A stretch of DNA of 64,000 nt from Candidatus Omnitrophota bacterium (GTDB lineage: Bacteria > Omnitrophota > Gorgyraeia > Zapsychrales > Zapsychraceae), in contig DATDQB010000020.1 of NCBI GenBank assembly GCA_035292445.1, forward strand, positions 91,484 through 155,483, in the 5' to 3' direction. The notes under the pieces were generated by a model, which worked only from the letters and a program-made list of their open reading frames with translations, did not search any database and was not told the origin of the DNA. Of the stretch, positions 1-64,000 are shown piece after piece. The position numbers and the translations under genes were made by a program. How positions within the stretch are numbered: position 1 is the stretch's first letter; the number at the start of each line of letters is the position of its first letter.

Positions 1-921
1 GATTTTGCCGTAATGTAATGCAGCCATTCGGCATTAGGCTTTTCAATCGCTTGGGTTGTAATATTAATGATTTTCCCGTATTTCCGCTCCGCCATAATAG
101 GGACGACGCATTTTTGGATATTAAAAATCCCTTTAATATTCATATCAAGGTGTCCCTGAATATCATCCCATTTCAAATCGCTGAGTTTAATGTTAGGGAT
201 GTCTTTTGCGGCGCAATTAACAACAAGAGTGATTATCTGAAATTGGCGACAAATCTTATTTACCATTTCCTCAACCTGTTGAAAATCGACAACATCTCCA
301 TTAACCACAATGGCCTTTCTTCCTAAGCCGATAATCTGTTTCTGAATTTCTTGAGCAAGAGCTTTGTTTTGATGATAATGGATGGCAATGTCAAACCCAT
401 CTTTGGCTAACTGTAAACACACTTCCCGGCCGATACCTCCGGTCCCTCCGATAACAAGGGCAATACGCTTATCATCTTTCTTATCTTTTGCCTTCGAGGG
501 TACGGTCTTCTGTTCGACGACCTTGACCTTAGCCGTCCCGGTCGTGACTTTTTGGTTATTTTGATTAAAGATATCCGTTTTTAATTCAATCGTTCTTGTT
601 CTTTCAATCTTATTAAGAATTTCTACTTTGACCGTTATGGTATCACCCACTCTGACGGGAGACAGGAACTCCAAATTTTGGGAAAACCATACCGCTCCGT
701 CCCCCGGCAGTTTTGTGCCGATCACCGTAGAGATAAAAGAAGCTCCCAGCATGCCGTGAACAACGGGTTTCTTATAAGACGTTTTTCCGCTATATTCCTT
801 GTCCACATGGATCTTATTGTCGTCACCGGTCAACTCAACAAACTGGTCAATATCCGATTGAGTGATTTTATGCCGAAGTTCGGCCTTATCGCCAATCTTT
901 AATGATTCAAATCTGTTCATG
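1..921 (-). CDS. MaoC-like (R)-hydratase hotdog domain fused to short-chain dehydrogenase/reductase (3' end beyond window edge, partial)
   Basis: The reverse-strand translation from the ATG at 919-921 reads MNRFESLKIGDKAELRHKITQSDIDQFVELTGDDNKIHVD, a typical MaoC/PhaJ hotdog N-terminus. A classic SDR Rossmann motif KRIALVIGGTGGIGRE follows at about 430-480. There is no minus-strand stop before position 1. The overlapping plus-strand ORFs at 18-902 are antisense artefacts. Confidence 0.7.
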
Positions 922-950
922 TTATATTAGCCTCATTGGAGGTTTTGTTA

Positions 951-2069
951 TTAAGTTTTATAAAAAGACCTGCTCATTTCAATTACCCGTTCAACATTTT
1001 CCAATGGCTGAACCGGGCCACAGGGTAAATACATCCCCTGCTGACTAAAAGTAAGAGAATTTGGCATATCGTCTTGTTTGCCCAAATACCCTGAAATGTC
1101 TAGGCTCGGCGGAACCGGACGGACTTGAATGCCTTCTGAAAGTAAATACTTAATAAGCTCTTGTCTATTCGGGCACAAAACTTCGGCATATAGCGGAATC
1201 TCCCCTTCTGAAACATTAATAGGAATGACCTTCAAAAAAGATGAATTCTTTAAGCCTTCTGCATATCGCCCGTATACTTTCTTTAGATGAGCAACCCGTT
1301 CCTTGACACGCGCCAACTGCACCAGCCCGAATGAGGCCAACAGATCCGTGAATTTAAAATTTAATCCCATTTGGTTCCACGTGTCTGTAAAGTTATCAAC
1401 GACACCATGATTTTTCATCAATTTCATCTTTTCATACAAATCTTTCCTTTTCGTCACGACAAAACCGCCTTGCCCTGTCGATATGAGTTTGCTGACACCC
1501 AAAGAGAAACATCCAATATCCGACTGAGTCCCCAGGAATCCATCGGCATTCTTTGAATAAAAGGCTTGAGCCGCATCTTCGACCACGGACAAACCATGCT
1601 CCTTAGCGATATTTTGAATCTCCCGCATATTGACGGCCCGGCCATTAAGGTGGACAGGCATGATGACTTTTGTCTTTGCCGTGATCTTACTTCTAAGCAA
1701 TGATACATCCATAATAGGAATGTCGGCTCGGACATCAACCAGTTTGACCTTTGCCCCAACCATTAAAGCAGCATGAGCGGTGGCGATCCAGGTACGGTTA
1801 GGAACGATGACTTCATCATCCTGCCCGATACCTAAAGCCATAAGAGCAAGAAGAAGCGCAACACTGCCGCTGGTCGTCATCACGACATAGGGAATTCCCA
1901 GAGTTTCAGCCAGCTGTTTCTCAAGTTTTTGGGTCAGGGGGCCTTCACTAATATGCTCATTAAGAACAGCCTCCCTTAGACTTTGCACTTCCTCATCCGT
2001 GAAGGATGTACGCCACCAGGAAATCATCTGTCGTTGTTGATATTGAATATTGGTTTCCATTTTTTCCAT
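951..2069 (-). CDS. PLP-dependent sugar aminotransferase, DegT/DnrJ/EryC1/StrS family
   Basis: 372-aa ORF with the family-typical length and the SLGVSKLISTGQGG motif, in which Lys is the PLP-binding residue (so not the His-containing E1 dehydrase type). It lies in a sugar-modification operon. Confidence 0.85.
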   Translation of the reverse strand: MEKMETNIQYQQRQMISWWRTSFTDEEVQSLREAVLNEHISEGPLTQKLEKQLAETLGIPYVVMTTSGSVALLLALMALGIGQDDEVIVPNRTWIATAHAALMVGAKVKLVDVRADIPIMDVSLLRSKITAKTKVIMPVHLNGRAVNMREIQNIAKEHGLSVVEDAAQAFYSKNADGFLGTQSDIGCFSLGVSKLISTGQGGFVVTKRKDLYEKMKLMKNHGVVDNFTDTWNQMGLNFKFTDLLASFGLVQLARVKERVAHLKKVYGRYAEGLKNSSFLKVIPINVSEGEIPLYAEVLCPNRQELIKYLLSEGIQVRPVPPSLDISGYLGKQDDMPNSLTFSQQGMYLPCGPVQPLENVERVIEMSRSFYKT

Positions 2070-2070
2070 T

Positions 2071-3354
2071 TTAAATTGAGTTGGATGTTGCCATCATTTG
2101 CTTCGAATCCTGATTGATCACCATAAATTCCGGTTGAGGCACAATAAATTGCCCGCCATTGTTTAAATATTCTTGATGTTTTCTGATAATCGATTCCTGA
2201 TATCGCCATGCCAGGATCAAAACATAATCCGGATTTTTCTCATATAAAACATCTGAGCTCATTACCGGAAGATGGTGTCCCGGTGTATAAAGGTCGAACC
2301 TAGCCGGATTGTCATCAACGATAAGGCTCAGATAATCAGCTAATTCGAATAAATAAATCAGGGTCGTTACACCCACAGAGGCACCGTATCCTGCGATTGT
2401 TTTTCCTTCCGATTTAATTCTTTGACAAAGGGTCAGTAATTTTCTCTTTAATTCAAATACATCGTTAGAAAAACGTTCATAGGTCTCTCCTGAATTAATC
2501 CCATAATCCTTCTCATCATCGATCATTCGATCGACCGAAGAAGAAACCTTGTGAGCGGCATTCTTAACCCTCGCGAAACAACGCAATGAGCCTCCCTTTG
2601 AAGAAATACGCTCGACATCTGTCAATACCATCCCATAACGGTTAAACAGATTTTGCAAAGATAGCACGGTAAAATAAGATAAATGTTCATGATAGATCGT
2701 ATCGACAAGCCGATATTTTATAAGGTCCGTTCCATAGCCTGTTTCAAAAACAAAATATCCGGAAGGATCCAGTACCGTCTTTATTCCATTGATAAAGGCT
2801 CCTAAGTCATCTATATTGGCAAAAACATTATTGGCCGTGATAATTTTTGCGCAGCCGCGTTTCTGTTTTATCTTCTGTGCAAGAGAAGGTGAGAAATATT
2901 CCTGCCACGTTTCGATCCCCGCCTCTTGTGCATGCTGCGAGGCCTTAGGTGCGGGATCTATGCCCAAAACGCTCAGCCCCTGTTTCTTAAAAAACTTCAA
3001 CAAGGTGCCGTCGTTACTTCCGATATCAACAACCAATTGCCCTGCCAAAGGCTTAACCTTATTAATGACATCATCGGAATATTCTTCAAAGTGCTGAACA
3101 AGACCTTTTGAAATGGAGGTCTCATAAATATAATTGCCGTACAAAATGGTTGGATCAACGACTTCCATTAATTGAATAGCCGTGCATTGCCGACAAATAA
3201 ACAGATCAAGGGAATAAGATTCCTGCGATTTATTAAGATTATCGGCTGTGACATACGAATCCCCTACCGGGGTCGAGGGCATCTTCAGCGCACACTCGAG
3301 ATTCCGGCTGTTACAAATTCGACATGTCTTTCGTTTGATTACGCTGTGACCCAT
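2071..3354 (-). CDS. NDP-sugar C-methyltransferase, TylCIII-like architecture (N-terminal Zn ribbon, SAM methyltransferase domain, C-terminal C-methyltransferase domain)
   Basis: 427 aa. N-terminal Cys pairs CRIC...CRQC, a central class-I methyltransferase fold (VVDIGSNDG) and a C-terminal extension of family-typical length. Confidence 0.65.
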   Translation of the reverse strand: MGHSVIKRKTCRICNSRNLECALKMPSTPVGDSYVTADNLNKSQESYSLDLFICRQCTAIQLMEVVDPTILYGNYIYETSISKGLVQHFEEYSDDVINKVKPLAGQLVVDIGSNDGTLLKFFKKQGLSVLGIDPAPKASQHAQEAGIETWQEYFSPSLAQKIKQKRGCAKIITANNVFANIDDLGAFINGIKTVLDPSGYFVFETGYGTDLIKYRLVDTIYHEHLSYFTVLSLQNLFNRYGMVLTDVERISSKGGSLRCFARVKNAAHKVSSSVDRMIDDEKDYGINSGETYERFSNDVFELKRKLLTLCQRIKSEGKTIAGYGASVGVTTLIYLFELADYLSLIVDDNPARFDLYTPGHHLPVMSSDVLYEKNPDYVLILAWRYQESIIRKHQEYLNNGGQFIVPQPEFMVINQDSKQMMATSNSI

Positions 3355-3370
3355 TGTACGAGAATCCTTT

Positions 3371-3925
3371 TTACCTAAATACCTTTAAAGCGCTTTGTTT
3401 CTCTTTAGATTCACTCACATACTGCGTTAATTGACGCATATAGCTTGTGACCTTTTCAGCCTCTTTCTCGTCCGGAGCCCAGGGGGCAAATAGTGTTTCT
3501 TCTCGCCGAAAAGGCCCTTTGGTCGTCTCATGAAAGACCAAAAAGTCCGAATAAATCAAAAGCGTATGGTACAAAGGTCTATTTAATCGGTAATAAAAAT
3601 TTAAGTCCGATGCATAATCGCCCATCGGGATTATCTCTTGAATAACGCCTTCTTCACCAAACATAACAACATCAACCTGCCCTTCCATGACATGAAACGA
3701 TTCCGATTTTCCAAGGTGCTTGTGGGGTCGGACATAGGTGTCCTTCGTGTGAATAATCAGCATTTCATGCAACGTATCCTCCACATCCCGATGCGAACAT
3801 AAACGGATCCGTTGGCGCGGATTTCTTAAAGCCTCTTTCTTCAGGAAATCAATATCCGCGGCAGATACCCGCGTGATCTCTTCATCCGTGTAAAGAACCT
3901 CATCATTGAATTTCTTGAATTTCAT
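3371..3925 (-). CDS. cupin-fold protein (WbuC-like, possible sugar epimerase/isomerase)
   Basis: Cupin motif 1 is present as PHKHLGKSESFHVMEG (HxH-x4-E-x6-G). 184 aa, located between two C-methyltransferase genes. Confidence 0.55.
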   Translation of the reverse strand: MKFKKFNDEVLYTDEEITRVSAADIDFLKKEALRNPRQRIRLCSHRDVEDTLHEMLIIHTKDTYVRPHKHLGKSESFHVMEGQVDVVMFGEEGVIQEIIPMGDYASDLNFYYRLNRPLYHTLLIYSDFLVFHETTKGPFRREETLFAPWAPDEKEAEKVTSYMRQLTQYVSESKEKQSALKVFR

Positions 3926-5133
3926 GGCCGCGCTTCCACTGGATTTAATTGCAGGGCGTGTTTGCTTCCCGGGAAAATGGAAGCAAATGTGCCTCCCTGC
4001 TCAAGGAACGTTTGATTGAGTTTCATGACCTTTTCTTCACTCAAAGGATTCAGACTTAAAAGGCATAAATTGATTTTTTCCTTTATTAACGCTGCTGATT
4101 TATAAATAGGCAGACCACAACCGGCCATGAAAAGCCCTGTTTTGTTAGGATCGTCATCGACAAAAAATTCAATCAAGCCTCGCAGCTCGAACATGACGAC
4201 ATACGTGCAAGCCAAATGTCCTGCTCCGAAAAGGGCAATCTTTCCGGTATTTTTTCGGTAATCGCTCAAGAATTCCCTTAACTGCTTTTTGCGGACAGGA
4301 AAATTGTCGACGAACCTTTTCATGCGTAAAAATTCCGTCTGTGGAACCGATGTAAACTGATTCTTTTCTTCTCTGAGCTGACATATGCTGACCAACGAAT
4401 TTTCAAAAGGATAAGGATAATTTTCAAAACCGGCCAGGGAAAGGCCTAAATGACCGAACGTCCCTCTAAAAGTTTCAGGGGTAAAGTACAATGTATGTTC
4501 TTCCCAAAGGGTCGTGTAATCCAACAAATCAATCGCCCGCGAACAATCCGGGACTTCAAAAACGATATAGCCGTTGGGGCTTGTCAAAATTTTAAGCGCT
4601 TCCACAAATGAATTGATGTCGTACACATGCTCTAGAATATGACGCGCGATAACCACATCAAAACTTCCTTTTTTGCTTCTTATATCCCGAGCTCTCTGCG
4701 GTGTGAGCCGACCCTGAATCGTCTCGACCCCGGCCCCTTTAAAATCAATACCAAGATCATTCTTCATGTCCAAGCGGTAAATTTTTTTGTACCCTTTGTT
4801 TTCAAAACGCTGTAAGGTGGAGTCATCCTTAAAGGTAACTCCGCAAAATGTTGAACCTGTATGAATCCCGGGAAGTTTTAAAATCTTCTCCACCATGCCA
4901 TCAAGATGCGGTTCAGGCTCGTTGTACTTGATCCAGTCATAGGTTGGGACCAACTTCGGCGCCGGAACGCTTTTTGTCAGCTGAACCGTTGAGCAATGGC
5001 CGCACTGCCCCAAAGCCAGAGAGAATGTTTCTTCCTGATCATGCGCTTTCTTCTTGTAGCGATTCGAGATCGGAAAACTCCCGAAATCAATCATTTCCTT
5101 AAGCTCATTTTGGGCGCAAATACGGCAGTTCAT
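3922..5133 (-). CDS. second TylCIII-type C-methyltransferase paralog
   Basis: 403 aa. N-terminal CRIC...CGHC Zn ribbon and the same three-part architecture as 2071-3354. Its 3' end overlaps the start of the cupin gene by 4 nt. Confidence 0.6.
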   Translation of the reverse strand: MNCRICAQNELKEMIDFGSFPISNRYKKKAHDQEETFSLALGQCGHCSTVQLTKSVPAPKLVPTYDWIKYNEPEPHLDGMVEKILKLPGIHTGSTFCGVTFKDDSTLQRFENKGYKKIYRLDMKNDLGIDFKGAGVETIQGRLTPQRARDIRSKKGSFDVVIARHILEHVYDINSFVEALKILTSPNGYIVFEVPDCSRAIDLLDYTTLWEEHTLYFTPETFRGTFGHLGLSLAGFENYPYPFENSLVSICQLREEKNQFTSVPQTEFLRMKRFVDNFPVRKKQLREFLSDYRKNTGKIALFGAGHLACTYVVMFELRGLIEFFVDDDPNKTGLFMAGCGLPIYKSAALIKEKINLCLLSLNPLSEEKVMKLNQTFLEQGGTFASIFPGSKHALQLNPVEARP

Positions 5134-6011
5134 GTTTTTATCAATTCCTGTTTATGTATTTCATACATTAGACGAATACCCTCTTTCAAAGTAGTAAATG
5201 AACGATCACCAACAATTGATCTTAATCGTTCATTGTTAAAGGCGTTATCGACCTTTTCCTTGCTACGCGGCCGGGAGGTCACCTTTAATTCGCTTTGAAG
5301 CGTCCGGGAAACTTCCTTAAGAGCATCTCTGAATGAATAGCTTTTCCCGCTGGCAACATTTACCACGCCGCCGTAATCAGACGTTATGATTTTCTGAACA
5401 ATCTCGACAATGTCATCAACATAAATAAACTCCCGCAATTCGCTGCCATCGCCCCATAATGTGATTTCCTTGCCGGCGATGGCAGACTGCAAAAAGCCAC
5501 TTGGCCCATAGGCATTCGACATATCACCTGGCCCGTAAATCGTCGCCGGCCGCAAAATAACCAGCGATTTTTCGGCTGCTTTCCATAACAGCCGCTCCGA
5601 ACTGAACTTCGCCATGCCGTAATATGACCTGGGATTCACCGGCGTCTCTTCCGTGATCTGAAGGCTGTGCACATCTTCCCCATAAACCGCGGCGGAACTG
5701 AAATAAATGAACCGCTTCACCGGATTCTTTTCAAGGACACGGCAAAGATTGGTCGTCATCAGCATATTCTTTTCATACGCTTCCAAGGTATCGCCCATCT
5801 GACGTTTGATAAAAGCGCACATAATAACAGCAGTTTGACGGTCAAGGACATTGGCCAGTTGGGCAGCCTGGTCAATACGGGTCAGGTCCATCTGCGGCAA
5901 GTCGTACCCGACCACCCTTGTTTCAGAGAATCGTTGACGGAAACTCTCTTCTAAATGAGCTCCAATAAACCCACCGTTTCCTAAAATGATTATCTTTCGA
6001 ATCTCATCCAT
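5130..6011 (-). CDS. NAD(P)-dependent epimerase/dehydratase (extended SDR)
   Basis: GNGGFIG Rossmann motif and a YYGMAK catalytic Tyr/Lys pair. 293 aa. Confidence 0.75.
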   Translation of the reverse strand: MDEIRKIIILGNGGFIGAHLEESFRQRFSETRVVGYDLPQMDLTRIDQAAQLANVLDRQTAVIMCAFIKRQMGDTLEAYEKNMLMTTNLCRVLEKNPVKRFIYFSSAAVYGEDVHSLQITEETPVNPRSYYGMAKFSSERLLWKAAEKSLVILRPATIYGPGDMSNAYGPSGFLQSAIAGKEITLWGDGSELREFIYVDDIVEIVQKIITSDYGGVVNVASGKSYSFRDALKEVSRTLQSELKVTSRPRSKEKVDNAFNNERLRSIVGDRSFTTLKEGIRLMYEIHKQELIKT

Positions 6012-6014
6012 CCC

Positions 6015-7166
6015 TTAACTCTCCATGGCGATGATACACCGCCCCATTTGCCCGCTGCGCATCGTTTCAAGGGCCCGGTTGATTTCAGCTAAACGGAATT
6101 CATGGGTAATTAGGCCGTCGAGCTTTAATTTTCCTTGGCCGTACAACCGGATCAGGCGTGGAATCTCAATATGTGGGTCAACACTGCCGCCGTGCGATCC
6201 TTTTAAGATCTTCTTGAAATGCAACGGAAGCGTGTAAATCGAAACGTTATCTCCCTTTCGCGGGACGCCCACCAGAATGGTCTTCCCGTCCGCATGGGTC
6301 AACTCATAAGCCTGCTCAATGACCCTGGCATTGCCTGTTGTATCGATCACCACATCCGCCCCCTTACCGCCGACCACCTGCTGGATGCGCGCGTTCAGGT
6401 CTTTTGTTGTCTTGGCATTAAAGGTCTGGGTTGCGCCAAATTGTTTTGCCAGATCCAATTTTGAATCGTGAAGATCGATCGCAATAATCTCACCGGCTGA
6501 AACCATCTGGGCTGCCTGCACGATATTCAATCCCACGCCTCCCACCCCAAAGACAACCACTGATTGGCCGATCTTTACTTGGGCGTCGTTGTTGATGACC
6601 CCCATCGCGGTTGTCACCGCGCAGCCGAATAATGGGGCAAGCTTCAGGTCAAAATCCTTCGGGATGGCCGTAAGGCGGTTCTCCGAAACAACGGCGCGTT
6701 CATTAAAGGTCGTCACCCAGCCGGCGTTAACAGTCCTTTCCCCCCATTTGTACTTGGGCGGTTCGCACTGCAAGCCATCACTCGGCCGCCAATGCATGAC
6801 AACATGGTCGCCCACAGCGACCGTTTTGACGCCCGGTCCTACGGCTTCAACTATCCCTGAGCCTTCATGCCCCAACAGATGCGGCAGGAATTTGTCCGGC
6901 CCCTTCGCCCCTTCGATCTCATTTATTTGGGCCCCGCAGATCCCGCTATAACAGACCTTTACCAGAACTTGTCCGAAAGAAAGCTCCTTCGGCAATTCAA
7001 TGTCAGCCACCACCAGCGATTTATTCAGTTCAACCAAAATGGCTGCCCTGGTTGTCTTCACAGACTTGATATCCTGTGTCTTTAACGTTTCATTCGAAGT
7101 AGATAAACTCATAGTCCCCCGTGTAACCAAAATGTTTGTAGAGCCAGACCCATTCTTCTTTGTCAA
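6015..7166 (-). CDS. zinc-dependent alcohol dehydrogenase (MDR family)
   Basis: GHEGSGIVEAVG zinc-ADH signature and a GVGGVGL NAD-binding motif. An alternative start at Met18 (7112) would reduce the overlap with the upstream methyltransferase gene. Confidence 0.8.
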   Translation of the reverse strand: MTKKNGSGSTNILVTRGTMSLSTSNETLKTQDIKSVKTTRAAILVELNKSLVVADIELPKELSFGQVLVKVCYSGICGAQINEIEGAKGPDKFLPHLLGHEGSGIVEAVGPGVKTVAVGDHVVMHWRPSDGLQCEPPKYKWGERTVNAGWVTTFNERAVVSENRLTAIPKDFDLKLAPLFGCAVTTAMGVINNDAQVKIGQSVVVFGVGGVGLNIVQAAQMVSAGEIIAIDLHDSKLDLAKQFGATQTFNAKTTKDLNARIQQVVGGKGADVVIDTTGNARVIEQAYELTHADGKTILVGVPRKGDNVSIYTLPLHFKKILKGSHGGSVDPHIEIPRLIRLYGQGKLKLDGLITHEFRLAEINRALETMRSGQMGRCIIAMES

Positions 7167-7752
7167 AGAACGATTCGCACGTCAGGGCCCAGCACTGTAA
7201 GTTAAACAATTCTTGTTCATTTTTGTAGCTTTCCAGCATGATATATTTGTTTTTCCCGACCCGCTCGATCTCATTAATGGCTGTTTCCAATTCAAAGATG
7301 CGCAGATTATGCAAACAACCTAACGTGATCACCAGGTCAAAATGTTTGTCATCAAAAGGGTAAGGATCCTGGGCGCGGTGAATACGCAAGTACTTTCGAA
7401 TTTCTTGTGGTGCATCAGCTATGCCGTGCCTAGAGATATCAAACCCCACCACTTCTGAATCAGGCAGTAATTTCTTCAATTCAAAGAGAAGATGCGCTTT
7501 GCCGCAACCGACATCGAGAATTTTAGCGTCCGCTTTTAGGTTGTAATAATCGATAAGTTTTTGCGCGACAACACTCCATCGCCCGTCATATTTATAACCG
7601 CCATAACCATAGCGCCGGTCGCCGTCCCAGTAATCAAACTCATACTCTTTGGCCTTGAGCATGCAATGGACCTTCTCATCAACCATGCGGTCGATGTATT
7701 TGCGCGGCGTCCTTTTATGCAGCGGCGTTACAAAATCTTGTAATGAACCCAT
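7090..7752 (-). CDS. class I SAM-dependent methyltransferase
   Basis: ILDVGCGKAHLL SAM-binding motif I. 220 aa. Confidence 0.7.
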   Translation of the reverse strand: MGSLQDFVTPLHKRTPRKYIDRMVDEKVHCMLKAKEYEFDYWDGDRRYGYGGYKYDGRWSVVAQKLIDYYNLKADAKILDVGCGKAHLLFELKKLLPDSEVVGFDISRHGIADAPQEIRKYLRIHRAQDPYPFDDKHFDLVITLGCLHNLRIFELETAINEIERVGKNKYIMLESYKNEQELFNLQCWALTCESFFDKEEWVWLYKHFGYTGDYEFIYFE

Positions 7753-7785
7753 TTTTGAAAACTCCTTGTAAACTGCCTAATGAAA

Positions 7786-8447
7786 TAACCAATAACCAAG
7801 ATGCAAGGTACAAACAATAACCAATATTCCAAATTTCAATTGTATTAATTCTCCACCTTTTTAATTATCGCAGAAAGAATATTCCTAAGTTCTGCCGCTT
7901 CCTTCAATAACAATTTGATTTCAATTGATTTTTCAGAATTAGCTTCTGATATTAAATCAAGCCAATGATGACATTCTTTAGCTTCTCTACGGCTTATTCT
8001 CAACCTTTGCAAAAAATCGTTTTTTCCCAATGCATCGTTGGCCTCACGATAATTAGCTCCTACAGAACCACTAGAACCAACAACTTGACTAATTAAGCGG
8101 TCATTTATTGGTCCTCTTGGCAACACTTTACACATTCGAATAACTTCTTTTGCAAACTTAGTTGTCCGCTCTTCCAAATCAAAAATTCTTGCCATCTTAT
8201 CCTCCATTTCACACTCGACGTTTTGCATTCTCTTTGAAAAATATTTAACGTTAATTTGATGTATTTCATGAAGCCATTCAAGCTTTCTCTTAACGGGAAT
8301 TTTCATAAAGCGGAGTAATCTTTCTTCATCGGTTTCCCAACTCCATGGATTACTCATTTCAATGCTCCAATTTCAGTAATCAATTCCTGTTTGATTATTA
8401 GAAAATTGGTTATTGTTTGGTCATTGTTTCTTGTATCTTGGTTATTT
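7786..8447. mobile_element. AT-rich cassette of about 660 bp flanked by imperfect ~45-bp terminal inverted repeats, carrying a four-helix-bundle (23S rRNA IVS family) gene
   Basis: The left end at 7786-7828 reads TAACCAATAACCAAGATGCAAGGTACAAACAATAACCAATATT. The reverse complement of the right end at 8404-8447 reads ATAACCAAGATACAAGAAACAATGACCAAACAATAACCAATTTT. By eye the interior GC content is clearly lower than in the flanking sugar genes. Confidence 0.45.
7845..8195 (-). CDS. four-helix-bundle protein (23S rRNA intervening-sequence protein family)
   Basis: The C-terminal 116 aa, MARIFDLEERTTKFAKEVIRMCKVLP...GANYREANDALGKNDFLQRLRISRREAKECHHWLDLI, match the family pattern. A strong GGAGGA RBS lies 5 nt upstream of the ATG at 8195. 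The 170-aa ORF extending to 8357 is probably an untranslated upstream extension. Confidence 0.65.
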   Translation of the reverse strand: MARIFDLEERTTKFAKEVIRMCKVLPRGPINDRLISQVVGSSGSVGANYREANDALGKNDFLQRLRISRREAKECHHWLDLISEANSEKSIEIKLLLKEAAELRNILSAIIKKVEN

Positions 8448-8451
8448 ATCA

Positions 8452-9447
8452 TCATTGTTTGAACACCTCATATTCGGGCAGTTCCGCTATCGGTTTTTTC
8501 GATAAGCGAAGGTGCCGGATCGACTGAACAATTGCCTCCGGTGAAATCCCTAAATACTCCATCAGGCTGTCCTGCGATCCGTACCGGTCCGGAAAAACAT
8601 CCTGGATACCAATACGTTTAAATTTCTTGGGCTGTTCAAAGTTCGCCTCGGCAATTGCCTCGGCCACCGCGCTGCCGAGCCCGCCGATAACGTTGTGCTC
8701 CTCTACAGATATAATGATGGGGATGTCTTTGGCATGTTTAAGCAAGGCCTCCCTATCAAACGGTTTAACCGTATGCATATGCAGGATGGTGGCATCCAAC
8801 CCGTCTTCTTTGAGGTTCCCAACGGCTTCTAGAGCCAATCGTAAAGTGATTCCTGTCGTGATGATCAAGGCATCCCTTCCTTGGCCGCGAACGATGGCCT
8901 TCCCGATTTGGAAGGGCGCATCGTCATTGGTCACGATAGGATCAAATCCTTTGGCCAAACGGATGTAGATCGGCCCGGGATAATCAACCGTTTGCGGCAT
9001 GAGCCTGCGCATTTCATCGGCATCAGCAACCGCTACGATCGTCATATTAGGCACGGCGCGCAATATGGCAAGATCATCGATAGCCAAATGCGTCGGCCCT
9101 AATGGCGCATAAACAAGCCCGCCGCCATTGGCAATAAGGCGGACATTTGTCTTATGCAGCCCGGCATCCAGCACGATCTGTTCAAAACAGCGCCTGGATA
9201 AAAATGTTGCGATCGTGTTTGCGTAAACGATTTTTCCCTCCAAAGCCAAGCCGGCCGCTACGCTCACAAGGTTGGCTTCGCTCACGCCTTCGATGATAAA
9301 CCGTTCAGGCATTTCCTTCTTGAACTGTTTCAAGGTATCCACGCCAGGGTCCGAACCGATGAAAAATATGCGCTCATCTTGCTTGGCCAGTTGATATACC
9401 ATGTCTAAACATGTTTTACGCATGCGCGTACTCCTTGAGCCCTTCAA
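8452..9447 (-). CDS. transketolase, C-terminal section (pyrimidine-binding and C-terminal domains) of a split transketolase
   Basis: 331 aa with the typical length and conserved blocks of split-transketolase subunit B. Its start overlaps the end of the partner subunit. Confidence 0.85.
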   Translation of the reverse strand: MKGSRSTRMRKTCLDMVYQLAKQDERIFFIGSDPGVDTLKQFKKEMPERFIIEGVSEANLVSVAAGLALEGKIVYANTIATFLSRRCFEQIVLDAGLHKTNVRLIANGGGLVYAPLGPTHLAIDDLAILRAVPNMTIVAVADADEMRRLMPQTVDYPGPIYIRLAKGFDPIVTNDDAPFQIGKAIVRGQGRDALIITTGITLRLALEAVGNLKEDGLDATILHMHTVKPFDREALLKHAKDIPIIISVEEHNVIGGLGSAVAEAIAEANFEQPKKFKRIGIQDVFPDRYGSQDSLMEYLGISPEAIVQSIRHLRLSKKPIAELPEYEVFKQ

Positions 9448-10255
9448 GTAAACTTTCTATATCCTCATCTGAGATCTTGCTCTTATGGTGCCACTGCATA
9501 TTATGTTCGGCAATTCCGACGCCTTTTCCCTTAACGGTATGGCAAACAATGGCTGTGGGCTTGCCCGCTTCATAAGGCACATCTTTGAGGGCTTTCTTTA
9601 ATTGCGCCACGTTATGCCCGTCTACCTCACGAACACTAAATCCGAACGCTTTCCACTTATCGGCAAAAGGTTCCATATCCAGCACTTCAAACGTTGAGCC
9701 GTAAGACTGATGCTTGTTATAATCGACAATCACCGTCAAATTATCCAGCTTATGCTTTGCCGCACAAAGGGCCGCTTCCCAAACAGAACCTTCATTACAC
9801 TCCCCATCACCGACCACAACAAAGACACGATGATCGGCTTTCTCGAACTTGGCATTGATGGCCATGCCGACACCAATGGATAATCCATGCCCCAGGCTTC
9901 CCGTTGAGGCCTCCACCCCGGGCACTTTATGTTCCGGGTGCCCGCCCAAAATACCGTCGGACTTGCAAAACTTCCAAAGCTCTTCCTCGGCAATAAAACC
10001 TTTTTCCGCCAACAGGACATATAAAGCGATGCAGCCATGCCCTTTGCTTAAGATACACCGGTCCCTTTCCGGCCATTTCGGGTTTTTGGCATCATATTTT
10101 AAGATATCGTCATAAAGGACGCGCAAGATCTCAACGAGGGAAAATGATGCCCCCACATGCCCGCGCCGCCCGGCCTGCAATGTTTTGATGATCATCTCGC
10201 GCAGATGCTTTGAACGATCATCCAGCCCGATCTTACTGTCTTTGAAATCATTCAT
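9416..10255 (-). CDS. transketolase, N-terminal thiamine-diphosphate-binding section of a split transketolase
   Basis: GDGECNEGSVWEA ThDP-binding motif. 279 aa. Confidence 0.85.
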   Translation of the reverse strand: MNDFKDSKIGLDDRSKHLREMIIKTLQAGRRGHVGASFSLVEILRVLYDDILKYDAKNPKWPERDRCILSKGHGCIALYVLLAEKGFIAEEELWKFCKSDGILGGHPEHKVPGVEASTGSLGHGLSIGVGMAINAKFEKADHRVFVVVGDGECNEGSVWEAALCAAKHKLDNLTVIVDYNKHQSYGSTFEVLDMEPFADKWKAFGFSVREVDGHNVAQLKKALKDVPYEAGKPTAIVCHTVKGKGVGIAEHNMQWHHKSKISDEDIESLLEGLKEYAHA

Positions 10256-12058
10256 TTACGCCACCTTGACTTTGTTGAGCATATTCTTGGCTTTTTGCAA
10301 TTGCATGGCCAATACATCAAGCTTGTTAAGCTCATAAGCATTAGAAAAATGCCGGCGCTGCCACTCGCCCACAACAAATTCGTTAAGGAAGATCAAGCAC
10401 CACTTTAAGGCGAATAACGGATATAACGCATCGGCCCTCTCTTGCTGTTTCTTATCAAATTGAAAGGCCTTGGCAAACTCATCTCTAAAAGCCCGCTTTA
10501 GATCATCCTTGAGTTCCATCGCGGGATGAAGCTGAAAATCGGCGATGGTCTTGGCCGGATCATCCCAGCCGAAGTATTCAAAGTCCAAGAATATGATCCC
10601 CTTATCAGGCGTGCGCAAGGCATTATGAAAACCGAAATCCGAAGGGCTTAGCGTTCTTTCTTTATCCAGAAGAACGTTTTCCAATTTGCCCTCTAATCTT
10701 TTCGCAATGCCATCTAACAGCGGCCCAAACTCATTTTTCAAGAACTGCTGGCAATCCTTATAGATCTTTTCTTTCTCATCCGCATCATATAAACGCCCCA
10801 GCCTCATCCGAATATTGGCGATGATATCCTTGGCCGAGAAAAACGCCTCCGATGCCGGGGCGAAATGCCGGCTTTCATCTGCTGCCGTCAAATCCTTCAG
10901 CCGTTTCAAGAAACCGACGGCGAATTTGATATCTTTGGCCGCGATCGTTTCCGGATGAAACGCTTCTCCTTCGATATATTCATAAAGAGCAAACCCTTCT
11001 TTTTCATTCTTAGACAGCGGTTGCGGCACACAACCGATCCCGTTCTTCCTCAAAAAGTTCAAACCTTTATATTCGGTATTTAACCGGTCCCGCTGATCCT
11101 GAGGGTGCCGGAAATAAAACTTGGCGATATACTTTTCCTTTGCGCCTTTAAGGAAGAATACCTGGCTGTTGGCCCCGCCTTTGATCTCTGATACCTCTTG
11201 GATATCATCCGTCAATAGAGCTTGCGCCAGTTCTTTTACCTGCTTTGTGTCACGATGCCGTTCTAGCAGTGGAGCCCTATGGACAAAGCCTGTGGTAGCA
11301 TTTTGTTCTACCCTGCTTCGCTCCAATGTTTCCACGTTGGAGCTTCGCAGGGTTATCCGCCGCGAAAACATTTCGGGCTTTGCCCCTTGGCGAACATCCG
11401 CCGAAGCCCCGACAAGTTCGGGGCGAAGGCGGATAAAGATGTATTCATTGATCTCTCTCCATGAGCCCAAGACCTTGACATCAGCTAAATTCATTCCCTT
11501 GTCCAACGGTGAAAAAAGGACCTTTCGAACGCTTTTGGGAAAAGACGGTTCCATGAACGTCTCCTCCAGATCATCTACAAAATAACTGCACCCTAACGCC
11601 CGGATGCGCTCGATTTTTTCCTGCCTTGTCGATTCGAAATAAACCTGGGATGGATCTAAACCCAACCCGTTCTTCTCAAAGAAACGATTTTCCTTCATCC
11701 AAGCTAAAGCTGTCTTTTGAAGATCAATACCATCTTTATCCATCGAAGCAAATCGGGTCTTATGGCTGATGATGGCGAGCTTAATACCTTGCCTTTGACA
11801 TTGACCGAAAAACTCTGCCACGCCGTCCATCAGCTGGGCCTGTTCCATTCCCCTGCCATAAATATAGGCCTGTAACTTCTGCCACTTCGCCTCGCCATCT
11901 GGCAGTTGGCGTACCGCATCGCGTATCGCTTTTTTGTTTTGCCCCATCTTTTTGGGAATATACCCGTTGCCAAGGGCCGTGCTGTATAAAACCCTGTCAT
12001 AGCTGACGATCGTGTTATCGAAATCGACGCCAAGGATCATATGTTTACGATACTCCAC
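10256..12058 (-). CDS. bifunctional HAD-superfamily phosphatase (N-terminal) and APH/choline-kinase-like kinase (C-terminal)
   Basis: The N-terminus carries the HAD motif I GVDFDNTIV, later KLAIISHKT and YFVDDLEE. The C-terminus carries the kinase motifs DFGFHNAL and FLDFEYFGWDDP. The two domains are joined by a low-complexity linker (aa ~208-251) encoded by a short repeat. Confidence 0.65.
   Translation of the reverse strand: MEYRKHMILGVDFDNTIVSYDRVLYSTALGNGYIPKKMGQNKKAIRDAVRQLPDGEAKWQKLQAYIYGRGMEQAQLMDGVAEFFGQCQRQGIKLAIISHKTRFASMDKDGIDLQKTALAWMKENRFFEKNGLGLDPSQVYFESTRQEKIERIRALGCSYFVDDLEETFMEPSFPKSVRKVLFSPLDKGMNLADVKVLGSWREINEYIFIRLRPELVGASADVRQGAKPEMFSRRITLRSSNVETLERSRVEQNATTGFVHRAPLLERHRDTKQVKELAQALLTDDIQEVSEIKGGANSQVFFLKGAKEKYIAKFYFRHPQDQRDRLNTEYKGLNFLRKNGIGCVPQPLSKNEKEGFALYEYIEGEAFHPETIAAKDIKFAVGFLKRLKDLTAADESRHFAPASEAFFSAKDIIANIRMRLGRLYDADEKEKIYKDCQQFLKNEFGPLLDGIAKRLEGKLENVLLDKERTLSPSDFGFHNALRTPDKGIIFLDFEYFGWDDPAKTIADFQLHPAMELKDDLKRAFRDEFAKAFQFDKKQQERADALYPLFALKWCLIFLNEFVVGEWQRRHFSNAYELNKLDVLAMQLQKAKNMLNKVKVA
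11307..11435. repeat. repeat family 1, copy A (about 129 nt, inside a CDS, in frame)
   Basis: The core TACCCTGCTTCGCTCCAATGTTTCCACGTTGGAGCTTCGCAGGGTTATCCGC ... ATCCGCCGAAGC ... GCGAAGGCGGA is shared with 19334-19453. It contains the hairpin CCCTGC...GCAGGG. Confidence 0.6.
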
Positions 12059-13070
12059 TGATCAACGGTTGCGTTTTCAACATTTTGATATTGTAATAAC
12101 GGATATTGTTCAACGGGTCTTCAAATTTATTGGCCTGAAAGGCTTTGATCAGATCGCGTACCGCGTCTTCGATCGTGTGCCTTGGGACAAAGTTCAATTC
12201 CCTCTTGATCTTTTCGGAGGAGATCCGGTACGAGCGGATATCATCCGAAGGTGTTGTCTCAATGGCGATCTTTTTCTCGGGGCACTTCTCTTCAACTATC
12301 CTTTTAACGATATCGGCAATATCGGATATGGATCTGTTCTGATAACCGACGTTATAGGCTTGGCCGGCGATCCTTTCCTTCGGCATATCCAAGAGCATCA
12401 CATACAGATCCGTTATATCCTCGATATGGATATTGGGCCGCTCCTGCTTGCCGCCGAAGACCATGATCTTATTATTGTTATAGGCATAGTTCGTTAAAAT
12501 GTTGACGGATAGATCAAAACGCTGCCGGGGGGAAAACCCACAAACCGTGGCCGGGCGGATGATGCAGGTCGTAAAATCGCCAGCCTGGTACTTTAAAAGG
12601 ATCGGCTCACAAAGCCCCTTATACTTGTTGTAGTCGGTAATAGGAAGAAAGGGATGGTCTTCGGTAACTTCCGGCGCATCGCTGATCCCATACACGCTGC
12701 AGGTCGAAGCGTAAATAAAGCGTTTAACGCCGCTGTCACGGCTGATCTGAACCAGGGGCTCGAAACACTCATAATTCACCTTCCTGCTTAGAGCGGGGTC
12801 CAGATCAAAGGTCGGATCATTGGAAATGCAGGCCAAGTGAATAACAACGTCACAGCCTGCCAAGGCCTTTTTAAGGAGCGACTTATCACAAATATCGCCT
12901 TTGATCTCTTCAAGGTTGGATTTATCCTCGATCTCATCAAAGACATCCTCACCGTAGGTATATAGATCAATTACCTTTACGCGATAGCCTTTCTTGAGGA
13001 GCTTCGGGACCAAAACAGCACCGACATAACCGGCCCCACCCGTGACAAGAATAGTCCTGAAATTACTCAT
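12045..13070 (-). CDS. NAD-dependent epimerase/dehydratase (extended SDR; candidate NDP-heptose 4,6-dehydratase or reductase)
   Basis: GGAGYVG Rossmann motif and a YNKYK catalytic pair. 341 aa. Confidence 0.75.
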   Translation of the reverse strand: MSNFRTILVTGGAGYVGAVLVPKLLKKGYRVKVIDLYTYGEDVFDEIEDKSNLEEIKGDICDKSLLKKALAGCDVVIHLACISNDPTFDLDPALSRKVNYECFEPLVQISRDSGVKRFIYASTCSVYGISDAPEVTEDHPFLPITDYNKYKGLCEPILLKYQAGDFTTCIIRPATVCGFSPRQRFDLSVNILTNYAYNNNKIMVFGGKQERPNIHIEDITDLYVMLLDMPKERIAGQAYNVGYQNRSISDIADIVKRIVEEKCPEKKIAIETTPSDDIRSYRISSEKIKRELNFVPRHTIEDAVRDLIKAFQANKFEDPLNNIRYYNIKMLKTQPLISGVS

Positions 13071-13668
13071 GGATAACGGCCCTTTCTTTTAACTCAAGTT
13101 TTATGCTGTGGATCACATCGATCAATGAGTGGATAAGAAAATGGTGAAGGCATTCCACATGTCCGTAATGCGATGTGGGCACATAAAAGTTGATGTCCCC
13201 TTTACTTCTTAATGAATTATCCGTCTTAAATCCGGAGAAAGTTATGACGCGAAGTCCTTTTTCTTTGGCGGCTTGGACGCCTCGAAGGATATTCTCGGAC
13301 TGGCCGGAGCTGCTGACCGCGCAAAGGATATCATTGGATTCGGCGAACATCTCGATAGGCTTGGCGAAGACATTTTCGTAGCCTTCATCATTGCTGATGC
13401 AGGTCAGGAGGCTGCTGTCGTTAAAGGCGAGCGCTTTGATGCCGGCGTTCTTCCAGAAATCCGTTGCCATATGGCTGGCGATGGCGGCACTGCCCCCATT
13501 GCCGATAAAAAGGAGCTTCCCCTCGGCGTTACTTTGTTCCATGATCATATTGATGGCCTTCTCGAGGGCTTCCTCAACGAGAACGGATGATCCCTCGGTG
13601 GTGGTGGCCTGGATCTTATGAAACAGCTCCTGCACTTTCTGGCGGTTCTGTTTGATTTTATCGATCAT
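13063..13668 (-). CDS. gmhA: sedoheptulose-7-phosphate isomerase (SIS domain)
   Basis: LLFIGNGGSAAIASHMATDF matches the GmhA SIS signature. 201 aa. Confidence 0.8.
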   Translation of the reverse strand: MIDKIKQNRQKVQELFHKIQATTTEGSSVLVEEALEKAINMIMEQSNAEGKLLFIGNGGSAAIASHMATDFWKNAGIKALAFNDSSLLTCISNDEGYENVFAKPIEMFAESNDILCAVSSSGQSENILRGVQAAKEKGLRVITFSGFKTDNSLRSKGDINFYVPTSHYGHVECLHHFLIHSLIDVIHSIKLELKERAVIHE

Positions 13669-15197
13669 TTTAGTAACCTCGTTATGAATTTGATTAGGTC
13701 AACGGAATCTACGGAATCGCGGTTGCAGACGATCTGGCACGCCAACGAACCGACCGCATTGCCGATAAACGAAACCACTTCCTGAGGTAAACCGGCCGCA
13801 AAACACGGCGCGATAAAAGCGAAAAAGGCGTCCCCCGCGCCTATGGGATCGATGACCTTATCGGAGAATGCCGGCGTTTCATGGAACCCATGGGCCTTGG
13901 AATAGCAAATGGAGCCTGCAGGCCCCCGCGTGGCAATGATGTGCTCACACCCGATCTGTTCGTATATCTTTTTAGAAAGATCGCGCACATCGCCGAATCT
14001 GTCATGGGCGGCGTAACGCAGCTCCATTTCATCGATACAGACACAATTGGCATGCCGGTATTTGGTCACCAAATTAAATCCCGCATTGGCGCTGTTAGTC
14101 TGGACGTTGAGGGCCAGGTATTTGGACTTTTCGCAAAGGATCTGGCGTATCCTTTCCGTTAAGAATCCGTGCCCGAAATCAGATACGACAACCAGATCAT
14201 ATTTATCGATCACTTTAGTTAACTGTTTTATGATCCTTGTTTCCTCTCTTTTGGGTATATCCGTGTCATTCATATAGCAGATCTGGAATTGCTTACGTAA
14301 GGTTTCATTGCTCACAAAACGCCTTTTGACCGTCGTGCCAGTATCATTGCGATAATAAAATAAGGGGTTTATTTTTTTGCTTAACTTACTTTCGATAAAA
14401 TCTTGGTAGGTATTCTCAGCGCCTAAGACCGTTATTAGATCCACGTTCTCGCAAACGCTGGCCACATTATTGGCCGTCGCCAATGCCCCTCCCGCGAAGA
14501 TCTCCTCCGACTTGTATTTATTGACGATCACTTCCGCTTTAGAAGAGCGGCCCATTGGAGTGCAATAATGATATTCGTCAATGATGGCATCGCCGATGAC
14601 CAGGACTTTAAGCTTATTAAGCCCTTTAATTGCGTTGACGATATAATCAATTGTGTAGCGTTTTGAAATAGCTTTCAAATATTTCACGGTGCGCGGGGGG
14701 AAGGTATCTAATTGGCTATTGATAATGCTGGAAGAGCTGAAGGTAATATCATCTGTAAAGGCGAGGCGGCCTCCAATGGATTTGACCGCCTCCTCTTCTT
14801 CGTAGATCATTCCCGTGACATCTTTTTCTTTCTGTTTATACTCGCTTCCCTTAACATAAACATCGGGTTTTAATGCTTTGATGAAATCCGTTGCCGTCGG
14901 GGCATCGATAATACAGACATAATCCGTTATTTGAAGGGATGCGAGGGTCTCGGCCCTTAAATTCTCATTGAAGAAAGGCCTGCCGGGCCCTCTTTTGACA
15001 TGCTGGTCGCTTGTCGTGCTGACAACCAGGATATCCCCTTCTTTTTTGGCCAGATTAAAATGACGGATGTGGCCCAAATGGACGATGTCAAAGACGCCGT
15101 GGCACAGGACGACTTCCTTGCCCTTGCCTTTTAGACCGGCAACGATCTTAGATAATTCGTCAATTGACTTAATCTTATCCAATGTTGTATCGATCAT
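13665..15197 (-). CDS. bifunctional heptose-1-phosphate nucleotidyltransferase (N-terminal) and heptose-7-phosphate PfkB kinase (C-terminal); HldE-like with swapped domain order
   Basis: N-terminal cytidylyltransferase-fold motif CHGVFDIVHLGHIRH (HxGH). The kinase domain begins at KVLVIGDAIIDEYHYC and ends with the PfkB signature DPIGAGDAFFA. Confidence 0.75.
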   Translation of the reverse strand: MIDTTLDKIKSIDELSKIVAGLKGKGKEVVLCHGVFDIVHLGHIRHFNLAKKEGDILVVSTTSDQHVKRGPGRPFFNENLRAETLASLQITDYVCIIDAPTATDFIKALKPDVYVKGSEYKQKEKDVTGMIYEEEEAVKSIGGRLAFTDDITFSSSSIINSQLDTFPPRTVKYLKAISKRYTIDYIVNAIKGLNKLKVLVIGDAIIDEYHYCTPMGRSSKAEVIVNKYKSEEIFAGGALATANNVASVCENVDLITVLGAENTYQDFIESKLSKKINPLFYYRNDTGTTVKRRFVSNETLRKQFQICYMNDTDIPKREETRIIKQLTKVIDKYDLVVVSDFGHGFLTERIRQILCEKSKYLALNVQTNSANAGFNLVTKYRHANCVCIDEMELRYAAHDRFGDVRDLSKKIYEQIGCEHIIATRGPAGSICYSKAHGFHETPAFSDKVIDPIGAGDAFFAFIAPCFAAGLPQEVVSFIGNAVGSLACQIVCNRDSVDSVDLIKFITRLLK

Positions 15198-15200
15198 GGA

Positions 15201-16190
15201 TCAACCCCTTACAAGATATTTAAACCAATCCTCTGTGGCTTTTTCGATGGATTCCGGCGTCCAAACAGGCGCGCTGCGCCAATAATCGATGTTTTCCAAA
15301 ATTTTGCGGACCCCTTCTTCAAAAGATACCTTCGGCCGCCATCCGAGACGATCGCAGATCTTTTTATTGTCGGCCCAGGTACAATCCGGCTCACCCGGAC
15401 GTTTTGGGATGTAAATTTTCTCCCCTCCCAACAAGCTGACAAGTTTATTGACGCTCTGCGGATTACCCGTGCCCACATTGAATACTTCGTTCTCAATATT
15501 TGAGTTAGCGGCCTTGACAAACGCCTCTGCTACGTCCGTTACATATATAAAATCCCGTGTTTGTTCGCCGTCACCGACAACGGTAAACGGCCTCCCATTA
15601 AGTTTTTGGGCCAAAAAGACCCCGAAAACAGCCCCATAAGTTCCTGACGTTCTTGAACGCGTCCCGTAGACATTGAATAACCGCAACGATATGACCGGCA
15701 TCTTATAGATCTGCCCCCAATGCAAAGCAGTCTCCTCCCCCAGATATTTTGTAAGGGCATATGGATATTGAGGATTGATCGGCGCTGTTTCGGCGGTAGG
15801 ATAGAAATCCTGCGGCGGGATGCCATAACAGGAAGAAGACGCGGTATAGATGAACCGCTTGATATGGTGCCGGCGTGAGGCCTCCAGTACATTCATGGCC
15901 CCTAATACGTTAGAGGTGTAATATTCCCTTGGGTTAACGATGGAAGGCACAATATCCGCCAATGCGGCCAAATGGAACACCTGATCTTTCCCCTTAAAGG
16001 CCGGTTCGATGGCCGTGTAATCCCTGATATCAGCTTCGATAAAAGTGATCCGTTCTTTGCAGTGCTCGAGATTGCTTGATCTGCCTGTCGAACAGTTATC
16101 GATGACCGTCACTTTATGGCCATCGGCCAATAAGCGGTCAACCAGATGACTGCCGATGAATCCCGCTCCTCCTGTTACGACAACGTTCAT
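15201..16190 (-). CDS. NAD-dependent epimerase/dehydratase (UDP-sugar epimerase/decarboxylase-like extended SDR)
   Basis: VVVTGGAGFIGSH motif and a YALTKY catalytic pair. 329 aa. Confidence 0.8.
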   Translation of the reverse strand: MNVVVTGGAGFIGSHLVDRLLADGHKVTVIDNCSTGRSSNLEHCKERITFIEADIRDYTAIEPAFKGKDQVFHLAALADIVPSIVNPREYYTSNVLGAMNVLEASRRHHIKRFIYTASSSCYGIPPQDFYPTAETAPINPQYPYALTKYLGEETALHWGQIYKMPVISLRLFNVYGTRSRTSGTYGAVFGVFLAQKLNGRPFTVVGDGEQTRDFIYVTDVAEAFVKAANSNIENEVFNVGTGNPQSVNKLVSLLGGEKIYIPKRPGEPDCTWADNKKICDRLGWRPKVSFEEGVRKILENIDYWRSAPVWTPESIEKATEDWFKYLVRG

Positions 16191-16735
16191 GCTTTCGCCC
16201 CAATAAAAGTGTGGTTTCTGGAAATTTCGGTAATGAGGTCCACGAACCTGTTGCCGTTCAACTGATCCAGACCGACATTTTCTTTGCCAATGAGAAGAAC
16301 GCCGTTGATACCTTCCGAAGGCAAAGTATTTAAGACACTGATGTGGCCATCGGGAAGTTTCAATTCATGGAACGCCTTTTCAATAAGAATGGTCAGATCG
16401 CTCTCGCTGTACACATAAAACTCCCGAATGCCTTCTTTATAAAGGTTCAGAATGACTTCCTTCACATTGTCTTTGATCATGCCGATATGGTTGATCGTGT
16501 TGATCGTATACTTGACTGATTTGCGCATCTTTTCGGAAAAGCCTTGGGGGGTGAGGAGGTATTGGACCTTGCGCTTGTTGAGCTGTATGATGCGGATATA
16601 ACCTTTGGTAATGAGCCGGCGGATCAGCATGTTGACCATCCCTAAGGACAGATCCATTTTTTGGGATAGATCGCGCTGATTGGAATCCAGCTCTTTACCT
16701 AGAATATTTAGTAACTCAAATTCGCGTTCATCCAT
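16187..16735 (-). CDS. winged-helix (MarR/TrmB-like) transcriptional regulator, first gene of the sugar operon
   Basis: N-terminal HTH NQRDLSQKMDLSLGMVNMLIRRLITKGYI. 182 aa. Its start overlaps the downstream SDR gene. Confidence 0.5.
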   Translation of the reverse strand: MDEREFELLNILGKELDSNQRDLSQKMDLSLGMVNMLIRRLITKGYIRIIQLNKRKVQYLLTPQGFSEKMRKSVKYTINTINHIGMIKDNVKEVILNLYKEGIREFYVYSESDLTILIEKAFHELKLPDGHISVLNTLPSEGINGVLLIGKENVGLDQLNGNRFVDLITEISRNHTFIGAKA

Positions 16736-16937
16736 ATTAGCTGCTTATTGGTGATGTAACTCGTTGATATCAATGATTTTTTCGATTAGCATAAATTAGG
16801 CGGAAGATTGTTCAATCTATGAACGTTCATATTCTGAACATATTATAAGCCCATATTCCGGTCAGTCAAGCACAAATTATAGTAACGGGATCACAAAATT
16901 GGGGAGGGTTTTGATTCGACGAGAAGCCGGTGCCAAC

Positions 16938-17306
16938 TCATTCCTGAATATATGGATAATCCTTTGATCTAAGGACCTCTTCCGCCTTTTTTAATTCCTT
17001 GCCGAAATAAGCGATATGCTCCTTACTGGTAAGCCATGGCCGGCCTTGCTGCTTTTCGACCTTAAAAAGGTGATGATAGACCTGCTGACAGCTCTTCCCG
17101 CGGAAGATCTTGATGATCTTATGCATTTTAGTACAAACGGCCACTTCGATAACGCCTTTTTCCCGGTCCACTTTTATTAACAAGTAATGGCCCGAGGGCT
17201 CCATGCGAAAGTCCTTATATTCATCATAAGCGGGACACTCGATGGTTTCGCAGCCCTCATCCATCGATTGTTCTTTCCATTTAAACTTCGGTTCCTTTTT
17301 GTTCAT
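16938..17306 (-). CDS. small hypothetical protein co-transcribed downstream of the BtuB-like receptor
   Basis: 122-aa ORF. The start of the receptor gene overlaps it slightly. No recognisable catalytic motif. Confidence 0.4.
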   Translation of the reverse strand: MNKKEPKFKWKEQSMDEGCETIECPAYDEYKDFRMEPSGHYLLIKVDREKGVIEVAVCTKMHKIIKIFRGKSCQQVYHHLFKVEKQQGRPWLTSKEHIAYFGKELKKAEEVLRSKDYPYIQE

Positions 17307-17318
17307 GTATTTTCCCCT

Positions 17319-19322
17319 TTAGAATTTCAAGTTCACGCCGAAATTGTAATTCTTCTTCGGAGCCGGATAAAAATCCTGTGTGTCGCTCGATTGGGACTTA
17401 ATGACCAGCGTATTGTATCTGTTGTTAAAGATATTATTTACCGCCGCGAAAACCTCTATATTTTTACTGCGAAAGGCGACCTTTCCGTCAACGACATAAT
17501 AACTTTCCGCTTTGGGCGTCTCGTTAAGGGTATCATTGATGGCAAACGTTGAGCCTATATACCTGCCGTTCAATGAGAGATTATAATGCTCTAAGAAACC
17601 AAGAATGAAGCCGTGGCTGAATTGATTATTAGGGGCCATGGGGATATCCCTGCCGTCAAAGGCGCCATCGACGAATTCAGGGTCCTGATAGGTATAATTG
17701 ACAAACGTCTCGAACTGGTCAAGAAAACCTACGTCAAAGAACTCAAGGATATCAACCCTATGCTCGGTCTCGATGCCGAGCCTCCTGGTTTCCCCATAAT
17801 TGGTGTTCTCGCCGAAGAAACCTGCCGTCGGATCAAAGAATATTTCGCTTTTAATATCGATCATATAACCCGTGAGGCTGGAAATTATCTTTTGGTCAAA
17901 ATTATGCTTTATTCCCAGTTCATATTGTTTCCCTGCCTGCTCATCGATATTGGTATTGAGCCCCGTGAATGCGCTGAACCATTCTTCCGTGGCCAGGAAA
18001 CGGAATGTCTGTTGAAAATTAAAATGGACATTGCTGCCCGGCGCATATTCATATTTCATCCCGCCCATCGCCACCGTCACTTCAGGGTCCTGTTCCTCAA
18101 AGGTTCCCGCGCTGCGATTGTCAAAAGTATATTCAGCCCGGTGATGCCTTTTGCCGGCATTAATATAAAAATTCTCGAAAGCCTCAACCTGCAGGTATCC
18201 GAAAATACCCAGCTCTTCTTTCTTGATCGTAAGATCTTCCGTTGAGAACATGCTTGTTGAATAAATATCATTTTTCGCATCTTGAAGGTCAAAGCCAACG
18301 ACAAAATCGACCTTCCGATCAAGGATCTCCCGGTCAAAGATATACTTGCCCGTGTAGGCCCTGGTTATGATATCACGATTGGTGGTAAATGAACCGGAAT
18401 CTTCCGTATTAACAATATCAAACACTTCCCGGTCCCGGTAATAAAAATCAAAAACAATATCGCCCAAATAATCGCTTTCCAACCAAGGCGTCAACTGTGT
18501 TGTTACCTGGACAAACTGGTCTTTGGTATCTGCATAATCATTCGGTGTTGCCGTGCTTTTCCGGCCGAACGTTTCGAGTTCCGATGCATTTAATCCCCCT
18601 GGCAGCTCCACGTTGTCCCGATGCTGTCCAAAAGTGACATCGAATGACACATGATCGTTAGGCTCATAGCCCATGCGGGAATTAAAGTTTCTTGTCAGCA
18701 TATCACTGTTATCGCGGTACCCACGGTCATCCAGATATTGGGAATAAAGATAATACGAAATCCCTTTTTGAGAACCGGAGAGCTCAAGATCCTCGCCTTT
18801 TCTTGAATAACTTCCATAAGTGGCCCCCAGTTTTCCGGAAAGATCCCCTTCACCCTCTTTGGTAATAATATTGATCACCCCGGCGACCGCGTTATCGCCA
18901 TAAAGAACAGAGGCTCCACCGCGTATAACCTCAATTCGTTCAACGGATCCTAAGGGGACCTGCGTAAGATCCGGCCCCGAAACATCGACGTTATTGATCT
19001 TGCGTCCGTTGACCAGAACCAACACATTCCTTCCGGCCGTATCGCCAAAACCCCGGATATCGATCGTCCTGGCCTTGTTCGTCCCGGCTTCATAAATAAA
19101 GACACCCAATACACTATAGAGAACATCCGATATGCTCTGGGCGCCGGAGGCCTCAATTCTTTCTTTGGGTATTACCGTTACGTTACCGGCAACCTCATAC
19201 TGCTCTTGCTCAAGCCGTGAGGCCGACACGACAATAGTGTCCAAATCTACGCTCAAGGCGGCATGCCCATTGCCTGTTAGAACGAATAATAACGAAAATA
19301 ATGCGCCTAAGGATCTTTTCAT
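17319..19322 (-). CDS. btuB: TonB-dependent outer-membrane receptor, cobalamin-type (BtuB-like)
   Basis: Signal peptide, a plug domain (DTIVVSASR TonB-box region) and a beta-barrel ending in a C-terminal Phe (NLKF). It is preceded by a cobalamin riboswitch. Confidence 0.8.
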   Translation of the reverse strand: MKRSLGALFSLLFVLTGNGHAALSVDLDTIVVSASRLEQEQYEVAGNVTVIPKERIEASGAQSISDVLYSVLGVFIYEAGTNKARTIDIRGFGDTAGRNVLVLVNGRKINNVDVSGPDLTQVPLGSVERIEVIRGGASVLYGDNAVAGVINIITKEGEGDLSGKLGATYGSYSRKGEDLELSGSQKGISYYLYSQYLDDRGYRDNSDMLTRNFNSRMGYEPNDHVSFDVTFGQHRDNVELPGGLNASELETFGRKSTATPNDYADTKDQFVQVTTQLTPWLESDYLGDIVFDFYYRDREVFDIVNTEDSGSFTTNRDIITRAYTGKYIFDREILDRKVDFVVGFDLQDAKNDIYSTSMFSTEDLTIKKEELGIFGYLQVEAFENFYINAGKRHHRAEYTFDNRSAGTFEEQDPEVTVAMGGMKYEYAPGSNVHFNFQQTFRFLATEEWFSAFTGLNTNIDEQAGKQYELGIKHNFDQKIISSLTGYMIDIKSEIFFDPTAGFFGENTNYGETRRLGIETEHRVDILEFFDVGFLDQFETFVNYTYQDPEFVDGAFDGRDIPMAPNNQFSHGFILGFLEHYNLSLNGRYIGSTFAINDTLNETPKAESYYVVDGKVAFRSKNIEVFAAVNNIFNNRYNTLVIKSQSSDTQDFYPAPKKNYNFGVNLKF

Positions 19323-19333
19323 TGATTCTCCAT

Positions 19334-19453
19334 TTTACCCTGCTTCGCTCCAATGTTTTCACGTTGGAGTTTCGCAGGGTTTTCCGCTGATGTGTGCTAA
19401 AATCATCAATCCGCCGAAGCTAAACGCAAAAGCAATTTAGCGAAGGCGGAAAA
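19334..19453. repeat. repeat family 1, copy B (intergenic, between the riboswitch terminator and the btuB start)
   Basis: TACCCTGCTTCGCTCCAATGTTTTCACGTTGGAGTTTCGCAGGGTTTTCCGC ... ATCCGCCGAAGC ... GCGAAGGCGGA. Identity to copy A is high over the two core blocks, with a variable centre. Confidence 0.6.
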
Positions 19454-19489
19454 TAAAAAACTCTCAACCGAAATTTCTTCGATTGAGAG
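19451..19489 (-). terminator. Rho-independent terminator (riboswitch expression platform)
   Basis: On the minus strand, CTCTCAATCGAAGAAATTTCGGTTGAGAG (7-bp stem) is followed by TTTTTTATTTT. Confidence 0.6.
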
Positions 19490-19490
19490 T

Positions 19491-19715
19491 GCACCCGTTT
19501 ATCTTATTCTCAATATGTGATCAACGACCTCTGTCTCGCGCAGTTTCGTTGGTTCTTCTATTGGGAGTGTTCTGACTCATCTAGCAGTAAGTCGTAAGCA
19601 ATAAGCAGTAAGCTTATAGCGCTTACTGCTGACCGCTTACTGCTTACAGCTAGAATCACAGTGGCGGGACCGCGCCTGATTCGCACAGGGCTTTCCTTCC
19701 AACAGAAATCGATTC
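19491..19715 (-). promoter_or_regulatory. cobalamin (AdoCbl) riboswitch aptamer
   Basis: The minus strand reads GGAAGGAAAGCCCTGTGCGAATCAGGCGCGGTCCCGCCACTGTGA. This matches the conserved GGGAA..GUGCGAAUC..GCGGUCCCGCCACUGU core of B12 elements, and the E. coli btuB leader contains GUGCGAAUC. A variable long hairpin follows, then a degenerate B12-box-like GAGTCAGAACACTCCC. Confidence 0.75.
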
Positions 19716-19716
19716 T

Positions 19717-20217
19717 TTAAAGAGCACGTGCTAAAACTTTGGCTTTCATCCGAGAAGTAATCCACTCATACGCGCCAAAGAATAGAGCCATATAAACAAA
19801 TGTGCTTAGTAGCGTCGCATCAAAAAAAGGAATGGCTAAAATAAAGCAGGTCTTCAGGCCTTCGGCGGTCAACGGATAAAGCCCACCCGTCAACCACACG
19901 CCCAGGTTGCTTACGATAAAGAATAGGATGCTGGAAGCAAGCGTTGAGGCGAGGACCATCGATAAGCTCTTTCGCTTCTTGAGCCAAATGCCGATGCCGA
20001 CGATCAGCAATATGCTTCCCCACGTAAAGAACATCGTGTTATGGAAACCAATCAAAATGTCACTGATAGCCAGTAGAACCAACGGGAGTATGATCGCCTG
20101 CTTCTTCTCGAAATAAACACCGCTGAACAAGGCTATGGCGATCACGGGGGTAAAATTGGGGATATGAACAATGGCCCTGGAAAGAACACCTAGAACAATA
20201 ATGGCTAAAGCTAGCAT
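19717..20217 (-). CDS. small polytopic membrane protein (about 5 TM), function unknown
   Basis: Hydrophobic 166-aa ORF with the motif HIPNFTPVIAIALFSG. Confidence 0.45.
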   Translation of the reverse strand: MLALAIIVLGVLSRAIVHIPNFTPVIAIALFSGVYFEKKQAIILPLVLLAISDILIGFHNTMFFTWGSILLIVGIGIWLKKRKSLSMVLASTLASSILFFIVSNLGVWLTGGLYPLTAEGLKTCFILAIPFFDATLLSTFVYMALFFGAYEWITSRMKAKVLARAL

Positions 20218-20272
20218 ATTTTCCCTTTCAATTAATCATTAATATAATTATTCCGTTGCGATTCGTCAAGCG

Positions 20273-21346
20273 TTATTTCTTCGATTCCTGCCAACGGGAA
20301 ATATTATTTTCATGGATCTGCTCGATAGTTTCTTTAAGCGTATAGCGCTGCTGCCATTGAGGGTAGTGCCCTTTAAATTTCTTGAGGCTGCTTAAATACC
20401 AAATATGATCCCCGATACGGTTGGTTTCCGAAATAGTATAGTTCAATTTATTTCCGGAAATTTTCTCGCACAGCTCGATCGCCTCTAACATCGAGCAGTT
20501 ATTGAGGCGGCCGCCGCCGATGTTGTAGACTTCGCCCACGCGCGGGTCTTTGTAGAATTCATCAAAGGCCGTGATCAGATCATAACTGTGAATATTGTCC
20601 CGCACCTGCTTTCCCTTATAACCGAGGATCGTATAAGGCTGTCCGGTGACAGCGCATTTCATCAGATACGCCAAAAAGCCATGCAGCATCGCCCCCGAAT
20701 GCCGCGGGCCCGTCAGGCAACCTCCGCGGAAGCAGACTGTCTTCATGTCAAAATACCGGCCGTATTCCTGCACCAAGATATCCGCCGCTGCCTTTGACGC
20801 GCCAAATAGAGAATGCTTGCACTGATCAATGCTCATCGACTCATCGATGCCATCGTAAAATATATGGTCTTCAGGAAGTTCATAACGCAACTTCCCTTCA
20901 ATTAACGGCAGGTCGTTGGGCAGATCCCCATAGACTTTATTCGTGCTGGTGAAGATGAAGACGGCCTGATAGCAATATTGGTGGCTTAACTCCAGCAAAT
21001 TCAGCGTGCCGTTGGCATTGACCGTAAAATCCGTGAGCGGCTCTTTGACCGCCCAGTCATGCGAGGGCTGCGCGGCGGTATGGATGATCAATTTTATATC
21101 TTTGTTATATTTCTTAAAGATCCGCTCTAATCTTTTGTAGTTACGGATGTCAACGTTATAATGGCGGAACCTCTTTATCTTTTCTTCCAGCATCTTCAAG
21201 TTCCAGTCGGTCGAACCATCGGGCCCGAAGAAATACTCGCGCATGTTGTTGTCGATGCCGACGACCTTCATGCCCCTACCGGCGAAATATTCGACCGCTT
21301 CGGAGCCAATCAAGCCTGAGGAACCTGTTATGATCGCAATATCCAT
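20273..21346 (-). CDS. NAD-dependent epimerase/dehydratase (CDP-paratose/tyvelose 2-epimerase-like)
   Basis: [12 protein letters not shown] Rossmann motif and an FGASKAAAD Tyr/Lys region. 357 aa. Confidence 0.7.
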
Positions 21347-21418
21347 GAAAACCCTTGAATCTTTCGAGCTGCCCTTTTATGATAATGACATTATCAGGAT
21401 AATCGAACGAAGTGAATT

Positions 21419-22291
21419 ATGCAAAAGATAAAAGAACTTTTTAAACCAGAGAAAAAGACGATTTCCTTCGAGCTTTTTCCCCCTAAGACCGACAAAGGCT
21501 ACGAGAACCTGTTGGACACAATCGCCCAACTGGCCGAATTAAAGCCTGATTTCATCTCCTGTACCTACGGCGCCGGCGGGGGAAACCGCGACAAGACGAT
21601 GGACATCGTGCAGCACATCGAGGAAAAACATAAAATCATCGGGCTCGCCCATTTGACATGCGTCCTGCACACCAAAGATGAGCTTAAGGCCATCCTTGGA
21701 AACATCCGCTCACGCGGCATTAAAAATATCCTTGCCCTTCACGGCGACCCCCCGCAAGACCATCCCGATTGGAAGCCGGGACCGGATAATTTCAAATACA
21801 GCAGCGAATTGGTGAGCTTTATCCGTAAACTTTTTGGCGATTATTTCGGGATCGCAGTGGCCGGTTTCCCCGAAGGCCATCTTCTGTGTAAAGACAGAAA
21901 TAAAGACGCTCAATATCTGAAAATGAAGATCGACGCCGGCGCGGATTTTGTCATCACGCAGATATACTTTGATAACAAAGACTATTTCGAATATGTCGAA
22001 CGCTTGAAGAAATTGGGCGTGACAAACCGCGTTATTCCGGGGATCCTTCCCATTACCGATTATGAAAAGCTGCAGCGCTTCTGCAATCTTTGCGGGGCAA
22101 CGATCACCGATAACGTGAAAAAGATCTTCGAACCCATCAGAAACGACCCGGAGGCGACCCTCAAGGCGGGAATTGATTTCGCGGTCAAACAGTGCCGGGA
22201 ATTGTTAAAAGGCGGGGCGGCGGGATTACACTTTTACAGCCTGAATAAAGCCCATCCGACCGATAGTATCCTAAAAGCCATCCGGGACTAA
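21419..22291 (+). CDS. metF: 5,10-methylenetetrahydrofolate reductase
   Basis: 290 aa. Family-typical blocks SFELFPPKT, CTYGAGG and ALHGDPP. Confidence 0.9.
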   Translation: MQKIKELFKPEKKTISFELFPPKTDKGYENLLDTIAQLAELKPDFISCTYGAGGGNRDKTMDIVQHIEEKHKIIGLAHLTCVLHTKDELKAILGNIRSRGIKNILALHGDPPQDHPDWKPGPDNFKYSSELVSFIRKLFGDYFGIAVAGFPEGHLLCKDRNKDAQYLKMKIDAGADFVITQIYFDNKDYFEYVERLKKLGVTNRVIPGILPITDYEKLQRFCNLCGATITDNVKKIFEPIRNDPEATLKAGIDFAVKQCRELLKGGAAGLHFYSLNKAHPTDSILKAIRD

Positions 22292-22731
22292 TCATTGCCG
22301 AAAAATTCCTTCTTGAATTGCAGCACTTCCTTTATCTTTCCTATTAAATCAAGGCCGTCGATTGTCTTCACGACATAATCGTTCACGCCTTCGATACGGA
22401 AAATATCTTTCATCCCTTCCTTCATCGTAAAAACGATGATGGGGATCTCCTTCTTCTCTTGCGAGCGCCGCAACTCCCGGACAAAGGTGTGGCCGTCCAT
22501 CCGGGGCATGTGGATATCCAGCAAGATAATATCGGGATCGGGATATTTGTGGCGATCCTGATATTTTTCCTTATGCTGCAGGTACGCCAATGCCTCTTCT
22601 CCGTTTACCACACGATGCACATGGCAAGAAAACTTTTGCTTCTCGAAGGCACGAAGGATGATCTTCACATCCGTTTCGCTGTCTTCGACCAAAAGAACCT
22701 CAATGGGCTTTTCTTTTTGCTGTTGGCGCAT
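22288..22731 (-). CDS. single-domain response regulator (CheY-like receiver)
   Basis: VLLVEDSETD ... DIILLDIHMPRMDG receiver motifs. Confidence 0.8.
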   Translation of the reverse strand: MRQQQKEKPIEVLLVEDSETDVKIILRAFEKQKFSCHVHRVVNGEEALAYLQHKEKYQDRHKYPDPDIILLDIHMPRMDGHTFVRELRRSQEKKEIPIIVFTMKEGMKDIFRIEGVNDYVVKTIDGLDLIGKIKEVLQFKKEFFGND

Positions 22732-23348
22732 TATCCCGCTTTGGCTTCAATCTCGACAATGACATTGACGACATCATCAACGACAAGCCCGCCGCTATCG
22801 AGCGTTTTGTTCCATTTGATATCGAAATCCTGACGGTTAATCTGAATCTGGCCGGCAATACCGATAACATCCGCGCCCGATGTGCCCTTAACAGGCCCGG
22901 CAATCGTCACGGGGATAGTAACGCTCTTTGTCACGCCTTTCATGGTCAGGTCCCCGACAATCGCCGTTCCACCTTCTGTTTTCTCAAGCCGGGCATTTGT
23001 AAAGGTGATCTGAGGATGCGTGGCCACGTCAAAAAAGTCAGCGCTCTTTAAATGATTGTCCCTGGATTCATTTTTCGTATCAATGCTGGCCGCATCGATG
23101 GTGACGTTAGCGCTGAAAGCTTGATCATTGTTAGGATCAAGGGTAATTTGGCCGTTGAAAGTGTCAAAAGCGCCCCTGGTCGTACCAACCACCATGTGCT
23201 TGACGGCGAAACCTAAGGTGGAATGCGCCGCATCAACCTCGTAGGTTTTGGCCTGCGCTTGTTCCATCATGGCCGCTTCATCGGCGCTACTGAAAGATGC
23301 CGCCATCAAAAAAACAGCTGTAATGATTAATAGGTTTAACTTTTTCAT
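22731..23348 (-). CDS. YceI-family periplasmic protein
   Basis: Signal peptide followed by a YceI-like lipid/polyisoprenoid-binding fold pattern. 205 aa. Confidence 0.75.
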   Translation of the reverse strand: MKKLNLLIITAVFLMAASFSSADEAAMMEQAQAKTYEVDAAHSTLGFAVKHMVVGTTRGAFDTFNGQITLDPNNDQAFSANVTIDAASIDTKNESRDNHLKSADFFDVATHPQITFTNARLEKTEGGTAIVGDLTMKGVTKSVTIPVTIAGPVKGTSGADVIGIAGQIQINRQDFDIKWNKTLDSGGLVVDDVVNVIVEIEAKAG

Positions 23349-23419
23349 AACTTCCCCTTTCTTTTTTGTACGGGAGCCTGTCTCAGGCCCCCTCCGAAGG
23401 GCGGCTGGGACAGCCGCCC

Positions 23420-24097
23420 CTACAATAATATCAACATAACCGCCTGATACATAAAATACCCCGCCGCCGCCAATAAGATCACACCGGCGATCTGTTTAAT
23501 ACGCACCAACCATGCTCCGGATCTGGGAAGGTTAGCCAAAATGCCGCTAAAGGTACCGACCAAGATGAGCGATGCCCCAAGGCCATACGAAAAGACGAAC
23601 ATCAAGCTCACCGCATGCCAGATGTTTTGCTGGGAGGCCGTGTAAAGAAGGAGCGTCCCCAAAACAGGCGCCGTGCACGGCCCGATCACCAAGCCGGAGG
23701 CCATGCCAAAGACAATAACGGTCCAAACGTTCTTCGCTTTGATGTGCTCATGGAAAGAAAGCCCCAGGGTGGGCATCGGTATCTTATCAAACATCGCCAA
23801 CGCGAAAACCAACAAAAGTAAGCTGACAATGAAATAAACAAAGGGGTGGTTCTGAAATTGCCCGAATACTTTTCCCGTCAAAGAGGCAAAGATAGCCAAA
23901 GCGCTATACGTTATGGCGATACCAAAGACATAAATCAGGGAAATAACAAACCCCATTAACCTGCTGCCTTTGGTGTTTATCCCGGCGATAAACCCGGCGG
24001 TCAAAGGAAGGACCGGATAAACGCAAGGCGTGAAACTGACCAACACCCCGCCCCAAAACACGACCACATAATCAAATAAGTTTCCGGAAAGCTGCAT
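23420..24097 (-). CDS. ccdA: cytochrome c-type biogenesis protein CcdA (DsbD transmembrane-domain family)
   Basis: Redox Cys residues in TPCVYPVLP and GPCTAPVLG. 225 aa with multiple TM segments. Confidence 0.85.
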   Translation of the reverse strand: MQLSGNLFDYVVVFWGGVLVSFTPCVYPVLPLTAGFIAGINTKGSRLMGFVISLIYVFGIAITYSALAIFASLTGKVFGQFQNHPFVYFIVSLLLLVFALAMFDKIPMPTLGLSFHEHIKAKNVWTVIVFGMASGLVIGPCTAPVLGTLLLYTASQQNIWHAVSLMFVFSYGLGASLILVGTFSGILANLPRSGAWLVRIKQIAGVILLAAAGYFMYQAVMLILL

Positions 24098-24119
24098 CTA
24101 TGTGTATGTATCTGTCCTA

Positions 24120-25244
24120 TTACTGGATTAAAACGCCGCTGCGGGATGTAAAAATGCGATCGCGTATTTTTAAAATAGGCATTTCGACCAATTTCGCCAT
24201 CCCGATACCCACCACCAGGGAACCGGCGATAAAAAAGGTCAATTCCAACAAATAAGGTATCGACTTTTGAACAAGACCCCTTAATAAGGGTAAACCCCAA
24301 ATCAAGACCACCATGTGCCATAAATAGATAGAGTAAGAATAATACCCGATATTCCCTAAAATTTCTACTATTTTATACCTTCGCAACGTGTTCTCATTCA
24401 GGCAGTATAAACTCAATATCATCAGACCTCCGAAACCGACATAAAGCATCGTCAACCCAAAGCTCTGCAGGAAGCGGCTGGTGCTGATGCTCTTTATAAG
24501 CATTGGAAGAATACAAATAACACTCAGTAAAAGAAGCCCGTAACGATACTTTAGTATCAACTCTTTGAAACGCTGGTAATGAAAGTGATGCAGATAAGAC
24601 AATAAAACGCCGAAGAACAACGCATCGATCCTTAGATGCGTCGGGTATAAGTGGAACCAGACGAAAAACCGGGGGACATACAAAGAGGTGATCACCCTTA
24701 AACCTAAGACAAAGACGGCTAAAATAAAATAAAGCTGGACCAACGGCAATAACGCATTGGTTTTATTGGTCTTGGTATACACCAGCACCAATAAGCCTAA
24801 CAGAAGGTAAAAATGCTCCTCGACGGCCAGCGACCACGTATGCCCCCATAAAGAACCGATGTAATTCTGTATATAAAAGAGCTCCCCGAGGATTTGCCTC
24901 CCGGAAGGCCGGGTATCCGTCAAAAACGGCGAAACAATAAGAGTAACCGTCACCAGTACATAAAATCCGGGGTATATCTTTAATCCCCGCCGAACCAAGA
25001 AGCGCACAAAATCAAACTGACCAAAACGCATATATTCTCTAAAGATAAGGCCTGAAACCAAAAAGCCGCTGATCACAAAGAACAGATCGACGCCGATCCA
25101 GCCGCTCATATGCAACCGTCCAACGATCCAGCGCGTAAAACCGTCAACGGATACGGGCAGCGAAGGCAAATGCCGCCCGAACACCAGCAATACGGCGATG
25201 GCCCGCAGCACATCTAATTGGATAAAGCGTTTCGGATGGTCCAT
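24120..25244 (-). CDS. acyltransferase family 3 (OafA/YrhL-like) membrane O-acyltransferase
   Basis: The N-terminus LDVLRAIAVLLVFGRH is typical of acyltransferase family 3. About 10 TM, 374 aa. Confidence 0.75.
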   Translation of the reverse strand: MDHPKRFIQLDVLRAIAVLLVFGRHLPSLPVSVDGFTRWIVGRLHMSGWIGVDLFFVISGFLVSGLIFREYMRFGQFDFVRFLVRRGLKIYPGFYVLVTVTLIVSPFLTDTRPSGRQILGELFYIQNYIGSLWGHTWSLAVEEHFYLLLGLLVLVYTKTNKTNALLPLVQLYFILAVFVLGLRVITSLYVPRFFVWFHLYPTHLRIDALFFGVLLSYLHHFHYQRFKELILKYRYGLLLLSVICILPMLIKSISTSRFLQSFGLTMLYVGFGGLMILSLYCLNENTLRRYKIVEILGNIGYYSYSIYLWHMVVLIWGLPLLRGLVQKSIPYLLELTFFIAGSLVVGIGMAKLVEMPILKIRDRIFTSRSGVLIQ

Positions 25245-25351
25245 TGTTTACCCTATTATACAAATACCCAGGGCCATTTAACCATGAAAATTCTTTCCAT
25301 CATTTTTCCGTTATGATATCATCAACATATTCATTCAACTACCCCTATCCC

Positions 25352-26131
25352 ATGACCAAAACGGATCTTATCTTCTGGACCGCCTATACCGGCACCCTCA
25401 GCTGCCTGGCTACCGGCTTGGGGGCCATTCCCGTCCATTTCGTTAAAAACAACTCAAAGATCGTCCGAGGCTTCGCCTCCGCCATTGCCGCGGGCATGAT
25501 GATCTCGGCTTCCGTTTTTTCGCTGGCCCAAGAAGGCATTTCATTAAAGGATAAATTCCCGATGGCCCCTTACATCGTCATTTTGGGGCTTCTGCTGGGG
25601 GCGGCGTTCTTTCGCTGGACCGACGCAAAATTTTCAACGACCAATCATTTTTACAAATATTACGTTAATCGGGGTTTAACCAGAAGGACCATGCTTATCT
25701 TTATGGCGATGTTCATCCACTCCATCCCCGAGGGGATCGCCATTGGCGTTGCCTTCGCCACGGGAAATATGGAATTCGGGCTGATCATGGCCATTGCCAT
25801 TGCCGTCCACAACATCCCCGAAGGAATCGCGGTTTCCTTGCCCCTAAAAGCCGACGGCGCCTCCACCTCTCGCTGCGCCTACGCTTCCATTCTCACCAGC
25901 ATCCCGCAACCGATCATGGCTGTGCCTTCGGCGCTATTAGCCTGGTTTTTCGAACCACTTCTTCCTATCGGTCTTGGATTTGCCGGCGGGGCGATGATTT
26001 ATCTGACCATTTCAGAGCTTATTCCGGATGCGCTCGAAGAAGGCGGCCCCAGCTTAACCGCCTGGGGCGTCATGGTTGGCCTGTGCGGCATGCTTCTGAT
26101 AACGACCGTGTTAGGGTCAATTTCCTATTAA
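25352..26131 (+). CDS. ZIP-family divalent metal transporter (ZupT-like)
   Basis: Duplicated HSIPEGIA and HNIPEGIA metal-binding motifs. The start is assigned to Met37 of the 25244 ORF to avoid the divergent overlap. Confidence 0.8.
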   Translation: MTKTDLIFWTAYTGTLSCLATGLGAIPVHFVKNNSKIVRGFASAIAAGMMISASVFSLAQEGISLKDKFPMAPYIVILGLLLGAAFFRWTDAKFSTTNHFYKYYVNRGLTRRTMLIFMAMFIHSIPEGIAIGVAFATGNMEFGLIMAIAIAVHNIPEGIAVSLPLKADGASTSRCAYASILTSIPQPIMAVPSALLAWFFEPLLPIGLGFAGGAMIYLTISELIPDALEEGGPSLTAWGVMVGLCGMLLITTVLGSISY

Positions 26132-26179
26132 ATTCTTCCACTTTCACTTCATCTGAAAATCAATTTTAAGGAAGACTGG

Positions 26180-26677
26180 CTATTTAATGCTGGCGATCTT
26201 GACATCAAAATTGAGTGTTTGACCGGCCAGCGGGTGATTAAAATTCACAACGACCGCTTCCTCTTTGATCTCCTGGACAATGCCGGGATAGGCATTACCC
26301 TCAGGGTCCTGCAGCTCAATGACCATTCCGACTTCATAAGCGAAATCGGCAGGAAAATTGGTTTTAGGGATATCTTTAACGGCTTCCTCAATAACAGGGC
26401 CATACGCTTCTTCCGGAGCGACCGTCACTTTTTTTTCTTCCCCGACCTTCATGCCTTCTAACGCTTTTTCTAGACCCGGAATGATTTTCCCTTCCCCATG
26501 GATATATTCAATGGGACTTTTACCTTCCGTCGATTCAACGACCTCATTATTGATCGTCAGCGTGTAATCGAACTGGATTGTTTTACCTTTCTCAATCATT
26601 TCTTCCCCGAAGGCCACATTCGTGACCGCAAGAAAAAATACTACTCCAACCAAACCGCTTAAAACCTTTCTGTTCAT
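26180..26677 (-). CDS. FKBP-type peptidyl-prolyl cis-trans isomerase (periplasmic, SlyD/FkpA-like)
   Basis: Signal peptide followed by an FKBP domain (IEYIHGEGKIIPGLEKALEGMKVGEEK). Confidence 0.8.
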   Translation of the reverse strand: MNRKVLSGLVGVVFFLAVTNVAFGEEMIEKGKTIQFDYTLTINNEVVESTEGKSPIEYIHGEGKIIPGLEKALEGMKVGEEKKVTVAPEEAYGPVIEEAVKDIPKTNFPADFAYEVGMVIELQDPEGNAYPGIVQEIKEEAVVVNFNHPLAGQTLNFDVKIASIK

Positions 26678-26706
26678 TTTCGACCCCTCTCATTGGTTAA
26701 ACGTCG

Positions 26707-27429
26707 TCATTTATGCAACAACTTCCATGGGTTGATCTTTAGATCCTGGGTTAATTCTTTGATGTTGACGGATGTCTCGTTAAGGTTGGCGATGATTTGA
26801 TCAATATGTTCATCGTTGTTTTGCAAACGCTCATCGACGGATTGGGTCAGGGAAGATAAATGGCCGGTAAGCGAGTTCAGTTGCGCCAAAATTTTATCGA
26901 TATTTTCCTTATTAAGCTCCAGGCGTTCGTTCAAATTCTTGGTGATGCCCTCCATTTCAACAGCGATGCCGTGGCCTTTGGAAACCAGCTCATCGAAACT
27001 GGGCGGGTCCTCACCGATGATCAAAGATCCCGATGGTAAAACACCCCCCTGGACATCGCCGGAGGTCAAACCTATAAATTTTTCACCCATCAAGCCTAAG
27101 TTCTTGACGTACGCCTTGGACCCTTCACGGACCATCGCTTTGTCATTGACCCACAATGTTAACTCGATTCTGGTCTGATTGTCAACATCTTTGATGGCGA
27201 TATCCTCAACGACACCGACCTCCAGCCCGTTGAACATGACCGGTGAATTCAAATTGACCCCGTTGATATCATTGAACTGCACCTTTAAGTTGTATCCTCC
27301 CCTGGCCAGATTGAAATTTCCGGCGCCAACGGTAAAAAGGGCCAGGATCACAAACACAACAACGACCATGATGCCGATTTTAGTCTCATTATTCAATTTC
27401 ATCTGAAAACTCCCGTCATTTTTCTTCAT
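26707..27429 (-). CDS. mlaD: MlaD (MCE-domain) phospholipid transport protein
   Basis: N-terminal TM segment plus an MCE domain. Directly downstream of mlaF and mlaE. Confidence 0.8.
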   Translation of the reverse strand: MKKNDGSFQMKLNNETKIGIMVVVVFVILALFTVGAGNFNLARGGYNLKVQFNDINGVNLNSPVMFNGLEVGVVEDIAIKDVDNQTRIELTLWVNDKAMVREGSKAYVKNLGLMGEKFIGLTSGDVQGGVLPSGSLIIGEDPPSFDELVSKGHGIAVEMEGITKNLNERLELNKENIDKILAQLNSLTGHLSSLTQSVDERLQNNDEHIDQIIANLNETSVNIKELTQDLKINPWKLLHK

Positions 27430-27502
27430 TTCCTTATTCAGGAAGGAAATGACGAGGCTCGTCCGATCGCCCCGGCGGGCGGACGGCCTCGCTTTTCAGT
27501 TT

Positions 27503-28267
27503 TTAAGTTAAGTGAATCGGGCCTTCCAACGCCCCGGTGATAAATTGCTTAACAATCGGGTTGCTCGAATGCTTGATCTCATCGGGCGTGCCCACCTCCA
27601 GGAGTTTCCCCTGATACAGCATCCCCACCCGATCCGCGATACGAAACACGCTTTCCATATTATGCGTGACCACAACGGATGTCAGCTTTAATTTCTTGGT
27701 CAGATCCAGGATTAATTTATCGATGACCGCGCAGGCGACCGGATCCAACCCGGCCGTCGGCTCATCGTAGAAAACCACCTCCGGGTCCATGGCGATCGCC
27801 CTCGCCACCCCGACGCGCTTTCTCATCCCTCCCGAAAGCATGCTTGGGTAATAATTCTCAAAACCCGCCAAACCAACCAAGCTCAATTTCATCTTGGCAA
27901 TAATACGGATGATCTTCGAATCCAAATTCGTGTGTTCCTTCAAGGGCAAACTGACGTTTTCCTCAACGGTCAAAAAATCCAACAATGCCGCGGATTGAAA
28001 ACTCATGCCGAAACGCCGTTTGAGCTGTTCCTCCTGAAGGTCATCCAAGACTTTTAAATCTTTGTCATCAAACAATATCTTCCCCAAACTCGGTTTAATG
28101 GCCCCCGTCATGATACGAAGCATGGTGCTTTTGCCGCTGCCGCTTCCCCCCATAATGACGAACGTCTCCCCTTTGTAGATATCAAGGGAGACGTTGTCCA
28201 AGACTTTGCGGCCCTCGAAAGCCTGGGAAATATTTTGCGCGGATATGGCAATTTTTTTATCGCTCAT
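27503..28267 (-). CDS. mlaF: ABC transporter ATP-binding protein MlaF
   Basis: Walker A GGSGSGKST and the signature motif LSGGMRKRVGVARA. Confidence 0.9.
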   Translation of the reverse strand: MSDKKIAISAQNISQAFEGRKVLDNVSLDIYKGETFVIMGGSGSGKSTMLRIMTGAIKPSLGKILFDDKDLKVLDDLQEEQLKRRFGMSFQSAALLDFLTVEENVSLPLKEHTNLDSKIIRIIAKMKLSLVGLAGFENYYPSMLSGGMRKRVGVARAIAMDPEVVFYDEPTAGLDPVACAVIDKLILDLTKKLKLTSVVVTHNMESVFRIADRVGMLYQGKLLEVGTPDEIKHSSNPIVKQFITGALEGPIHLT

Positions 28268-28268
28268 G

Positions 28269-29069
28269 TCATAAATCCGAGAAAAAATAAATTCCCGTTA
28301 AGATACAATCGGCGATGATAATAAGCACAAAGCTGGTAACCACACTGACCGTGGTGGCTCTTCCCACCCCGACGGCGCCTCCTTGCGTTTGCAGCCCCTG
28401 ATACGAGCCGACAATGGCAATGATCATGGCAAAAATAATCGATTTCGACAGGCCCGTATAAATGTCTCTGAGCTCCAAAAAATCGAACGCTGTTTGAAGA
28501 TAAAGCCCGGAGTTGATATTCAGATTAAAAACGCCGATTAAATATCCTCCAAGAAATCCAGAGGCATCGCCCAGCACCGTCAGGCACGGCAGCATAAAAA
28601 ACAAAGACAAGAATTTGGGAACGACCAGATAACGGACCGGACTAATGGCCATCGTGTCCAATGCTTCGATCTGCTCATTGACATTCATCGAGCCGATTTC
28701 CGCCGTAATGGCCGCGCCGATACGCCCCGCAACGACCAACGCCGTCAAAACCGGGCCCAGCTCACGGCAAATCGATATGGTCACCAAACTCGCCACATAA
28801 AAAACCGCTCCCATCTTCTCCAACTGGGGCGCCGATTGCATGGCCAGCACGACACCAGTAAAAAGCATGACAAAAAAAACAATGATAATCGACTGAATCC
28901 CCATAAAGACCATCTGGGCGAAAACTTCCCCCCACTTGATCGGTTTCTTGCGAAACGGCCCGACGAAGACCCAATACAGCGTTTCAATGATCAACTCCAA
29001 CGATTTAAAGAAGACCCGGACCCAATGCAGGATGGTCTTACCGATATTTTCAAAAATATTCATAAACAA
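28269..29069 (-). CDS. mlaE: ABC transporter permease MlaE
   Basis: MlaE/YrbE-family permease, 266 aa, 5-6 TM. Confidence 0.85.
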   Translation of the reverse strand: MFMNIFENIGKTILHWVRVFFKSLELIIETLYWVFVGPFRKKPIKWGEVFAQMVFMGIQSIIIVFFVMLFTGVVLAMQSAPQLEKMGAVFYVASLVTISICRELGPVLTALVVAGRIGAAITAEIGSMNVNEQIEALDTMAISPVRYLVVPKFLSLFFMLPCLTVLGDASGFLGGYLIGVFNLNINSGLYLQTAFDFLELRDIYTGLSKSIIFAMIIAIVGSYQGLQTQGGAVGVGRATTVSVVTSFVLIIIADCILTGIYFFSDL

Positions 29070-29072
29070 CGA

Positions 29073-29483
29073 TTACTTGTTGGGTTGATGGCTTTTTTGC
29101 CCTGATGATCCAACGACTTTGATGGTGCGAAGAAGCTCTTCCATATTCACGGGTTTTGTCAAGTATGCCTCGGCCCCCATCTCCATGCCGATTTCAACGT
29201 CTTCCATCCGGTCGCGGGCTGTCAAGAGAATAATCGGGATGTGTTTTTTCTTATCCTCACTTTTTAACAGCCGGCAAAAATTATAGCCATTAATGATAGG
29301 CATCATCACATCGAGAATAATAAGATCCGGGTGCTCGTTGATGGCAAATTGAAGGCCATCGGCCGCCTGGTCCGCGGTTTTGACCTCATAACCTTTAGCG
29401 CTCAGGGTGGATTGCAGGAGTTTAATCAAGACAGGATCGTCGTCAACGACCAGGATCTTCCTGATTTTCATTGCTTCGCTCAT
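29073..29483 (-). CDS. single-domain response regulator (receiver)
   Basis: ILVVDDDPV ... LIILDVMMP receiver motifs. Confidence 0.8.
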   Translation of the reverse strand: MSEAMKIRKILVVDDDPVLIKLLQSTLSAKGYEVKTADQAADGLQFAINEHPDLIILDVMMPIINGYNFCRLLKSEDKKKHIPIILLTARDRMEDVEIGMEMGAEAYLTKPVNMEELLRTIKVVGSSGQKSHQPNK

Positions 29484-29546
29484 GCTATCATTCTATCCTT
29501 TTGAAAATCGCTAAACAAGACTTTGGTCAACTTTCTTGGATCAATT

Positions 29547-30320
29547 TCATGTCTTTAAACCGATGCCTTTGTGAAGGAAATATAAGTTAATACACCCTAA
29601 ACCCGCGGCGAAGATGACCAGCAGCATAAGGCTTAAAAAAACATTAACGTCCGAGATCCCATAAAATCCATAACGAAACCCATCGACCATGTACAAAATA
29701 GGGTTGAATTTTGAAACCGCCTGCCAAAACAAAGGCAGATCATGGATCGAATAAAAAACGCCCCCCAAATAAATTAAGGGGGTCAGGATAAACATCGGAA
29801 AAATGCTGATATCATCAAAACTTTTGGCAAAAATGGCGTTCAATAACCCTCCCAAAGAGAAAACAACGGAAGTTAGTATGATAAATAAGAAAATAAAGCC
29901 TAAATGGTGAATGACAGGCTTGGTAAAAAACACGGAAACTACAAAAACAAGGCTTCCCACGCACAAGCCGCGAAGAATACCCCCCGTTGCATAACCGGCC
30001 ACTACCACCCAATTCGGCGTCGGGGAAACGAGAAGCTCCTCAATACTGCGCTGGAATTTGTTGCCGAAGAACGAGCTCACCACGTTGGAAAACGAGTTGT
30101 TGATGACCGCCATCATCACCAAACCCGGCACGATGAAGGCCATGTAACTGACGCCCTGGATGTCGCGGATCTGCGAGCCGATGAACTTCCCGAAGATGAC
30201 AAAATAAAGGGCCTGCGTAATAACAGGCGGAATAAGCGTCTGGCTCCAGATCCGCACGAACCGCGTCACTTCTTTGCGGACGATGGTGCTGAAGGCGATA
30301 TAGTTGGACTTGTAATTCAT
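29547..30320 (-). CDS. ABC-2 type transporter permease
   Basis: 257 aa, six TM segments with an ABC-2 pattern. Its partner is the adjacent ATPase. Confidence 0.75.
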   Translation of the reverse strand: MNYKSNYIAFSTIVRKEVTRFVRIWSQTLIPPVITQALYFVIFGKFIGSQIRDIQGVSYMAFIVPGLVMMAVINNSFSNVVSSFFGNKFQRSIEELLVSPTPNWVVVAGYATGGILRGLCVGSLVFVVSVFFTKPVIHHLGFIFLFIILTSVVFSLGGLLNAIFAKSFDDISIFPMFILTPLIYLGGVFYSIHDLPLFWQAVSKFNPILYMVDGFRYGFYGISDVNVFLSLMLLVIFAAGLGCINLYFLHKGIGLKT

Positions 30321-30330
30321 GATTAAGCTT

Positions 30331-30405
30331 TCAGTCGTCAGCTATCAGTCATCAGAAGTCATCAGACTGACGACTTCTGACGACTGAAGACTGATGACTG
30401 AAGAC
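30331..30405. repeat. interleaved palindromic decamers (CAGTCRTCAG / CTGAYGACTG) between the ATPase and the permease
   Basis: TCAGTCGTCAG...CAGTCATCAG...CAGAAGTC/GACTTCTG...CTGACGACTGA...CTGATGACTG, followed by TTTTTT. Confidence 0.4.
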
Positions 30406-31310
30406 TATTTTTTCAATAGTTCCAAAAATAACTTATCCATTCTATTTCCCTTTGGCCGCAAGTCATGGATCACCATGCCTAGGGCGTTGACCTTATGGAC
30501 AAACTCGCCCAGGCGCCTTTTCTTGTCGAGATCGACTTCAAAAACGTTAACATCAACGATCTTTGCGTTATATTCGCTGAGCTTCTCGATGGATTTGATC
30601 TCTTCGGCATGGACAACGTACGTTTCGACATCAAGAAGTTTCAATAACTGCGAAACACGGTCATACGCGATGATCTCGCCATTTTTGATCATGGCGGCGC
30701 TGCGGCACATCTGCTCCACTTCCTCCAGATAATGCGTGGTCAAAAGGATCGTCGTCCCCTGGCGGTTCAACTCGGACAAGAATTCCCACATCGAATAGCG
30801 CAATTCCACGTCCACGCCCGCGGTCGGTTCATCCAGGATCAAAAGCTTGGGATGGTTGATCAGCGCCCGGGCGATCATGAGCCGGCGCTTCATCCCTCCG
30901 GACAAGCTACGGGAGGGATGGTCCCGCTTCTCCCACAACATCAATTTCTTAAGAAGCACTTCAGAATCCTTAAGCGCTTTGCTTCGCTCGATCCCAAAAT
31001 AACCAGCCTGGTTAACGATGATATCCTGCACTTTCTCGAACATATTAAAATTCAATTCTTGCGGCACAACCCCCATCAACTCCTTGGCCTGCGGATGCTG
31101 GTGATCGATATCATGCCCGAATATGCGGACAGACCCTTCGGTTTTGAGCACAAGACCGGTCATGATGCCGATGATCGTCGTCTTGCCGGCGCCGTTGGCG
31201 CCCAGAAGGGCGCAGAAATCCCCGGCGGTCACCTGCAAATCAACGCCCTTTAAGGCCACGGTGCCGTTGGCATAGGTTTTCTTTAAATCCTTAATGTGAA
31301 TGGCCTGCAT
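30405..31310 (-). CDS. ABC transporter ATP-binding protein (ABC-2 exporter partner)
   Basis: Walker A GANGAGKTT and the signature LSGGMKRRLMIARAL. Confidence 0.9.
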   Translation of the reverse strand: MQAIHIKDLKKTYANGTVALKGVDLQVTAGDFCALLGANGAGKTTIIGIMTGLVLKTEGSVRIFGHDIDHQHPQAKELMGVVPQELNFNMFEKVQDIIVNQAGYFGIERSKALKDSEVLLKKLMLWEKRDHPSRSLSGGMKRRLMIARALINHPKLLILDEPTAGVDVELRYSMWEFLSELNRQGTTILLTTHYLEEVEQMCRSAAMIKNGEIIAYDRVSQLLKLLDVETYVVHAEEIKSIEKLSEYNAKIVDVNVFEVDLDKKRRLGEFVHKVNALGMVIHDLRPKGNRMDKLFLELLKK

Positions 31311-31317
31311 AAAGAGA

Positions 31318-32166
31318 TTATTTCTTTACAAGAGAATAAAACTTCGGTTTTTTGCGGGAACTAAGAAGGGCGAGATTGTCCTCCGGAAATTCTTTCCATT
31401 CAAACCGACCTTCCCCTGGGACAATCGAGGAAATTATCGATAAACGGTTTTCTTTATCGTACGTGTAGTAAAGCGAATTGCCTTTACGAAAAGCCCATAC
31501 CTCTTTGCCGTCCGCCAAAAAGAAATTCAGCGACTGAGGCTTATCTTTCGTATGTGCCAACAACTCTTCAACCGCATTCATTAATCCTTTGCGGACATTA
31601 CTGTCGGCCTCATCGATCTTTTTTACCAAATAAATAAAGTACAATTCCGAATCAATCCATGAATCAGGCGGGTTGCTGACGCATATTTGAGGAGAATTTT
31701 GCTTTAAGTATTCCTCTCCTATGAGGCTCATCAACAATTGCTTGTCAATGCCGCCGTTATGGCCGAACAGCCAATTTCTGCCGTTATGAAAAAGCTGGAA
31801 AGGATAAGGATCAGGGGTATCGCCGTTACACCCGGAAGAAGCCTGGCGCAGATGCCCGATCACGATATTGGCCTGCGTCTTAGCGGCATAATCGACCGCT
31901 TGGTCGAATTTTTCATCTTGTGAAGAGGATTTTTCGGAACGCGCCACCAGAGCCGTCGTCCCCTTATAAAACGAAATGGACCAGCCATCGGCAAATTCAT
32001 TGCCCAGATGTTTCAAGGATTGCGGTAACTGCAATAATTGCTCTTTGACGATGTCGGAAGAAATCGATTTGGTATTGGCTACCCAAAAGCGGCTGGCTTC
32101 CGCGGAGGAAATGGAAACACACATCCCAACAACGATCAACAGGATAACATAGGTGTGCCCTTTCAT
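31318..32166 (-). CDS. secreted class-II glutamine-amidotransferase-like (Ntn-hydrolase) protein
   Basis: Signal peptide. A GHLRQASSGC block resembles the GATase-2/YafJ core. 282 aa. Confidence 0.45.
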   Translation of the reverse strand: MKGHTYVILLIVVGMCVSISSAEASRFWVANTKSISSDIVKEQLLQLPQSLKHLGNEFADGWSISFYKGTTALVARSEKSSSQDEKFDQAVDYAAKTQANIVIGHLRQASSGCNGDTPDPYPFQLFHNGRNWLFGHNGGIDKQLLMSLIGEEYLKQNSPQICVSNPPDSWIDSELYFIYLVKKIDEADSNVRKGLMNAVEELLAHTKDKPQSLNFFLADGKEVWAFRKGNSLYYTYDKENRLSIISSIVPGEGRFEWKEFPEDNLALLSSRKKPKFYSLVKK

Positions 32167-32261
32167 AATACCCTCCTCTTATGAAACTTAATCAATAAGC
32201 CTAAAGGTATATTAATCTTAAACCTGCCACTTTGCCACAATAAATTAAAGAAAAGCGTTCA

Positions 32262-32894
32262 TTATTGAGACATGAGCGCTTGTTGAACGGCTTGCTGGTA
32301 TTGTTGCTGGATAGCCTGCTGTATCTGGGCCTGAATGGCCTGCTGGATTTGGGCCTGAATCGCTTGTTGTTGCTGCATGATGAGTTGCTGGGCCACCTGC
32401 TGCTGCACGGCCCGTTGGACGACGGCCCGCTGAATCGCCTGTTGCTGCGCCATGACAACCGCCCGTTGGACAATTTGTTGCTGAATAGCCCGCTGAACGG
32501 TCTGTTGAATGGCGTGCTGGACAACCGTCTGGGCGATACGCTGCTGGATGGTTTGTTGCATGGCCTGCTGGATCATCGCCTGGGCCACTTGTTGTTGGCG
32601 CTGGGCCAGCGTCTGCTGGGCTGCTTGAACATAAGCCTGTTGGATGGCCTGTTGAATAACAGCTTGCTGAAGCCCTTGCATAAGCGTCTGCTCAATAGCG
32701 GCCTCAACAATGGCCTGGTTCACGTTCAGCTGCTGTTGAATGACCGTTTGTTGCACCGCCATCGCGACCATTTGACGATAAGTGTTAATAACAATCTGCT
32801 GGATAATCGGATCAACGGTTTCCTGACCGCGGCCAATGCCGGTGGGAAGCAATAAAAAAACCAACAAAACCATGGGGATCTTATTTTTCATCAT
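32262..32894 (-). CDS. secreted Gln/Ala/Ile/Val-rich repeat protein (probable coiled-coil)
   Basis: Signal peptide MMKNKIPMVLLVFLLLPTG, then about 180 aa of AIQQ/QQAxQ repeats. GGAGAAAG RBS. The antisense Leu-rich ORF at 32265-32855 is a mirror artefact of the repetitive DNA. Confidence 0.55.
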   Translation of the reverse strand: MMKNKIPMVLLVFLLLPTGIGRGQETVDPIIQQIVINTYRQMVAMAVQQTVIQQQLNVNQAIVEAAIEQTLMQGLQQAVIQQAIQQAYVQAAQQTLAQRQQQVAQAMIQQAMQQTIQQRIAQTVVQHAIQQTVQRAIQQQIVQRAVVMAQQQAIQRAVVQRAVQQQVAQQLIMQQQQAIQAQIQQAIQAQIQQAIQQQYQQAVQQALMSQ

Positions 32895-32911
32895 CTTTCT
32901 CCAACGTTCGT

Positions 32912-33604
32912 TTATTCCGGAATAGTTTCGCCTTTTAATATCGGCGGTAATCTTAGGGCGTCTATCCGCAAGCCGCCGTCATGTTCAATTTTAATGGTAT
33001 AAAGGATGCCGGGGACAAACATGGTTCCCGGCGCTTCGATTTGCGCGTTTTTGATGCCGACTTTTTTGGCCTTCTGCGGGTTCAGCGCGTATTCCCAAAA
33101 TTGCTGCCACAACCTTTTCTCCAAAGGATAATCCCCGTCAGCCAATTTGTAACCATCAGGTATCGTGTGCGCCTGGGTGATGTCATATTCCTGGGTATTG
33201 GTGCCGTCCAGCATAAAAACTTTCCAGAATAAATAGGCGCTTTTGCCCTTTAAGGCATCGCCCCGGCGGATATGGATATCGTCAAAACGCACGATGAGCG
33301 TCTGAAACTGAATAATATTGCCAGAGAACGTAAAATATTTCGCCTCCATCGGCTTACCTTTACTATCATACTCCAAAAATTTGATCGTGGTATACGTCTT
33401 TTGGTTTTTTTCGTCATAACGGACGTTGGTGACCAAGACCTCGGCGGCCCTGGAATCCGCTTCCAGGCGGCTGACGATCTGTTTAAGGACGTAATTTTCG
33501 TGTTTATATCTTGAGAACAGATCGTACCCGAAATAACCCGCGACCGCCAGGACACCTAAAAGAATGATAAGTTTAAAAAACCTAAGATCGGACACTTTCT
33601 TCAT
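32912..33604 (-). CDS. membrane-anchored hypothetical protein
   Basis: N-terminal TM segment, 230 aa, no recognisable motif. Confidence 0.45.
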   Translation of the reverse strand: MKKVSDLRFFKLIILLGVLAVAGYFGYDLFSRYKHENYVLKQIVSRLEADSRAAEVLVTNVRYDEKNQKTYTTIKFLEYDSKGKPMEAKYFTFSGNIIQFQTLIVRFDDIHIRRGDALKGKSAYLFWKVFMLDGTNTQEYDITQAHTIPDGYKLADGDYPLEKRLWQQFWEYALNPQKAKKVGIKNAQIEAPGTMFVPGILYTIKIEHDGGLRIDALRLPPILKGETIPE

Positions 33605-33622
33605 GGTTGGTCCTCTTTGGGA

Positions 33623-34540
33623 TTAAATAGCCCTTAAATACGCCTCTTCCTCTTTTGGTTTCTTCTCATGCCCCTGCTGCTGCAGCGTCACGGCCTTCGC
33701 CAATACCTGGGCGGCCATCTCGTCCTTGCCGGCGGCTTTTAAATTCAAACTTAAAAAATAATAAGCCTCGGCGTAATCAGGATCTATCTCAATGGCCTGC
33801 TGCAGAAAATAGATCGACTTTTGATAATCTTCAAGATGGTAGGACGCCACCCCCGCGTAATAATAAAACATCTCCTGGGAATTCAACCCTATGGAAACGG
33901 CTTCATTGGCCAGCGCGATCGCTTTGCCGTAATCCTTAAGGGCAAGGTAACTTAAGATAAGCAACCGATGACATTCGCTGTAACCGGCCTTTAGCCGGGG
34001 CAGGATGATCTCCCCTAAATTCACCACCCCCGTCAACGCCCGTTGGTATTCGATCGATTTTGTGATGATCAACATCGCCATTTCAGGGTTCTTCTTCCGG
34101 GCCATCTCAAAATACTTGACCGCCTTTTCATGGTCGCCTTTTTTATAATAAATGACGCCGAGATTATAGGGAAACCAAAAAAAGTACGGGTTCAATACAG
34201 CGGCTTTCTCCAAAGAAGCGATCGCCTTTTTTTCCTTACCCAAATAATAATAACTGATGCCCAAAAACCCGTGGGCATCGGCCAGCTGCGGCAGAAACTG
34301 CACGACCTTTTCATAATAACGCTCATATTGTTCAAACATTTCCTTATCGGCCGCTGTATTGGGTTCCCGTTCACCGAGCCTGATAAGATGCGTAAACCCC
34401 CCCGGCATATTGTGATTAAGCGTACGGATGATCACCCTCTCGCGGATCACTTTGTAATCGACAATAAGAAGCGAGGCGCCGAAAAGGGCGAGATATAAAA
34501 CGGCGCCACGCGTTAGGATGAACTTAACCGCTGATTTCAT
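33623..34540 (-). CDS. membrane-anchored TPR-repeat protein
   Basis: N-terminal TM segment and several TPR-like repeats (AEAYYFLSLNL, YNLGVIYYKKGDHEKAVKYF). Overlaps the upstream polytopic membrane protein gene by 17 nt. Confidence 0.7.
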   Translation of the reverse strand: MKSAVKFILTRGAVLYLALFGASLLIVDYKVIRERVIIRTLNHNMPGGFTHLIRLGEREPNTAADKEMFEQYERYYEKVVQFLPQLADAHGFLGISYYYLGKEKKAIASLEKAAVLNPYFFWFPYNLGVIYYKKGDHEKAVKYFEMARKKNPEMAMLIITKSIEYQRALTGVVNLGEIILPRLKAGYSECHRLLILSYLALKDYGKAIALANEAVSIGLNSQEMFYYYAGVASYHLEDYQKSIYFLQQAIEIDPDYAEAYYFLSLNLKAAGKDEMAAQVLAKAVTLQQQGHEKKPKEEEAYLRAI

Positions 34541-36677
34541 AAGACGGATTCTCTTTTATCGCTGCGATGATCAATAACAAAAAGGTCAATGAAAATAGCC
34601 CCACATAAAAATATTCTATTCCGTAATCGATGGGAGAACGAAAACGCAACACGAGCGTGTTCTTCCCCTCCGGCAGCCAAACCCCTTTAAAAGAAATATT
34701 CGTTCGCCGAACCGGTGTTCTTTGGCCGTTAACAAAGGCTTGCCAATCAGAATGATAATTGTCGTTATAGACCAAAAATTTAGGCTTGTTATAACCGGTT
34801 TCTATCTTGATACCGTTGAGATCGAAATCCGAAACCTTGAACTGTCCGCTTTCGCCCTCGATGGGTTGCGGCTCAAGGGAAGCGTTTGCGCTTCCAGAAA
34901 AATGATCAACACCCTCTGCGGATTCGATATAAGCGATGTTCTCCCGATCCCTCCATGAACGCTCAAACTCTTTTAAGGCAACCCGATCATCCTCAACGGC
35001 CTTTGTTTTATCATAAACAATAAATTTATAACGGGCGTATTCCGAGAACATATCATCATCCACCCCATTCAAAAGAACATATAGCCATCGCGTGGAGTAA
35101 TAAAGCTGGCGCCCTTTTATGGAAAACTTATTTTCGCCTTCTTCGCTTTTGTGGTACGCCCGCTGATATTCAAATGTAAGTGATGCTGGCATCTCTTTTT
35201 CCAAAGCAACCGCGTGAAAGGCATTGCGGCTGACAAACAAGTACGTCTGCAGCGGCTGGATACCGACAAGGATAATAAGGGATATCAGCAGATTTCTCGG
35301 TGAAAAAAACTTTTCCAAACCGGCGTTGGCCGTCCGTCTTACATAGAGGCTGCACCAAACAAAGCTGAGAAAGACCGTCGCATAGGAAGTTATGCTCACG
35401 CCTTTCTGTAAAAAAAGAAAAACGGCAAAAACGGCGTGGATGAGAAAAACATACAAACCGGCAAGAACCGCATCTTTTCTACGATGGGCCTCAAACGCCA
35501 GAAGCTGACGGAATTGCTCCGACAACAACAAAATAAAGACAGGCAAAACAAGAACCCAGAAAAAATAATAAGATTGCCTGATGTATTTAAAATAAAAAAC
35601 GTGTTCCATGAGAAAATCGTAAAGAGGCGTCGTTGTCGTCAATCCGATCAAAAGGATGATAAAGGCCCACACCGCCATAAAAACCATTTTCTTGTTTAAC
35701 GTTGTTCCCAAGCCAAGCAACAACACAAGATAGGCAAAAACAGGCACATAGGCCACCCCCAGCTCCATCTCATCATGGCCGGAAAAAAGTTTATCGAAAT
35801 AAACCTGCGAGGTTATATCCCCTCCCGCTATATTACGCTCGCTGACGGTGAAAATATTCCCTCCCTGCGCCTCCTGCTGGCGGGCCGGCAGGGCCAATTC
35901 GCCGGATGCGGCGTCTTTATAAAGCCTGTAACCGGGGATCAATGATAATAGAATAAAAAGACAGCACAAAAAGGCAACGAACCTATTCTTTCCGGCAAAT
36001 TGGCCATAACGTGAAAAAATCGTCCGCAACGATTTCATATAAAAGAAAACGAACAGAATTAGAAACGTCACAAAGATTGTGATGAAGTAAAACGGGATAT
36101 ACGTCGTCAGTATCACCATCGATGAGAAGGTCAATCCCCAGGCGTGCACTTGCTTGGGCTCTTGGGTGAAGGCAACGAGAAAATAAAAGAACCAGAAATA
36201 AGGCACAAAGATAAGCTGGATATAACTGAAGAAAAGCATGGTGCTTAGGGAAGAAAAAAGCAGCAGAAGAAACCCTAAAAAGGCGGCCCGTTCGTCCTTC
36301 ACGAGCCGCTTGGCCAAAAGATAGAAACCGACCATGCCCAAAAAATAATAAACGGCCAAAAACCAAAGATAAGCCCCATGCCAACTCAGTCCGAGCTTAT
36401 TCAAAAGAAAGATAACGAAATAAAGCGGGTTGTAATTGCCGATGCGCCGCAGGAAAAACTCCCAGGGAATACCGTAATACCAGTCTGGGTCCCATAAAGG
36501 ATAAACACCGTGGAATAAATTGACAAGATAGAACTTGATGGACAAAGCGTACTGGACGGCATCCAGCACCAACGAAAGTTCTCCGGAAAGAAAGCCTCGG
36601 AACATAAAGACCCAAAGAAGAAAAGACAGCAGGAATGGCCAGGGGATTTGTTTTAAGGCAGCGGGTTTCTTGAACAT
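34524..36677 (-). CDS. large polytopic membrane protein with a C-terminal extracytoplasmic domain (YfhO / GT-C-like putative glycosyltransferase)
   Basis: 717 aa. More than 12 hydrophobic segments in the first 480 aa, then a hydrophilic domain and one terminal TM. Confidence 0.45.
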   Translation of the reverse strand: MFKKPAALKQIPWPFLLSFLLWVFMFRGFLSGELSLVLDAVQYALSIKFYLVNLFHGVYPLWDPDWYYGIPWEFFLRRIGNYNPLYFVIFLLNKLGLSWHGAYLWFLAVYYFLGMVGFYLLAKRLVKDERAAFLGFLLLLFSSLSTMLFFSYIQLIFVPYFWFFYFLVAFTQEPKQVHAWGLTFSSMVILTTYIPFYFITIFVTFLILFVFFYMKSLRTIFSRYGQFAGKNRFVAFLCCLFILLSLIPGYRLYKDAASGELALPARQQEAQGGNIFTVSERNIAGGDITSQVYFDKLFSGHDEMELGVAYVPVFAYLVLLLGLGTTLNKKMVFMAVWAFIILLIGLTTTTPLYDFLMEHVFYFKYIRQSYYFFWVLVLPVFILLLSEQFRQLLAFEAHRRKDAVLAGLYVFLIHAVFAVFLFLQKGVSITSYATVFLSFVWCSLYVRRTANAGLEKFFSPRNLLISLIILVGIQPLQTYLFVSRNAFHAVALEKEMPASLTFEYQRAYHKSEEGENKFSIKGRQLYYSTRWLYVLLNGVDDDMFSEYARYKFIVYDKTKAVEDDRVALKEFERSWRDRENIAYIESAEGVDHFSGSANASLEPQPIEGESGQFKVSDFDLNGIKIETGYNKPKFLVYNDNYHSDWQAFVNGQRTPVRRTNISFKGVWLPEGKNTLVLRFRSPIDYGIEYFYVGLFSLTFLLLIIAAIKENPSYEISG

Positions 36678-36771
36678 AAAAAAATTCGGGCCTAAAATTC
36701 ATTGAGAAATGATCGAATATATACTAACATAAAAAAAGAAGGTGGAATTATAAAATATTTTTCTTAATACT

Positions 36772-36960
36772 ATGTTAGAATCATTTTCCTTCAATTGCCC
36801 CTATTGCGCTTCCTTGAACACAAGCCCTCTTGACCCTTCTCAAGGAAACCGGCAGGAGTGGATAACGGACTGCGAGGTCTGCTGCAGGCCTATCCTTGTC
36901 CGGATCGAATTGGACGGCGAAGAATTACTTTCCGTTTCCGTCCACCAAGAAAATGAATAA
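36772..36960 (+). CDS. CPXCG-type cysteine-rich small protein (zinc ribbon)
   Basis: FNCPYCAS ... DCEVCCRP. 62 aa. Confidence 0.6.
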   Translation: MLESFSFNCPYCASLNTSPLDPSQGNRQEWITDCEVCCRPILVRIELDGEELLSVSVHQENE

Positions 36961-36967
36961 GTATGTT

Positions 36968-38599
36968 TTAGGCAGACTGAAAGATTTGATAAAGGGCAGC
37001 GCGCTGCTGCTTGGTGCGCTCATCTTCAAGATAGTCATCGAAGGTAGTGCCCATCCGGTCGATATAACCACTGGGCGTGATCTCGATGATGCGGTTCGCC
37101 ACCGTTTGGATGAATTGATGGTCGTGGGAAGAAAAAAAGACCGTCCCGCGGTAGCGTTCGAGCCCCTCATTCAGGGCGGTGATCGATTCCAGGTCCAAAT
37201 GATTGGTCGGCTCATCCAGGATAAGGACGTTGGCGCCGACCAGCATCATCCGTGAAAGCATCAAACGTACCCGCTCCCCGCCGGAGAGAACCTTGGCCTT
37301 CTTCAGCGCCTCTTCTCCGGAAAATAACATGCGCCCCAAAAATCCGCGGATGAACGTTTCGTCCTTTTCACTCGAATATTGCCTCAACCAATCGATCAAG
37401 TTCAGGTCACCATCAAAATATTTACTATTCTCTTTGGGAAAATAAGCGCGGTTGGTCGATGCCCCCCATTTAAAAGCGCCCTTATCGGCCTGCGCCTCCC
37501 CAGTAAGGATCTGGAACAAGGCCGTTTTGGCAACGTCAAAGCGCCCGACAAAAGCGATCTTGTCCCCCTTATTGACCTCGATGTTCAAACCTTTAAAAAC
37601 AACTCCGCCTTCGAGCGATTTACTTAAGAATTCGATGTGTAACAAATCGTTGCCAGCGTCTTTCTCGAACTGAAAACCCACGTAAGGGTATTTTCTCGAG
37701 GAAGGACGGATGTCTTCCAGCGTCAATTTCTCCAGTGTTTTTTTGCGGGATGTCGCTTGGCGGGACTTGGAGGCGTTCGCGCTGAAACGGGCGATAAAAT
37801 CCTGCAATTCCTTTCTTTTCTCTTCGGTCCTTTTATTTTGATCCTGCCTCTGGCGTAACGCCAACCGGCTGGATTCCAGCCAGAACGAATAATTCCCGGG
37901 ATAGAGCTGGATCCGCCCGAAATCAATATCGGCAATATGGGTGCAAACCTTATCCAAAAAATGGCGGTCATGGGAGACAACAATGGCGATATTTTCAAAA
38001 TTGTACAAAAATTCTTCCAACCACATGCCTGTTTCAATATCCAATTGGTTGGTAGGTTCATCCAACAGCAAGATATCCGGATTTCCGAAAAGGGCCTGCG
38101 CCAATAAGACCCTCACCTTCTGCCCCGCTTCCAATTGCTTCATTTTTTGGGTATGCAGATCTTCCGGTATACCCAGATTATTCAATAATTTGGCCGCGTC
38201 CGTCTGCGCATTCCAGCCATCGAGTTCGGTGAATTCAGCCTCCAGCTCCGATGCCCGCAACCCGTCCGCTTCGCTGAATTGGGGATTAGCGTAAATGGCA
38301 TCCTTTTCTTTCATCACCTCATAAAGCCTTTTATGGCCCATGATGACGGTTTCCAGGATCTCATAATCGTCAAAAGCGAATTGATCCTGCTTAAGGACCG
38401 AGATGCGCTTGCCCGGGGCGACCACCACTTCACCGGTCGTGGTTTCCAACTCTCCCGACAAAAGCTTCAGAAAGGTGGATTTGCCGCTGCCGTTGGCGCC
38501 GATAATGCCGTAACAGTTCCCCGGTGAGAACGTGATATTGACGCCATCAAAAAGCTTGCGCTTGCCAAATTGTAGGGATACGCCGTTGGCCGAGATCAT
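36968..38599 (-). CDS. ABC-F family ATPase (tandem ABC domains; translation-associated EttA/Uup/YheS-like)
   Basis: Two Walker A sites (GANGSGKST; GRFDVAKT degenerate) and two signature motifs (LSGGERVRL), with no TM domain. 543 aa. Confidence 0.85.
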   Translation of the reverse strand: MISANGVSLQFGKRKLFDGVNITFSPGNCYGIIGANGSGKSTFLKLLSGELETTTGEVVVAPGKRISVLKQDQFAFDDYEILETVIMGHKRLYEVMKEKDAIYANPQFSEADGLRASELEAEFTELDGWNAQTDAAKLLNNLGIPEDLHTQKMKQLEAGQKVRVLLAQALFGNPDILLLDEPTNQLDIETGMWLEEFLYNFENIAIVVSHDRHFLDKVCTHIADIDFGRIQLYPGNYSFWLESSRLALRQRQDQNKRTEEKRKELQDFIARFSANASKSRQATSRKKTLEKLTLEDIRPSSRKYPYVGFQFEKDAGNDLLHIEFLSKSLEGGVVFKGLNIEVNKGDKIAFVGRFDVAKTALFQILTGEAQADKGAFKWGASTNRAYFPKENSKYFDGDLNLIDWLRQYSSEKDETFIRGFLGRMLFSGEEALKKAKVLSGGERVRLMLSRMMLVGANVLILDEPTNHLDLESITALNEGLERYRGTVFFSSHDHQFIQTVANRIIEITPSGYIDRMGTTFDDYLEDERTKQQRAALYQIFQSA

Positions 38600-38605
38600 T
38601 TCGTC

Positions 38606-39193
38606 TTACCTTGCTCTTTTCTTATTAAAAGCGATGAATGCCAGCAGGCCCTGCCCTAATAAGAGAAGGCTGTGCGGTTCAGGAATAACGGGAGTTCGAG
38701 GAAGGTTGGTATTAACGGCCCATCCCCCCAAATTGCTGAAGGTCTGGTTCGTGCCAGAACCGATAGGAGTGAACCATACATCGGTCGGTTGGTTAAAAGG
38801 ATTCGACCCCCATTTAAAATTCCAGCTGCCGCCATCATTGGGATTGCCATCCTCGTCATAATACCCCCATATAAGATTTACTGTCGGGGATGACCCCATG
38901 ATGGATGCATGAAGGTCGAACAGCGTAGGATCGGCCGGTGCCGCCAGTTTCAGCTGCTCGATCTCCACAAAAGTCGCAATATGAAAATCACTGCCCAATA
39001 AAAAGGTATGGATGTCCGTATAGCTCATCCCTAAAAAGTTGTCGACATCCATCCAAGTAAAACCCGTAGCCTGATCCTTAAAAAACCCCTGGCCGTTGGC
39101 ATCCGAAAGATCGACAATGAATGCCTGGGCTTTGGAGCCGCCACACAATAACAACAGGATAATAATCCCGCCTATCACATATTTTCTAAACAT
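38606..39193 (-). CDS. PEP-CTERM-sorted secreted protein
   Basis: Signal peptide and a C-terminal VIPEPHSLLLLGQGLLAFIAFNKKRAR (PEP motif, TM segment, basic tail). Confidence 0.7.
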   Translation of the reverse strand: MFRKYVIGGIIILLLLCGGSKAQAFIVDLSDANGQGFFKDQATGFTWMDVDNFLGMSYTDIHTFLLGSDFHIATFVEIEQLKLAAPADPTLFDLHASIMGSSPTVNLIWGYYDEDGNPNDGGSWNFKWGSNPFNQPTDVWFTPIGSGTNQTFSNLGGWAVNTNLPRTPVIPEPHSLLLLGQGLLAFIAFNKKRAR

Positions 39194-39270
39194 TTTTTAT
39201 AAAAACCCCCTGCCCCCAACGTTTTAAGGGCTTCAAAAGTATAACCTTTCCAGAGAGTTATGTCAATTTT

Positions 39271-40191
39271 TTGAAGCTACCTGGCCTTATCCATCAAGAT
39301 GGAAAATTTTTCACATTATCCTATTTACCAAAGGAGACAAAAAGACTATACTTTTATCAAAAGGTTCAACCAATAATGATCATCCTTCGGCAAAAGAAAA
39401 GCCCTCAACACAACAACCGTAATTATACTCATCCCCAGGAACCCCGCTATGCCGATCTTCATCTCGCCAAAGTGTCCCCCCATCCTGGAAACACGTTGAA
39501 GGTCGTTTCCTATAACATCGAATATTCAAAAAAGATCAGCCAGGCCGTCAAACTCCTGCAGACCCATGAAGACCTCAAGAATGCCGACGTTATTTGTTTG
39601 CAGGAAATGACCCTGGAGGCGGTCCGTACGATCGGCGAAGCCCTTAAATATAACTACGTCTATTACCCGGCGCTCCTGCACCCGGTCCTGGCGAAAGATT
39701 TCGGCAATGCCATCCTTTCCAAATGGCCGATCGTCCACGATCAAAAGATCCTTCTTCCTCATTCAAATCCCAAGAGCTCACAAAGGGTTGCCGTGATCTC
39801 AACGATCTACTTCCAGAACAAACCCGTTGTCATCACCTGCGTCCATCTTAAGGTGCTCATTAAGCCCTCGTTCCGCAAAGAACAGATAACAAAGTTGCTG
39901 AAAAATTTACCCCTGGAGGAATTGCCCATCATCATCGCCGGAGATTTTAACACCTTTACCAAAGCCAATAACCAAGCCATCTCGGACCCCCTCATAAAGG
40001 CGGATTTCATTCCTGCAACAGACGGCTTAGGCTGGAGCCATAAACACTGGACGCTCTTAAACAAAAAGAGCCAGCTCGACCATATCTTCATCAAAGGATT
40101 GGAAATCGTCAAGACAGGAAAAGTCATCAACCGCAAGTCCAGCGACCACATCCCCATTTGGGCGGAATTGGCTTTTTCGTCAGACTCGTAA
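39271..40191 (+). CDS. endonuclease/exonuclease/phosphatase (EEP) family protein
   Basis: VVSYNIEY ... VICLQEM ... DHIPIW EEP motifs. The likely true start is Met36 at 39376, preceded by GGAGA. Confidence 0.75.
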   Translation: MKLPGLIHQDGKFFTLSYLPKETKRLYFYQKVQPIMIILRQKKSPQHNNRNYTHPQEPRYADLHLAKVSPHPGNTLKVVSYNIEYSKKISQAVKLLQTHEDLKNADVICLQEMTLEAVRTIGEALKYNYVYYPALLHPVLAKDFGNAILSKWPIVHDQKILLPHSNPKSSQRVAVISTIYFQNKPVVITCVHLKVLIKPSFRKEQITKLLKNLPLEELPIIIAGDFNTFTKANNQAISDPLIKADFIPATDGLGWSHKHWTLLNKKSQLDHIFIKGLEIVKTGKVINRKSSDHIPIWAELAFSSDS

Positions 40192-40198
40192 CGAAAAA

Positions 40199-41116
40199 TC
40201 AAAAAAGGCGATAAAATAATGCCCCATCAGAAACGGCGCCAGTTTCGTTCAATGCCTTGGCCCTTTGCATGGCCGCATCTGCCATTTTCTCATTTCCCGA
40301 TTCCATATAGACAAGAGCTAAATAATAAAATGCCTTTTTATTCTGGTTATCATGTTTAATAACTTCTTGTAAGAATAAAAGGGCTAATTCGTATCGCTTC
40401 AGCTGATAGGAGGCCAGACCCGCATAATAATAATAGAACGCTTTCCTTGAAAAGTCTTTTTCCAGGGCCATCGGAAAAACTTTCAATAGCCCTTCATATT
40501 CCTTCAAATTGTATAAATTAATTATCAATAAGGCAAAACAGTCCTGGATGCCTTTCTTCAGGTTACTCATAATGACCTCACCGGGTGCGGGAATGTGCTT
40601 CCAAATCTGCCTATATAACGGCATTTGGTTAATAACATAAAACGTGGCTTTAGGATTTGTAACAAGAGCTTGGTGTAATAAATTATTGGATGTGAGGAAA
40701 TCCTCTTTTCGATGGTATAAAAGAGCCAAGTTGTAATAGGACCAAAAATGGTAAGGGTTATCTTTTACCGCCAATTCGTAAGCTTCTATCGCTTTATCAA
40801 AATACTCCGCCTTGGCGTAAAAGTATCCTTGGAAAGGATAGACGGTTTTTAAATCGGGATACTTCTCCTCAACTTTTGTATAGTAAGAAATGTAGGAGTC
40901 GGGTTCTATATCGGGGCTTTCTTCTGGCGAAATGACATGGCGTGCCAGCCCTTCAAAATCCGGAAGATAATAGCTGACCTCGACAGCTTTTCTTTTTTCT
41001 TTCAGATATTTCCTCTCCCGTTCAAGGTAGCTAAAAATGGGCTTGCTCAATAAACACAGAGACAGGATAAGGATTATCCCGGCAAAGGTTAGATAGAATT
41101 TTGGTTTGATGATCAT
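40199..41116 (-). CDS. membrane-anchored TPR-repeat protein (paralog of 33623-34540)
   Basis: Same architecture and shared blocks (NPYHFWSYYNLALLYH; FYYYYAGLASYQL). Confidence 0.7.
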   Translation of the reverse strand: MIIKPKFYLTFAGIILILSLCLLSKPIFSYLERERKYLKEKRKAVEVSYYLPDFEGLARHVISPEESPDIEPDSYISYYTKVEEKYPDLKTVYPFQGYFYAKAEYFDKAIEAYELAVKDNPYHFWSYYNLALLYHRKEDFLTSNNLLHQALVTNPKATFYVINQMPLYRQIWKHIPAPGEVIMSNLKKGIQDCFALLIINLYNLKEYEGLLKVFPMALEKDFSRKAFYYYYAGLASYQLKRYELALLFLQEVIKHDNQNKKAFYYLALVYMESGNEKMADAAMQRAKALNETGAVSDGALFYRLF

Positions 41117-41125
41117 CTGAGTTTT

Positions 41126-42628
41126 ATGATAAAGCTTTCAAAAGTTTCGGTCGGTGATATAATGTCATCATTATCACCGTTCAACATCATGGAAATCAAG
41201 CCCCAAAACCAACGGCTCCTTCATCCTGCCATCATAAGCGTTTTCGTTATTTGTTTTGCGGTCTGGTTTTATTTATTCTATGTCACCCAGCCGGTAGTTG
41301 TCTACGATTCAATAAGTTATGAATCTACGGGCAAAATGATATATGAACAAGGCTGGATTGCCTTTTTAAAAGCCGGATTGTACCGGGAATACGGTTATGC
41401 GTTCTTGGTCTCAATTGCCATGAGGCTCGCTGATTACCTTCATGTGTCCTATCTCACCGTTGTGAAATTCATTCAATTGCTTTTTCTTTTTTCCGCCCAG
41501 CTTCTTAGCTATTATGTCATGCGTCGGCTGCGCATTCATCCTCTTATTACGGCCTGGGCGCTTTTATATATCGGCCTCTCTCCCGGACTATTGTTTTCGA
41601 CCATGATTCTTTATTACGAGGCGGGCATGTACCCATTTGTTCTGCTCCTTCTTATCGGTGCCGCCCATGCCTGGCTTGCTTTAATAAAAGAGAACAAAAA
41701 TATCGTCATACCGACGATCGTTCTTGCCGTGGCCCTGTTTTGTTGCGCATCGATCAAAGCCATCTTTGAGCCTCTTTCTTATTTCATGCTCTTACCCTTT
41801 TTGGCCTTGATCCTTAAGGCCATTATTGCCAAAAGAAAGGCCGTTTATAAAAAAGGCATCGTTTTTCTTATCGTATTCGCCATCTTCTTTTATCTTCCCA
41901 TCACCGCGTACAAATTAGTCAACAAATATTATAATAACGAATACACATTGACAGATCGTTCCGGACGGATATTCCTGGGCAGCACTCTCGTACGGGTTCA
42001 GGACTTTGAGATCAAACAATTGAAATCATTGATCGTTTTTACTTTTATGCTGAACCATTGTGCGACGTTCGCCGATCCAAACGAGTGCGGCCTCTGGGAC
42101 TGGCGGTACGGAGATAAATTGGCCCTATCGTATATGGAAGAATATGCCCATAAGCACAACCTCCCTCTTCCCCTAACTCAACGGCAGTTAACGAACGCTG
42201 CTTTTCAAGAAATCCTAAATCAACCCCTTCGATATGCTCTTGTAACGATCATTCATTCGTTTAAGATTTTTTACTGGGAATACTTTTTCGGTTTTGCGGC
42301 TTACCCGGACTGGATGGATAGGACGTTTCTTGTCGGACGGCTGGGATTAACGATCTCCCTCACCAGCGCCTTCCTGGCTTTCCTTGGGTTTAGTCATTTA
42401 TGCTGGTGGGTGTGGCATAACAGAAGGCGTCTTGTCGATAATTCGGCACCTATGGAGATGAGAACCGTCATGGTTTATATATTGTTCCTTATCCTTGTCG
42501 GCTTTGGAATATTATCCAGCCTCCTATGGATTCTAGATCGCTACATTCTTCCTGTCGCTTCTCTTTATATTATTTCTATTGCCTTCTTCCTTGATCAAAC
42601 TCTTATCCGCCGACCAAAAACAACTTAA
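41126..42628 (+). CDS. polytopic membrane protein, GT-C-like (ArnT/PMT-type) putative glycosyltransferase
   Basis: About 12 TM over 500 aa. Divergent from the TPR paralog. The true start may be Met13 or Met23 (41162 or 41192); a TATAAT lies at 41154. Confidence 0.45.
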   Translation: MIKLSKVSVGDIMSSLSPFNIMEIKPQNQRLLHPAIISVFVICFAVWFYLFYVTQPVVVYDSISYESTGKMIYEQGWIAFLKAGLYREYGYAFLVSIAMRLADYLHVSYLTVVKFIQLLFLFSAQLLSYYVMRRLRIHPLITAWALLYIGLSPGLLFSTMILYYEAGMYPFVLLLLIGAAHAWLALIKENKNIVIPTIVLAVALFCCASIKAIFEPLSYFMLLPFLALILKAIIAKRKAVYKKGIVFLIVFAIFFYLPITAYKLVNKYYNNEYTLTDRSGRIFLGSTLVRVQDFEIKQLKSLIVFTFMLNHCATFADPNECGLWDWRYGDKLALSYMEEYAHKHNLPLPLTQRQLTNAAFQEILNQPLRYALVTIIHSFKIFYWEYFFGFAAYPDWMDRTFLVGRLGLTISLTSAFLAFLGFSHLCWWVWHNRRRLVDNSAPMEMRTVMVYILFLILVGFGILSSLLWILDRYILPVASLYIISIAFFLDQTLIRRPKTT

Positions 42629-42678
42629 CGATCTTTATTCCTTATCCCATCGAATCATTCTTGTTCGCGCAGCCCCCC

Positions 42679-44547
42679 TTATCCGTAATAACACACTTTA
42701 TCTTTTCCTTCTTTTTTTGCCTGATAAAGCGCCCGGTCGGCCTTGGCGGTCAAATCATGGCGCCCCATATCATTACAATATTGAGTAAGCCCGATGCTAA
42801 TCGTCACTTTTTCTTTTAGCCCCAATTGCTTAACAGCTTCCCTGAGCCGCTCACCAATCATGACCGCCCCTTCAAGCGTTGTCTGCGGTAAAATCACAAC
42901 AAACTCATCTCCCGCATACCGGCAGACAACATCGATATCCCGCGAATTCTTTTCCAGGCATTCCCCCAGCATCTTAAGAAGCCGATCCCCCTCGGGATGA
43001 CCGAATTTGTCATTGTAAAACTTGAAATCATCCACATCGATCATCATCAAGGCTAGGTGACCGGAAAAACGTTTCGTGCGCCGGATCTCATAATCAAGGG
43101 CCCTGGTAAAATAGCGGTAATTATGAATGCTTGTCAACGGATCTGTAACGGCCAAATAATTCAATTCTCTATATAACTTAATATTTTCAATGGCGACGGC
43201 TATCTCCCTGGCAATTGCACAAAGAATCTTTAAATCGGTTTTACTGAAGATGCCCGCCTCTGGTTCATTCGTATTTTTCTGGGCAATCGTAATAATGCCA
43301 ATAAGTTTCCCATCTATATGAATGGGTACGCTAATAAAAGAATTACCTAAATATTCCGGTATTTCCGATTTTTCAAACCTCTCATCCTTCTTTAAGTCAG
43401 TAACTAAAACAGCTTCATGATCAAGGGAAACAAGGCCGGCCAAATGATTGCCTAAATGGACCCTTGTATTTTTGACAATATCATCACTGATTCCTTTAGC
43501 TCCCCGGATGTGCAACTCTCCGCTGTGTTCATCAACCAGCATGAGTGAACATTGCTTGGCTTCCATAATTTCCGTCACTTTATTAACTATAAAATCAACC
43601 AGAAGATCAAATTTACGGATAGCACTCACCTTCTCATCAAAGCCGATAATATCTTCCAACTTTCTGCGTTCGGCCATCAGTTGCTCCTCCAACCTCTTTC
43701 TATCCGTAATGTCCCGCCAGACGGAAACGAAATGCGTTATTTGGCCGAAGCCATCCTTGATGGGCGATATGGTTTGTTCGGCGATATAAAGTCGACCTTC
43801 CTTGTTCTTATTAACGATCTGCGACTTGAAGTTCTTCCCAGAAAGAATCGTTTTCCAAAGCTCATCATAATAACTTTTGGGTTGTTTGCCGGACTTAAGG
43901 ATGCGGGGGGTCTTTCCAATGGCCTCTTCTTTCGAATAACCCGTTGTCCCTTCAAAAGCAAGATTGACGTATTCTATGATTCCGTCTTTGTCGGTAATCA
44001 TCACGTTATCAGCGGTGGCCGAAACGGCCTTGTTTAAGACCCGTTGGGATTGTTTGAGATCTTTTTGGGAACTGATATCATGAACAATGCCTTCATAACC
44101 AATCACCTGCTCATGTTCATTGCGGATATAATTGCTGGTGACGGAAAGTAAGACAATCTCTCCACTTTTTTTCTTATAGGAAACCTCATATTCTTTGACA
44201 AACCCCGCCTTCTCCATCTGCTCCAAGAATTTCTTCGCCTCCTTACTCTCGGCATACAACTGCTTGTTGATATTAAGCCCAGTCACTTCGTCTTTGATGT
44301 TATATCCTAGTAAATCCACAAAAGCATGATTCACATAAAGAAGGTTCCCCTTGACATCAGCGACATAAATCCCAATATGGACATTCTCAACCAAACGACG
44401 GAAAGTGTCCGCTGTATCGGAAAAAATGGGATCCAGATATTTTCTATCCTTGTTTGTAGAAAGCATATCCTCTCCCTCCTTTTTTATTAAGATATCGCTT
44501 TCTGATTCTTCTCGCCAAGGCATTTCTTGATCAGGGGCACTAAACAA
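42679..44547 (-). CDS. PAS-PAS-GAF-GGDEF diguanylate cyclase, with an AGDEF active-site variant
   Basis: C-terminal RYAGDEFVVIL, preceded by GAF and PAS modules. 622 aa. Confidence 0.85.
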   Translation of the reverse strand: MFSAPDQEMPWREESESDILIKKEGEDMLSTNKDRKYLDPIFSDTADTFRRLVENVHIGIYVADVKGNLLYVNHAFVDLLGYNIKDEVTGLNINKQLYAESKEAKKFLEQMEKAGFVKEYEVSYKKKSGEIVLLSVTSNYIRNEHEQVIGYEGIVHDISSQKDLKQSQRVLNKAVSATADNVMITDKDGIIEYVNLAFEGTTGYSKEEAIGKTPRILKSGKQPKSYYDELWKTILSGKNFKSQIVNKNKEGRLYIAEQTISPIKDGFGQITHFVSVWRDITDRKRLEEQLMAERRKLEDIIGFDEKVSAIRKFDLLVDFIVNKVTEIMEAKQCSLMLVDEHSGELHIRGAKGISDDIVKNTRVHLGNHLAGLVSLDHEAVLVTDLKKDERFEKSEIPEYLGNSFISVPIHIDGKLIGIITIAQKNTNEPEAGIFSKTDLKILCAIAREIAVAIENIKLYRELNYLAVTDPLTSIHNYRYFTRALDYEIRRTKRFSGHLALMMIDVDDFKFYNDKFGHPEGDRLLKMLGECLEKNSRDIDVVCRYAGDEFVVILPQTTLEGAVMIGERLREAVKQLGLKEKVTISIGLTQYCNDMGRHDLTAKADRALYQAKKEGKDKVCYYG

Positions 44548-44876
44548 TCATAAATTTCAGTCTTGCCGACAAAGGCCGTCACGTTAAGTTTCTTCGACAG
44601 TTCCTTAAATTCCTTCGTATCAAACATAGTCACGACAATGACACAACAGTCAGGATTATCCGTCTTGATATGCGCTATAGCGGCCAACCCGTTGGCCTGG
44701 GGCAAGTTGATGTCCATAAGCACAATATCTGGGCGCGTGAAAGATGATTTGGCCACCCCCATCTCGGCGCTTGAGGCTTCGAATATGGCCAGGTTCAAAT
44801 CCTGCTTTTCGAGGTAAGAACGCAGCATCTTACGGAACTCAATATTATCATCCACAATTAATAATCGCTGACTCAT
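44487..44876 (-). CDS. single-domain response regulator (receiver)
   Basis: LLIVDDNIEF ... IVLMDINLP. The probable start is the MSQRLL Met at 44876, preceded by GGGAGAA. The ORF extension to 44945 runs through a palindromic repeat. Confidence 0.75.
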   Translation of the reverse strand: MSQRLLIVDDNIEFRKMLRSYLEKQDLNLAIFEASSAEMGVAKSSFTRPDIVLMDINLPQANGLAAIAHIKTDNPDCCVIVVTMFDTKEFKELSKKLNVTAFVGKTEIYDCLVPLIKKCLGEKNQKAIS

Positions 44877-45079
44877 TGAATTCTCCCGCTCATTTTTCCT
44901 CATTTCCTTGATTAGAAGGAAATGAGCGAGGCTCGCCCGCTTCATCTAAAATAAATTTAAGGAAAGCGAGGCGGCCTTAATAAAACACTCCATATATATT
45001 TTCTGTAATAATTATAATTTATTTTTACAAATTTATTTATTAGGAAGATTACTGACCGATATGAGTAATACTACGTAGA

Positions 45080-45724
45080 TCAGACGAGCCCTTTAGAGAC
45101 CGCGTATCGAACCAAACCGGCCGTGGTCTTAATGCCCAATCTGTTGGTAAGGTTATTGCGGTGGGTTTCAACGGTACGTACGCTGATTTTAAGCTTAGCG
45201 GCGATCGTTTTATTGGCCAGGCCTTCAGCTACCATCTTAAGGATCTGCAGCTCCCGCTTAGTCAATAAATCTAACGAAGGGGTATCGACGTCGTCCATGG
45301 CACGCAAGAAACGTTCCGCCAATACCTTCTCAACGGAAGGCGAAACATACGATTTCCCTTTCATGAGCGTTCGGATGGCCTTGTTGAGTTGCTCAAAAGT
45401 ATCTTCTTTTAACAGATACCCATCAGCTCCGTACGTCCGGGCATGCTTGAAATGCTCGTGGTCTTTTTGCATGGTCAGGATCAAGACCTTCATTGTGGGG
45501 TATTCTTTCTTGATTTCCTGAAGGGCCTCCATCCCATCTAAAACAGGCATGGACAAATCCACAATAGCCAAATCACAGCTCTTTTTATCCAATAAATCCA
45601 GCAACTCTTCTCCGTTCTTGGCTTCCCCGATAATTTCATAATCTTTATTGCGCGCAATCAGGCTCTTGAGCCCTTCACGGAAGATTTCATGGTCATCGGC
45701 TAAAACAATGCGGACTTTCTTCAT
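45080..45724 (-). CDS. NarL/FixJ-family response regulator (receiver plus LuxR-type HTH)
   Basis: IVLADDHEIFREGL ... LTKRELQILKMVAEGLANKTIAAKL. Confidence 0.9.
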   Translation of the reverse strand: MKKVRIVLADDHEIFREGLKSLIARNKDYEIIGEAKNGEELLDLLDKKSCDLAIVDLSMPVLDGMEALQEIKKEYPTMKVLILTMQKDHEHFKHARTYGADGYLLKEDTFEQLNKAIRTLMKGKSYVSPSVEKVLAERFLRAMDDVDTPSLDLLTKRELQILKMVAEGLANKTIAAKLKISVRTVETHRNNLTNRLGIKTTAGLVRYAVSKGLV

Positions 45725-45728
45725 TATT

Positions 45729-46778
45729 TTACTCCGCAGGAATAATTATAGTGATCCCTGTTCCTTTGCCCTTACCGGAATGGATATGAATTTCACCACC
45801 CAATAGTTTAGCCCGCTCCGCCATCGTTGACAATCCCAACCCTTGGGATTTATTGGCCTTATGATTTCTGGTGGTATTAAATCCGCATCCATTGTCCTCA
45901 ATGGAGATAATCAATCGGCCGTTATCGGACTTAGTGGAAATATTGACCTTGGTTGCCTGCGCATGCTTGATAACATTGGTTAAGGCTTCTTGGACGATAC
46001 GAAAAAGGTTGATCGATTCCCCCTTTAAACGGATTTTATCCAGTCTCCCCCAGTTGGCCGTAATTTTGACCTTTTTTTGGCTGCGAAAATCATTGATGAG
46101 CGATTTTAAAGACGTCGATAACCCAAGGACCTCAAGCGTCGAAGGCCTTAATACGGAAGACATGTGCCGCGTCTTTTCAATAATGGCGTTGATCCGGTTG
46201 AGGATTTTCTTCTTGGCCTTAGTGAGCGCCGCCTTATTTGGGCCAAGCTCAAAAAGGGATGATTGAATAAGCATTTTCAGCGTGGCCAAGGCCTGCCCTA
46301 AATCGTCATGAATTTCGCGGGAGATCCGCTCCCTTTCTTCCTCCTGGGCCTGGATGATTTCCCGGGGCAGCTCCTTAATCGCCTCTTCCATTTCTTTACG
46401 ACGGGTGATCTCGTTACGGATGGCCACGTATTGGTAGGGCTTGCCGCGCTCGTTCAAAAGAGGGACAATCGTCGTATCCACCCAATAATAAGTGCCGTCT
46501 TTGGCCCGGTTACGGATCTCCCCCTTCCACACCCTACCCTGGGCAATAGTGTGCCAAAGACCACGGAAGAATTCTTTCGGATGAGTGCCTGAGTTGACAA
46601 TCCGATGGTTTTGTCCTAAAAGTTCTTGGCGGGAATATTTGGATATCTCACAGAACTTATCATTGGCGTAGATGATGTCCCCTTTAAGATCCGTCATCGC
46701 AACAATGGAAGACACATCCAGCGCATGTTTAATGTCGGAAAGCTCTTTAAGGGATTTTTTAAAATCTTTATCCGACAT
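45729..46778 (-). CDS. sensor histidine kinase (PAS, HisKA_3, HATPase)
   Basis: A PAS domain, the H-box EIHDDLGQALATLK and a C-terminal ATPase domain with DNGCGF. Cytoplasmic. Confidence 0.85.
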   Translation of the reverse strand: MSDKDFKKSLKELSDIKHALDVSSIVAMTDLKGDIIYANDKFCEISKYSRQELLGQNHRIVNSGTHPKEFFRGLWHTIAQGRVWKGEIRNRAKDGTYYWVDTTIVPLLNERGKPYQYVAIRNEITRRKEMEEAIKELPREIIQAQEEERERISREIHDDLGQALATLKMLIQSSLFELGPNKAALTKAKKKILNRINAIIEKTRHMSSVLRPSTLEVLGLSTSLKSLINDFRSQKKVKITANWGRLDKIRLKGESINLFRIVQEALTNVIKHAQATKVNISTKSDNGRLIISIEDNGCGFNTTRNHKANKSQGLGLSTMAERAKLLGGEIHIHSGKGKGTGITIIIPAE

Positions 46779-47037
46779 TTTTATCTGCGCCTCTATTGGC
46801 TTGAAATGAAAAAAAGATGAACTCCGTAGAATTACTTAGGAAGTATTATAGGGGAGAATATGAAGAGGTGTCAATCATTTGGAATATTATCAATAATATG
46901 CATCCAGGTACTTACTAATACTTACGTTATATAACTGAACATCTTATAAGTAGTCCTGAATTGTTCCGGCTGGATTATTGCTTTTCTGGCCTGTTCATGC
47001 ATCCGAGCAAACTCATCTTCTAGATAAATAGCATACA

Positions 47038-48093
47038 TCACCTAACAAAATTTTCAGTAAAATTCTCGGGGTAATTTAAATTGCTTAATGAAAAAAGATA
47101 TTCTTCCGGAACAACGATTGAGGTCGCAGAAACTGCTTCTAATAAATCCCTCATGGCTAACCGTCTTTGAGCGATGTGTTCCCTGACGACAGAAAGAATA
47201 GACGCGGGGTATCGTCCGATAAGGGGTTCCGTGTTCCCTTTATTGTTAAGGACAGCGGGCATTTGGTCTTTTGAATCGATTAAAAAAGAAAACAGTTCAG
47301 GTGTTGCCTTAAAAAGATCGCATGGAGAAATTAAATATTCTGAATCCAGCCCTGAGCTTAGAAGTGCCTCCAAAGCCCCGATCGGCCCCAAGCCCTGATA
47401 ATTATCTTGAATACGTTTTAGATGCCATAGTGAATCAGGCACCCCCTGCCCGTGCCCTACCAGAACAACCTCTTTGCATAATTGTTTAAGAACATTGTAG
47501 ACATGCTCAATTAAAGTATCACCCCCGGGAAGCATAATAGCTGCCTTCGGTTTCCCTCCCATCCGGCTGCTCTTGCCACCGCAAAAAATAGCAGCCGTAT
47601 GCGACCAACAAACAGAAGGAACAACTGTGTTTTCCTGTGGAAGTTTTATCACGTTAATCGTCTCCCCGCTTTTTAAAAACCCTTCTTTAAGAACCCGCGC
47701 ATACATCCCATGCTGTCCCAAAGCGTCATCCTTCAATTTGGGATGAATAGCGTCCATAACATAACAGGGCTTTCTTATCTTTGATATTTCTAAGACCACG
47801 CCACCTGAGAATTGAAGAATGGTACCCAGCGGTAACTTGTTGACCTGTAGACCTTGAACCGTTAAGTTCTCCCCTCCTGTTCCCGAGAATAACTCATATC
47901 CCTTTTCTTTTAGCTCCGCAAGTTTTTCCGCATCCTGCAAACAAACTGCCTGTAGGGGGCTGTTATGTTTCGCATGGTTGTGCCCATCGCCTTCCAGACC
48001 CGATGTGGTGATCCGTACCGATTTAACGGGTAGCTTCGGTATTCCTCCTTTTGAAATATTAATTGAGATAACGACAGGATCATTATGTTTCAT
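47038..48093 (-). CDS. MOSC domain fused to molybdenum cofactor guanylyltransferase (MobA)
   Basis: N-terminal ~150 aa with a MOSC beta-barrel pattern (GENLTVQGL). C-terminal AAIFCGGKSSRMGG...LPGG nucleotidyltransferase motif of MobA. Confidence 0.65.
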   Translation of the reverse strand: MKHNDPVVISINISKGGIPKLPVKSVRITTSGLEGDGHNHAKHNSPLQAVCLQDAEKLAELKEKGYELFSGTGGENLTVQGLQVNKLPLGTILQFSGGVVLEISKIRKPCYVMDAIHPKLKDDALGQHGMYARVLKEGFLKSGETINVIKLPQENTVVPSVCWSHTAAIFCGGKSSRMGGKPKAAIMLPGGDTLIEHVYNVLKQLCKEVVLVGHGQGVPDSLWHLKRIQDNYQGLGPIGALEALLSSGLDSEYLISPCDLFKATPELFSFLIDSKDQMPAVLNNKGNTEPLIGRYPASILSVVREHIAQRRLAMRDLLEAVSATSIVVPEEYLFSLSNLNYPENFTENFVR

Positions 48094-48309
48094 TCAAATC
48101 TCCCAAAGAAAGAAGCCATATTCAAAAAACTGCGGATGTCGGGCAAACACAAAAATAATTCCCCGATAAGACCTGCTGGGAATCTTCAACCATTACAATA
48201 GATTCTCATTAAAACAAAAATATGCCACCCAAAAAAGAACAATTAATATTCATTTTCTGACCTCTTGCAAATGCTCTAAAAACGGAAGCCTTAAATCTTT
48301 TTACGGTAT

Positions 48310-49275
48310 TTATCCTCCGATCTGATACATCGCTTGCTCTATGTGATCAATGCGTGTAAAAGGCTTCATCCGTAGAACAGTCCTAAGAATTGCTGGATAT
48401 TGCTCCTTTGATATCCCTCGTAAATTAACCCCGGCTTCAGACATAATACACGCTCGTAATTTTCCAGTAGCCGTCAAACGCAAGCGGGAGCAAAAAGAAC
48501 AAAAAGATTGCGATTCGGAAGCAATGAAACCAAGCTTTGCACCTGATGGGGTTGTAAAATTAAAAGACGTGGAATCACGATTGACTGACTGTGGTAGCAA
48601 AATTTCGGATTCCTCAATTTTTTTTATAATCTCCCTGGCCGATACAAAATAAAGACTGTGATATTGAATAGAACATCCTATCTTCATTAATTCCAGAAAT
48701 CGAACCTCAATATCATGATCAGCAGAAAATTTGACAAAATCCAAAATTTCATCGTCATTGATCCCGCGCATCACAACCACGTTTACTTTTACCCGGAATC
48801 CCTCCGTCCTTGCCTGAAGAACGGCCTTGTAAACCTTATCAAAATATCTTGTCTTTGTAATCTTGTGAAATCGCTCTGCCCGAAGGCTATCCAGACTTAT
48901 ATTAATATGCTGACAACGTGTTTGTTTCAGAAAATCAAATTTCCCATCCAATAAGAAACCATTCGTCGTCAGGCCTAACTTTCCTAACGAAAGATTGGAA
49001 AGGCCTTCGATAATGGCCTCAAAATCACTTCTTAAGGTTGGCTCTCCACCCGAGACTCTGATTTCATCAATTCCAAAATCAACCAAAGCGGAGCATATTT
49101 CCAGCAACTCACCAGAGGAAAGAAGTGCCGAGGAGGGTAAAAATTCAGGCAGCAACGGCATGCAGTAAAAACAGCGGAAATTACACGCATCTGTTAACTG
49201 AACACGTAATTTATGGATCTGCCGACCATGAGCATCGACCAAAATCGACTTTGAGTCCATCTTCTTCCTTTCCAA
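48310..49275 (-). CDS. moaA: GTP 3',8-cyclase MoaA (radical SAM)
   Basis: LTDACNFRCFYCMP CxxxCxxC motif and a C-terminal second-cluster Cys. 321 aa. Confidence 0.9.
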   Translation of the reverse strand: MERKKMDSKSILVDAHGRQIHKLRVQLTDACNFRCFYCMPLLPEFLPSSALLSSGELLEICSALVDFGIDEIRVSGGEPTLRSDFEAIIEGLSNLSLGKLGLTTNGFLLDGKFDFLKQTRCQHINISLDSLRAERFHKITKTRYFDKVYKAVLQARTEGFRVKVNVVVMRGINDDEILDFVKFSADHDIEVRFLELMKIGCSIQYHSLYFVSAREIIKKIEESEILLPQSVNRDSTSFNFTTPSGAKLGFIASESQSFCSFCSRLRLTATGKLRACIMSEAGVNLRGISKEQYPAILRTVLRMKPFTRIDHIEQAMYQIGG

Positions 49276-49400
49276 ACACGGGAAGCTATATCGTTTCCAA
49301 CACAGCCGTCAGCTCCTGCTAACAGTCAGCTAACAGGAGCATCGTCCTTAAACCATGGCCGAAGCTTTAGGTTTCAAGGATTAGGGAATTTGATGATTAT

Positions 49401-49601
49401 TTAAACATTCTTTGTAATCGAATCTTTACTTTTATCTTCTTTTGTCTCCACCACATCATCATTCATGCTTCGTAATGCGTTCCTAAACTCTTTGATGCCT
49501 TTCCCCAGCCCCTTAGCGATCTCAGGAAGGCTCTTGGCACCAAATAGAAGAAAAACTACCAAAAATATTACGATAAGTTCTTGCATCCCTAGACCAAACA
49601 T
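49401..49601 (-). CDS. tatA: twin-arginine translocase subunit TatA/E
   Basis: MFGLGMQELIVIFLVVFLLFGAKSLPEIAKGLGKGIKEFR. Confidence 0.85.
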   Translation of the reverse strand: MFGLGMQELIVIFLVVFLLFGAKSLPEIAKGLGKGIKEFRNALRSMNDDVVETKEDKSKDSITKNV

Positions 49602-49653
49602 TTGCCACCTCCTATTTTGTTTCTGAAAATCTTACTCTCTCAATGTTAATCAC

Positions 49654-50022
49654 TTAAGCCAAAACTAACCTTATAGCAACTGTATCATTCACCGTTTGAC
49701 AGGCAACGATACATTTAGCACAACCATCGCAAAATGAGGCATTAATAACCGGCTTCTGATCTTCCATCAAAATAGCCCTGTCACGTAAAGGGCATACCAA
49801 ATAACAAAGCTGACAACTGCCTCCACTCCAAGCCAGGCAACAGTTCGTATCTACTTTAGCCGTCTTTGCACGTTGGTTATCATTAATCACAATTGTTTTG
49901 ATTTCTGTTGTAACGTCTGTCGGCTTAGAACCTTCCTGGGTAAACAAAGACAGGCTAGAAGCCAAGTATTTGGGAAAACCCTTTAAAAAATCACGCCTGT
50001 TAATTTGCTGAAAATCCTGCAT
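49654..50022 (-). CDS. Tat-signal 2x[4Fe-4S] ferredoxin-type protein
   Basis: RRDFLK twin-arginine motif, then CxxxCxxC..CP and CxxCxxCxxxC clusters. Confidence 0.6.
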   Translation of the reverse strand: MQDFQQINRRDFLKGFPKYLASSLSLFTQEGSKPTDVTTEIKTIVINDNQRAKTAKVDTNCCLAWSGGSCQLCYLVCPLRDRAILMEDQKPVINASFCDGCAKCIVACQTVNDTVAIRLVLA

Positions 50023-50027
50023 TTTGT

Positions 50028-50990
50028 CTAAACCTCTGCTTTTATCTTCAAACCATAAAGATCAAAGCATTGTGAACAAATACCCTGCTGTGGATCCCAA
50101 TGGGGATAATCTTTCTTAATTTCATTAACGACCGAAATCGTCTCTGCTCCACAAAGATCCATCGAGGTAAAACTTGTAAAATCACACAACGGACAACGCA
50201 AACCGCCTTCCCCTAAAACTTTTATGCTCCGCGGATCCCCCGCCCAACTTAACAGATCAATTTGCATGAGGCTTTCACAGCCGTGAATCTTGATAAGTAT
50301 TCGTTCTCGTTCCAGCGGATCCAAGAAAAAAAATTTTCTTTCAAATTCTTCCTTATATTCGTCATAAGACTTGACGGTCTGAAATTTTTTTTCTCTTAAA
50401 CGAACATCAATATAAAAATCCCACAAAAGACGAAACCGCTCACGGATCAAATTATCTTCAATTTCGTTCTTACCACCGAGTACAGGATGAGGAGAATATT
50501 GAAAATTGTAACTAAGCATATCCGAAATGCGCATCAATTCGTGTCGTAAAAATGATTCGAGAAAGACTAAATCTAACATCCTGCGCACCAATATTCCCAA
50601 ATAAACCGTTTTTTGATGCGGATGAACATAAAGCTCAGCTTCTTCACGTTTCTTATTCCACACTCTTTTGACAACTACTCGAGTCTCTGGTTTATACAGT
50701 TGTGGAAAATCTTTGCAAATATTCAGAAAAAACTCCTCTAACCCAAGGGTGCAGAAATATCTTTCATAAAGCAATTTAAACGCGTCCTCACGTTCCTCGT
50801 TTGAGGTAGCTTTCTGATAAATCTCCTCTTTTTCGTTATAAAAACCCGTAAAAAAAACATCTCCCTGCTTTGCTCTCATCAACAAAAAAACAGCTTCTTC
50901 AATAAACGTTGAATCAAAATTTATTTGAAGAGAATTGTTCATAGAAGCACCTATTGGGGAGTTGTCGGCCGTAGTAAACAACTCACACAA
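50028..50990 (-). CDS. hypothetical protein with a C-terminal Cys4 ribbon (possible assembly factor of the molybdoenzyme operon)
   Basis: CPLCDF...CSQCF at the C-terminus and no recognisable domain. The start is possibly Met17. Confidence 0.4.
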   Translation of the reverse strand: MCELFTTADNSPIGASMNNSLQINFDSTFIEEAVFLLMRAKQGDVFFTGFYNEKEEIYQKATSNEEREDAFKLLYERYFCTLGLEEFFLNICKDFPQLYKPETRVVVKRVWNKKREEAELYVHPHQKTVYLGILVRRMLDLVFLESFLRHELMRISDMLSYNFQYSPHPVLGGKNEIEDNLIRERFRLLWDFYIDVRLREKKFQTVKSYDEYKEEFERKFFFLDPLERERILIKIHGCESLMQIDLLSWAGDPRSIKVLGEGGLRCPLCDFTSFTSMDLCGAETISVVNEIKKDYPHWDPQQGICSQCFDLYGLKIKAEV

Positions 50991-51718
50991 CCGCTATCTT
51001 CCTTTTCTTGGACAGGACGGATAGGCAGATCTTCCGGCCCGGCCGTCACCCCCAACCATTCACAATCTGCAACAATGTACGCAAAAGTAAAATCCGCTAG
51101 GTCTTTTAAAAAACCTTGCTTGGCCTGCCGGCTAAGTTTTAACGCAAAAGAAGGGGCCCATCGGCCCAAGTGATCTCTAAGAAAACGTACCGAAGTCTCA
51201 TGACATATCTGAGCGTTATCGATTTCCTCATTCAATAAAGCATGGACTTCTTTGAAAAGCAAATAATGCATAAATTCACACTCAATAGCGATGTGATCGA
51301 TGCGTTCAAAATTTGTTTCTTTTATCTTTAAACCAAAAGCATTGTAAAATGCGGCGATGTCGCTCAATTGTTGCGGCTGGCGGTGCGTGTGTTCTTCCCC
51401 ATATTCGAGCTCATAACAGGGGACCGGACCGCTTGCGGTATATCCAAAACAATCTTCATATTGCATGACCCAATCTTTATAGGTTTTCTGATGGTATTTT
51501 TCTGACAATTTCTTTAACTGTCCCATTAACTGATCTTTATTACGAAAAGATAACGCCTCAACAATTTCATCCCACGGCAGATCCATGTTTTCTTTCTCAC
51601 AATCCGTCTTATTTGAATCCGGCTGATGGAAAAAATAAGCCATCAAGCGGTATATATGACTTCGGACAATAAGAGAATCAATATCAGATGGAATTTTGGT
51701 GCTTGTCTGGTCTGACAT
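50951..51718 (-). CDS. NarJ/TorD-family redox-enzyme maturation chaperone
   Basis: TorD-like length and helical pattern. Located directly after the beta-subunit gene. Start at 51718 with a GAGGAG RBS. Confidence 0.55.
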   Translation of the reverse strand: MSDQTSTKIPSDIDSLIVRSHIYRLMAYFFHQPDSNKTDCEKENMDLPWDEIVEALSFRNKDQLMGQLKKLSEKYHQKTYKDWVMQYEDCFGYTASGPVPCYELEYGEEHTHRQPQQLSDIAAFYNAFGLKIKETNFERIDHIAIECEFMHYLLFKEVHALLNEEIDNAQICHETSVRFLRDHLGRWAPSFALKLSRQAKQGFLKDLADFTFAYIVADCEWLGVTAGPEDLPIRPVQEKEDSGCVSCLLRPTTPQ

Positions 51719-52922
51719 GAAATGGCTCCTCGACTTGTGTCCGGAAAATCTCCTGTCCGGCTTTGTTATAGGCAATGATCGTATCGTTATATAACGTAAA
51801 CGGTTTGCCGTGAATCTGTGTTTCAAACACTTTGGGCCCTTGCTGGATCTCATAGCGGAATATGATTTGGTTCGATCGACGGAACATTTGCTGAACCGCT
51901 AAAAGCTCGCGATCAGGGACCATGTATGATTCAATGGCCTGATCGACGCCGGGGCCAAACATCTGCTTTAAAAATGGCCGTGGGACCCAGCGCGGAGGAA
52001 TATAATAACCATTAGGCTCTGTCCCGAATTGGGGATATAGGGGTAACGCCACTTTGGCGACTTTTACAAGATAATAGATCGGATTATATCGATCCTCCTC
52101 CCAACTCCCATCTTCTTTGATCTTGACTAATCCCTGAAGGCGAATTTGCCCAATGCATGCCGACATGCATCGTGTTTCCATCGGCTGTCCATTTCCTGAA
52201 GGGTCTTTTCCTTCCAACCGCGGATAGCATGCGATACATTTTTCAGAAACGCGTGTGGTCGGCCGATACATTGCCTTTTTATACGGGCAGGCTTCCACGC
52301 ACTTTCGATACCCACGGCAACGCTCCTGGTCTATAAGCACAACTCCGTCTTCGTGTCGTTTATAAATGGCATTGCGCGGACAAGCGGCCAGACAACCCGG
52401 GTAAGTGCAGTGATTGCAGATCCTCGCCAAATAAAAAAACCATGTTTTATGCTCAGGAAGGGTCACGCCATTTTTATGAAACGTGTTCTTAACACCTTCG
52501 GGGCCAACAGGACTGTCTTCGTAAATATTCGGAGCCCGCCACTCCTCATCCGTTGGAAGATACCCTAAGACCTTTTGGGATTCGTCCCCAATGTTTTTTT
52601 TAGCGGCCTCGAAAATTGTCATGCCATCAAAAGTCTCGCCGTTCCATTTTTGTCCATCGGGATTAACTTGATTCAATAATTGCAACAATTTAACGTCCCA
52701 ATGTTGTGGGTACCCTCCGTACGGCTTGGTTTCCACATTGTTCCACCACATATATTCCTGTCCTTTGGAAAATGTCCAAGTGGATTTGCAGGCCATTGTA
52801 CATGTCTGGCAACCGATACAACGATTCAAGTTAAACACAAAAGCAAATTGGGACTGAGGATGATGTTCCTCGTGAGGATACTCCATCTTGCGGTTGATCT
52901 GCCAATTATAAACTTGGCCCAT
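51684..52922 (-). CDS. molybdoenzyme beta subunit, NarH/NxrB-like 4-cluster ferredoxin
   Basis: CIGCQTCTMACK, CNHCTYPGCLAACP, CRGYRKCVEACP, CIACYP. The block EYMWWNNVETKPYGGYP matches E. coli NarH EYAWFNNVETKPGQGFP. Start MGQVYNWQ at 52922 with an AAGGAGGA RBS. Confidence 0.85.
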   Translation of the reverse strand: MGQVYNWQINRKMEYPHEEHHPQSQFAFVFNLNRCIGCQTCTMACKSTWTFSKGQEYMWWNNVETKPYGGYPQHWDVKLLQLLNQVNPDGQKWNGETFDGMTIFEAAKKNIGDESQKVLGYLPTDEEWRAPNIYEDSPVGPEGVKNTFHKNGVTLPEHKTWFFYLARICNHCTYPGCLAACPRNAIYKRHEDGVVLIDQERCRGYRKCVEACPYKKAMYRPTTRVSEKCIACYPRLEGKDPSGNGQPMETRCMSACIGQIRLQGLVKIKEDGSWEEDRYNPIYYLVKVAKVALPLYPQFGTEPNGYYIPPRWVPRPFLKQMFGPGVDQAIESYMVPDRELLAVQQMFRRSNQIIFRYEIQQGPKVFETQIHGKPFTLYNDTIIAYNKAGQEIFRTQVEEPFHVRPDKHQNSI

Positions 52923-53220
52923 GATGTTCCTCCTTCGCCGGATTATTTTCATTTGTTCTGTCATAAGGTCGCCACATTCTCAAGGCCTCGAGAATAACGG
53001 AACGAACAAAATCGTCCCCTTTTTGATTCCAAACAAGATGCGGCCCATGATATAAAGGATTCCTGAACAATTTCATTAATTGCTCTTCCTTCCAACCTTC
53101 ACGGACAAACTCCTCAGCAAAGCATAAAGCCATATCTCGCAGCTGTTCTTCACTTTGATTGGGAATCTCCATACCAATCATCTCGATTGGATCATCTGGT
53201 TCAAATTCTTTTTTATTCAT
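52906..53220 (-). CDS. small hypothetical protein between the alpha and beta subunit genes
   Basis: 104-aa acidic ORF, tightly packed (20 nt after alpha, 16-nt overlap with beta). Confidence 0.35.
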   Translation of the reverse strand: MNKKEFEPDDPIEMIGMEIPNQSEEQLRDMALCFAEEFVREGWKEEQLMKLFRNPLYHGPHLVWNQKGDDFVRSVILEALRMWRPYDRTNENNPAKEEHHGPSL

Positions 53221-53240
53221 GAATATAACCTTTTATAAAA

Positions 53241-56200
53241 TTAAGACCAAAAATCTTCCTGGGAAGATCCTTCAGCGTTGAATCCTCCTTCTAAATACTT
53301 CTTCATCGCATCATTTTCATTAGAGGGGGTGTATCCCGTTGTAGCCGGTTTCCATTTACCCACTCCATCGATCCCCCCGTCTTCAGCCTTCGTGATCCTC
53401 ACTAATGTCTCCTTAGGAACTGTGTTGACGGCGTGATTATCTGCTTCTCCGCCAAAAATAAATGACATAAACACTTTGGCTTTATGAAAGAGGGTATCCG
53501 TCTGATGCATAGGCATATGCCAATTACGCGTGACACTTTGTTGCGAACCGTAACGATAATTGGATTGATACATGCCTCCCTCGGAAAGCGCCCGCTTATC
53601 AGGGCGGGTTTCATGGGCTTTAACAGATTTCTCCGTTGCGATGTATGTTCCGTGCTTCATCATCACAATGTTATACGGATAGGCTGGGTTATACTTCACG
53701 CGAAGCATCAACCGCGCGACCTTATAAAAAGGATCGTCCGGTTTAGCACCAACATACGGCCGGTCGGCCGGGTTGGCATCCACATAAACATAATCTCCAT
53801 CGTTGATGCCTAAATCTTTAGCGGCTTGGGGATTAAGATGGATTTGCTGTTCCCCGACGCCAGGGGCTCTTTTATCCATGCGATAAGGATCTCCAAAATT
53901 AGAATCCCAAATCTGATGCCAATCCACATTACTCCACATCGAATGGACACGATGCCGTGTCTTAGGCGTTAAACAATAAAATTTAAAGCCGCGGTCCCAA
54001 AGGAAATTCGAAGTTTTCTTGACTTCCGACCATGGCATTTTGATATTACGGATAGTTCGTTTATCCCAATGTTCTTCATTTAATGGAATCCCATAATCTT
54101 TAGGACGAATGTAAGGGTTGCTGCTGACGATAACGTTTTGTAAATAAGGGGTCGCCTCCACCCCTTCGCGATGGACGATAAAATTTTCTCCATATTCAAC
54201 GGCTTCAGGAACATCGGTGTAGGCGTGTAACCTGCCCGTATCTGTATAAAACGGCTGGCTCTCATGGATCTGTTCCCAAAATGGAATACGCGGATACGTC
54301 CTATAAAGCATAAGCGCTCCACCTGAAGGACCATATTTACCATTCATGATATCCTCTAATTTATACCCCGTGGTTGTGGTTGATGAGTCCAGCAACCTCT
54401 GGATATAAACTTCACGCTTGCCTTCCAAGGCGAATTTCCAATAATCATAGAAACGCTTATCTCCCGTTAGCTCACTTAACTTTGCGGCGATTTGAGAAAG
54501 AATCATGATATCGTCCCGGCTATCAAAAACAGGTGGGATTCCGCCTTTCCAAATCTGCAAAAACGGATTTGAACACGACGCGGTTACTTCCAATCCTTCG
54601 AATTCAAGCCAACTATTGGCCGGCAAGGCAATGTCAGAATATTCAATGGATCCGGTCATCTGAATATCAATAGACACAATCATCTCAACATTTGGATTTA
54701 CATTTTTTATAATGTCATAACAATGTTTTGCGTTATTAATAAGATTGACGTTCGTGTACAAAATTGCTTTTGTTGGACTGGGCATATGCGTCTGCCCAGT
54801 GAAGACCTTACGCCCTTCTTTCGGCGTTTCAACGATAAGCGGCCGATCGCCATGGCCCCAATACGCCGGCTCTTCATCCTTAAAATACGCATGGACTTTG
54901 ATATCTTTTCCATGGACGTTAGGATCAAGGGTCGGCTCAAATGGATCTTCGGCCACCCATCCTTTAAATCCAGGCCCGGTCCAAGGTGATCCTTGGAAAA
55001 CAGCGGCTTTATAATTTCCTGCCCAAGCGTACACCCCAGCACCTTGCTTGCCGATGTTGCCGGTGAGCATAAACGGCAAGTAAGCGGCGCGGTTCATCTG
55101 GGTGGCATGGAACCAATGATTGATCCCTTCCCCCTGATGGAGAGCTGCCGGTTTGATCGTAGCGATATCCTCGGCTAACTGAACAATCAAATCTTTAGGC
55201 GCATGGGTTATCTCAACAACCGAATCTAAATCGTAATCTTTAAGGTGAAGTTTATAGAGGGAGAATAATGTCATCACTTCGATTTCTTTTCCATCGACGG
55301 TGATCACTTTAAAGCGCCCCTCCAACGCCGGCTGAAGGCCTTTTACTGATAATTGTGCGCCCACATCATCGCGCGTAATCGCTGCCGGCTGATTCCTCAT
55401 TTTGTCCCAAATAACAAAATCCCCTAACTTCTCATATTGTTCTTTCTTTAAACCCTGATATTTAAAACTCGGCCCATCCGGAGATAATGCCAATTCATAA
55501 TTCGGGAAGATTTCATGCGCTCGCAAACGCTTAAGATTGTCCGTCCGCACTAAAAGCGGAAAATCCGTAAATTGAAGCACGAAATTCTCGTCATATTGTC
55601 CCTTGTCAATCATTAAACGTGCAATTCCTAAGAATAAGGCGGCATCCGTTTGCGGCCGGATAGGGATCCAATAATCAGATTTCGTCGCTGGAGGGCTGTA
55701 TTCGGGAGAGATCGTCACCAACTTAGCTCCCCGCTCCATACATTCAATGAACCAATGGCTATCGACAATTTTATTCTCAACCAAATTTTTTCCATCCTGA
55801 ATAATGAGCTTACTAAACCGCAAATCATTAAAATCACAATCGGCATTTTGCAGGCCATGAACCCACGGATGCCCGGGGGCTTGATCCCCATGCCACGTAT
55901 AGTTAGACCATGTTCTGCCGGCTTTAGCTTCCTCCTCATGCACCCCTCTGATATGGGAATCCAATAAAGCTAATGTATTACAAAGTCGATACATGCCATA
56001 TTTTCCAAAAACACCCAACAACCCCATCCCTCCGCGCATTTTGATCGTTCGTGTTCCAGCCCCATCCATAATATCTATCATTTCTTTAGGGTAACCCTGG
56101 GCCAAAAGTCTCTGCCGACCATCCTCACCGCTATAACGCCTGGCAATCGCGATCAAGGCCTTACCCATATAGGTATAAATTTCGTCCCATGAAATTTTTT

Positions 56201-56708
56201 CAAACCTATCTGATCCGCGGGAATTAAACTTATATTTGTCCTTATTGGCATCCGTCAGTTCCGGAAAACCGTCATCAGCCCACTCTCGCCATCCCTGACG
56301 GACAATCGGATGTTTTAATCGATACGGCCCGTAGACCAATTTATGAAAAGTATATCCCTTGGCGCATTGACGAGGATTCCAATTGGGAGTTGCTTTATTA
56401 CCATAAATGTCCGTATACGTCTGATAATCATATTGATTTCCCATGCGGATGACGATGCCGTTACGGACAAAAGCCGTAGCACGGCAGGCATGCGTATCAT
56501 TGGGGGAACATACCCAAGAAAATTTACTATCATAACGATACTGGTCACGATAGATCTTCTCCCAATCGCGGTTAGGATAATAGGCTAAAGGATTATCAAT
56601 CGCAGGGTCAGCCTCAAATGCCCAAAGAGAAAGGTCGTTTGAGAATAAAATAGCCCCTAAACTGGAAGCTGCCGAAATTTTCAAGAATTCTCGTCTGGTT
56701 AATTTCAT
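53241..56708 (-). CDS. Tat-exported molybdopterin oxidoreductase catalytic subunit (DMSO-reductase family type II, Nxr/Nar-like)
   Basis: MKLTRREFLKISAASSLGA Tat signal. 1155 aa, and co-operonic with a NarH-like beta subunit and a NarJ-like chaperone. An N-terminal Cys/His cluster region (CSPNDTHAC) follows the signal peptide. Confidence 0.8.
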   Translation of the reverse strand: MKLTRREFLKISAASSLGAILFSNDLSLWAFEADPAIDNPLAYYPNRDWEKIYRDQYRYDSKFSWVCSPNDTHACRATAFVRNGIVIRMGNQYDYQTYTDIYGNKATPNWNPRQCAKGYTFHKLVYGPYRLKHPIVRQGWREWADDGFPELTDANKDKYKFNSRGSDRFEKISWDEIYTYMGKALIAIARRYSGEDGRQRLLAQGYPKEMIDIMDGAGTRTIKMRGGMGLLGVFGKYGMYRLCNTLALLDSHIRGVHEEEAKAGRTWSNYTWHGDQAPGHPWVHGLQNADCDFNDLRFSKLIIQDGKNLVENKIVDSHWFIECMERGAKLVTISPEYSPPATKSDYWIPIRPQTDAALFLGIARLMIDKGQYDENFVLQFTDFPLLVRTDNLKRLRAHEIFPNYELALSPDGPSFKYQGLKKEQYEKLGDFVIWDKMRNQPAAITRDDVGAQLSVKGLQPALEGRFKVITVDGKEIEVMTLFSLYKLHLKDYDLDSVVEITHAPKDLIVQLAEDIATIKPAALHQGEGINHWFHATQMNRAAYLPFMLTGNIGKQGAGVYAWAGNYKAAVFQGSPWTGPGFKGWVAEDPFEPTLDPNVHGKDIKVHAYFKDEEPAYWGHGDRPLIVETPKEGRKVFTGQTHMPSPTKAILYTNVNLINNAKHCYDIIKNVNPNVEMIVSIDIQMTGSIEYSDIALPANSWLEFEGLEVTASCSNPFLQIWKGGIPPVFDSRDDIMILSQIAAKLSELTGDKRFYDYWKFALEGKREVYIQRLLDSSTTTTGYKLEDIMNGKYGPSGGALMLYRTYPRIPFWEQIHESQPFYTDTGRLHAYTDVPEAVEYGENFIVHREGVEATPYLQNVIVSSNPYIRPKDYGIPLNEEHWDKRTIRNIKMPWSEVKKTSNFLWDRGFKFYCLTPKTRHRVHSMWSNVDWHQIWDSNFGDPYRMDKRAPGVGEQQIHLNPQAAKDLGINDGDYVYVDANPADRPYVGAKPDDPFYKVARLMLRVKYNPAYPYNIVMMKHGTYIATEKSVKAHETRPDKRALSEGGMYQSNYRYGSQQSVTRNWHMPMHQTDTLFHKAKVFMSFIFGGEADNHAVNTVPKETLVRITKAEDGGIDGVGKWKPATTGYTPSNENDAMKKYLEGGFNAEGSSQEDFWS

Positions 56709-56736
56709 ATTATTTTATCCTTCCTGTTGGATAAAT

Positions 56737-58431
56737 TTACTTCCCAATAACCAACTCATTCCAAATCGATACTGATTTTTGACCGTTACGATCATGGGCT
56801 GAGCCGTCCCAAATGGCGAATGCGATAGAAACCGTATTAGCTCGATCTAACTGTAAATCTTTCTTATTCGATACCTTTAATGACCGGACGAATACAACAT
56901 GCCATCGGCCATCCTTCCAGACGCCGTTAGCGTCAACATCGGTCGCGGCCGCAGGATAAGCTTTATAGGTTCCCTGACCAGCAGCAACCGCCTGTTCAGC
57001 ATTTTCAGTTTTTTCTACATCAGCCACTGGATTCCCTGCTCCCCATGCTGTCAAAAACTGAGGATCGTGATATTTGGCAGACGATTCTTTTGGATCGAAT
57101 TCTTCTCCATGTTGATAATGCTTGTCGGATGAATACCAATCCGTTCCGATATTGGGATAACGCGATTCGATGTCCTTTCGCCCATCGGTTGTATTTTGCC
57201 AACCGGACTTCCAATGCCACATATAAACCGAATCTTGCGGGTTTCCCATCCCAAAAAATGGCGGGTCTTTTTTCATCGAGAACTGGAGGGCTGCTCCATC
57301 GGAAAATGCCTGCATGGCCACTACATCATCGTCCTGAATAGGGTCATTCCATGACAAATAAATGGCCATTTTATCTTGATTGTATACAACTTTAACATCC
57401 ACCTTTTCAATACGCTCATCTCGCCACCATAAAGGAGTCAGCCCTATCGATATCGGTTCAATCTTAGACCATTCCTCCCAAAGAGGATCAGGATTGATGT
57501 CTAAATTAATTTTCTTTGAATTAATTGTGGTCTGCTTAAGCCGTGCCCTTGCTTCCGCTTCAGGGGTCGTAAGCGTCTGTACAAAATGAATCAGATCCCA
57601 TATCTGCTCTTGAGTAAAAACGCCGTTATAACTTGGCATGGGGGTCCCCGGCATTCCCGCCATCATACGAAAATATAATTCTTCTGAACTTGAATCACTT
57701 TTAAAAATACCGGCTGTCAGATCACGGGGTTTTGTTGGAAGCCCTTGGCTGTCAGTCATATTTTGCTGACCATCCCCCCTGCCCTGTAGCCCATGGCACC
57801 CCGCACAAGAAACCACAAATAATTCACGCCCTCTTACCAAAGTCTCTTGCGTGACTTCTGGTTCTGGAGGAATCTTAATAATATTTTCGGAAGCAATTTG
57901 TTTATTGACTATTTCCTTTATATCATTCCAAGAAAATTCATTTTTTATTCCCTTCTCTAGAACTTTTCCAGATTCTTTGAACTCATCTGCTTCAGACAAA
58001 TATCGGACATAATAAACCAATGCCCACCTATCCCTCTCTCTAAGATGCGCCCATGGTGGCATGGAAGACCCGGCCATCCCCCGGGTAATGACCTTAAAAA
58101 GATCCTCATCCGTTGCCTGTTGATTTGTCGTTGAGATAAACCGAAATTTATCACCGACAAAGTCCCGTGGTTTAGGAGACAAAAGGTACGCCGCCTTGCC
58201 ATCCCCTTTCCCCTGCGGCCCGTGACAGACGGAACATTGTTTTTGATATAATGTTTCTCCTCTTGAAAATAATTCTTTGGTGACTGGGGGGTTTTCCTTA
58301 TAAGATCCTTGCGACTCCGCTTCCTTATTCATCCCTAGGGAAATCCATAGAAAATGGATAGCTATGAAAAATAATAAAAGATTATTTTTTCTCGGGACAT
58401 CGCTCGGATATTTCCTCATAGTACCCCCCAT
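56737..58431 (-). CDS. membrane-anchored dihaem c-type cytochrome with a large C-terminal domain (candidate gamma/electron-transfer subunit)
   Basis: Two CxxCH motifs (CSVCHG, CAGCHG). The ~300-aa C-terminal domain is not assigned. Confidence 0.6.
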   Translation of the reverse strand: MGGTMRKYPSDVPRKNNLLLFFIAIHFLWISLGMNKEAESQGSYKENPPVTKELFSRGETLYQKQCSVCHGPQGKGDGKAAYLLSPKPRDFVGDKFRFISTTNQQATDEDLFKVITRGMAGSSMPPWAHLRERDRWALVYYVRYLSEADEFKESGKVLEKGIKNEFSWNDIKEIVNKQIASENIIKIPPEPEVTQETLVRGRELFVVSCAGCHGLQGRGDGQQNMTDSQGLPTKPRDLTAGIFKSDSSSEELYFRMMAGMPGTPMPSYNGVFTQEQIWDLIHFVQTLTTPEAEARARLKQTTINSKKINLDINPDPLWEEWSKIEPISIGLTPLWWRDERIEKVDVKVVYNQDKMAIYLSWNDPIQDDDVVAMQAFSDGAALQFSMKKDPPFFGMGNPQDSVYMWHWKSGWQNTTDGRKDIESRYPNIGTDWYSSDKHYQHGEEFDPKESSAKYHDPQFLTAWGAGNPVADVEKTENAEQAVAAGQGTYKAYPAAATDVDANGVWKDGRWHVVFVRSLKVSNKKDLQLDRANTVSIAFAIWDGSAHDRNGQKSVSIWNELVIGK

Positions 58432-58617
58432 ATACTAAACTACCCGTTGATACTCCAGATGATGCAGCTTTTACCAATTCCTACCTTATTAAATTATTGA
58501 ATAATACAACATTTTTTTATTTAGCTTTACTTTAATAATAAAAAATAGAATTTAAAATAGTCTGTAATACCTAAAAAGATACGTAGGACTACTTAGAAAC
58601 AATTATTAAAAAACTAA

Positions 58618-59892
58618 TTATTTTTCTAACTTCCTCTTCGCCTCCTCATGCATCCGGGCAAACTCATCTTGCGGCGGGACGATAAAAACCTTAGGGAGGA
58701 TATAGATCAACCAACAAACAGCCGCTACACTCCAAGAAATGGCGGCGTATCCCATAAATTTAAAATATTCATCTGGATAAACGATAACGATTGTCCTTTT
58801 CATCATTGCCAAAGCAAGAGCGAGAAACACTATCCACAAAATAACAAGAGGCTGATTTAACTTTTGCGCTTGGCCGATATGCGAAAGAACGACCATGGTA
58901 GCGATAGCATAGATCATTAAACTAAACCCACCGATAAAGCTTAAATGAAGCGCCACTATTTTATAATCAGGAAAAATGCCCGCTAACCATAGACCTAAAA
59001 CGACCAACCATGCTGATATCCAAGCAAGCTTAATGTAGAAATCTTTCTTTTGAGGAAAATTCAATAATGTCTTCGACCATATAAATTCGGCGGTTACCAC
59101 TAAAGCCCGTAGAAAATAAGCGTATCTGACCATATCCGCGCCCTCCAGCCAGAAGCTTATAAAGAATAAAAATGCGCATCCCGAATGAAAAGAAATAGCG
59201 TACTTCTTTCTCAAAGGCACCGAATGATGCTGACAACAGACCCTTTCATTATCATTGTGTTGATGGGTGTCTGCCTGGTAAGTGCCCATAATACGCGGAA
59301 TGAGAAATCCCCCTACGCCCAGAACCACGCCTAAAATGAATCCCTGCTCCATCATCGGTTTTCCCACTTTGATAACAAATTTAGGCAAAATACCGGCTTC
59401 CCCTAATATAAGCAGAACTGTTCCGATGATGCCATGCAAAACAGCCAGCGGAATCCACATCATTTCTTGAGGGGCATTGCCTTTAGGGCCTTCTTTCTTC
59501 CGACGGGGTATTCTAACGAGAAAAAATCGGATAAGAAAAATAAGCCAAATAATATAAAAAACATGAGCCGCCATCCACTGTTCTATGCGAAGAAATATGG
59601 CTATACCAATGAAAAGAAATAAAAGGGAAAAAACTTCTGATTTACTGGCATAAGAGGTTTGTATAAAGCGTGGAATGAATGTCGTTAAAAAACCTATGAC
59701 AAAACAGTTAATATAGACAAGCGTCTGGATTGAAGAATGAAATTGAGGCGAATAGTTTTGCGCCAATCCAAAGCCGTATAAAATCCATGGGCTAACGCCC
59801 ACCAGCCCCATCCAAATGCCAACAGGAAAGAATAATCGATAAGGCTCACGGCAAACGGCATCAATGGCAGAGAAAATCTTATTAGTCAACAT
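58618..59892 (-). CDS. nnrS: NnrS-family haem-copper membrane protein (NO-stress associated)
   Basis: The N-terminus EPYRLFFPVGIWMGLVGV is typical of NnrS. About 12 TM, 424 aa. Confidence 0.65.
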   Translation of the reverse strand: MLTNKIFSAIDAVCREPYRLFFPVGIWMGLVGVSPWILYGFGLAQNYSPQFHSSIQTLVYINCFVIGFLTTFIPRFIQTSYASKSEVFSLLFLFIGIAIFLRIEQWMAAHVFYIIWLIFLIRFFLVRIPRRKKEGPKGNAPQEMMWIPLAVLHGIIGTVLLILGEAGILPKFVIKVGKPMMEQGFILGVVLGVGGFLIPRIMGTYQADTHQHNDNERVCCQHHSVPLRKKYAISFHSGCAFLFFISFWLEGADMVRYAYFLRALVVTAEFIWSKTLLNFPQKKDFYIKLAWISAWLVVLGLWLAGIFPDYKIVALHLSFIGGFSLMIYAIATMVVLSHIGQAQKLNQPLVILWIVFLALALAMMKRTIVIVYPDEYFKFMGYAAISWSVAAVCWLIYILPKVFIVPPQDEFARMHEEAKRKLEK

Positions 59893-59904
59893 GTCTTGCG
59901 AAAT

Positions 59905-60597
59905 TTAATTAAAGAGGTGAACGTTCTCCTGTTTCTCAAAACGCGCCTTCAAATCGTTCATCTCTCTGTTGGTATACTGCTCTTTGTCAAGAAATGTTTT
60001 ATCAAGAACTTTGCTGCTGGGCAAAAAAGCTTGGAGCCGATACGCCGTAGCCCCATCCAACAAACCATGTATTTCCTTAATATCTTCCTCGGAAAGAAGT
60101 GTTTTGACAACCGTGGTCCTGAATTCATACTTTAACCCCGATTGAAGAATGATCTCAATGCTTTCTTCGATCTTATCAACAGGAAAAGAAATGCCTATAA
60201 CTTCGTGATAACGGTGTAACGGCGCTTTGACATCCATGGCGATAAAATTAATGAGCTTTAGTTGTATCAATTTACTCAAAACATCGGGACGGCTGCCGTT
60301 TGTATCCAATTTTGTGAGATAGCCCATCCGCTTGAGCCGGTCCAAAAAAGAGATAAGATCGTTTTGGAGGGTTGGTTCCCCTCCGCTTATAACCACGCCC
60401 TCCAAGAAGCCCTTTCGCCTTTGAAGAAAATCAAGCACTTCGCTTTCATCAACGTCGTTCTTGGAGGGCGCAAATGATATGAGCTCGCTGTTGTAACAAT
60501 AAGGGCAGCGAAAATTGCACCCGCGCGTAAAAATAACGGCCGCGATCTTTCCCGGGTACTCGATCAAGCTGAACTTTTGGAATCCGCCTATTTGCAT
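59905..60597 (-). CDS. nrdG: anaerobic ribonucleotide reductase activating protein (radical SAM)
   Basis: GCNFRCPYCYN CxxxCxxC motif, adjacent to nrdD. Confidence 0.85.
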   Translation of the reverse strand: MQIGGFQKFSLIEYPGKIAAVIFTRGCNFRCPYCYNSELISFAPSKNDVDESEVLDFLQRRKGFLEGVVISGGEPTLQNDLISFLDRLKRMGYLTKLDTNGSRPDVLSKLIQLKLINFIAMDVKAPLHRYHEVIGISFPVDKIEESIEIILQSGLKYEFRTTVVKTLLSEEDIKEIHGLLDGATAYRLQAFLPSSKVLDKTFLDKEQYTNREMNDLKARFEKQENVHLFN

Positions 60598-62708
60598 ATT
60601 TTATAGGTCTTTCGATTAACAAATTCTTCCTTTTTACCTTTATTCCACTGCTGCACGGGCCTTAAGTAACCAACGACACGCGAGTAAACTTCACAGGCAT
60701 GGTGGCAAGTATTGCAAATCGGCTCCTCTCCTGCTTTGTAACCGCAGCTGGGGCAAACACTAAAGGTCGGGGTAATTGTAAAATACGGCAGATGAAACTG
60801 CTCACAGATGATACGAATCAAATGCTTGAGCCCCTCAACATTGGTGATACGTTCTCCGACAAAGCCATGCAAAACAGTACCGCCGGTATAATGGGTTTGC
60901 AACTCATCCTGGAGCTCCAGCACCTCAAAAATGTCCTCGGAATAGTTGACCGGCAAGTGCGTTGAGTTGGTATAAAACGGCTCGTGCCCTTTCTGGTAAT
61001 CCGCTTCATTGGCGCAAATGATGTTGGGAAAAAGGGCTTTATCGATCTTGGCCAGCCGATAAGACGTCCCTTCGCCCGGTGTCGCCTCGAGATTGTACAT
61101 ATTGCCCGTTTCTTCCTGGAACCCGATAAGCTTCTCTCGCATGAAATCAAGAACGGCTTTGGCAAACTCCTGCCCCTTATCGGAAGCGATATTTTCCCCA
61201 AAAAGATTAAGGCAGGCCTCATTCATGCCGATCAACCCTATCGTTGAAAAATGATTCTTCCAATATTCGTTAAATCGCATTTTTACATCCCGTAAATAAA
61301 ACTTGATATAAGGATAAAGTTCCTGATCGGTAAATTTCTCCAAAACTTTGCGCTTGATTTCAAGGCTCTCCTTGGCCAACTGCATTTTCTGATCCAAGCG
61401 GTGGAAAAAAACCTCCTCATCTTTGGACAGAAAACTCAAACGCGGCATATTGATCGTCACAACGCCGATCGAGCCGGTCAAAGGAGACGCCCCAAATAGG
61501 CCGCCGCCGCGTTTGCGCAACTCGCGGTTGTCCAGCCGCAGCCGGCAACACATGCTGCGCGCATCATCTGGGCTCATATCGGAATTGACAAAATTGGCAA
61601 AATAGGGAATTCCGTATTTTGCGGTCATCTTCCAAAGAAGGTCCAAATTGGAATCGTCCCAATTAAAATCCTTGGTGATATTATAGGTAGGAATGGGAAA
61701 CGTAAAGACACGGCCTTTGGCATCGCCTTCCAGCATCACTTCCATAAAGGCCCGGTTAAACATGTCCTGCTCTTTCTGAAATTCCTTATATGTTTCTTTC
61801 TGGATCTGGCCGCCGATGATGACCCCATGATCGGCATAAAATGAAGGCGGTTTAAGGTCTAAGGTGATATTGGTAAACGGTGTTTGAAAACCAACCCTCG
61901 TCGGCACATTGACATTAAAAACGAATTCTTGCAAGCATTGCTTGAGTTGCTTAGAATCGAGCCCGTCATAACGAATGAATGGCGCCAAAAGGGTATCGAA
62001 GCTCGAAAAAGCTTGTGCGCCGGCGGCTTCGCCTTGCAGCGTATAAAAGAAATTGACGATCTGCCCCAAAGCGCTCCTTAAGTGTTTGGCGGGCGCGGAT
62101 TCCATTTTTCCGGAAGCCCCTTTAAACCCCTGCATCAAAAGATCCTCCAGGTCCCAGCCCACACAATAAACGCTGATAAGACCCAAATCATGGATATGGA
62201 TGTCACCATGGTTATGGGCTTCTTTGATGGGAGACGGATAAATCTTACTTAACCAATAAACTTTACTGACTTCCGATGATAAATAATGATTTAATCCTTG
62301 TAGCGAATAAGCCATGTTGCTGTTCTCATTGACCCGCCAATCGCTTTGATCAAGGTAACGGGAAACCAGATTGATATTAAATTGAGAGGTAATTTCACGA
62401 ATCTGCGCATGTTGCTCACGATAAAGAATGTACGCTTTGGCCGTTTTGCGGTAGGGGGAAGTCAGCAGCACTTCTTCGACGATATCCTGGATTTCTTCCA
62501 CAGAAGGGGCATGCTCCTTAATGGTCTGATGCATAATATTAAGGACCCGTATGGTTAATTTTTTAGCAACATCACGGTTAAATTCGCCCGTTGCCTGCCC
62601 TGCTTTTTGGATGGCGGTTGTTATTTTTTCTGCATCAAAAGCTTCCTCTTTTCCGTTACGTTTGATCACTTTGGTTAACATTTTTATTGTCATAACCTTC
62701 CCCCTCAC
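60588..62708 (-). CDS. nrdD: anaerobic ribonucleoside-triphosphate reductase (class III)
   Basis: N-terminal ATP-cone (VIKRNGKEEAFDAEKI). A C-terminal Cys4 site and the glycyl-radical motif RVVGYLRP. Confidence 0.9.
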   Translation of the reverse strand: MRGKVMTIKMLTKVIKRNGKEEAFDAEKITTAIQKAGQATGEFNRDVAKKLTIRVLNIMHQTIKEHAPSVEEIQDIVEEVLLTSPYRKTAKAYILYREQHAQIREITSQFNINLVSRYLDQSDWRVNENSNMAYSLQGLNHYLSSEVSKVYWLSKIYPSPIKEAHNHGDIHIHDLGLISVYCVGWDLEDLLMQGFKGASGKMESAPAKHLRSALGQIVNFFYTLQGEAAGAQAFSSFDTLLAPFIRYDGLDSKQLKQCLQEFVFNVNVPTRVGFQTPFTNITLDLKPPSFYADHGVIIGGQIQKETYKEFQKEQDMFNRAFMEVMLEGDAKGRVFTFPIPTYNITKDFNWDDSNLDLLWKMTAKYGIPYFANFVNSDMSPDDARSMCCRLRLDNRELRKRGGGLFGASPLTGSIGVVTINMPRLSFLSKDEEVFFHRLDQKMQLAKESLEIKRKVLEKFTDQELYPYIKFYLRDVKMRFNEYWKNHFSTIGLIGMNEACLNLFGENIASDKGQEFAKAVLDFMREKLIGFQEETGNMYNLEATPGEGTSYRLAKIDKALFPNIICANEADYQKGHEPFYTNSTHLPVNYSEDIFEVLELQDELQTHYTGGTVLHGFVGERITNVEGLKHLIRIICEQFHLPYFTITPTFSVCPSCGYKAGEEPICNTCHHACEVYSRVVGYLRPVQQWNKGKKEEFVNRKTYKICK

Positions 62709-62718
62709 TTAATTGGTA

Positions 62719-63540
62719 TTAATGGGCTCTATCCGTCGCTACAAAACATCCGTGGCGCCTCATGGTATCCTGCGCATCCAAAGGAGATGACGGCTTCTGC
62801 TCACCATCATAAACACTCACCACGGGTAATCCCGCGAAGCAGTTCTTAATCTTCTTTATATTTTCTTTATCCAACGCAGGCGTTGCCGAAGGTCGTAAGG
62901 GCGTATTGATTTGGATTTCATCGGCGGGTATTTCCCGGACAAGCTTGGCAATCCCACTCGCATCAGGTTGGTTGGTCTCGACAAACATAATTTGCAGTAC
63001 CAATTTGCCGGAAAATTGACGGCTGAACTTCTTGATGCCTTCGATCGTTTGCCCAAACGTCGTTCCGATGATGGGCCGGTTCACCTTCAAGAATACAAAT
63101 TCGCTGGAGGCGTCCAATTTGGCTGAAACATAATCGGCCAAAGCCAGCTCTTCACGAACTTCGGGAAGACCCATTAATGTGGCATTCGTAATAACGGCAA
63201 CCCTCTCTTTTCGCAGCTGTTTGATGCCGCGAATGATCTCGCCTAAATTTTTGGCCAACGTCGGCTCCCCCCGGCCGGATAAAGTCAGATAATCAATACC
63301 GCGGGTTATTTCTTGGTCCACTGAAGAAACCTCTGTAAAGAACCGCTTGATTTCCTCAAGGATTTTATCGGTGGGCGTGAATAGGCCGCGCTCATTCGTA
63401 TAATCACGCGTCCGGCCAAGCTGGCAATAGAGGCAGTTCAAATTACAAATTTTATGGTCACTGCAGATGGGGTCTATCCCCAATGATTTCCCCATGCGCC
63501 ATGATTGAACCGGTCCGTAAATGTAGTTAAATTTCAACAT
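62719..63540 (-). CDS. radical SAM domain protein (unassigned subfamily), co-operonic with nrdDG
   Basis: CNLNCLYCQLG CxxxCxxC motif close to the N-terminus. 273 aa. Confidence 0.6.
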   Translation of the reverse strand: MLKFNYIYGPVQSWRMGKSLGIDPICSDHKICNLNCLYCQLGRTRDYTNERGLFTPTDKILEEIKRFFTEVSSVDQEITRGIDYLTLSGRGEPTLAKNLGEIIRGIKQLRKERVAVITNATLMGLPEVREELALADYVSAKLDASSEFVFLKVNRPIIGTTFGQTIEGIKKFSRQFSGKLVLQIMFVETNQPDASGIAKLVREIPADEIQINTPLRPSATPALDKENIKKIKNCFAGLPVVSVYDGEQKPSSPLDAQDTMRRHGCFVATDRAH

Positions 63541-63719
63541 CGATTAATCTCTTGTTATTACTATATAGAAATGAATAAATTTATAAATAAGATATACTAC
63601 TTAAAAAGCTACGTACAATTACGTAACACCGATCAGGCAAATATTGTGAAAGAATTCATGGAAAGCCAATCAAATTGTGGTATGTTAAAGAAAATAAATC
63701 ATAAGGGAATTCCATTAAA

Positions 63720-64000
63720 TGGCCAAAGACGGATACCAATCCAAGAAACCAGGCTGGCTGATCAAGGCCTATAACAATTACGATTTCTTGAACAGCCCCG
63801 TTGCCCGCCCGGTCCGGATTCTGTCAGAAATGATCGAACCGGCGCACCGGTTGCGTAAGCACGGCATTCATAACACGGTCGTCTTCTTCGGCTCCGCCAA
63901 GACAATCCCCCACGCGCAAGCCCAGAAGAATTTAAGAATGATCGAAAAGAAAGCCGATCAAACGAAACATCATGCCTCTACCATAAAAAATGAGCTGGAG
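63720..64000 (+). CDS. LOG/TIGR00730-family Rossmann-fold protein (partial, runs off the window end)
   Basis: MAKDGYQSKKPGWLIKAYNNYDFLNSPVARPVRILSEMIEPAHRLRKHGIHNTVVFFGSAKT has the typical LOG-family N-terminus. It is in a different frame from the listed ORF at 63505-63774. Confidence 0.55.

Follow-up and report, generated by a model that had tools for sequence, protein, structure and literature searches.

A probable sugar-biosynthesis locus of Candidatus Omnitrophota with predicted heptose-type activation enzymes and a remodelled transketolase-like module

In a 64,000-nt stretch of DNA (hereafter the window) from the metagenome-assembled genome of an uncultured Candidatus Omnitrophota bacterium we characterize a row of genes that we read as the leading ~17 kb of a locus for sugar biosynthesis, which exceeds 26 kb and keeps to one strand. 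On balance, we favour the view that the product of this locus is a higher-carbon (heptose-like) sugar that is nucleotide-activated, C-methylated, aminated and N-acylated, and that is predicted to arise in three layers that include paralogous activation enzymes and a non-standard "C2 module". An original prediction for this DNA described an operon for a tailored nucleotide-heptose having its own supply of sedoheptulose-7-P. Pfam and NCBIfam profiles bear out its packed minus-strand row and nearly all of its domain calls, but not its count of SDRs, the identity assigned to a HAD protein, the domain order implied for an HldE-like protein or the left end of the row. Of its interpretation, the matches to heptose models, C-methylation, amination and N-acylation hold up; the sedoheptulose-7-P supply, the GmhB step and the deoxy character of the product do not.

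Extent and packing of the gene row

Seventeen consecutive ORFs, all on the minus strand, run from position 16735 to position 1, with junctions that overlap by 4-23 nt or leave gaps of 0-30 nt, the exceptions being two gaps of ~93 nt flanking one inserted gene. All ORFs but one have a strong match to a Pfam or NCBIfam family, and the G+C content of the row is that of the remaining window. Gene order is conserved across 29 GTDB loci, which argues that the row is not a chance arrangement. The row had been taken to end at position 951; it continues to the window edge and, as seen on identical metagenome contigs (L001 and L002), at least 10 kb past it, where an FkbH-like HAD protein, an ACP, a GNAT-like protein, an rSAM-SPASM protein, an ABC exporter and an MptE-like protein are encoded.

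The first gene (16187-16735) encodes a 182-aa winged-helix regulator of the MarR/EPS-associated type (HTH_24, E 1.7e-8; 54.5 bits against MarR_EPS TIGR04176, short of the cut-off of 88), homologs of which open the same cluster in other Omnitrophota. Approximately 105 nt upstream lies a candidate sigma-70-like promoter on the same strand (16842-16869; TTGACT-16-TATAAT, 11 of 12 matches), a weak candidate in that it is the best site within positions 1-17500 but sites there are no more numerous than in shuffles. The original gene list omitted a gene for a four-helix-bundle protein matching the 23S_rRNA_IVP family profile (7845-8357, minus strand), which lies between the transketolase-like and methyltransferase genes. 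It was not found in any other locus compared, is bracketed by a 57-nt inverted repeat (7783-7839 and 8391-8447, 77% complementary), and is probably a lineage-specific insertion outside the pathway.

Activation, redox and tailoring enzymes

The ORF at 13665-15197 (minus strand), which had been called HldE-like, does contain nucleotidyltransferase (CTP_transf_like) and PfkB kinase domains and is best matched by rfaE models, but its domain order, with the nucleotidyltransferase N-terminal and the kinase C-terminal, is the reverse of that in HldE, and its scores fall below cut-offs (107 bits of 181.5 for rfaE_dom_II, 130.6 of 345 for rfaE_dom_I and 175 of 521 for HldE). More than 120 clusters, 66-76% identical, share this architecture. 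The neighbouring gene (13063-13668, minus strand) encodes a 201-aa SIS ketose-phosphate isomerase whose SIS_2 domain and best match, gmhA (TIGR00441), agree with its assignment as GmhA, albeit at 111.5 bits against a cut-off of 209. In alignment with E. coli GmhA it keeps the metal site, the phosphate loop, His61 and His180, while Glu65 is replaced by Asp and Gln172 by Glu, and Arg69 and Asp169 are aligned to gaps. All three core heptose-type domains thus score about one-third to one-half of the NCBIfam equivalog cut-offs. The top-scoring models for the SIS, PfkB and nucleotidyltransferase domains are nevertheless gmhA, rfaE_dom_I and rfaE_dom_II, and not those of KDO or glycerol-phosphate pathways, so that in this respect the original prediction stands.

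A Woesearchaeota locus (L038) is informative here: it contains canonical PfkB (387 bits vs 345) and nucleotidyltransferase (195 vs 181.5) genes together with a divergent pair scoring 119.7 and 106.8 bits, the latter fused to a GmhB-like domain. The window PfkB domain shares 37.5% identity (221 bits) with the divergent copy versus 25% (75 bits) with the canonical one. By these comparisons the GmhA- and HldE-like proteins appear to be paralogs, rather than orthologs, of the ADP-heptose enzymes, belonging to a clade found side by side with bona fide HldE-type genes in one locus of an archaeon; as paralogs, they would probably act on a modified heptose or near relative rather than on plain D-glycero-D-manno-heptose. 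Against this, the nucleotidyltransferase-PfkB fusion and the adjacent SDR1 are near-universal and very highly conserved in Omnitrophota, as for a core LPS function, and LPS heptosyltransferase II genes have been reported in cassettes of this phylum; both observations would fit the lineage's ordinary ADP-heptose enzymes.

Four extended SDRs had been counted in the row. Three lie within 951-16735, all on the minus strand, and the fourth (20273-21346) is outside, separated by a TonB-receptor block. SDR1 (15201-16190) is of the GalE/WbpP type (ASSSCYG, YxxxK), with UDP-hexose 4-epimerases, WbgU and UXS as its top PDB matches; its identity is 61-76% among loci of Omnitrophota and 55-58% in those of Nitrospiraceae and Woesearchaeota, and it probably acts as a C4 epimerase or as an oxidoreductase. 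Among solved structures, SDR2 (12045-13070) is closest to 6vo6/6vo8 (E 1.1e-43), far ahead of the next match; we take this relative, also from the depositor's entry name, to be Cj1427, which in C. jejuni is the C4-dehydrogenase for GDP-heptose. The chemistry of Cj1427 has been described (PMC10680097). SDR3 (5130-6011; motif FSSAAVYG) is a short protein of 293 aa, of reductase/epimerase type by profile match. Read from sequence, all three lack the acidic residue that, in 4,6-dehydratases, characteristically follows the catalytic Ser/Thr, which argues against the deoxy sugar originally proposed.

From homology, the GmhA-like isomerase would turn a ketose phosphate into an aldose phosphate, the PfkB domain would phosphorylate the anomeric position, a GmhB-type phosphatase not encoded in the window would remove the distal phosphate, and the fused nucleotidyltransferase would yield the NDP-sugar, which SDR2 may then oxidise at C4 without deoxygenation and SDR1 epimerise.

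Downstream of the activation genes, profiles recognize each of the remaining families that had been named: Zn-dependent alcohol dehydrogenase, class-I methyltransferase, cupin, DegT aminotransferase and, at the window edge, a MaoC/SDR fusion, as well as the winged-helix protein at the head. SDR3, two C-methyltransferases, the cupin and the aminotransferase would form a strain-variable tailoring tail. Both C-methyltransferases carry Methyltransf_13 and Methyltransf_14, and hence the TylCIII C-terminal domain. One (2071-3354, minus strand; PF08421, PF13489, PF08484) is a full-length homolog of NDP-sugar 3-C-methyltransferases of the TylCIII/MtmC/TcaB9 type (MtmC 4rv9, E 9e-81; TcaB9, E 2e-58). 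In the other (3922-5133, minus strand; PF08421, 53.5 bits), Methyltransf_14 is partial (PF08484, 53.9 bits, profile positions 42-160); the SAM motif I region of this protein (FCGVTFKDDS), read by eye, looks degenerate. The cupin (3371-3925, minus strand) belongs to the WbuC family (TIGR04366, 137 bits, cut-off 42). The DegT/PseC-type sugar aminotransferase (951-2069, minus strand; DegT, E 1.1e-80; PseC, 212 bits, below its cut-off of 423) retains the PLP lysine (FSLGVSKLI), in keeping with the predicted amination. The MaoC dehydratase-ketoreductase-type SDR fusion (1-920, minus strand), cut by the window edge, is 395 aa in full on L001/L002 and appears to open an N-acyl module that continues past the edge; the FkbH-like, ACP, GNAT and MaoC-KR genes grouped there strengthen the proposed N-acylation. 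Past the edge, this acyl-ACP module is accompanied by the ABC exporter and the MptE-like putative transferase.

The transketolase-like enzyme and its companions

The split transketolase is confirmed at the level of domains, comprising a ThDP-binding N-subunit (9416-10255, minus strand; Transketolase_N, E 1.5e-48) and a C-subunit with Pyr and C-terminal domains (8452-9423, minus strand; Transket_pyr/Transketolase_C). The N-subunit keeps His37, His77, His110, His258, Asp155 and Asn185 (human numbering), but Arg101 (E. coli Arg91), the partner of the C2-OH Asp, is Cys in the window, with Cys or Gly as replacements. Set against human transketolase and 6yaj, a housekeeping split transketolase, the C-subunit keeps Arg318 and Glu366 and has Ser345 replaced by Asp, His416 by Gly, Asp424 by Leu and Arg474 by Lys. 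The His-to-Gly and Asp-to-Leu changes occur in all 120 C-subunit homologs, in which Ser345 is D, G or E; the phosphate-binding His and Ser and the C2-OH Asp, which 6yaj retains, are therefore replaced in every one. In E. coli transketolase, Ser385 touches the substrate phosphate, and Ser385, Asp469 and Arg520 are positions mutated to shift acceptor preference away from phospho-sugars (PMC5073344). The enzyme thus appears to keep all cofactor and donor-side catalytic residues and to have lost the sugar-phosphate/C2-OH pocket, although Arg318 and Lys474 could still bind a phosphate. With the pocket lost, the ordinary reaction of ribose-5-P and xylulose-5-P would not be run, and a dedicated supply of sedoheptulose-7-P by this enzyme is unlikely.

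The protein originally assigned as a GmhB-like phosphatase (10256-12040, minus strand) is a 594-aa fusion whose second enzyme had been missed: a capped HAD phosphatase (residues 1-208; DFDNT motif, weak HAD_2 match) is joined by a disordered linker to a small-molecule kinase of the APH/choline-kinase fold (259-594; APH, E 8.6e-14). Its catalytic residues are invariant and its predicted structure has a pLDDT of 88. In structure searches with this model, the folds nearest to the kinase part are LicA, APH(9) and APH(2''), and the HAD part is a deoxyribonucleotidase-like, capped subfamily-I (HAD-IA) fold. Identification of this domain as GmhB was rejected: the profile search matched no GmhB family, GmhB was absent from the top 50 fold matches, and the related loci L036 and L038 have true GmhB-like genes alongside the fusion. 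The link with transketolase is close, in that the N-subunit gene directly follows the APH gene in every locus having one, and HAD-APH-Transketolase_N triple fusions exist (P0304 and P0349).

Two further genes complete the proposed C2 module. MT1 (7090-7752, minus strand), a class-I SAM methyltransferase of 220 aa by profile match, with no informative relative among solved structures, always adjoins the transketolase-like genes and is 60-79% identical among Omnitrophota loci and 50-72% in other phyla. The Zn-dependent alcohol dehydrogenase (6015-7112, minus strand) is class III/class P-like by profile matches; its start is placed, in agreement with the contig gene call, at the ATG yielding a protein of 365 aa. 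Identity to its counterparts is 47-67% in loci of Nitrospiraceae and Woesearchaeota and in triple-fusion loci.

Tentatively, we envisage that the HAD domain removes phosphate to release an aldose or aldehyde, that the transketolase-like enzyme adds to it a two-carbon ketol unit, and that the resulting ketose regains a phosphate from the APH kinase; after methylation by MT1 or redox adjustment by the Zn-ADH, this ketose would be the non-standard substrate of the GmhA- and HldE-like enzymes. No APH-family kinase acting on the terminal hydroxyl of a ketose is known to us. Moreover, "type-B" Omnitrophota loci (L005/L011, L014, L019, L020, L026 and L027) have the transketolase-like, MT1, SIS and nucleotidyltransferase-PfkB genes but lack HAD-APH and Zn-ADH, with radical-SAM/SPASM genes sitting where SDR2/HAD-APH and Zn-ADH would be, so that the scheme cannot be general; and several loci have the nucleotidyltransferase-PfkB fusion and SDR1/SDR2 with no transketolase within 10 kb.

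Other roles for the module

A possible, though less probable, role is a late one, in which the transketolase-like enzyme places a two-carbon (glycolyl/dihydroxyethyl) unit on a carbonyl of the NDP-sugar, either the C4 ketone from SDR2 or a terminal aldehyde from the class-III-like Zn-ADH, giving a branched-chain or chain-extended (C9) sugar whose new ketone Zn-ADH or SDR3 would reduce and MT1 methylate. ThDP-dependent two-carbon branching of NDP-4-keto sugars is performed by YerE and by E1-like pairs in avilamycin and aldgamycin biosynthesis. The replacements of His416, Asp424 and Arg101 by Gly, Leu and Cys or Gly are expected to make the pocket wider and more hydrophobic, and might accommodate a bulky acceptor other than a phosphate; SDR2 most resembles a C4 dehydrogenase that yields a 4-keto heptose without deoxygenation; the transketolase-MT1 pair is retained in both locus types; and the type-B radical-SAM/SPASM genes could be alternative oxidoreductases. 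Yet this leaves HAD-APH without a role despite its fusion to the N-subunit in some organisms, the C-methyltransferases and DegT depend on the 4-keto (or 3-keto) group too, and to our knowledge no member of the transketolase family proper adds to a ketone or an NDP-sugar.

The original prediction, in which transketolase supplies sedoheptulose-7-P, HAD performs the GmhB step, the GmhA- and HldE-like proteins are ordinary heptose enzymes and the rest tailors NDP-D-glycero-D-manno-heptose, we consider unlikely. Besides the conservation and heptosyltransferase reports described above, it draws on the fact that every best profile match is a heptose-pathway model; small-genome lineages may also have an incomplete pentose-phosphate pathway, and a phosphatase-kinase-transketolase fusion is compatible with steps 1, 3 and 4 of a heptose route. 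It has to contend with the replaced acceptor residues, the non-GmhB character of the HAD domain, the coexistence of canonical and divergent enzyme sets in L038, and the redundancy of two kinases, PfkB and APH. Very improbable is a side-chain role, in which HAD-APH, the transketolase-like enzyme, Zn-ADH and MT1 make a small phosphorylated ketol or polyol that is activated by the cytidylyltransferase-family domain (cf. CDP-glycerol, CDP-ribitol, CDP-ethanolamine) and added as a phospho-substituent, or the whole locus is a secondary-metabolite (aminoglycoside-like) cluster rather than one for a surface glycan: the kinase fold resembles LicA choline kinase and aminoglycoside kinases, the nucleotidyltransferase also matches ethanolamine-phosphate and choline-phosphate cytidylyltransferases, and ABC exporter, radical-SAM and C-methyltransferase genes are typical of natural-product clusters, but that domain scores 107 bits with rfaE_dom_II versus 32 with glycerol-3-P cytidylyltransferase and is fused to an HldE-type PfkB and not to APH, the regulator is of the EPS-associated type, and relatives adjoin glycosyltransferases.

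An 11-gene core of the locus, for which no published description was found in the literature, is shared by loci of Omnitrophota, Nitrospiraceae and Woesearchaeota, and a Microcoleus cyanobacterium has part of it. Judged by sequence, the "transketolase" and "phosphatase" of this row appear to belong to a widespread, uncharacterised enzyme module.

Extent and surroundings of the gene row

Open reading frame calling, together with Pfam and NCBIfam scans, established the minus strand from 16735 to 1 as a row of 17 consecutive, tightly packed ORFs, and bore out almost all of the domain assignments made in the original prediction. Neighbouring ORFs mostly overlap by 4-23 nt or stand 0-30 nt apart; only one small gene is set off by wider gaps, of ~93 nt on each side. 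In order of transcription, the row opens with a winged-helix regulator of the MarR/EPS type (16187-16735), followed by SDR1, an extended SDR of the GalE/WbpP type (15201-16190), a fusion of a cytidylyltransferase-fold domain with a PfkB domain (13665-15197), a GmhA-like SIS protein (13063-13668), SDR2 (12045-13070), a 594-residue fusion of a HAD domain with an APH-family kinase (HAD-APH; 10256-12040), and the N- and C-subunits of a split transketolase-like enzyme (9416-10255 and 8452-9423). Beyond a four-helix-bundle protein of the 23S_rRNA_IVP family (7845-8357) lie the class-I methyltransferase MT1 (7090-7752), a Zn-dependent alcohol dehydrogenase (Zn-ADH; 6015-7112), SDR3 (5130-6011), C-methyltransferase a (3922-5133), a WbuC cupin (3371-3925), C-methyltransferase b (2071-3354), a DegT aminotransferase (951-2069) and a MaoC-ketoreductase fusion truncated by the window edge (1-920).

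The row had been placed at 951-16735. Its existence is confirmed, but the four-helix-bundle gene lies within it and it continues past the window edge. The encoded proteins match a Candidatus Omnitrophota MAG at 100% identity. The continuation is seen in two metagenome contigs identical to the window (L001 and L002), which encode the full MaoC-ketoreductase, a 589-residue HAD/FkbH-like protein, an acyl carrier protein and a GNAT-like protein, then a radical-SAM/SPASM enzyme, a 411-residue protein without assignment, an ABC exporter, an MptE-like protein and a B12-radical-SAM enzyme. The acyl-ACP/GNAT module would supply the machinery for the N-acylation that had been guessed at, in addition to export. 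Of the promoter-like sites in the region, the best falls ~105 nt upstream of the first gene; counts of promoter and terminator sites in the region equalled those in shuffled sequences, with no excess. One good upstream site and the lack of internal intergenic terminators weakly support a single transcription unit. The G+C content of the row resembles that of the remaining window, and a horizontally acquired island was rejected on this undistinguished composition.

The four-helix-bundle gene sits between the arms of an imperfect inverted repeat of 57 nt (7783-7839 and 8391-8447; 77% complementary) made up of AATAACCAA-like units, and is missing from all homologous loci. Gene and flanks (7783-8447) look like an inserted cassette; by analogy, the flanks could fold as a long stem in a polycistronic RNA, which recalls rRNA intervening sequences. 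Immediately upstream, and on the strand of the cluster (16938-20217), are genes for a DUF4346 pterin-binding-like protein, a TonB-dependent receptor in which only the Plug domain was detected, and a DUF6580 membrane protein, a block that may serve uptake and be unconnected with the sugar genes. Four extended SDRs had been counted in the row; we find three, the fourth lying past this block at 20273-21346. It carries the STNKVYG motif found in CDP-tyvelose/paratose 2-epimerases, and by eye its YxxxK motif reads FGASK, with Phe for Tyr. CDP-paratose 2-epimerase has been listed as mobile cargo in Omnitrophota (preprint 10.64898/2026.05.20.726742).

Within the window, a scan of the remaining sequence found no GmhB, HldD, heptosyltransferase or second transketolase. 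It did reveal an Mla-type lipid transport system (MlaD, ABC ATPase, MlaE) with an ABC-2 exporter pair (26707-31310), consistent with a diderm envelope, and a Nar/Nxr-type molybdoenzyme locus (47038-59892). The latter comprises a 1155-residue molybdopterin subunit (53241-56708), a 4Fe-4S subunit (51684-52964), a NarJ-like chaperone (50951-51853) and a subunit combining EB_dh and dihaem cytochrome c domains (56737-58431), adjoined by MoaA, a MOSC-MobA fusion and NnrS, and suggests respiration of nitrogen oxides or related oxyanions in this Omnitrophota genome. Next to it (59905-63540), two radical-SAM activase-like genes lie on either side of the gene for an ATP-cone-containing anaerobic ribonucleotide reductase, NrdD (60588-62708).

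Probable paralogous activation enzymes and a remodelled transketolase-like pair

The proteins that recall ADP-heptose synthesis score far below the curated NCBIfam cut-offs. The SIS protein reaches 111.5 bits on the GmhA model TIGR00441 (cut-off 209) and 107-116 bits on other GmhA models (cut-offs 265-276); the transferase-PfkB protein scores 130.6 against 345 on rfaE_dom_I, 107 against 181.5 on rfaE_dom_II, and 175 against 521 on HldE. Models for glycerol-3-phosphate cytidylyltransferase, ribokinase and DiaA score far lower still, and because the best scores of the SIS, PfkB and transferase domains fall on gmhA, rfaE_dom_I and rfaE_dom_II, the heptose-like assignment stands over a non-heptose one. 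Aligned with Escherichia coli GmhA, the SIS protein keeps the phosphate loop SSSGQS and the metal histidines His61 and His180; Glu65 is replaced by Asp and Gln172 by Glu, both conservatively, and Arg69 and Asp169 fall in alignment gaps. Both domains expected of an HldE-like protein are present in one polypeptide (PF01467, residues 32-158; PF00294, residues 197-488), but in the reverse of the HldE order, in which the kinase comes first. The same two domains occur in 120/120 of the closest homologs, and the reversed order was confirmed in two Omnitrophota loci (L005 and L006), a cultured Microcoleus cyanobacterium (L036) and a Nitrospiraceae MAG (L037).

A locus from a Woesearchaeota archaeon (L038) bears directly on the ancestry of these enzymes. 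It encodes canonical proteins (PfkB, 387 bits; transferase, 195 bits; both above cut-off) with a GmhB-like gene, and a divergent second set (PfkB, 119.7 bits; transferase, 106.8 bits, fused to a GmhB-like HAD-IIIA domain). The PfkB domain of the window resembles the divergent copy (37.5% identity, 221 bits) more than the canonical one (25%, 75 bits). Co-occurrence of the divergent clade with canonical HldE-type genes marks the window's clade as a paralog, and as a matter of sequence comparison we regard the woesearchaeal locus as decisive for that assignment. The paralogous clade probably runs the same type of chemistry on a different substrate. Within Omnitrophota, these transferase-PfkB and SIS proteins may double as the ordinary heptose supply, as their very high conservation there and reports of LPS heptosyltransferase genes in the phylum (preprint 10.64898/2026.05.20.726742) would allow. 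The reading of the fusion as merely a deep-branching ortholog of HldE is weakened by the presence of both sets in one archaeon and by the grouping of the window's PfkB domain with the divergent one. The complete canonical ADP-heptose gene set and the divergent set, including the nucleotidyltransferase-GmhB-like fusion, lie side by side at 2364-7540 of the woesearchaeal contig; heptose pathways are unexpected in such a DPANN archaeon, which lacks LPS.

The split transketolase had been taken for a dedicated source of sedoheptulose-7-phosphate, the substrate of GmhA. Its subunits score 274.7 (N) and 201.5 bits (C) against an NCBIfam cut-off of 488, which is weak evidence because the models are full-length and a split protein alone cannot reach it. 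More is learned from comparison with the human enzyme and with 6yaj, the housekeeping split transketolase of Carboxydothermus hydrogenoformans. The N-subunit keeps the Mg/ThDP motif (Asp155, Asn185) and the four donor-holding histidines (His37, His77, His110, His258; human numbering), and the C-subunit keeps the cofactor-activating Glu366 and Arg318 (E. coli Arg358). The pocket for acceptor and phosphate, by contrast, has changed. In the closest 120 homologs, which come from several phyla, the His at human 416/E. coli 461 is Gly and the Asp at 424/469, which reads the C2-hydroxyl of the acceptor, is Leu in 120/120, and the Arg at 474/520 is Lys in 119/120; the Ser at 345/385 is replaced by Asp (as in the window), Gly or Glu, also by Asn or Lys. 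In the N-subunit, the Arg at 101/91, partner of the Asp, is Cys, Gly, Ser or Ala. In the E. coli enzyme Ser385 touches the substrate phosphate, and mutation of Ser385, Asp469 and Arg520 shifts it away from phospho-sugar acceptors (PMC5073344). We conclude that the pair would be a catalytically competent ThDP-dependent C2-transferase with a different partner substrate; formation of sedoheptulose-7-phosphate from ribose-5-phosphate appears unlikely.

Phosphatase-kinase fusion, conserved core and tailoring genes

The HAD domain, originally read as GmhB-like, forms only the N-terminal third of its protein, and the fused APH-family kinase had been overlooked. In an AlphaFold model of the whole (pLDDT 88), a disordered linker connects the two domains. 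The catalytic Asp/Asn and the DFEY motif of the kinase are invariant; its nearest folds are the LicA choline kinase and aminoglycoside, MTR and HexNAc kinases (LicA, APH(9), APH(2''), MtnK, NahK), a search that places it only in the generic choline-kinase/APH fold. Modelled alone (pLDDT 94), the HAD domain has a helical cap and a subfamily-I fold closest to deoxyribonucleotidase-like, CbbY and phosphoglycolate phosphatases of the HAD-IA type, unlike the capless HAD-IIIA fold of GmhB; GmhB is absent among its top 50 fold matches. NCBIfam returned no family for the protein (~594-600 residues), so that profiles of GmhB, histidinol-phosphatase-domain or HAD-IIIA type gave no hit; a separate domain search gave only weak HAD_2 and Hydrolase matches, and a phmmer search of the PDB found no relative of HAD-APH. 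The Microcoleus and Woesearchaeota loci carry a true GmhB-like gene, with products scoring 146-164 bits, besides a HAD of the HAD-APH type. The HAD domain was thus rejected as the GmhB step on profile, capped fold and the separate GmhB-like genes of these two loci.

In every locus having the APH gene, the gene for the transketolase N-subunit directly follows it, and in two proteins of ~856 residues, P0349 (L039, 6844-9417) and P0304 (L040, 3203-5776), HAD, APH and N-subunit form one polypeptide. This adjacency and these triple fusions argue that phosphatase, kinase and transketolase-like enzyme are one functional unit. Beside both triple fusions, MT1 and Zn-ADH are transcribed divergently. Further taxa listed with the HAD-APH fusion are Deltaproteobacteria, Verrucomicrobia, Chloroflexota, Elusimicrobia and Binataceae.

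Gene-by-gene comparison of 29 GTDB loci separated a conserved core from variable parts. The Omnitrophota head is constant, with regulator, SDR1 and transferase-PfkB, usually also SIS and SDR2; the transferase-PfkB fusion alone is found, in unchanged architecture, in >120 cluster representatives of 66-76% identity. The middle part exists in two versions. Type A, that of the window, has HAD and APH, separate or fused, a transketolase-like pair of ~65% identity, MT1 and Zn-ADH; in type B, the pair (40-53% identity) and MT1 are accompanied by radical-SAM genes in place of HAD/APH and Zn-ADH. The tail varies among C-methyltransferases, cupin, DegT, radical-SAM and B12-radical-SAM enzymes. At 40-70% identity, the type-A core recurs in the Nitrospiraceae MAG and in the Woesearchaeota archaeon; the cultured Microcoleus has most of it, with no SIS and no Zn-ADH within the stretch compared. 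In another Omnitrophota genome (L006/L007, 1-9000), a second sugar pathway stands before the conserved head; it comprises an HpcH/HpaI aldolase, a methyltransferase, a CTP_transf_3 protein of the CMP-sugar synthetase type, a GFO_IDH_MocA oxidoreductase, a second SIS, a 2-hydroxyacid dehydrogenase, an SDR and a DHQ-synthase-like protein, and may be a CMP-activated keto-acid or carbasugar route.

Several tailoring steps can be assigned more closely. In 4,6-dehydratases, an Asp or Glu directly follows the catalytic Ser/Thr (TDE, TSE or TDK motifs); the corresponding residues are ASSSCYG in SDR1, ASTCSVYG in SDR2 and FSSAAVYG in SDR3, and since none has an acidic residue next, the "deoxy" part of the predicted product is left without support. 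Among solved structures, SDR2 comes closest to 6vo6/6vo8 (E 1e-43), which by the depositor's entry name we take to be Cj1427. That enzyme oxidizes C4 of GDP-heptose without deoxygenation (PMC10680097). DegT scores 272 bits on its family profile and has the PLP lysine, in FSLGVSKLI, at which the dehydratase branch has His, and the cupin reaches 137 bits, above the TIGR04366 cut-off of 42; for MT1, phmmer against the PDB gave no useful relative. Both C-methyltransferases carry Methyltransf_13 and Methyltransf_14, and thus the C-terminal domain foreseen for TylCIII-type enzymes. C-methyltransferase b (62 and 162 bits) has Zn-ribbon, Rossmann and C-terminal domains and the SAM motif DIGSNDG, and is a full-length homolog of the TylCIII/TcaB9/MtmC/KijD1 NDP-hexose 3-C-methyltransferases (E 9e-81 to MtmC); in the second copy, C-methyltransferase a (53.5 and 53.9 bits), the SAM motif I region is degenerate by eye. 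Known members of this group act on dTDP-4-keto-2,6- or 6-deoxyhexoses; here there is no dehydratase signature, and the substrate is likely a 4-keto heptose-like sugar. A C-methylated, aminated and N-acylated product, the last through the acyl-ACP/GNAT module, is a reasonable prediction.

A candidate route and its relation to known pathways

Gene content, conservation, packing, fusions and residue patterns are direct observations. Homology points, with fair confidence, to a route in six steps: the SIS protein would turn a ketose phosphate into an aldose phosphate, the PfkB domain would form the aldose-1,omega-bisphosphate, a GmhB-type enzyme encoded elsewhere would yield the aldose-1-phosphate, the transferase domain would make the NDP-sugar, SDR2 would oxidize it to a 4-keto sugar, and C-methylation, epimerization/reduction, transamination and N-acylation would complete it. 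For the origin of the ketose we favour, though weakly, a scheme in which HAD would free an aldose, the transketolase-like enzyme would add two carbons and the APH kinase would re-phosphorylate the product, a non-standard ketose phosphate then feeding the paralogous activation enzymes. Such a scheme leaves no conserved enzyme without a role and accounts for the fusions, the paralogy and the loss of the phosphate pocket; type-B loci, which have no HAD/APH, contradict it. Somewhat less probable is a transketolase-like enzyme that would place a two-carbon branch or extension on the carbonyl of an NDP-sugar. The original model of sedoheptulose-7-phosphate supply with GmhB is the least credible of the three.

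Sugar pathways already described share parts of this arrangement. With the route to ADP-L-glycero-beta-D-manno-heptose of the Gram-negative LPS core (GmhA, HldE, GmhB, HldD), the row has in common an SIS isomerase, a PfkB anomeric kinase and a cytidylyltransferase-fold transferase in the same logical roles, best matches to heptose models, and the GmhA phosphate loop and two metal histidines; it differs in scores far under the equivalog cut-offs, reversed domains, no GmhB-type or HldD-type gene in the row, and membership of a paralogous clade. Modification of capsular GDP-heptose in Campylobacter jejuni (Cj1427 C4-dehydrogenase, C3/C5 epimerases, C4 reductases; PMC10680097) likewise uses a 6vo6/6vo8-like SDR, further SDRs and a cupin, with C4 oxidation of the NDP-heptose preceding tailoring, but proceeds through a GHMP kinase and GDP activation, with no C-methyltransferases, transketolase-like enzyme, HAD-APH or N-acyl module. 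In septacidin and hygromycin B aminoheptose biosynthesis (PMC9978623), an HldE-like/GmhA-like pair makes ADP-heptose, which is oxidized and transaminated to a 4-amino-heptose and N-acylated; these are actinomycete natural-product clusters, lacking the transketolase-like/HAD-APH module and TylCIII-type C-methylation. The split transketolase of C. hydrogenoformans (6yaj/6yak; PMC7661550) shares the two-gene split, folds, ThDP/Mg motif and catalytic Glu/His (C-subunit, E 6e-56), whereas the window's enzyme has a rebuilt acceptor/phosphate pocket, lies within a cassette for sugar tailoring and in some cases forms one protein with a phosphatase-kinase. By analogy, the locus would work like an ADP-heptose-like pathway followed by C4 oxidation and amination of the Campylobacter or septacidin type and by macrolide-type C-methylation.

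Two further routes offer precedents for forming a non-standard ketose by C-C transfer, followed by a GmhA-like isomerase, kinase, phosphatase and nucleotidyltransferase, and for extension of a phosphatase-freed pentose by transketolase. The lincosamide GDP-octose pathway (LmbR/LmbN/LmbP/LmbK/LmbO) uses a transaldolase, a GHMP kinase and a GDP-transferase, and 7-deoxysedoheptulose is formed from 5-deoxyribose by a promiscuous housekeeping transketolase. Neither is known to have a HAD-APH fusion or this transketolase clade. Judged by sequence, the window's proteins would fail as members of GmhA, HldE, GmhB or transketolase proper. Literature searches on transketolase with GmhA and heptose, Omnitrophota with heptose, transketolase with branched-chain sugars, and transketolase with O-antigen clusters found no description of such a cassette.

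We tentatively propose that SDR1, the GmhA-like isomerase, the HldE-like kinase and transferase, the Cj1427-like SDR, HAD-APH, the remodelled split transketolase, a methyltransferase and Zn-ADH form a conserved cassette encoding a so far undescribed way of making a non-standard higher sugar in nucleotide-activated form, possibly a modified heptose, a C8/C9 or a two-carbon-branched sugar. A phosphate-independent enzyme of the transketolase family would catalyze the committed C-C step, coupled to the fused phosphatase-kinase, with paralogs of ADP-heptose enzymes activating the product, in a route common to Omnitrophota, Nitrospirota, some cyanobacteria and DPANN archaea. As a lead to new nucleotide-sugar chemistry the cassette is plausible, so far on the strength of comparative genomics only. 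The invariant signatures (Gly and Leu at the transketolase His461 and Asp469 positions; HAD-APH fusions with or without the N-subunit) make it searchable and heterologously expressible, and thus make the question directly testable.

If the proposal is true, a specialized transketolase clade would add a new carbon-skeleton-building step to nucleotide-sugar biosynthesis, and the paralogous GmhA/HldE(/GmhB) enzymes would be defined as a set of their own, acting on another substrate. For annotation, labels such as "Transketolase", "HldE" and "GmhA" in such clusters should not be read as central metabolism or LPS core. The cassette occurs in lineages without cultured representatives, such as Omnitrophota and Woesearchaeota. 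Since polysaccharide cassettes of Omnitrophota are reported to be hypervariable and laterally exchanged (preprint 10.64898/2026.05.20.726742), its product may matter for host or prey interaction and for phage recognition.

What the first reader, a model, noticed from the sequence alone, without database searches (positions are those of the whole stretch)
7786..8447. AT-rich inverted-repeat-flanked cassette carrying a four-helix-bundle (23S-IVS family) gene, inserted inside the sugar operon
Between the methyltransferase gene and the transketolase genes lies a segment of about 660 bp. By eye its GC content is clearly lower than that of the neighbouring genes. It is bounded by ~45-bp imperfect inverted repeats; the left end reads ATAACCAAGATGCAAG...CAAACAATAACCAATATT and matches the reverse complement of the right end. 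Its only gene is a 116-aa four-helix-bundle protein of the family first seen in 23S rRNA intervening sequences, with its own strong RBS. Members of this family are frequently found as orphan insertions in polysaccharide and O-antigen loci, but a TIR-bounded mobile unit has not been described for them. The function is unknown; a toxin/antitoxin-like or nucleic-acid-binding role is possible.
Basis: seen in the sequence. Interest (0 to 1): 0.7.

Follow-up and report, generated by a model that had tools for sequence, protein, structure and literature searches.

The report
Heptamer-hairpin cassette carrying a four-helix-bundle gene
A 665-bp low-GC insert between two genes of a sugar operon is a copy of a widespread palindromic element built from 7-base repeats, here carrying a four-helix-bundle gene in its loop. 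It has the same design as the "intervening sequences" that interrupt 23S rRNA genes, but it sits in an ordinary mRNA operon.

Summary
Window 7783-7839 and 8391-8447 are 57-nt inverted arms. The 665-bp segment has the lowest GC of the whole 64-kb window. It encodes a PF05635/TIGR02436 four-helix-bundle (4HB) protein. Syntenic operons in other genomes join the transketolase and methyltransferase genes with 11-38 nt and no insert.

The arms are arrays of heptamers (NNNNCAA upstream, TTGNNNN downstream). The same arrays flank homologous 4HB genes in 76 of 81 unrelated loci from several phyla. In 54 cases the gene runs in the same direction as both neighbours; in 3 it opposes both. A metagenome scan with one arm found mostly ORF-less hairpins of about 130 nt. 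Two 97%-identical units (arms plus ORF) lie 685 kb apart in one genome between unrelated genes. Cyanobacterial 4HB genes are flanked by inverted heptamer arrays of other sequence (6 of 8). The Coxiella 23S rRNA intervening sequence also has tandem heptamers in front of its 4HB ORF, and RNase III cuts there.

Best reading: an intervening-sequence-type element carried on an mRNA operon. Processing of the arms and binding of the protein to them are inferred, not shown. The arms show no covariation. The claim that no inverted-repeat-bounded unit was known for this family is wrong for rRNA. The cassette also holds a second, fused 54-codon ORF.

The parts
8391..8447 (-). 5' arm in the sense of the operon. 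It is an array of heptamers ending in CAA: AAATAACCAA GATACAA GAAACAA TGACCAA ACAA TAACCAA and onward. It begins 3 nt after the TGA stop of the transketolase C-subunit gene.
   Evidence: Inverted repeat I1. A profile built only from ORF-less metagenome hairpins hits 8448-8397 on the minus strand with E=5.5e-11. Sequence.
7783..7839 (-). 3' arm in the sense of the operon. It is an array of heptamers starting with TTG: TTGAAAT TTGGAATA TTGGTTA TTGT TTGTACC TTGCATC TTGGTTA TTGGTTATTT. It ends 15 nt before the AAGGAG ribosome-binding site (7762-7767) of the methyltransferase gene.
   Evidence: Inverted repeat I1. The same arm profile hits 7791-7841 on the plus strand with E=1.3e-4, which means inverted orientation. 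Sequence.
8196..8357 (-). 54-codon ORF with its own GGAG ... ATG (8355-8369). It has no stop codon and is fused in frame to the 4HB ORF. It is homologous to a free-standing, uncharacterised family of proteins of about 55 aa.
   Evidence: Translation. 23 library proteins of 52-66 aa match at E<=1e-3, best 1.5e-7, 45-69% identity. No Pfam or NCBIfam match. Elsewhere this family follows a 165-aa nucleotidyltransferase (PF10706/NTP_transf_5).
8196..8205 (-). Shine-Dalgarno-like GGAGGATAAG immediately before the ATG of the 116-aa ORF.
   Evidence: This is atypical for the family: only 7 of 75 relatives have an SD-like motif.
7845..8195 (-). Four-helix-bundle protein gene (116 aa) of the S23p / Avd-like family.
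   Evidence: PF05635 E=4.4e-16. TIGR02436 76.6 bits. PDB 2RLD E=3e-11. AlphaFold2 model with pLDDT 95.6 and four helices. Foldseek matches 2RLD, 2GSC and Avd 4DWL/8UB7 with TM 0.75-0.84. 2468 relatives, most about 115 aa.
7845..8357 (-). Continuous 170-codon reading frame (small ORF plus 4HB), as called in public annotation.
   Evidence: P0001 is 100% identical, 170 aa, named 'four helix bundle protein [Candidatus Omnitrophota bacterium]'. The same gene is called on 7 contigs.
7753..8451 (-). The whole 699-nt spacer between the transketolase C-subunit gene (8452-9447) and the methyltransferase gene (7090-7752). It is the insertion site. In related operons this spacer is 11-38 nt.

Best explanation
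The cassette is the ORF-bearing form of a palindromic 'heptamer-hairpin' element. This is the same kind of element as the ORF-containing intervening sequences (IVS) of 23S rRNA, but here it is inserted between two cistrons of an mRNA operon.

Shown here:
- It is an insertion relative to related operons.
- Its two arms belong to a large, sequence-conserved family of inverted arrays of 7-nt units (NNNNCAA / TTGNNNN).
- That family occurs far more often as ORF-less hairpins of about 130 nt than with a gene.
- 4HB genes of this subfamily almost always sit in the loop of such a hairpin, in the same direction as the host genes, between the upstream stop codon and the downstream ribosome-binding site.
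- Arms plus ORF are copied as one unit.
- The protein is under purifying selection.
- The arms keep their heptamer consensus although synonymous sites are saturated.

Inferred:
- The element has no promoter or terminator of its own and is transcribed with the operon.
- The A/C-rich 5' arm and the G/U-rich 3' arm pair into a long imperfect stem (about -41 kcal/mol). A double-strand-specific RNase cuts this stem, RNase III in the rRNA relatives. The flanking cistrons stay usable and the 4HB message is released.
- The 4HB protein is a pentameric ring in solved relatives and an RNA- and RT-binding scaffold in Avd. It probably binds the periodic CAA/UUG triplets of the arms and serves the element's maintenance or spread. 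The ORF-less hairpins would be its satellites.
- How the DNA copy moves is unknown. No target-site duplication and no known transposase were found.
For: Insertion: tktC and the methyltransferase gene are adjacent with 11-38 nt in L096, L097 and L098, against 699 nt here.

Family arms: the same arm sequence flanks homologues behind an FG-GAP gene (L006) and behind hisG (L010). In 76 of 81 loci the inverted-repeat score exceeds all shuffles. CAA-to-CAA spacing is 7 nt in 256 of 358 steps. A single 4-nt step closes at the fifth CAA from the outer end in 62 of 100 arms. A profile built from ORF-less hairpins hits the window only at the two arms.

ORF-less forms: of 82 metagenome arm hits, 45 are hairpins with a loop of 60 nt or less and 1 carries a 4HB gene.

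Orientation: 54 loci are co-directional with both neighbours and 3 are antisense to both, p=4e-13. No promoter-like or terminator-like site lies on the gene strand.

Unit mobility: L077 and L089 are 97-99% identical from the outer end of one arm to the outer end of the other, and their flanking genes are unrelated.

Fold: the minimum-free-energy and centroid structures pair the two arms, z=-3.96. The arm duplex is -41.1 kcal/mol against about -18 for shuffled arms.

Selection: pN 0.30 against pS 0.80.

rRNA relatives: the Coxiella IVS has terminal inverted repeats and three to four tandem heptamers (GACAGAT) directly upstream of the S23p ATG. RNase III cuts at the first repeat, and the IVS GC is 36% against 42.5% for the genome (PMC4990558). 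23S_rRNA_IVP ORFs also occur in CPR rRNA insertions (PMC11270868).

Generality: inverted heptamer arrays of other sequence flank 4HB genes in 6 of 8 cultured strains checked: Nostoc, Anabaena, Planktothrix, Dolichospermum and Aulosira.

Protein: fold of S23p and Avd. Xcc0516 is a homopentameric toroid (PMC4990558).
Against: - Evolution gives no proof of RNA pairing. The arms of one locus fit each other hardly better than arms of different loci (Smith-Waterman 39.6 against 37.1; duplex -38.3 against -35.6 kcal/mol, p=0.13). The own partner is the best partner in only 4 of 50 loci. Sense and antisense duplexes are equally stable, so G-U pairs give no strand signal.
- RNase III cleavage and binding of the protein to the arms were not tested.
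- The window copy is atypical. About 160 extra nucleotides (a fused foreign small ORF) and a strong SD lie between the 5' arm and the 4HB ATG.
- There is only one copy in 64 kb, and all 7 contigs of this species carry it, so no strain-level polymorphism was seen.
- No target-site duplication was found.
- Lone arms without a partner also occur upstream of ordinary genes. This suits a host leader or regulatory role as well.
- The authors of the Coxiella paper consider that its S23p is probably not expressed.
Confidence: 0.55

Rival explanations
1. The hairpin belongs to the host and the gene is a guest or a trans-acting factor. On this view, heptamer-array hairpins are ordinary regulatory or stabilising structures of these genomes. 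They would act like E. coli REP elements or cyanobacterial STRR hairpins, setting mRNA stability, processing or translational coupling between cistrons. The 4HB gene either tends to land in hairpin loops or encodes the host protein that reads them. Nothing is selfish or mobile as a unit.
For: ORF-less hairpins greatly outnumber ORF-bearing ones. 24 of 29 hairpins lie between co-directional genes, tightly packed against stop and start codons. Lone arms sit in front of ordinary genes. The arms keep their consensus although synonymous sites are saturated, which argues for function rather than decay. STRR hairpins between hupS and hupL have been proposed to stabilise transcripts or couple translation (PMC2670836).
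Against: In L077 and L089 the arms and the ORF were copied together, and identity ends exactly at the outer ends of the arms. Related operons work without any hairpin at this junction. The window has no other hairpin in 64 kb. Nearly identical arms occur in different phyla. The cassette has a foreign base composition.
Confidence: 0.2
2. It is a non-autonomous DNA transposon (MITE-like) whose terminal inverted repeats are recognised by a transposase encoded elsewhere. The 4HB gene is a passenger with an unrelated cellular role.
For: Terminal inverted repeats shared by ORF-less and ORF-bearing copies. Low GC. A copy at a second site in one genome. The ratio of many short to few long copies is typical of MITE families.
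Against: No target-site duplication. No transposase lies in or next to any of about 80 units. A random passenger would not be the same gene in nearly all loaded copies, nor oriented 54 to 3 with the host genes. The arms are tandem arrays with variable unit order and number, which is not the usual structure of a transposase-binding end.
Confidence: 0.15
3. It is an orphan piece of a diversity-generating retroelement: an Avd accessory gene left behind after loss of the reverse transcriptase and the template repeat.
For: The fold matches Avd (4DWL, 8UB7; TM about 0.75). PF05635 is the most common family next to DGR reverse transcriptases (PMC10053308).
Against: There is no reverse transcriptase or template/variable repeat pair within 6 kb on either side: all neighbours are sugar-pathway enzymes. 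The same holds in the other contexts examined. Sequence identity to Avd is 13%. The closest solved relatives are the non-DGR proteins 2RLD and 2GSC.
Confidence: 0.02
4. It is a toxin-antitoxin or anti-phage defence cassette: the small upstream ORF plus the 4HB gene form a two-gene module.
For: There are two small adjacent ORFs. Relatives of the small ORF follow a nucleotidyltransferase of the kind found in some toxin-antitoxin pairs. 4HB genes are found inside cas, DISARM and restriction-modification loci (PMC3936711).
Against: No PADLOC match. The small ORF occurs only in this lineage's copy: no other held locus has it. It has lost its own stop codon and C-terminus. Typical units carry the 4HB gene alone. 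Presence inside defence loci is expected for any element that inserts between co-directional genes.
Confidence: 0.05

Closest known systems
ORF-containing intervening sequences (IVS) of 23S rRNA genes (Leptospira, Coxiella burnetii, Brucella; also in CPR 16S/23S rRNA)
   Same: Both consist of an S23p/4HB ORF of about 115-120 aa enclosed by terminal inverted repeats that fold into a stem. Both have tandem 7-nt repeats directly in front of the ORF, with copy-number variation (GACAGAT in Coxiella; NNNNCAA here, with a one-unit indel between L077 and L089). Both have lower GC than the host, are transcribed as part of a host transcript in the sense orientation, have a sporadic distribution that suggests horizontal transfer, and have ORF-less shorter forms (PMC4990558, PMC11270868).
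   Different: The location is an intergenic spacer of a protein-coding operon, not helix 9, 25 or 45 of 23S rRNA. The heptamer sequence differs. The arms are long imperfect arrays of about 57 nt rather than a nearly perfect 28-bp stem. RNase III excision is not shown here.
Cyanobacterial STRR (short tandemly repeated repetitive) heptamer sequences and the hairpins they form, for example between hupS and hupL
   Same: Both are tandem 7-nt units in intergenic spacers of operons that can fold into hairpins, and both have unknown function (PMC2670836, PMC4692102). In 6 of 8 cultured strains checked here, inverted heptamer arrays bracket a 4HB gene.
   Different: The unit sequences differ (AATTCAA, TAATTCG, AATCCCC/AATCGTA, AAGTAAA against TAACCAA/GATACAA/GAAACAA). 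In the papers I could search, STRRs have not been linked to 4HB genes. The host here is an uncultured Omnitrophota bacterium.
REP/REPIN elements with their RAYT gene (REPtrons)
   Same: Many short palindromic intergenic copies, plus a few copies in which two inverted repeats flank a single gene (PMC3116915 for REPINs, listed). The comparison with REPtrons is from my own knowledge.
   Different: The flanked gene is a four-helix bundle with no HUH/Y1 transposase motifs. The repeats are arrays of heptamers. No mobilisation has been shown.
Avd, the accessory protein of diversity-generating retroelements
   Same: Same four-helix-bundle fold (TM about 0.75). Avd is a pentamer that holds the RT and the RNA in the solved ribonucleoprotein (8UB7, entry title).
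   Different: No RT and no template or variable repeat are present. Identity is only 13%. The conserved motifs differ.

Membership tests
PF05635 / TIGR02436 four-helix-bundle (S23p, '23S rRNA intervening sequence protein') family | Scores above the curated cut-offs of the family models | tested here: met
   PF05635 scores 59.5 bits against a cut-off of 33.8. TIGR02436 scores 76.6 against 24.
PF05635 / TIGR02436 four-helix-bundle (S23p, '23S rRNA intervening sequence protein') family | Up-and-down four-helix bundle superposable on solved members (2RLD, 2GSC) | tested here: met
   The AlphaFold2 model has pLDDT 95.6 with helices at 7-23, 29-53, 58-85 and 87-115. Foldseek TM is 0.80 to 2RLD and 0.83 to 2GSC.
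PF05635 / TIGR02436 four-helix-bundle (S23p, '23S rRNA intervening sequence protein') family | Homopentameric ring | not tested
   2RLD has five chains, and Xcc0516 is reported as a homopentamer (PMC4990558). No multimer model was made for this protein.
rRNA intervening sequence (IVS) with ORF | Inserted in a 23S (or 16S) rRNA gene, replacing a helix loop | tested here: not met
   It lies between the transketolase C-subunit gene and the methyltransferase gene. There is no rRNA in the region or in 18 related loci.
rRNA intervening sequence (IVS) with ORF | Terminal inverted repeats that enclose an S23p ORF and pair in the transcript | tested here: met
   57-nt arms. The arms pair in the minimum-free-energy and centroid folds, z=-3.96.
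rRNA intervening sequence (IVS) with ORF | Tandem heptamer repeats in the 5' part, upstream of the ORF (Coxiella type) | tested here: met
   7-nt spacing of CAA in the window arm and in 256 of 358 steps across the family. The unit sequence differs.
rRNA intervening sequence (IVS) with ORF | Excision from the transcript by RNase III | not testable with these tools
   Needs RNA mapping or an in vitro cleavage assay.
MITE / IS-type DNA transposon | Target-site duplication at the ends | tested here: not met
   No direct repeat beyond the shuffled expectation at 43 ORF-less hairpins, and none at the L077/L089 junctions or in the window. The ends were defined only approximately.
MITE / IS-type DNA transposon | Transposase inside the autonomous copy | tested here: not met
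   The only conserved cargo is the 4HB gene, which has no transposase family hit.
REP/RAYT (REPtron) | The flanked gene is an HUH/Y1 (IS200/IS605-like) transposase | tested here: not met
   The Pfam and NCBIfam hits are only to 4HB families, and the fold search gives S23p and Avd.
REP/RAYT (REPtron) | Many ORF-less palindromic copies in intergenic regions, plus gene copies flanked by inverted repeats | tested here: met
Diversity-generating retroelement | Reverse transcriptase and a template/variable repeat pair next to the Avd gene | tested here: not met
   The neighbours within 6 kb are sugar-pathway enzymes only.
Cyanobacterial STRR heptamer repeats | Tandem 7-nt units in intergenic DNA, able to form hairpins | tested here: met
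   Cyanobacterial 4HB genes are bracketed by such arrays. The unit sequences and the host phylum differ, so this is a resemblance of architecture, not of sequence family.
Known anti-phage defence or toxin-antitoxin systems | Match to a defence-system protein model | tested here: not met
   PADLOC gives no family at E<=0.1.

The most novel reading that the evidence does not exclude
Four-helix-bundle (S23p/Avd-like) pentamers are the sequence-specific partners of heptamer-repeat hairpins. Together they would form a previously unrecognised class of self-propagating element: ORF-bearing 'master' copies plus many ORF-less satellites. The element would live inside host transcripts, both rRNA and mRNA. 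One mechanism would then explain the classical 23S rRNA intervening sequences, the 4HB genes scattered in operons (including cas and restriction loci), and the cyanobacterial STRR heptamer repeats, which have gone unexplained since their first description.
Probability: 0.25. Interest if true: 0.85.

Novelty: new variant of a known kind. Interest (0 to 1): 0.7.

Why it matters
The S23p/4HB family has thousands of members and solved structures but no known function outside DGRs. rRNA intervening sequences and cyanobacterial heptamer repeats (STRR) are both long-standing puzzles. This cassette and its relatives tie the three together through one architecture: an inverted heptamer array, a 4HB ORF, and a second inverted heptamer array, with abundant ORF-less hairpins.

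The architecture is conserved from Omnitrophota and CPR bacteria to cultured Nostoc, Planktothrix and Dolichospermum. That makes the question directly testable: does the pentamer bind the periodic triplets, does RNase III cut the arms, and does the unit move?

There is also a practical point for annotation. These 'four helix bundle protein' genes and their arms are insertions inside operons, not members of the pathways that surround them.

Tried and rejected
1. Other copies in the window. AATAACCAA matches at 552, 39967 and 56746 lie inside ordinary coding sequence. The arm profile finds only the two arms.
2. Covariation as proof of an RNA stem. Own-locus against cross-locus arm pairing and sense against antisense duplex energies show no signal. 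I therefore did not build a covariance model.
3. Rfam. No family covers the arms. There is no rRNA in 18 related loci, only a tmRNA and tRNAs.
4. Phage carriage. A 17-nt arm word gave only chance hits inside coding sequence in 2.9 million viral contigs. The hairpin consensus has no match in the phage or plasmid collections, though BLAST's low-complexity filter may hide matches.
5. Strain-level empty site. Every contig with the identical methyltransferase carries the cassette.
6. Target-site duplications. None found.
7. HEPN-like RNase idea, from the motif RREAKExxH. The His is Tyr in 2RLD, and no HEPN structure is among the fold matches, so I dropped it.
8. DGR remnant and defence system. Rejected on gene content and PADLOC.
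9. The three identical Nostoc flagelliforme copies lie in larger duplicated plasmid segments and say nothing about mobility.
10. The small upstream ORF has no Pfam or NCBIfam family and no other copy in any held locus.
11. Arms on the same contig are not significantly more alike than arms on different contigs (0.68 against 0.56, p=0.15, n=13).
12. Literature searches with arm sequence strings found no paper. Searches on family names found no paper describing this module outside rRNA.
Full report
**1. What is in the window**

All genes from 3922 to 12058 are on the minus strand. They form a sugar-modification operon: a kinase/HAD fusion, the transketolase N and C subunits, a methyltransferase, a zinc alcohol dehydrogenase, an epimerase and C-methyltransferases. 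The stop codon of the transketolase C-subunit gene is at 8452-8454. The start of the methyltransferase gene is at 7752. A 699-nt spacer lies between them.

The spacer contains two 57-nt arms, 7783-7839 and 8391-8447, which are 77% complementary without gaps. The segment 7783-8447 has 33.5% GC against 45.2% for the window. That is the lowest of all 1267 sliding windows of the same size.

Inside the arms, on the strand of the operon, lies an ORF of 116 codons (7845-8195) preceded by GGAGGATAAG. It matches PF05635 at 59.5 bits (cut-off 33.8) and TIGR02436 at 76.6 bits (cut-off 24). An AlphaFold2 model (pLDDT 95.6) is a four-helix bundle. It superposes on BT_0352 (2RLD), Xcc0516 (2GSC) and the DGR protein Avd (4DWL, 8UB7) with TM 0.75-0.84.

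Two details need amending. First, the arms are arrays of 7-nt units, not plain repeats. Second, the frame stays open upstream to 8357. These extra 54 codons have their own GGAG...ATG. They are 45-69% identical to a family of free-standing proteins of 52-66 aa with no Pfam or NCBIfam model. Elsewhere that family follows a 165-aa nucleotidyltransferase. In this lineage the small ORF has lost its stop codon and C-terminus and is fused to the 4HB gene. No other held locus has it.

**2. It is an insertion**

The closest relatives of the methyltransferase (81-84% identity) sit in syntenic operons. There the transketolase C-subunit gene is followed by the methyltransferase gene after 38, 11 and 14 nt, with no cassette (L096, L097, L098). 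All seven contigs that carry the identical methyltransferase or 4HB protein have the cassette, so I found no strain-level polymorphism.

**3. The arms are a family feature**

The source is an uncultured Omnitrophota bacterium. The 4HB protein has 2468 relatives in the large protein collection. The nearest are 68-79% identical and about 115 aa long.

Two of them lie in unrelated contexts, one behind a 1528-aa FG-GAP protein gene and one behind hisG. Both are flanked by the same sequences as in the window: AAATAACCAAGATACAAGAAACAATAACCAAA... upstream and the complement downstream.

I then took 80 loci from species-representative genomes labelled Omnitrophota, Patescibacteria, Planctomycetota, Dehalococcoidia and others. 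In 76 of 81 loci with enough flank, the best inverted repeat between the two flanks beat every shuffle.

The upstream arm is (NNNNCAA)n and the downstream arm is (TTGNNNN)n. The spacing between successive CAA triplets is 7 nt in 256 of 358 steps and 4 nt in 55. The commonest units are TAACCAA, GATACAA and GAAACAA. In 62 of 100 arms the single 4-nt step closes at the fifth CAA counted from the outer end, so each arm has a conserved outer block of five triplets.

The arms usually start a few nucleotides after the upstream stop codon and end just before the downstream ribosome-binding site. In most relatives the 5' arm runs up to the ATG, and only 7 of 75 have an SD-like motif. The window copy, with its extra small ORF and strong SD, is the exception.

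**4. Orientation**

In 54 loci the 4HB gene points the same way as both neighbours. In 3 it opposes both (binomial p=4e-13). No promoter-like or terminator-like site lies on the gene strand in 7600-8600. The unit therefore appears to depend on read-through transcription of the host genes. This is an inference.

**5. ORF-less forms dominate**

Within the same loci there are hairpins made of a CAA array, a loop of 10-25 nt and a TTG array, with no gene.

I scanned the metagenome collection with a 24-nt arm word. Of 82 arm hits:
- 45 are hairpins with a loop of 60 nt or less.
- 17 have a gap of 61-250 nt.
- 19 have no partner arm.
- 1 has a 4HB gene in the loop.

The hairpins are about 130 nt long and share a consensus well beyond the searched word. 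They fold with a mean of -46 kcal/mol. Where both neighbours could be called, 24 of 29 lie between co-directional genes.

A profile built only from these ORF-less arms finds exactly two places in the 64-kb window, the two arms of the cassette, in inverted orientation (E=5.5e-11 and 1.3e-4). A recurrent variant is 5' arm, then 4HB gene, then a complete hairpin (L006, L051, L080, L068, L113, L129, L180).

**6. The unit is copied as a whole**

Two copies lie about 685 kb apart on one Moraniibacteriota contig (L077, L089). They are 97-99% identical from the outer end of the 5' arm to the outer end of the 3' arm and unrelated beyond. The flanking proteins show no similarity. The only indel is one repeat unit in the 5' arm.

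No target-site duplication is visible there, in the window, or at 43 ORF-less hairpins.

**7. Selection**

Among 91 pairs of 115-codon genes, the proportion of differences is 0.80 at synonymous sites, which is saturated, and 0.30 at non-synonymous sites. The protein is therefore maintained by selection.

The arms keep the same heptamers although neutral sites between the same copies are randomised. The arms must then be constrained, or homogenised, for their sequence.

That constraint is not locus-specific pairing. The two arms of one locus fit each other barely better than arms taken from different loci (Smith-Waterman 39.6 against 37.1; duplex energy -38.3 against -35.6 kcal/mol, p=0.13; shuffled -18.2). 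Sense and antisense duplexes are equally stable. The stem is predicted (the arms pair in the minimum-free-energy and centroid folds, z=-3.96), but compensatory change does not support it.

**8. Comparison with what is known**

The family is named after ORFs inside 23S rRNA intervening sequences. The Coxiella paper (PMC4990558) describes a 428-nt element with terminal inverted repeats that form a 28-bp stem. RNase III cuts that stem in vitro. The element's GC is 36% against 42.5% for the genome. Directly upstream of the S23p start codon are three tandem heptamers (GACAGAT) plus a degenerate fourth. Their number varies between strains, and the 5' RNase III cut falls at the first repeat. The paper also recalls the 1993 proposal that the Leptospira IVS is a mobile element whose ORF serves its mobility.

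The design of the window cassette is thus already on record for rRNA. What differs is the location (an mRNA operon), the heptamer sequence, and the long imperfect arms.

Three other reports are relevant:
- 23S_rRNA_IVP ORFs have been noted in CPR rRNA insertions (PMC11270868).
- They have been noted between cas genes, such as cmr3 and cmr2 (PMC3936711).
- Heptamer repeats that form hairpins in cyanobacterial operons (STRR, for example between hupS and hupL) are known and unexplained (PMC2670836, PMC4692102).

I checked eight 4HB genes on plasmids of cultured strains. In six of them inverted arrays of tandem heptamers bracket the gene:
- Nostoc flagelliforme and Aulosira laxa: AATTCAA.
- Nostoc sp. 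C052 and Dolichospermum: TAATTCG.
- Planktothrix: AATCCCC and AATCGTA.
- Anabaena cylindrica: AAGTAAA.

Several of these repeats are perfect over 30-36 bp. Bernardetia and Pseudanabaena have direct repeats instead.

I found no paper that links 4HB genes to heptamer hairpins outside rRNA, or that contains the arm sequences. The searchable library is incomplete, so this is absence of evidence.

**9. Mechanism**

Shown:
- It is an insertion.
- The arms belong to a conserved family.
- ORF-less and ORF-bearing forms exist.
- The gene is in the sense orientation.
- The unit is copied as a whole.
- The protein is under purifying selection.
- The arms are constrained.

Inferred from the rRNA relatives and the predicted fold:
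- The element is co-transcribed with the operon.
- The arms pair and are cut by a double-strand-specific RNase.

Inferred from the pentameric ring of solved relatives, from Avd's role as an RNA and RT scaffold, and from the five-triplet blocks:
- The protein binds the periodic triplets of the arms. The comparison with ring proteins that read spaced triplets, such as TRAP and HutP, is from my own knowledge.

The way the DNA copy spreads is unknown.

The main rival is that the hairpins are host regulatory structures and the gene is a guest or their reader. The abundance of ORF-less hairpins, the lone arms in front of ordinary genes and the constraint on arm sequence all suit it. The joint copying of arms and ORF and the empty sites argue against it.

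**10. Verdict**

The finding is real. The 'mobile cassette' reading is largely right. The novelty claim needs rewording: this is a non-rRNA variant of the IVS type of element. It belongs to a large and apparently undescribed family of heptamer hairpins, and the family may connect IVSs, scattered 4HB genes and STRR repeats.

Caveats:
- Taxon labels come from metagenome bins.
- Start codons of relatives were assigned by rule.
- Array detection used simple patterns.
- The metagenome scan used one arm variant and was capped.
- No experiment stands behind the RNA or protein steps.

Noticed in passing
window 8196-8357 (minus strand): A 54-codon ORF is fused in frame to the 4HB gene. It belongs to an uncharacterised family of free-standing proteins of about 55 aa (consensus W-E-T-E-E-E-R-L-x-R-F-M-K-I-P-x-K-K-K-L-E-W-L). 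In other contigs the family overlaps the end of a 165-aa nucleotidyltransferase gene (PF10706/NTP_transf_5) upstream of lptE. That arrangement may be a two-gene module.
   Followed up: partly
L130 2120-2179 (+) and 8000-8056 (-): Two arm-type arrays in inverted orientation lie 5.8 kb apart and bracket five co-directional genes. They could be two lone arms, or an operon-sized 'loop'.
   Followed up: no
L171 788-1896; also L133, L141, L165, L174: Lone CAA arrays without a TTG partner sit directly in front of ordinary genes, and L171 has four in the same orientation within 1.1 kb. The A/C-rich array may act on its own as a leader sequence.
   Followed up: no
L028 4001-4345 and 4454-4881: One 4HB unit sits immediately upstream of the tmRNA gene, so the units also land next to non-coding RNA genes.
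   Followed up: no
L236 (Anabaena cylindrica pANACY.01), L238 (Planktothrix p1), L244 (Pseudanabaena): 4HB genes lie between cas2 and cas1 (on the opposite strand), between the DISARM gene drmD and an MmeI-type enzyme gene, and next to cas1. This matches an earlier report of this family inside cas loci.
   Followed up: partly
L012 9874-10137 compared with L011: An 87-aa GIY-YIG gene is present between spoVG and a nucleotidyltransferase gene in some near-identical contigs and absent in another. This is a second small insertion polymorphism in these genomes.
   Followed up: no
L239 (Bernardetia plasmid) and L244 (Pseudanabaena plasmid): Here the 4HB gene is flanked by direct rather than inverted short repeats. 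In Pseudanabaena the repeats are tandem units of about 37 nt.
   Followed up: no
window 3922-12058: The host operon combines a split transketolase, a kinase/HAD fusion, two C-methyltransferases with zinc-ribbon domains, DUF6016, an aminotransferase and epimerases. The same core recurs at 75-85% protein identity in bins of several phyla, which suggests a widely exchanged pathway for a branched or methylated sugar.
   Followed up: no

Follow-up and report, generated by a model that had tools for sequence, protein, structure and literature searches.

How does a repeat sequence come to lie within a conserved enzyme gene, and what becomes of it there? The question is raised by one ORF in a 64,000-nt stretch of a Ca. 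Omnitrophota MAG (the window), in which the DNA for the segment between two enzyme domains, a HAD phosphatase and an APH-like kinase, has a second copy in non-coding DNA. The original prediction allowed two histories: either a repeat inserted in frame and fused two formerly separate genes, or it entered a linker that already existed. The gene is laid out as follows.

10256..12058, minus strand: HAD/APH-like kinase fusion ORF, 600 aa, GTG start, protein P0001 of the Ca. Omnitrophota MAG
11435..12058, minus strand: N-terminal HAD-fold domain, aa 1-208, with motifs D12/D14/T16, S98-H-K-T101 and D162-D163
10256..11269, minus strand: native linker remnant (LLERHRDT…), APH/choline-kinase-like domain and stop, aa 264-600

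The ORF is real and lies on the minus strand, a point that needed correction, and the two domains first proposed for it stand, with a HAD fold at the N-terminus and an APH fold at the C-terminus. Its length is 594 aa in the NCBI annotation and 600 aa in the ORF list of the window. It sits in a tight operon, with start and stop codons that abut or overlap those of its neighbours. The C-terminal domain is an APH/choline-kinase-like phosphotransferase by both Pfam (APH, PF01636; E=8.6e-14; 52.3 bits against a cut-off of 23.2) and its bilobal kinase fold with an HxN…D loop. Foldseek matches this domain to YtaA, LicA, APH(9) and choline kinases at E 1e-12 to 1e-9, its residues H478, N479 and D492 are invariant among homologs, and the HxN…D…DDP motifs are kept. 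For the N-terminal domain the Pfam HAD_2 match is weak and sub-threshold (E=0.0036), a Pfam HAD-family match is found in only 3 of 17 family members (two HAD_2, one PF00702 Hydrolase), and a sequence-only PDB search with this domain gave no HAD-related match. We found that D12-x-D14-x-T16, S98/T101, K148 and D162-D163 are invariant across 17-20 homologs, that the AF2 model of the domain has a pLDDT of 94.7, and that HAD hydrolases and deoxyribonucleotidases are its top matches in a Foldseek fold search (TM 0.5-0.7). These DxDxT-type motifs and the fold confirm it as a HAD domain, a predicted HAD-superfamily phosphatase. Every invariant residue is kept in both domains, and AF2 models both with a pLDDT >90.

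Between the domains lies the segment in question, which we call copy A of the repeat. Its hairpins are listed on the plus strand, the strand with CTTCG in H1.

11270..11434, plus strand: repeat copy A, an in-frame insert of 165 nt that is absent from 24 aligned homologs
11271..11297, plus strand: H0 hairpin, GGAGCCCTATGGACAAAGCCTGTGGTA, degenerate, with G.T pairs and a mismatch
11310..11353, plus strand: H1 hairpin, ACCCTGC-TTC-GCTCCAATGT(TTCC)ACGTTGGAGC-TTC-GCAGGGT
11359..11394, plus strand: two small variable hairpins between H1 and H2, taken from the MFE structure
11396..11434, plus strand: H2 hairpin, ATCCGCC-GAA-GCCCCGA(CAAGT)TCGGGGC-GAA-GGCGGAT

Read from the minus strand, copy A corresponds to codons 209-263, I209-P263 of the protein: IRLRPELVGASADVRQGAKPEMFSRRITLRSSNVETLERSRVEQNATTGFVHRAP. 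The linker peptide quoted originally (FIRLRPELVG...SRVE) does cover aa 208-251, and the stretch named for it does encode it; however, the element had been sized at 129 nt (11307-11435), too short for an insert that spans 165 nt, includes an H0 shared with relatives L006, L010 and L011 and corresponds to a gap of ~55 aa in homologs. As had been said of the shorter element, the length is a multiple of three and the frame is open across it. In H1 an outer stem of 7 bp and an inner one of 10 bp are separated by a 3x3 TTC/TTC internal loop, and H2 is an inverted, diverged copy of the H1-type unit. The small hairpins between them differ in copy B and in relatives. The insert stands out in composition, with 57% GC compared with 46% in the rest of the gene, 16% Arg compared with 6%, and 2% Lys compared with 10%. 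AF2 pLDDT falls below 50 over residues 214-266, and the added Arg-rich segment of ~55 residues is probably disordered. Copy A is open in three of its six reading frames. A plus-strand reading as a small conserved ORF (ATGGAGCCCC…) was considered and rejected, as copy A carries a TAG in that frame. We also rejected an intein or other self-removing insert: the segment has 55 aa, compared with ~130 aa or more, it has no Pfam match, it is predicted to be disordered, and its junctions (I209…P263|L264) show no Cys, Ser or Thr/Asn pattern.

The second copy that had been reported, copy B, lies in the following surroundings.

19333..19453, plus strand: repeat copy B, intergenic, with H1 at 19337-19380, a variable hairpin at 19388-19408 and H2 at 19410-19450
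19460..19490, minus strand: intrinsic terminator of the upstream gene (19717-20217, minus strand)
17319..19322, minus strand: TonB-dependent receptor gene (PF07715 Plug), with its ATG at 19322

Copy B is non-coding because it falls between the terminator and the ATG of the TonB receptor, whose RBS and ATG are 11-14 nt away. The copy is thus real and non-coding as claimed, with 93% identity to copy A over 55 nt, but the likeness does not run throughout. What the two share is H1 (about 55 nt) and both 11-nt arms of H2; they diverge in the middle and in the inner H2 stem, where hairpins nevertheless form in both, and copy B has no H0. The similarity is well above chance: a 41-nt core has two matches with at most 3 mismatches, compared with 0.00 expected from 100 shuffles.

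The repeat consists of two inverted copies of a single imperfect-palindrome unit, whose internal loop is a 3x3 GAA/GAA (TTC/TTC). Using a model built from H1 hairpins alone (R1), we observe scores of 74.2 bits for H1 of copy A and 36.6 bits (E 5e-9) for its H2 on the minus strand; the values for copy B are 72.4 bits for H1 (plus strand) and 45.3 bits for H2 (minus strand). In every doublet R1 matches H2 on the opposite strand, at 36-64 bits. Folding z lies between -7.1 and -6.6 in three of the four strand folds and is -4.0 in the remaining one. In the H1 alignment 93% of cells are paired, compensatory changes occur at 8 pairs, and the observed level of covariation was reached in none of 500 shuffles. 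The 18 G.T cells, compared with 2 A.C cells, imply a strand bias. At gathering score the only Rfam 15 match in the window is a Moco riboswitch located elsewhere, none falling on the repeat, and when both copies and 8 related loci were scanned by E-value, all matches were below threshold and at chance level. The miRNA and snoRNA matches among Rfam models were judged to be chance. RT-18 RNA (RF03021) resembles the small hairpin and H2 of copy A, sharing GCC-CUU-GGC and a GCCGAA stem (24.5 bits, E 0.02); this too was put down to chance, as relatives give no such match at E<0.5, the score falls short of the gathering score of 41.3, and the Shine-Dalgarno end is unmatched. We rejected the idea that the GAA loops form K-turns, the loop being a symmetric 3x3. 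A search of the literature on palindromic repeats in Omnitrophota returned nothing relevant.

About 84 kb of host DNA (the 64-kb window plus about 20 kb) contains four doublets, all of them extragenic except copy A; other doublets of the host sit in regulatory leaders adjoining c-di-GMP-like aptamers. The hairpin family recurs in non-coding DNA of Omnitrophota-type MAGs; it is found on at least 15 other contigs in unrelated contexts, and collection scans matched the H1 core in 5 and 8 contigs, with 1-2 per contig. In both orientations, copies are found in 5′ leaders, in the gaps between genes and behind tRNAs. Over its full 165 nt, copy A shares 83-84% identity with the metagenomic relatives L006 and L010, and H0 is common to these three and L011. 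Lengths in the family are 165, 177, 196 and 197 nt and are not confined to multiples of three, and stops fall in the frame of copy A in its relatives: a TAA at codon 252 in L006 and L010, where copy A has CAA, and a TGA at codon 224 in L010. Mosaic or tandem arrays are seen in L009 (2 x 140 nt, identical), L005 and L012. No flanking direct repeat of ≥10 nt, as a target-site duplication would leave, was found at copies A and B, L006, L010 or L011, and inspection of the junctions by eye showed none; other copies are flanked by unusually long direct repeats of variable length (13-22 nt). In viral contigs the H1 core had 0 matches, and the H2 pattern had 12 compared with 3 for a non-hairpin control, several of the 12 in GC-rich coding DNA. 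The generic pattern CTGCGAAGC…GCGAAGCAG gave 96 viral matches and was discarded, since most are a conserved phage coding stretch or chance and few are real hairpins.

We considered whether the H1/H2 units form an undescribed structured-element family across many Omnitrophota-type MAGs with its own function or a dedicated mobilisation route, which we regard as rather unlikely. The features named for such a family are the conserved 3x3 GAA/GAA loop, a conserved T.G wobble and the strand-biased G.T pairs. Hints in its direction are the copies whose position coincides exactly with tRNA ends or falls within riboswitch leaders, together with the flanking 13-22-nt direct repeats. These direct repeats do not match classic MITE or IS200-type insertion and hint at microhomology integration, target-primed copying, or a processing/termination module.

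Which came first, the fusion or the repeat, can be judged from the homologs. Among the best 120 of 3,674 matches, about 60 cover ≥94% of the query and most are 479-628 aa long, with three transketolase fusions of ~855 aa. We aligned 24 homologs from Omnitrophota, Deltaproteobacteria, Verrucomicrobia, Chloroflexota, Binataceae and Woesearchaeota, and all 24 have the HAD-kinase fusion whereas none has the insert, leaving a gap of about 55 aa. The fusion is therefore older than the insert, and the idea that the repeat fused two separate genes is refuted. It is at the linker that the family varies in length (0-35 aa in homologs), and removing the 55 codons from the Omnitrophota gene (…EINEYIF | LLERHRDTKQVKEL…) restores a linker of homolog-like length, in agreement with insertion into an existing linker. 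On the coding strand the insert-free junction would read …GAATACATCTTT|CTGCTAGAACGG…. No empty-site allele or close ortholog was found; the next-best homolog is only 41-47% identical, and the direction and age of the event are therefore not directly visible.

The same alignment bears on the reverse order of events, in which the linker is ancestral and the intergenic copy and the family derive from the gene, or the repeat created the fusion. One observation is consistent with this order: the right flank of copy A, native coding DNA, and the left flank of copy B agree at 21 of 25 nt, apart from a gap of 3 nt (p about 0.001 by shuffling, uncorrected for the 12 comparisons made). However, the fusion exists without the insert across phyla, the hairpin family occurs in unrelated contexts on the other contigs, and copy B, with no H0 and with another middle and H2 stem, is not a copy of A. 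We consider the reverse order extremely improbable. An earlier expectation was that orthologs with the same linker peptide would argue for it; no aligned homolog has the insert, and the element lies in unrelated non-coding contexts.

Repeats are classic sites of MAG misassembly, and the insert could in principle be an assembly error or chimera. The exact protein product is encoded on seven contigs, and in the four assemblies compared, which come from four samples (ENA ERZ27254861, ERZ27254865 and ERZ27254795; JGI 3300002124), the DNA of gene, insert and flanks is base-for-base identical. Together with the continuity of the frame and of both domains, this reduces the probability of an artefact to a negligible level. 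The four assemblies are essentially clonal, with 0-17 differences over 6-22 kb. Some selection on the insert would also fit an allele that is fixed in four samples and lacks a stop seen in relatives.

Is the segment translated? The very stable hairpins would fit a gene that is broken or silenced and no longer made as one protein, and the insert, whose composition is still repeat-like, could be recent enough for the ORF to be open by chance. We find this highly unlikely, given that 337 codons are open 3′ of the insert with every invariant kinase residue intact, that no terminator-like site was found in the insert, and that the operon is tight with codons abutting or overlapping those of the neighbours. 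A frame-preserving, stop-free insert is moreover what purifying selection lets through. Since the frame is open, the downstream kinase residues are invariant and the DNA is identical in four assemblies, we infer that the insert is in all likelihood translated. The tryptic peptides predicted for the region are SSNVETLER, VEQNATTGFVHR and LRPELVGASADVR. The translated copy is a one-off and not a habit of the repeat family, because a 6-frame search with copy A and L010 against 5.8 billion proteins found no other translated copy, returning only the protein itself.

A translated insert may have been exapted and now be under selection, whether for a longer or basic linker peptide or for a strongly folded mRNA that paces translation between the two domains or sets a processing site. 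The observations in its favour are the identity of the allele in four samples, the CAA of copy A at the position of the TAA in L006 and L010, the degraded H0, the very strong structure on both strands (about -70 kcal/mol) and the location of the other host doublets in regulatory leaders beside the aptamers. However, identity among essentially clonal assemblies is uninformative on selection, none of the 24 aligned homologs requires such a segment, it is predicted to be disordered, half of the frames of copy A are open anyway, and no other protein among the 5.8 billion has the segment. We therefore judge exaptation to be clearly unlikely, and the insert appears to be tolerated rather than selected. 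Overall, the most probable explanation, and one that we consider very likely, is that a hairpin repeat inserted in frame into the linker of a pre-existing fusion, is read through and is tolerated as neutral or nearly so.

Several known systems resemble this insertion. The review PMC10969869, citing Ogata 2000/2002, describes Rickettsia palindromic elements (RPEs) as in-frame insertions in protein-coding genes. The Omnitrophota insert is similar in being a palindromic hairpin repeat of 100-170 nt in frame within a conserved enzyme gene, with other copies intergenic, and in adding a peptide where the fold allows it, here an interdomain linker predicted to be disordered. In contrast, RPEs encode a conserved peptide and have dozens of ORF insertions; the Omnitrophota repeat has one genic copy, stops in the frame of its relatives, lengths that are not multiples of three and no other translated copy. 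It is also an inverted doublet of one unit and not one long palindrome, and it belongs to a different phylum. The insertion is thus RPE-like without the repeat being an RPE, from which these features set it apart; no sequence relation is expected.

The architecture is closer to REP, BIME and REPIN elements (Bertels & Rainey 2011, PMC3116915; PMC3337134), with ~40-45-nt imperfect palindromes in which the GAA-versus-TTC asymmetry gives an orientation, and with both singlets and inverted doublets with a spacer. The R1 matches show that the H1/H2 doublets have the inverted pair of palindromes that defines REPINs and REP-BIMEs. Further similarities are the mostly extragenic location after genes or tRNAs, the mosaic or tandem arrays and the compensatory hairpin changes. 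Unlike in REPINs, H1 is conserved whereas H2 is variable and strongly diverged, the whole element is not one long hairpin, and the GTAG-type 5′ tetranucleotide of REPs is lacking. In the about 84 kb of host DNA no RAYT or other transposase was identified, and the copy number there appears low at 4 doublets; REPINs number tens to hundreds per genome. REPs are extragenic by definition and in practice.

Bacterial MITEs that occur inside genes (ERIC, BOX, Correia, QMITE; PMC10969869) are likewise small, non-autonomous, structured and AT/GC-atypical, and are occasionally read through as in-frame fusions (PMC10969869). Terminal inverted repeats and a fixed-length target-site duplication are what define a MITE, and the Omnitrophota repeat does not fit: its terminal inverted repeat is only weak, at about 5-8 nt (TTTAT-GGAGCC … GGCGG-ATAAA), and the five copies with no duplication stand beside others with direct repeats of 13-22 nt. 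We know of no parent IS for it. Finally, GCGAAGC, the sequence of the very stable DNA mini-hairpin d(GCGAAGC) (PMC13037366), is present on both arms of the GAA strand of H1 and in several H2s. So far this looks like a coincidence of sequence, the GAA triplets being better explained as the symmetric 3x3 internal loop of a long hairpin.

On the explanation that we prefer, a non-coding hairpin repeat would have entered the DNA for the existing interdomain linker of a HAD-phosphatase/APH-kinase enzyme, immediately behind the final helix of the HAD domain. The element would be the inverted doublet, preceded in this subfamily by H0, and with no stop in the frame of the gene over its 165 nt the ribosome would read through, so that the linker would grow from roughly 10-20 to roughly 70 residues. 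As neither catalytic domain is affected, the enzyme has most likely remained functional, and the insertion would be neutral or nearly so. Our best guess for the spread of the repeat is a REP/REPIN-like route, which may involve single-strand hairpins handled by a Y1 transposase, or else recombination or tandem amplification.

This is a known kind of event, best known from Rickettsia, in a new lineage and with an undescribed repeat family. The locus provides a clean, independently assembled case beyond Rickettsia in which selfish or structural repeat DNA turns into protein sequence, in the interdomain linker, the place where protein architecture best tolerates new residues. It supports a general role, though a rare one, for palindromic repeats in lengthening linkers and loops. 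In annotation, the insert accounts for a protein ~50 aa longer than its family. In MAGs of this little-studied phylum, predictions of genes and ncRNAs may be thrown off by a hairpin-repeat family that is missing from the catalogues and lies near tRNAs and riboswitch leaders. If the repeats do prove to be a family of structured elements with a function or mobilisation route of their own, the in-frame copy in this enzyme would show how such modules seed new protein sequence.

The predicted HAD-kinase ORF (10256..12058) is real and lies on the minus strand (600 aa, GTG start); in the NCBI call its product, P0001, has 594 aa and is named 'aminoglycoside phosphotransferase family protein' (Candidatus Omnitrophota MAG). 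Both predicted domains are present. The C-terminal APH-like kinase domain is supported by Pfam APH (52.3 bits) and by Foldseek matches of its AF2 model to YtaA, LicA choline kinase, and APH(9). The N-terminal HAD domain is weak by sequence, with HAD_2 at E 0.0036 in P0001 and a HAD family match in 3 of 17 family members (two HAD_2, one PF00702 Hydrolase); however, it has the invariant motifs DxDxT, S-H-K-T, K, and DD in the protein alignment and, modelled separately (AF2, pLDDT 94.7), finds its best matches in HAD hydrolases and deoxyribonucleotidases at TM 0.6-0.7. This gene is part of a sugar-nucleotide cluster with a GmhA-like SIS protein, an HldE-like kinase/adenylyltransferase, epimerases, transketolase N and C subunits, methyltransferases, and DegT; the cluster resembles an operon for heptose or sugar-nucleotide modification. 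The next gene (9416-10255), encoding the transketolase N-subunit, abuts it: the HAD-kinase stop codon ends at 10256 and is followed directly by the next ATG at 10255. In three relatives of about 855 aa (P0056, P0096, and P0109) the HAD-kinase is further fused to the transketolase N-terminal subunit. Elsewhere in the window, a Moco/tungsten riboswitch (49251-49398, minus strand; 54.2 bits, above the Rfam gathering score) lies in the same part of the host contig as a called molybdopterin oxidoreductase gene, and short tandem-like direct repeats at 32284-32681 (type TGGATAGCCTGCTG…, families D1 and D2) are probably within a coding region, forming a low-complexity repeat protein.

The original prediction left two possibilities: the repeat had fused two separate genes, or it had inserted into an existing linker. 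A homolog search gave 3,674 matches, of which the best 120 are mostly 479-628 aa, three ~855-aa transketolase fusions among them, and about 60 of these best 120 have query coverage of at least 94%. The fusion is old and widespread, the 24 aligned homologs coming from Omnitrophota, Deltaproteobacteria, Verrucomicrobia, Chloroflexota, Binataceae, and Woesearchaeota. All 24 are fused without the insert, 16 homologs having a gap of about 55 residues precisely at its position in the protein alignment. Extra residues of longer homologs lie elsewhere in the protein or in unrelated linker extensions of 0-35 aa; the linker is the length-tolerant part of this family. Taking out the insert joins the flanks …SWREINEYIF and LLERHRDTKQVKELAQALL… into a linker equal in length to that of the homologs. 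Since the fusion is old and widespread and the linker tolerates length change, the fusion was not created by the repeat, which went into a linker that was already there. A fusion created by the repeat, or the reverse direction, from gene to repeat, is very improbable.

The predicted linker peptide (aa 208-251, encoded by 11307-11435) was confirmed, and the element's length is indeed a multiple of three; the size of 129 nt was too small, as copy A, the repeat inside the ORF, is 165 nt including a 5′ hairpin, H0. Three full-length relatives from other contigs (L006, L010, and L011) share H0 with copy A, which sets its extent at 11270-11434, in agreement with the gap in the homolog alignment. Identity to L006 and L010 is 83-84% across all 165 nt.

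Repeat copies and hairpins in the window
11270-11434, inside the minus-strand ORF: copy A, 165 nt = 55 codons, I209-P263, delimited by full-length relatives and the protein gap
11271-11297: H0 of copy A (GGAGCCCcacGGgCAAAGCCcGTGGTAcC), 5′ side, common to L006, L010, and L011
11392-11438, minus strand: second hairpin (H2) of copy A, 36.6 bits with the H1 model
19333-19453: copy B, intergenic
19405-19455, minus strand: H2 of copy B, 45.3 bits with the H1 model

In composition the insert stands apart from the remainder of the gene (GC 57% vs 46%, Arg 16% vs 6%, Lys 2% vs 10%), and in the AF2 model residues 214-266 fall below pLDDT 50, with both domains above 90. Residues invariant in the family are all kept on both sides of the insert, and a search of the insert for a terminator-like site returned none. 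We strongly infer that the ribosome reads through the insert; a silenced HAD-kinase gene, or an insert that is not read through, is quite improbable. The exact product is found on seven contigs, and four contigs, each retrieved from a different sample (three ENA, one JGI), carry the gene base-for-base identical and 6-22 kb nearly so. These independent samples rule out an assembly chimera, and an artefact is hardly conceivable. In one of four otherwise identical assemblies, 5 SNPs cluster in 55 nt of the HldE-like gene (L027 3426-3480), and 12 further mismatches in the last 22 nt of that contig are probably assembly-end noise.

The second copy predicted 8 kb away, copy B, was found and is non-coding by gene context: it is bordered on one side by the intrinsic terminator of gene 19717-20217 and on the other by a TonB-dependent receptor gene with its RBS and ATG (19322), the terminator and both genes being on the minus strand. 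The repeat search aligned 11306-11360 with 19333-19387 (55 nt, 93% identity), and a 41-nt core occurs twice in the window at ≤3 mismatches (0.00 expected, 100 shuffles). Common to both copies are the 44-nt hairpin H1 (ACCCTGC-TTC-GCTCCAA…TTGGAGC-TTC-GCAGGGT) and the two 11-nt arms of H2 (TCCGCC-GAA-GC…GC-GAA-GGCGGA); the spacer and H2 inner stem are unlike, yet refold into hairpins. Both copies fold far more stably than shuffles, with z of -6.6 to -7.1 in three of four strand folds and -4.0 for the copy B minus strand. The right flank of copy A (11435-11462; native coding, SWREINEYIF) resembles the left flank of copy B (19308-19332), where the TonB receptor gene has its RBS and start (AAAGATGTATTCATTGATCTCTCTCCAT vs AAGGATCTTTTCATTGAT---TCTCCAT; shuffle p about 0.001, uncorrected for 12 comparisons). 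The similar flanks sit on opposite sides of the element, and the likeness may be chance.

In an alignment of 17 H1 instances (A4) with 22 positions fixed by the search pattern, 93% of cells are paired, two-sided changes occur in 8 of 17 pairs, and covariation exceeds all 500 shuffles and every slid control. Columns 24/33 hold a T.G wobble in 13 instances and A.G in the other 4, and non-Watson-Crick cells overall are G.T in 18 cases vs A.C in 2. The G.T excess and the conserved T.G point tentatively to the CTTCG strand as the folding one; in copy A this strand is antisense to the mRNA. A covariance model built solely from H1 also hits H2 in every doublet, always on the opposite strand, including the doublets of L002, L003, L005, L009, L012, and L032, which makes the element an inverted doublet formed from one imperfect-palindrome unit. 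The unit is made asymmetric by its 3x3 internal loop, which reads TTC/TTC or GAA/GAA depending on the strand.

Copies A and B are the only doublets in the 64-kb window (H1 model, filters off), and the host has two more about 8-10 kb past its end (L032 1203-1254 and 1477-1528, CTCAAA/TTTGAG variants). At L032 1203-1770 (ena:ERZ27254861:k141_2874523), two tandem units precede an NHL-repeat gene (L032 1791-3872); in both, an H1/H2 doublet leads into a c-di-GMP-I-like aptamer, with a terminator behind it. The aptamer of the first unit (30.4 bits vs gathering score 35, E 6e-4) overlaps the H2 3′ arm with its 5′ part, and that of the second contains an insertion. In H1-core scans, species-representative genomes gave 5 loci, all in other Omnitrophota or 'Planctomycetales' MAGs, and metagenomes gave 8 more contigs. 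Units lie right after tRNA genes (L001, L012), right before them (L002, L009), between genes (L007, L010, L006, L011), or upstream of cspA (L003), in either orientation relative to transcription. H0 (ACCACGGGCTTTGCCCGTGG) occurs twice per element in L006 (336-355 and 488-507) and L010 (1176-1195 and 1329-1348), the second nested within the H2 loop, so hairpin modules can nest in each other; copy A has no nested H0. L005 and L012 hold arrays. Two H1 copies in L007 (1891-1942 and 3150-3210) share longer flanks (…GTGAACATCGCCGCNGGGCCCCTG…GGGCTAAGCC…CGATTTCC), which indicates a subfamily whose outer palindrome is extended; each copy occupies a short gap between genes on the minus strand and is crossed by mechanical ORFs. 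Rfam searches matched no family to the repeat. An RT-18 RNA candidate (11381-11440, plus strand; 24.5 bits vs gathering score 41.3, E 0.02) was not reproduced in related loci and was rejected; this sub-threshold match spans a small GCC-CCUU-GGC hairpin and H2.

We consider it likely that the linker-coding DNA received a structured repeat of a REP/BIME/REPIN-like or MITE-like type, which would be read through as a disordered loop. No target-site duplication was found at copy A, copy B, or the full-length relatives, a pattern that hairpin- or ssDNA-based Y1-transposase systems could produce. Direct repeats of 13-22 nt flank other copies.

Doublets at tRNA ends and their direct repeats
L002 1482-1635: tRNA-Leu nt 1-13
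L009 673-970, a perfect 2 x 140-nt tandem: 18-nt tRNA-Leu-like 5′ fragment
L012 6792-7072: last 13 nt of tRNA-Met, and a 22-nt repeat
L005 7068-7236: 15 nt

These are too long and variable for classic target-site duplications and are closer in appearance to microhomology, tandem amplification, or BIME-type linkers. The tRNA-Leu 5′ end GCCGAAGTGGCGGAAT resembles the H2 3′ arm GCGAAGGCGGA(A/T)AA.

Family elements measure 165, 177, 196, and 197 nt, and copy A is open in 3 of 6 frames. In the gene's frame, codon 252 (11301-11303) is CAA in copy A vs TAA in L006 and L010, and codon 224 (11385-11387) is CAA vs TGA in L010; either the inserted variant was stop-free by chance or stops were lost after insertion. 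A six-frame peptide search for other translated copies against 5.8 billion proteins returned P0001 only. Given the varied lengths, the stops in relatives, and this single return, the in-frame copy is a rare one that passed through selection by having the right length, no stop, and a tolerant site, and the family is not built to be coding. That the peptide or mRNA structure of the insert has been taken into use is doubtful.

In-frame insertion in genes is the coding habit of Rickettsia palindromic elements (RPEs), as described in PMC10969869, and the Omnitrophota repeat is a like phenomenon in another phylum. However, by that description it is set apart from RPEs, having neither a conserved peptide nor recurrent genic insertion. 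It does not qualify as a classic MITE; the nearest architecture is REPIN/BIME (PMC3116915, PMC3337134), whose inverted doublet it shares. We found no paper on such repeats in Omnitrophota, and the family is undescribed and presumably unrelated to RPEs. The locus is a neat, well-supported case of a principle that is already known.
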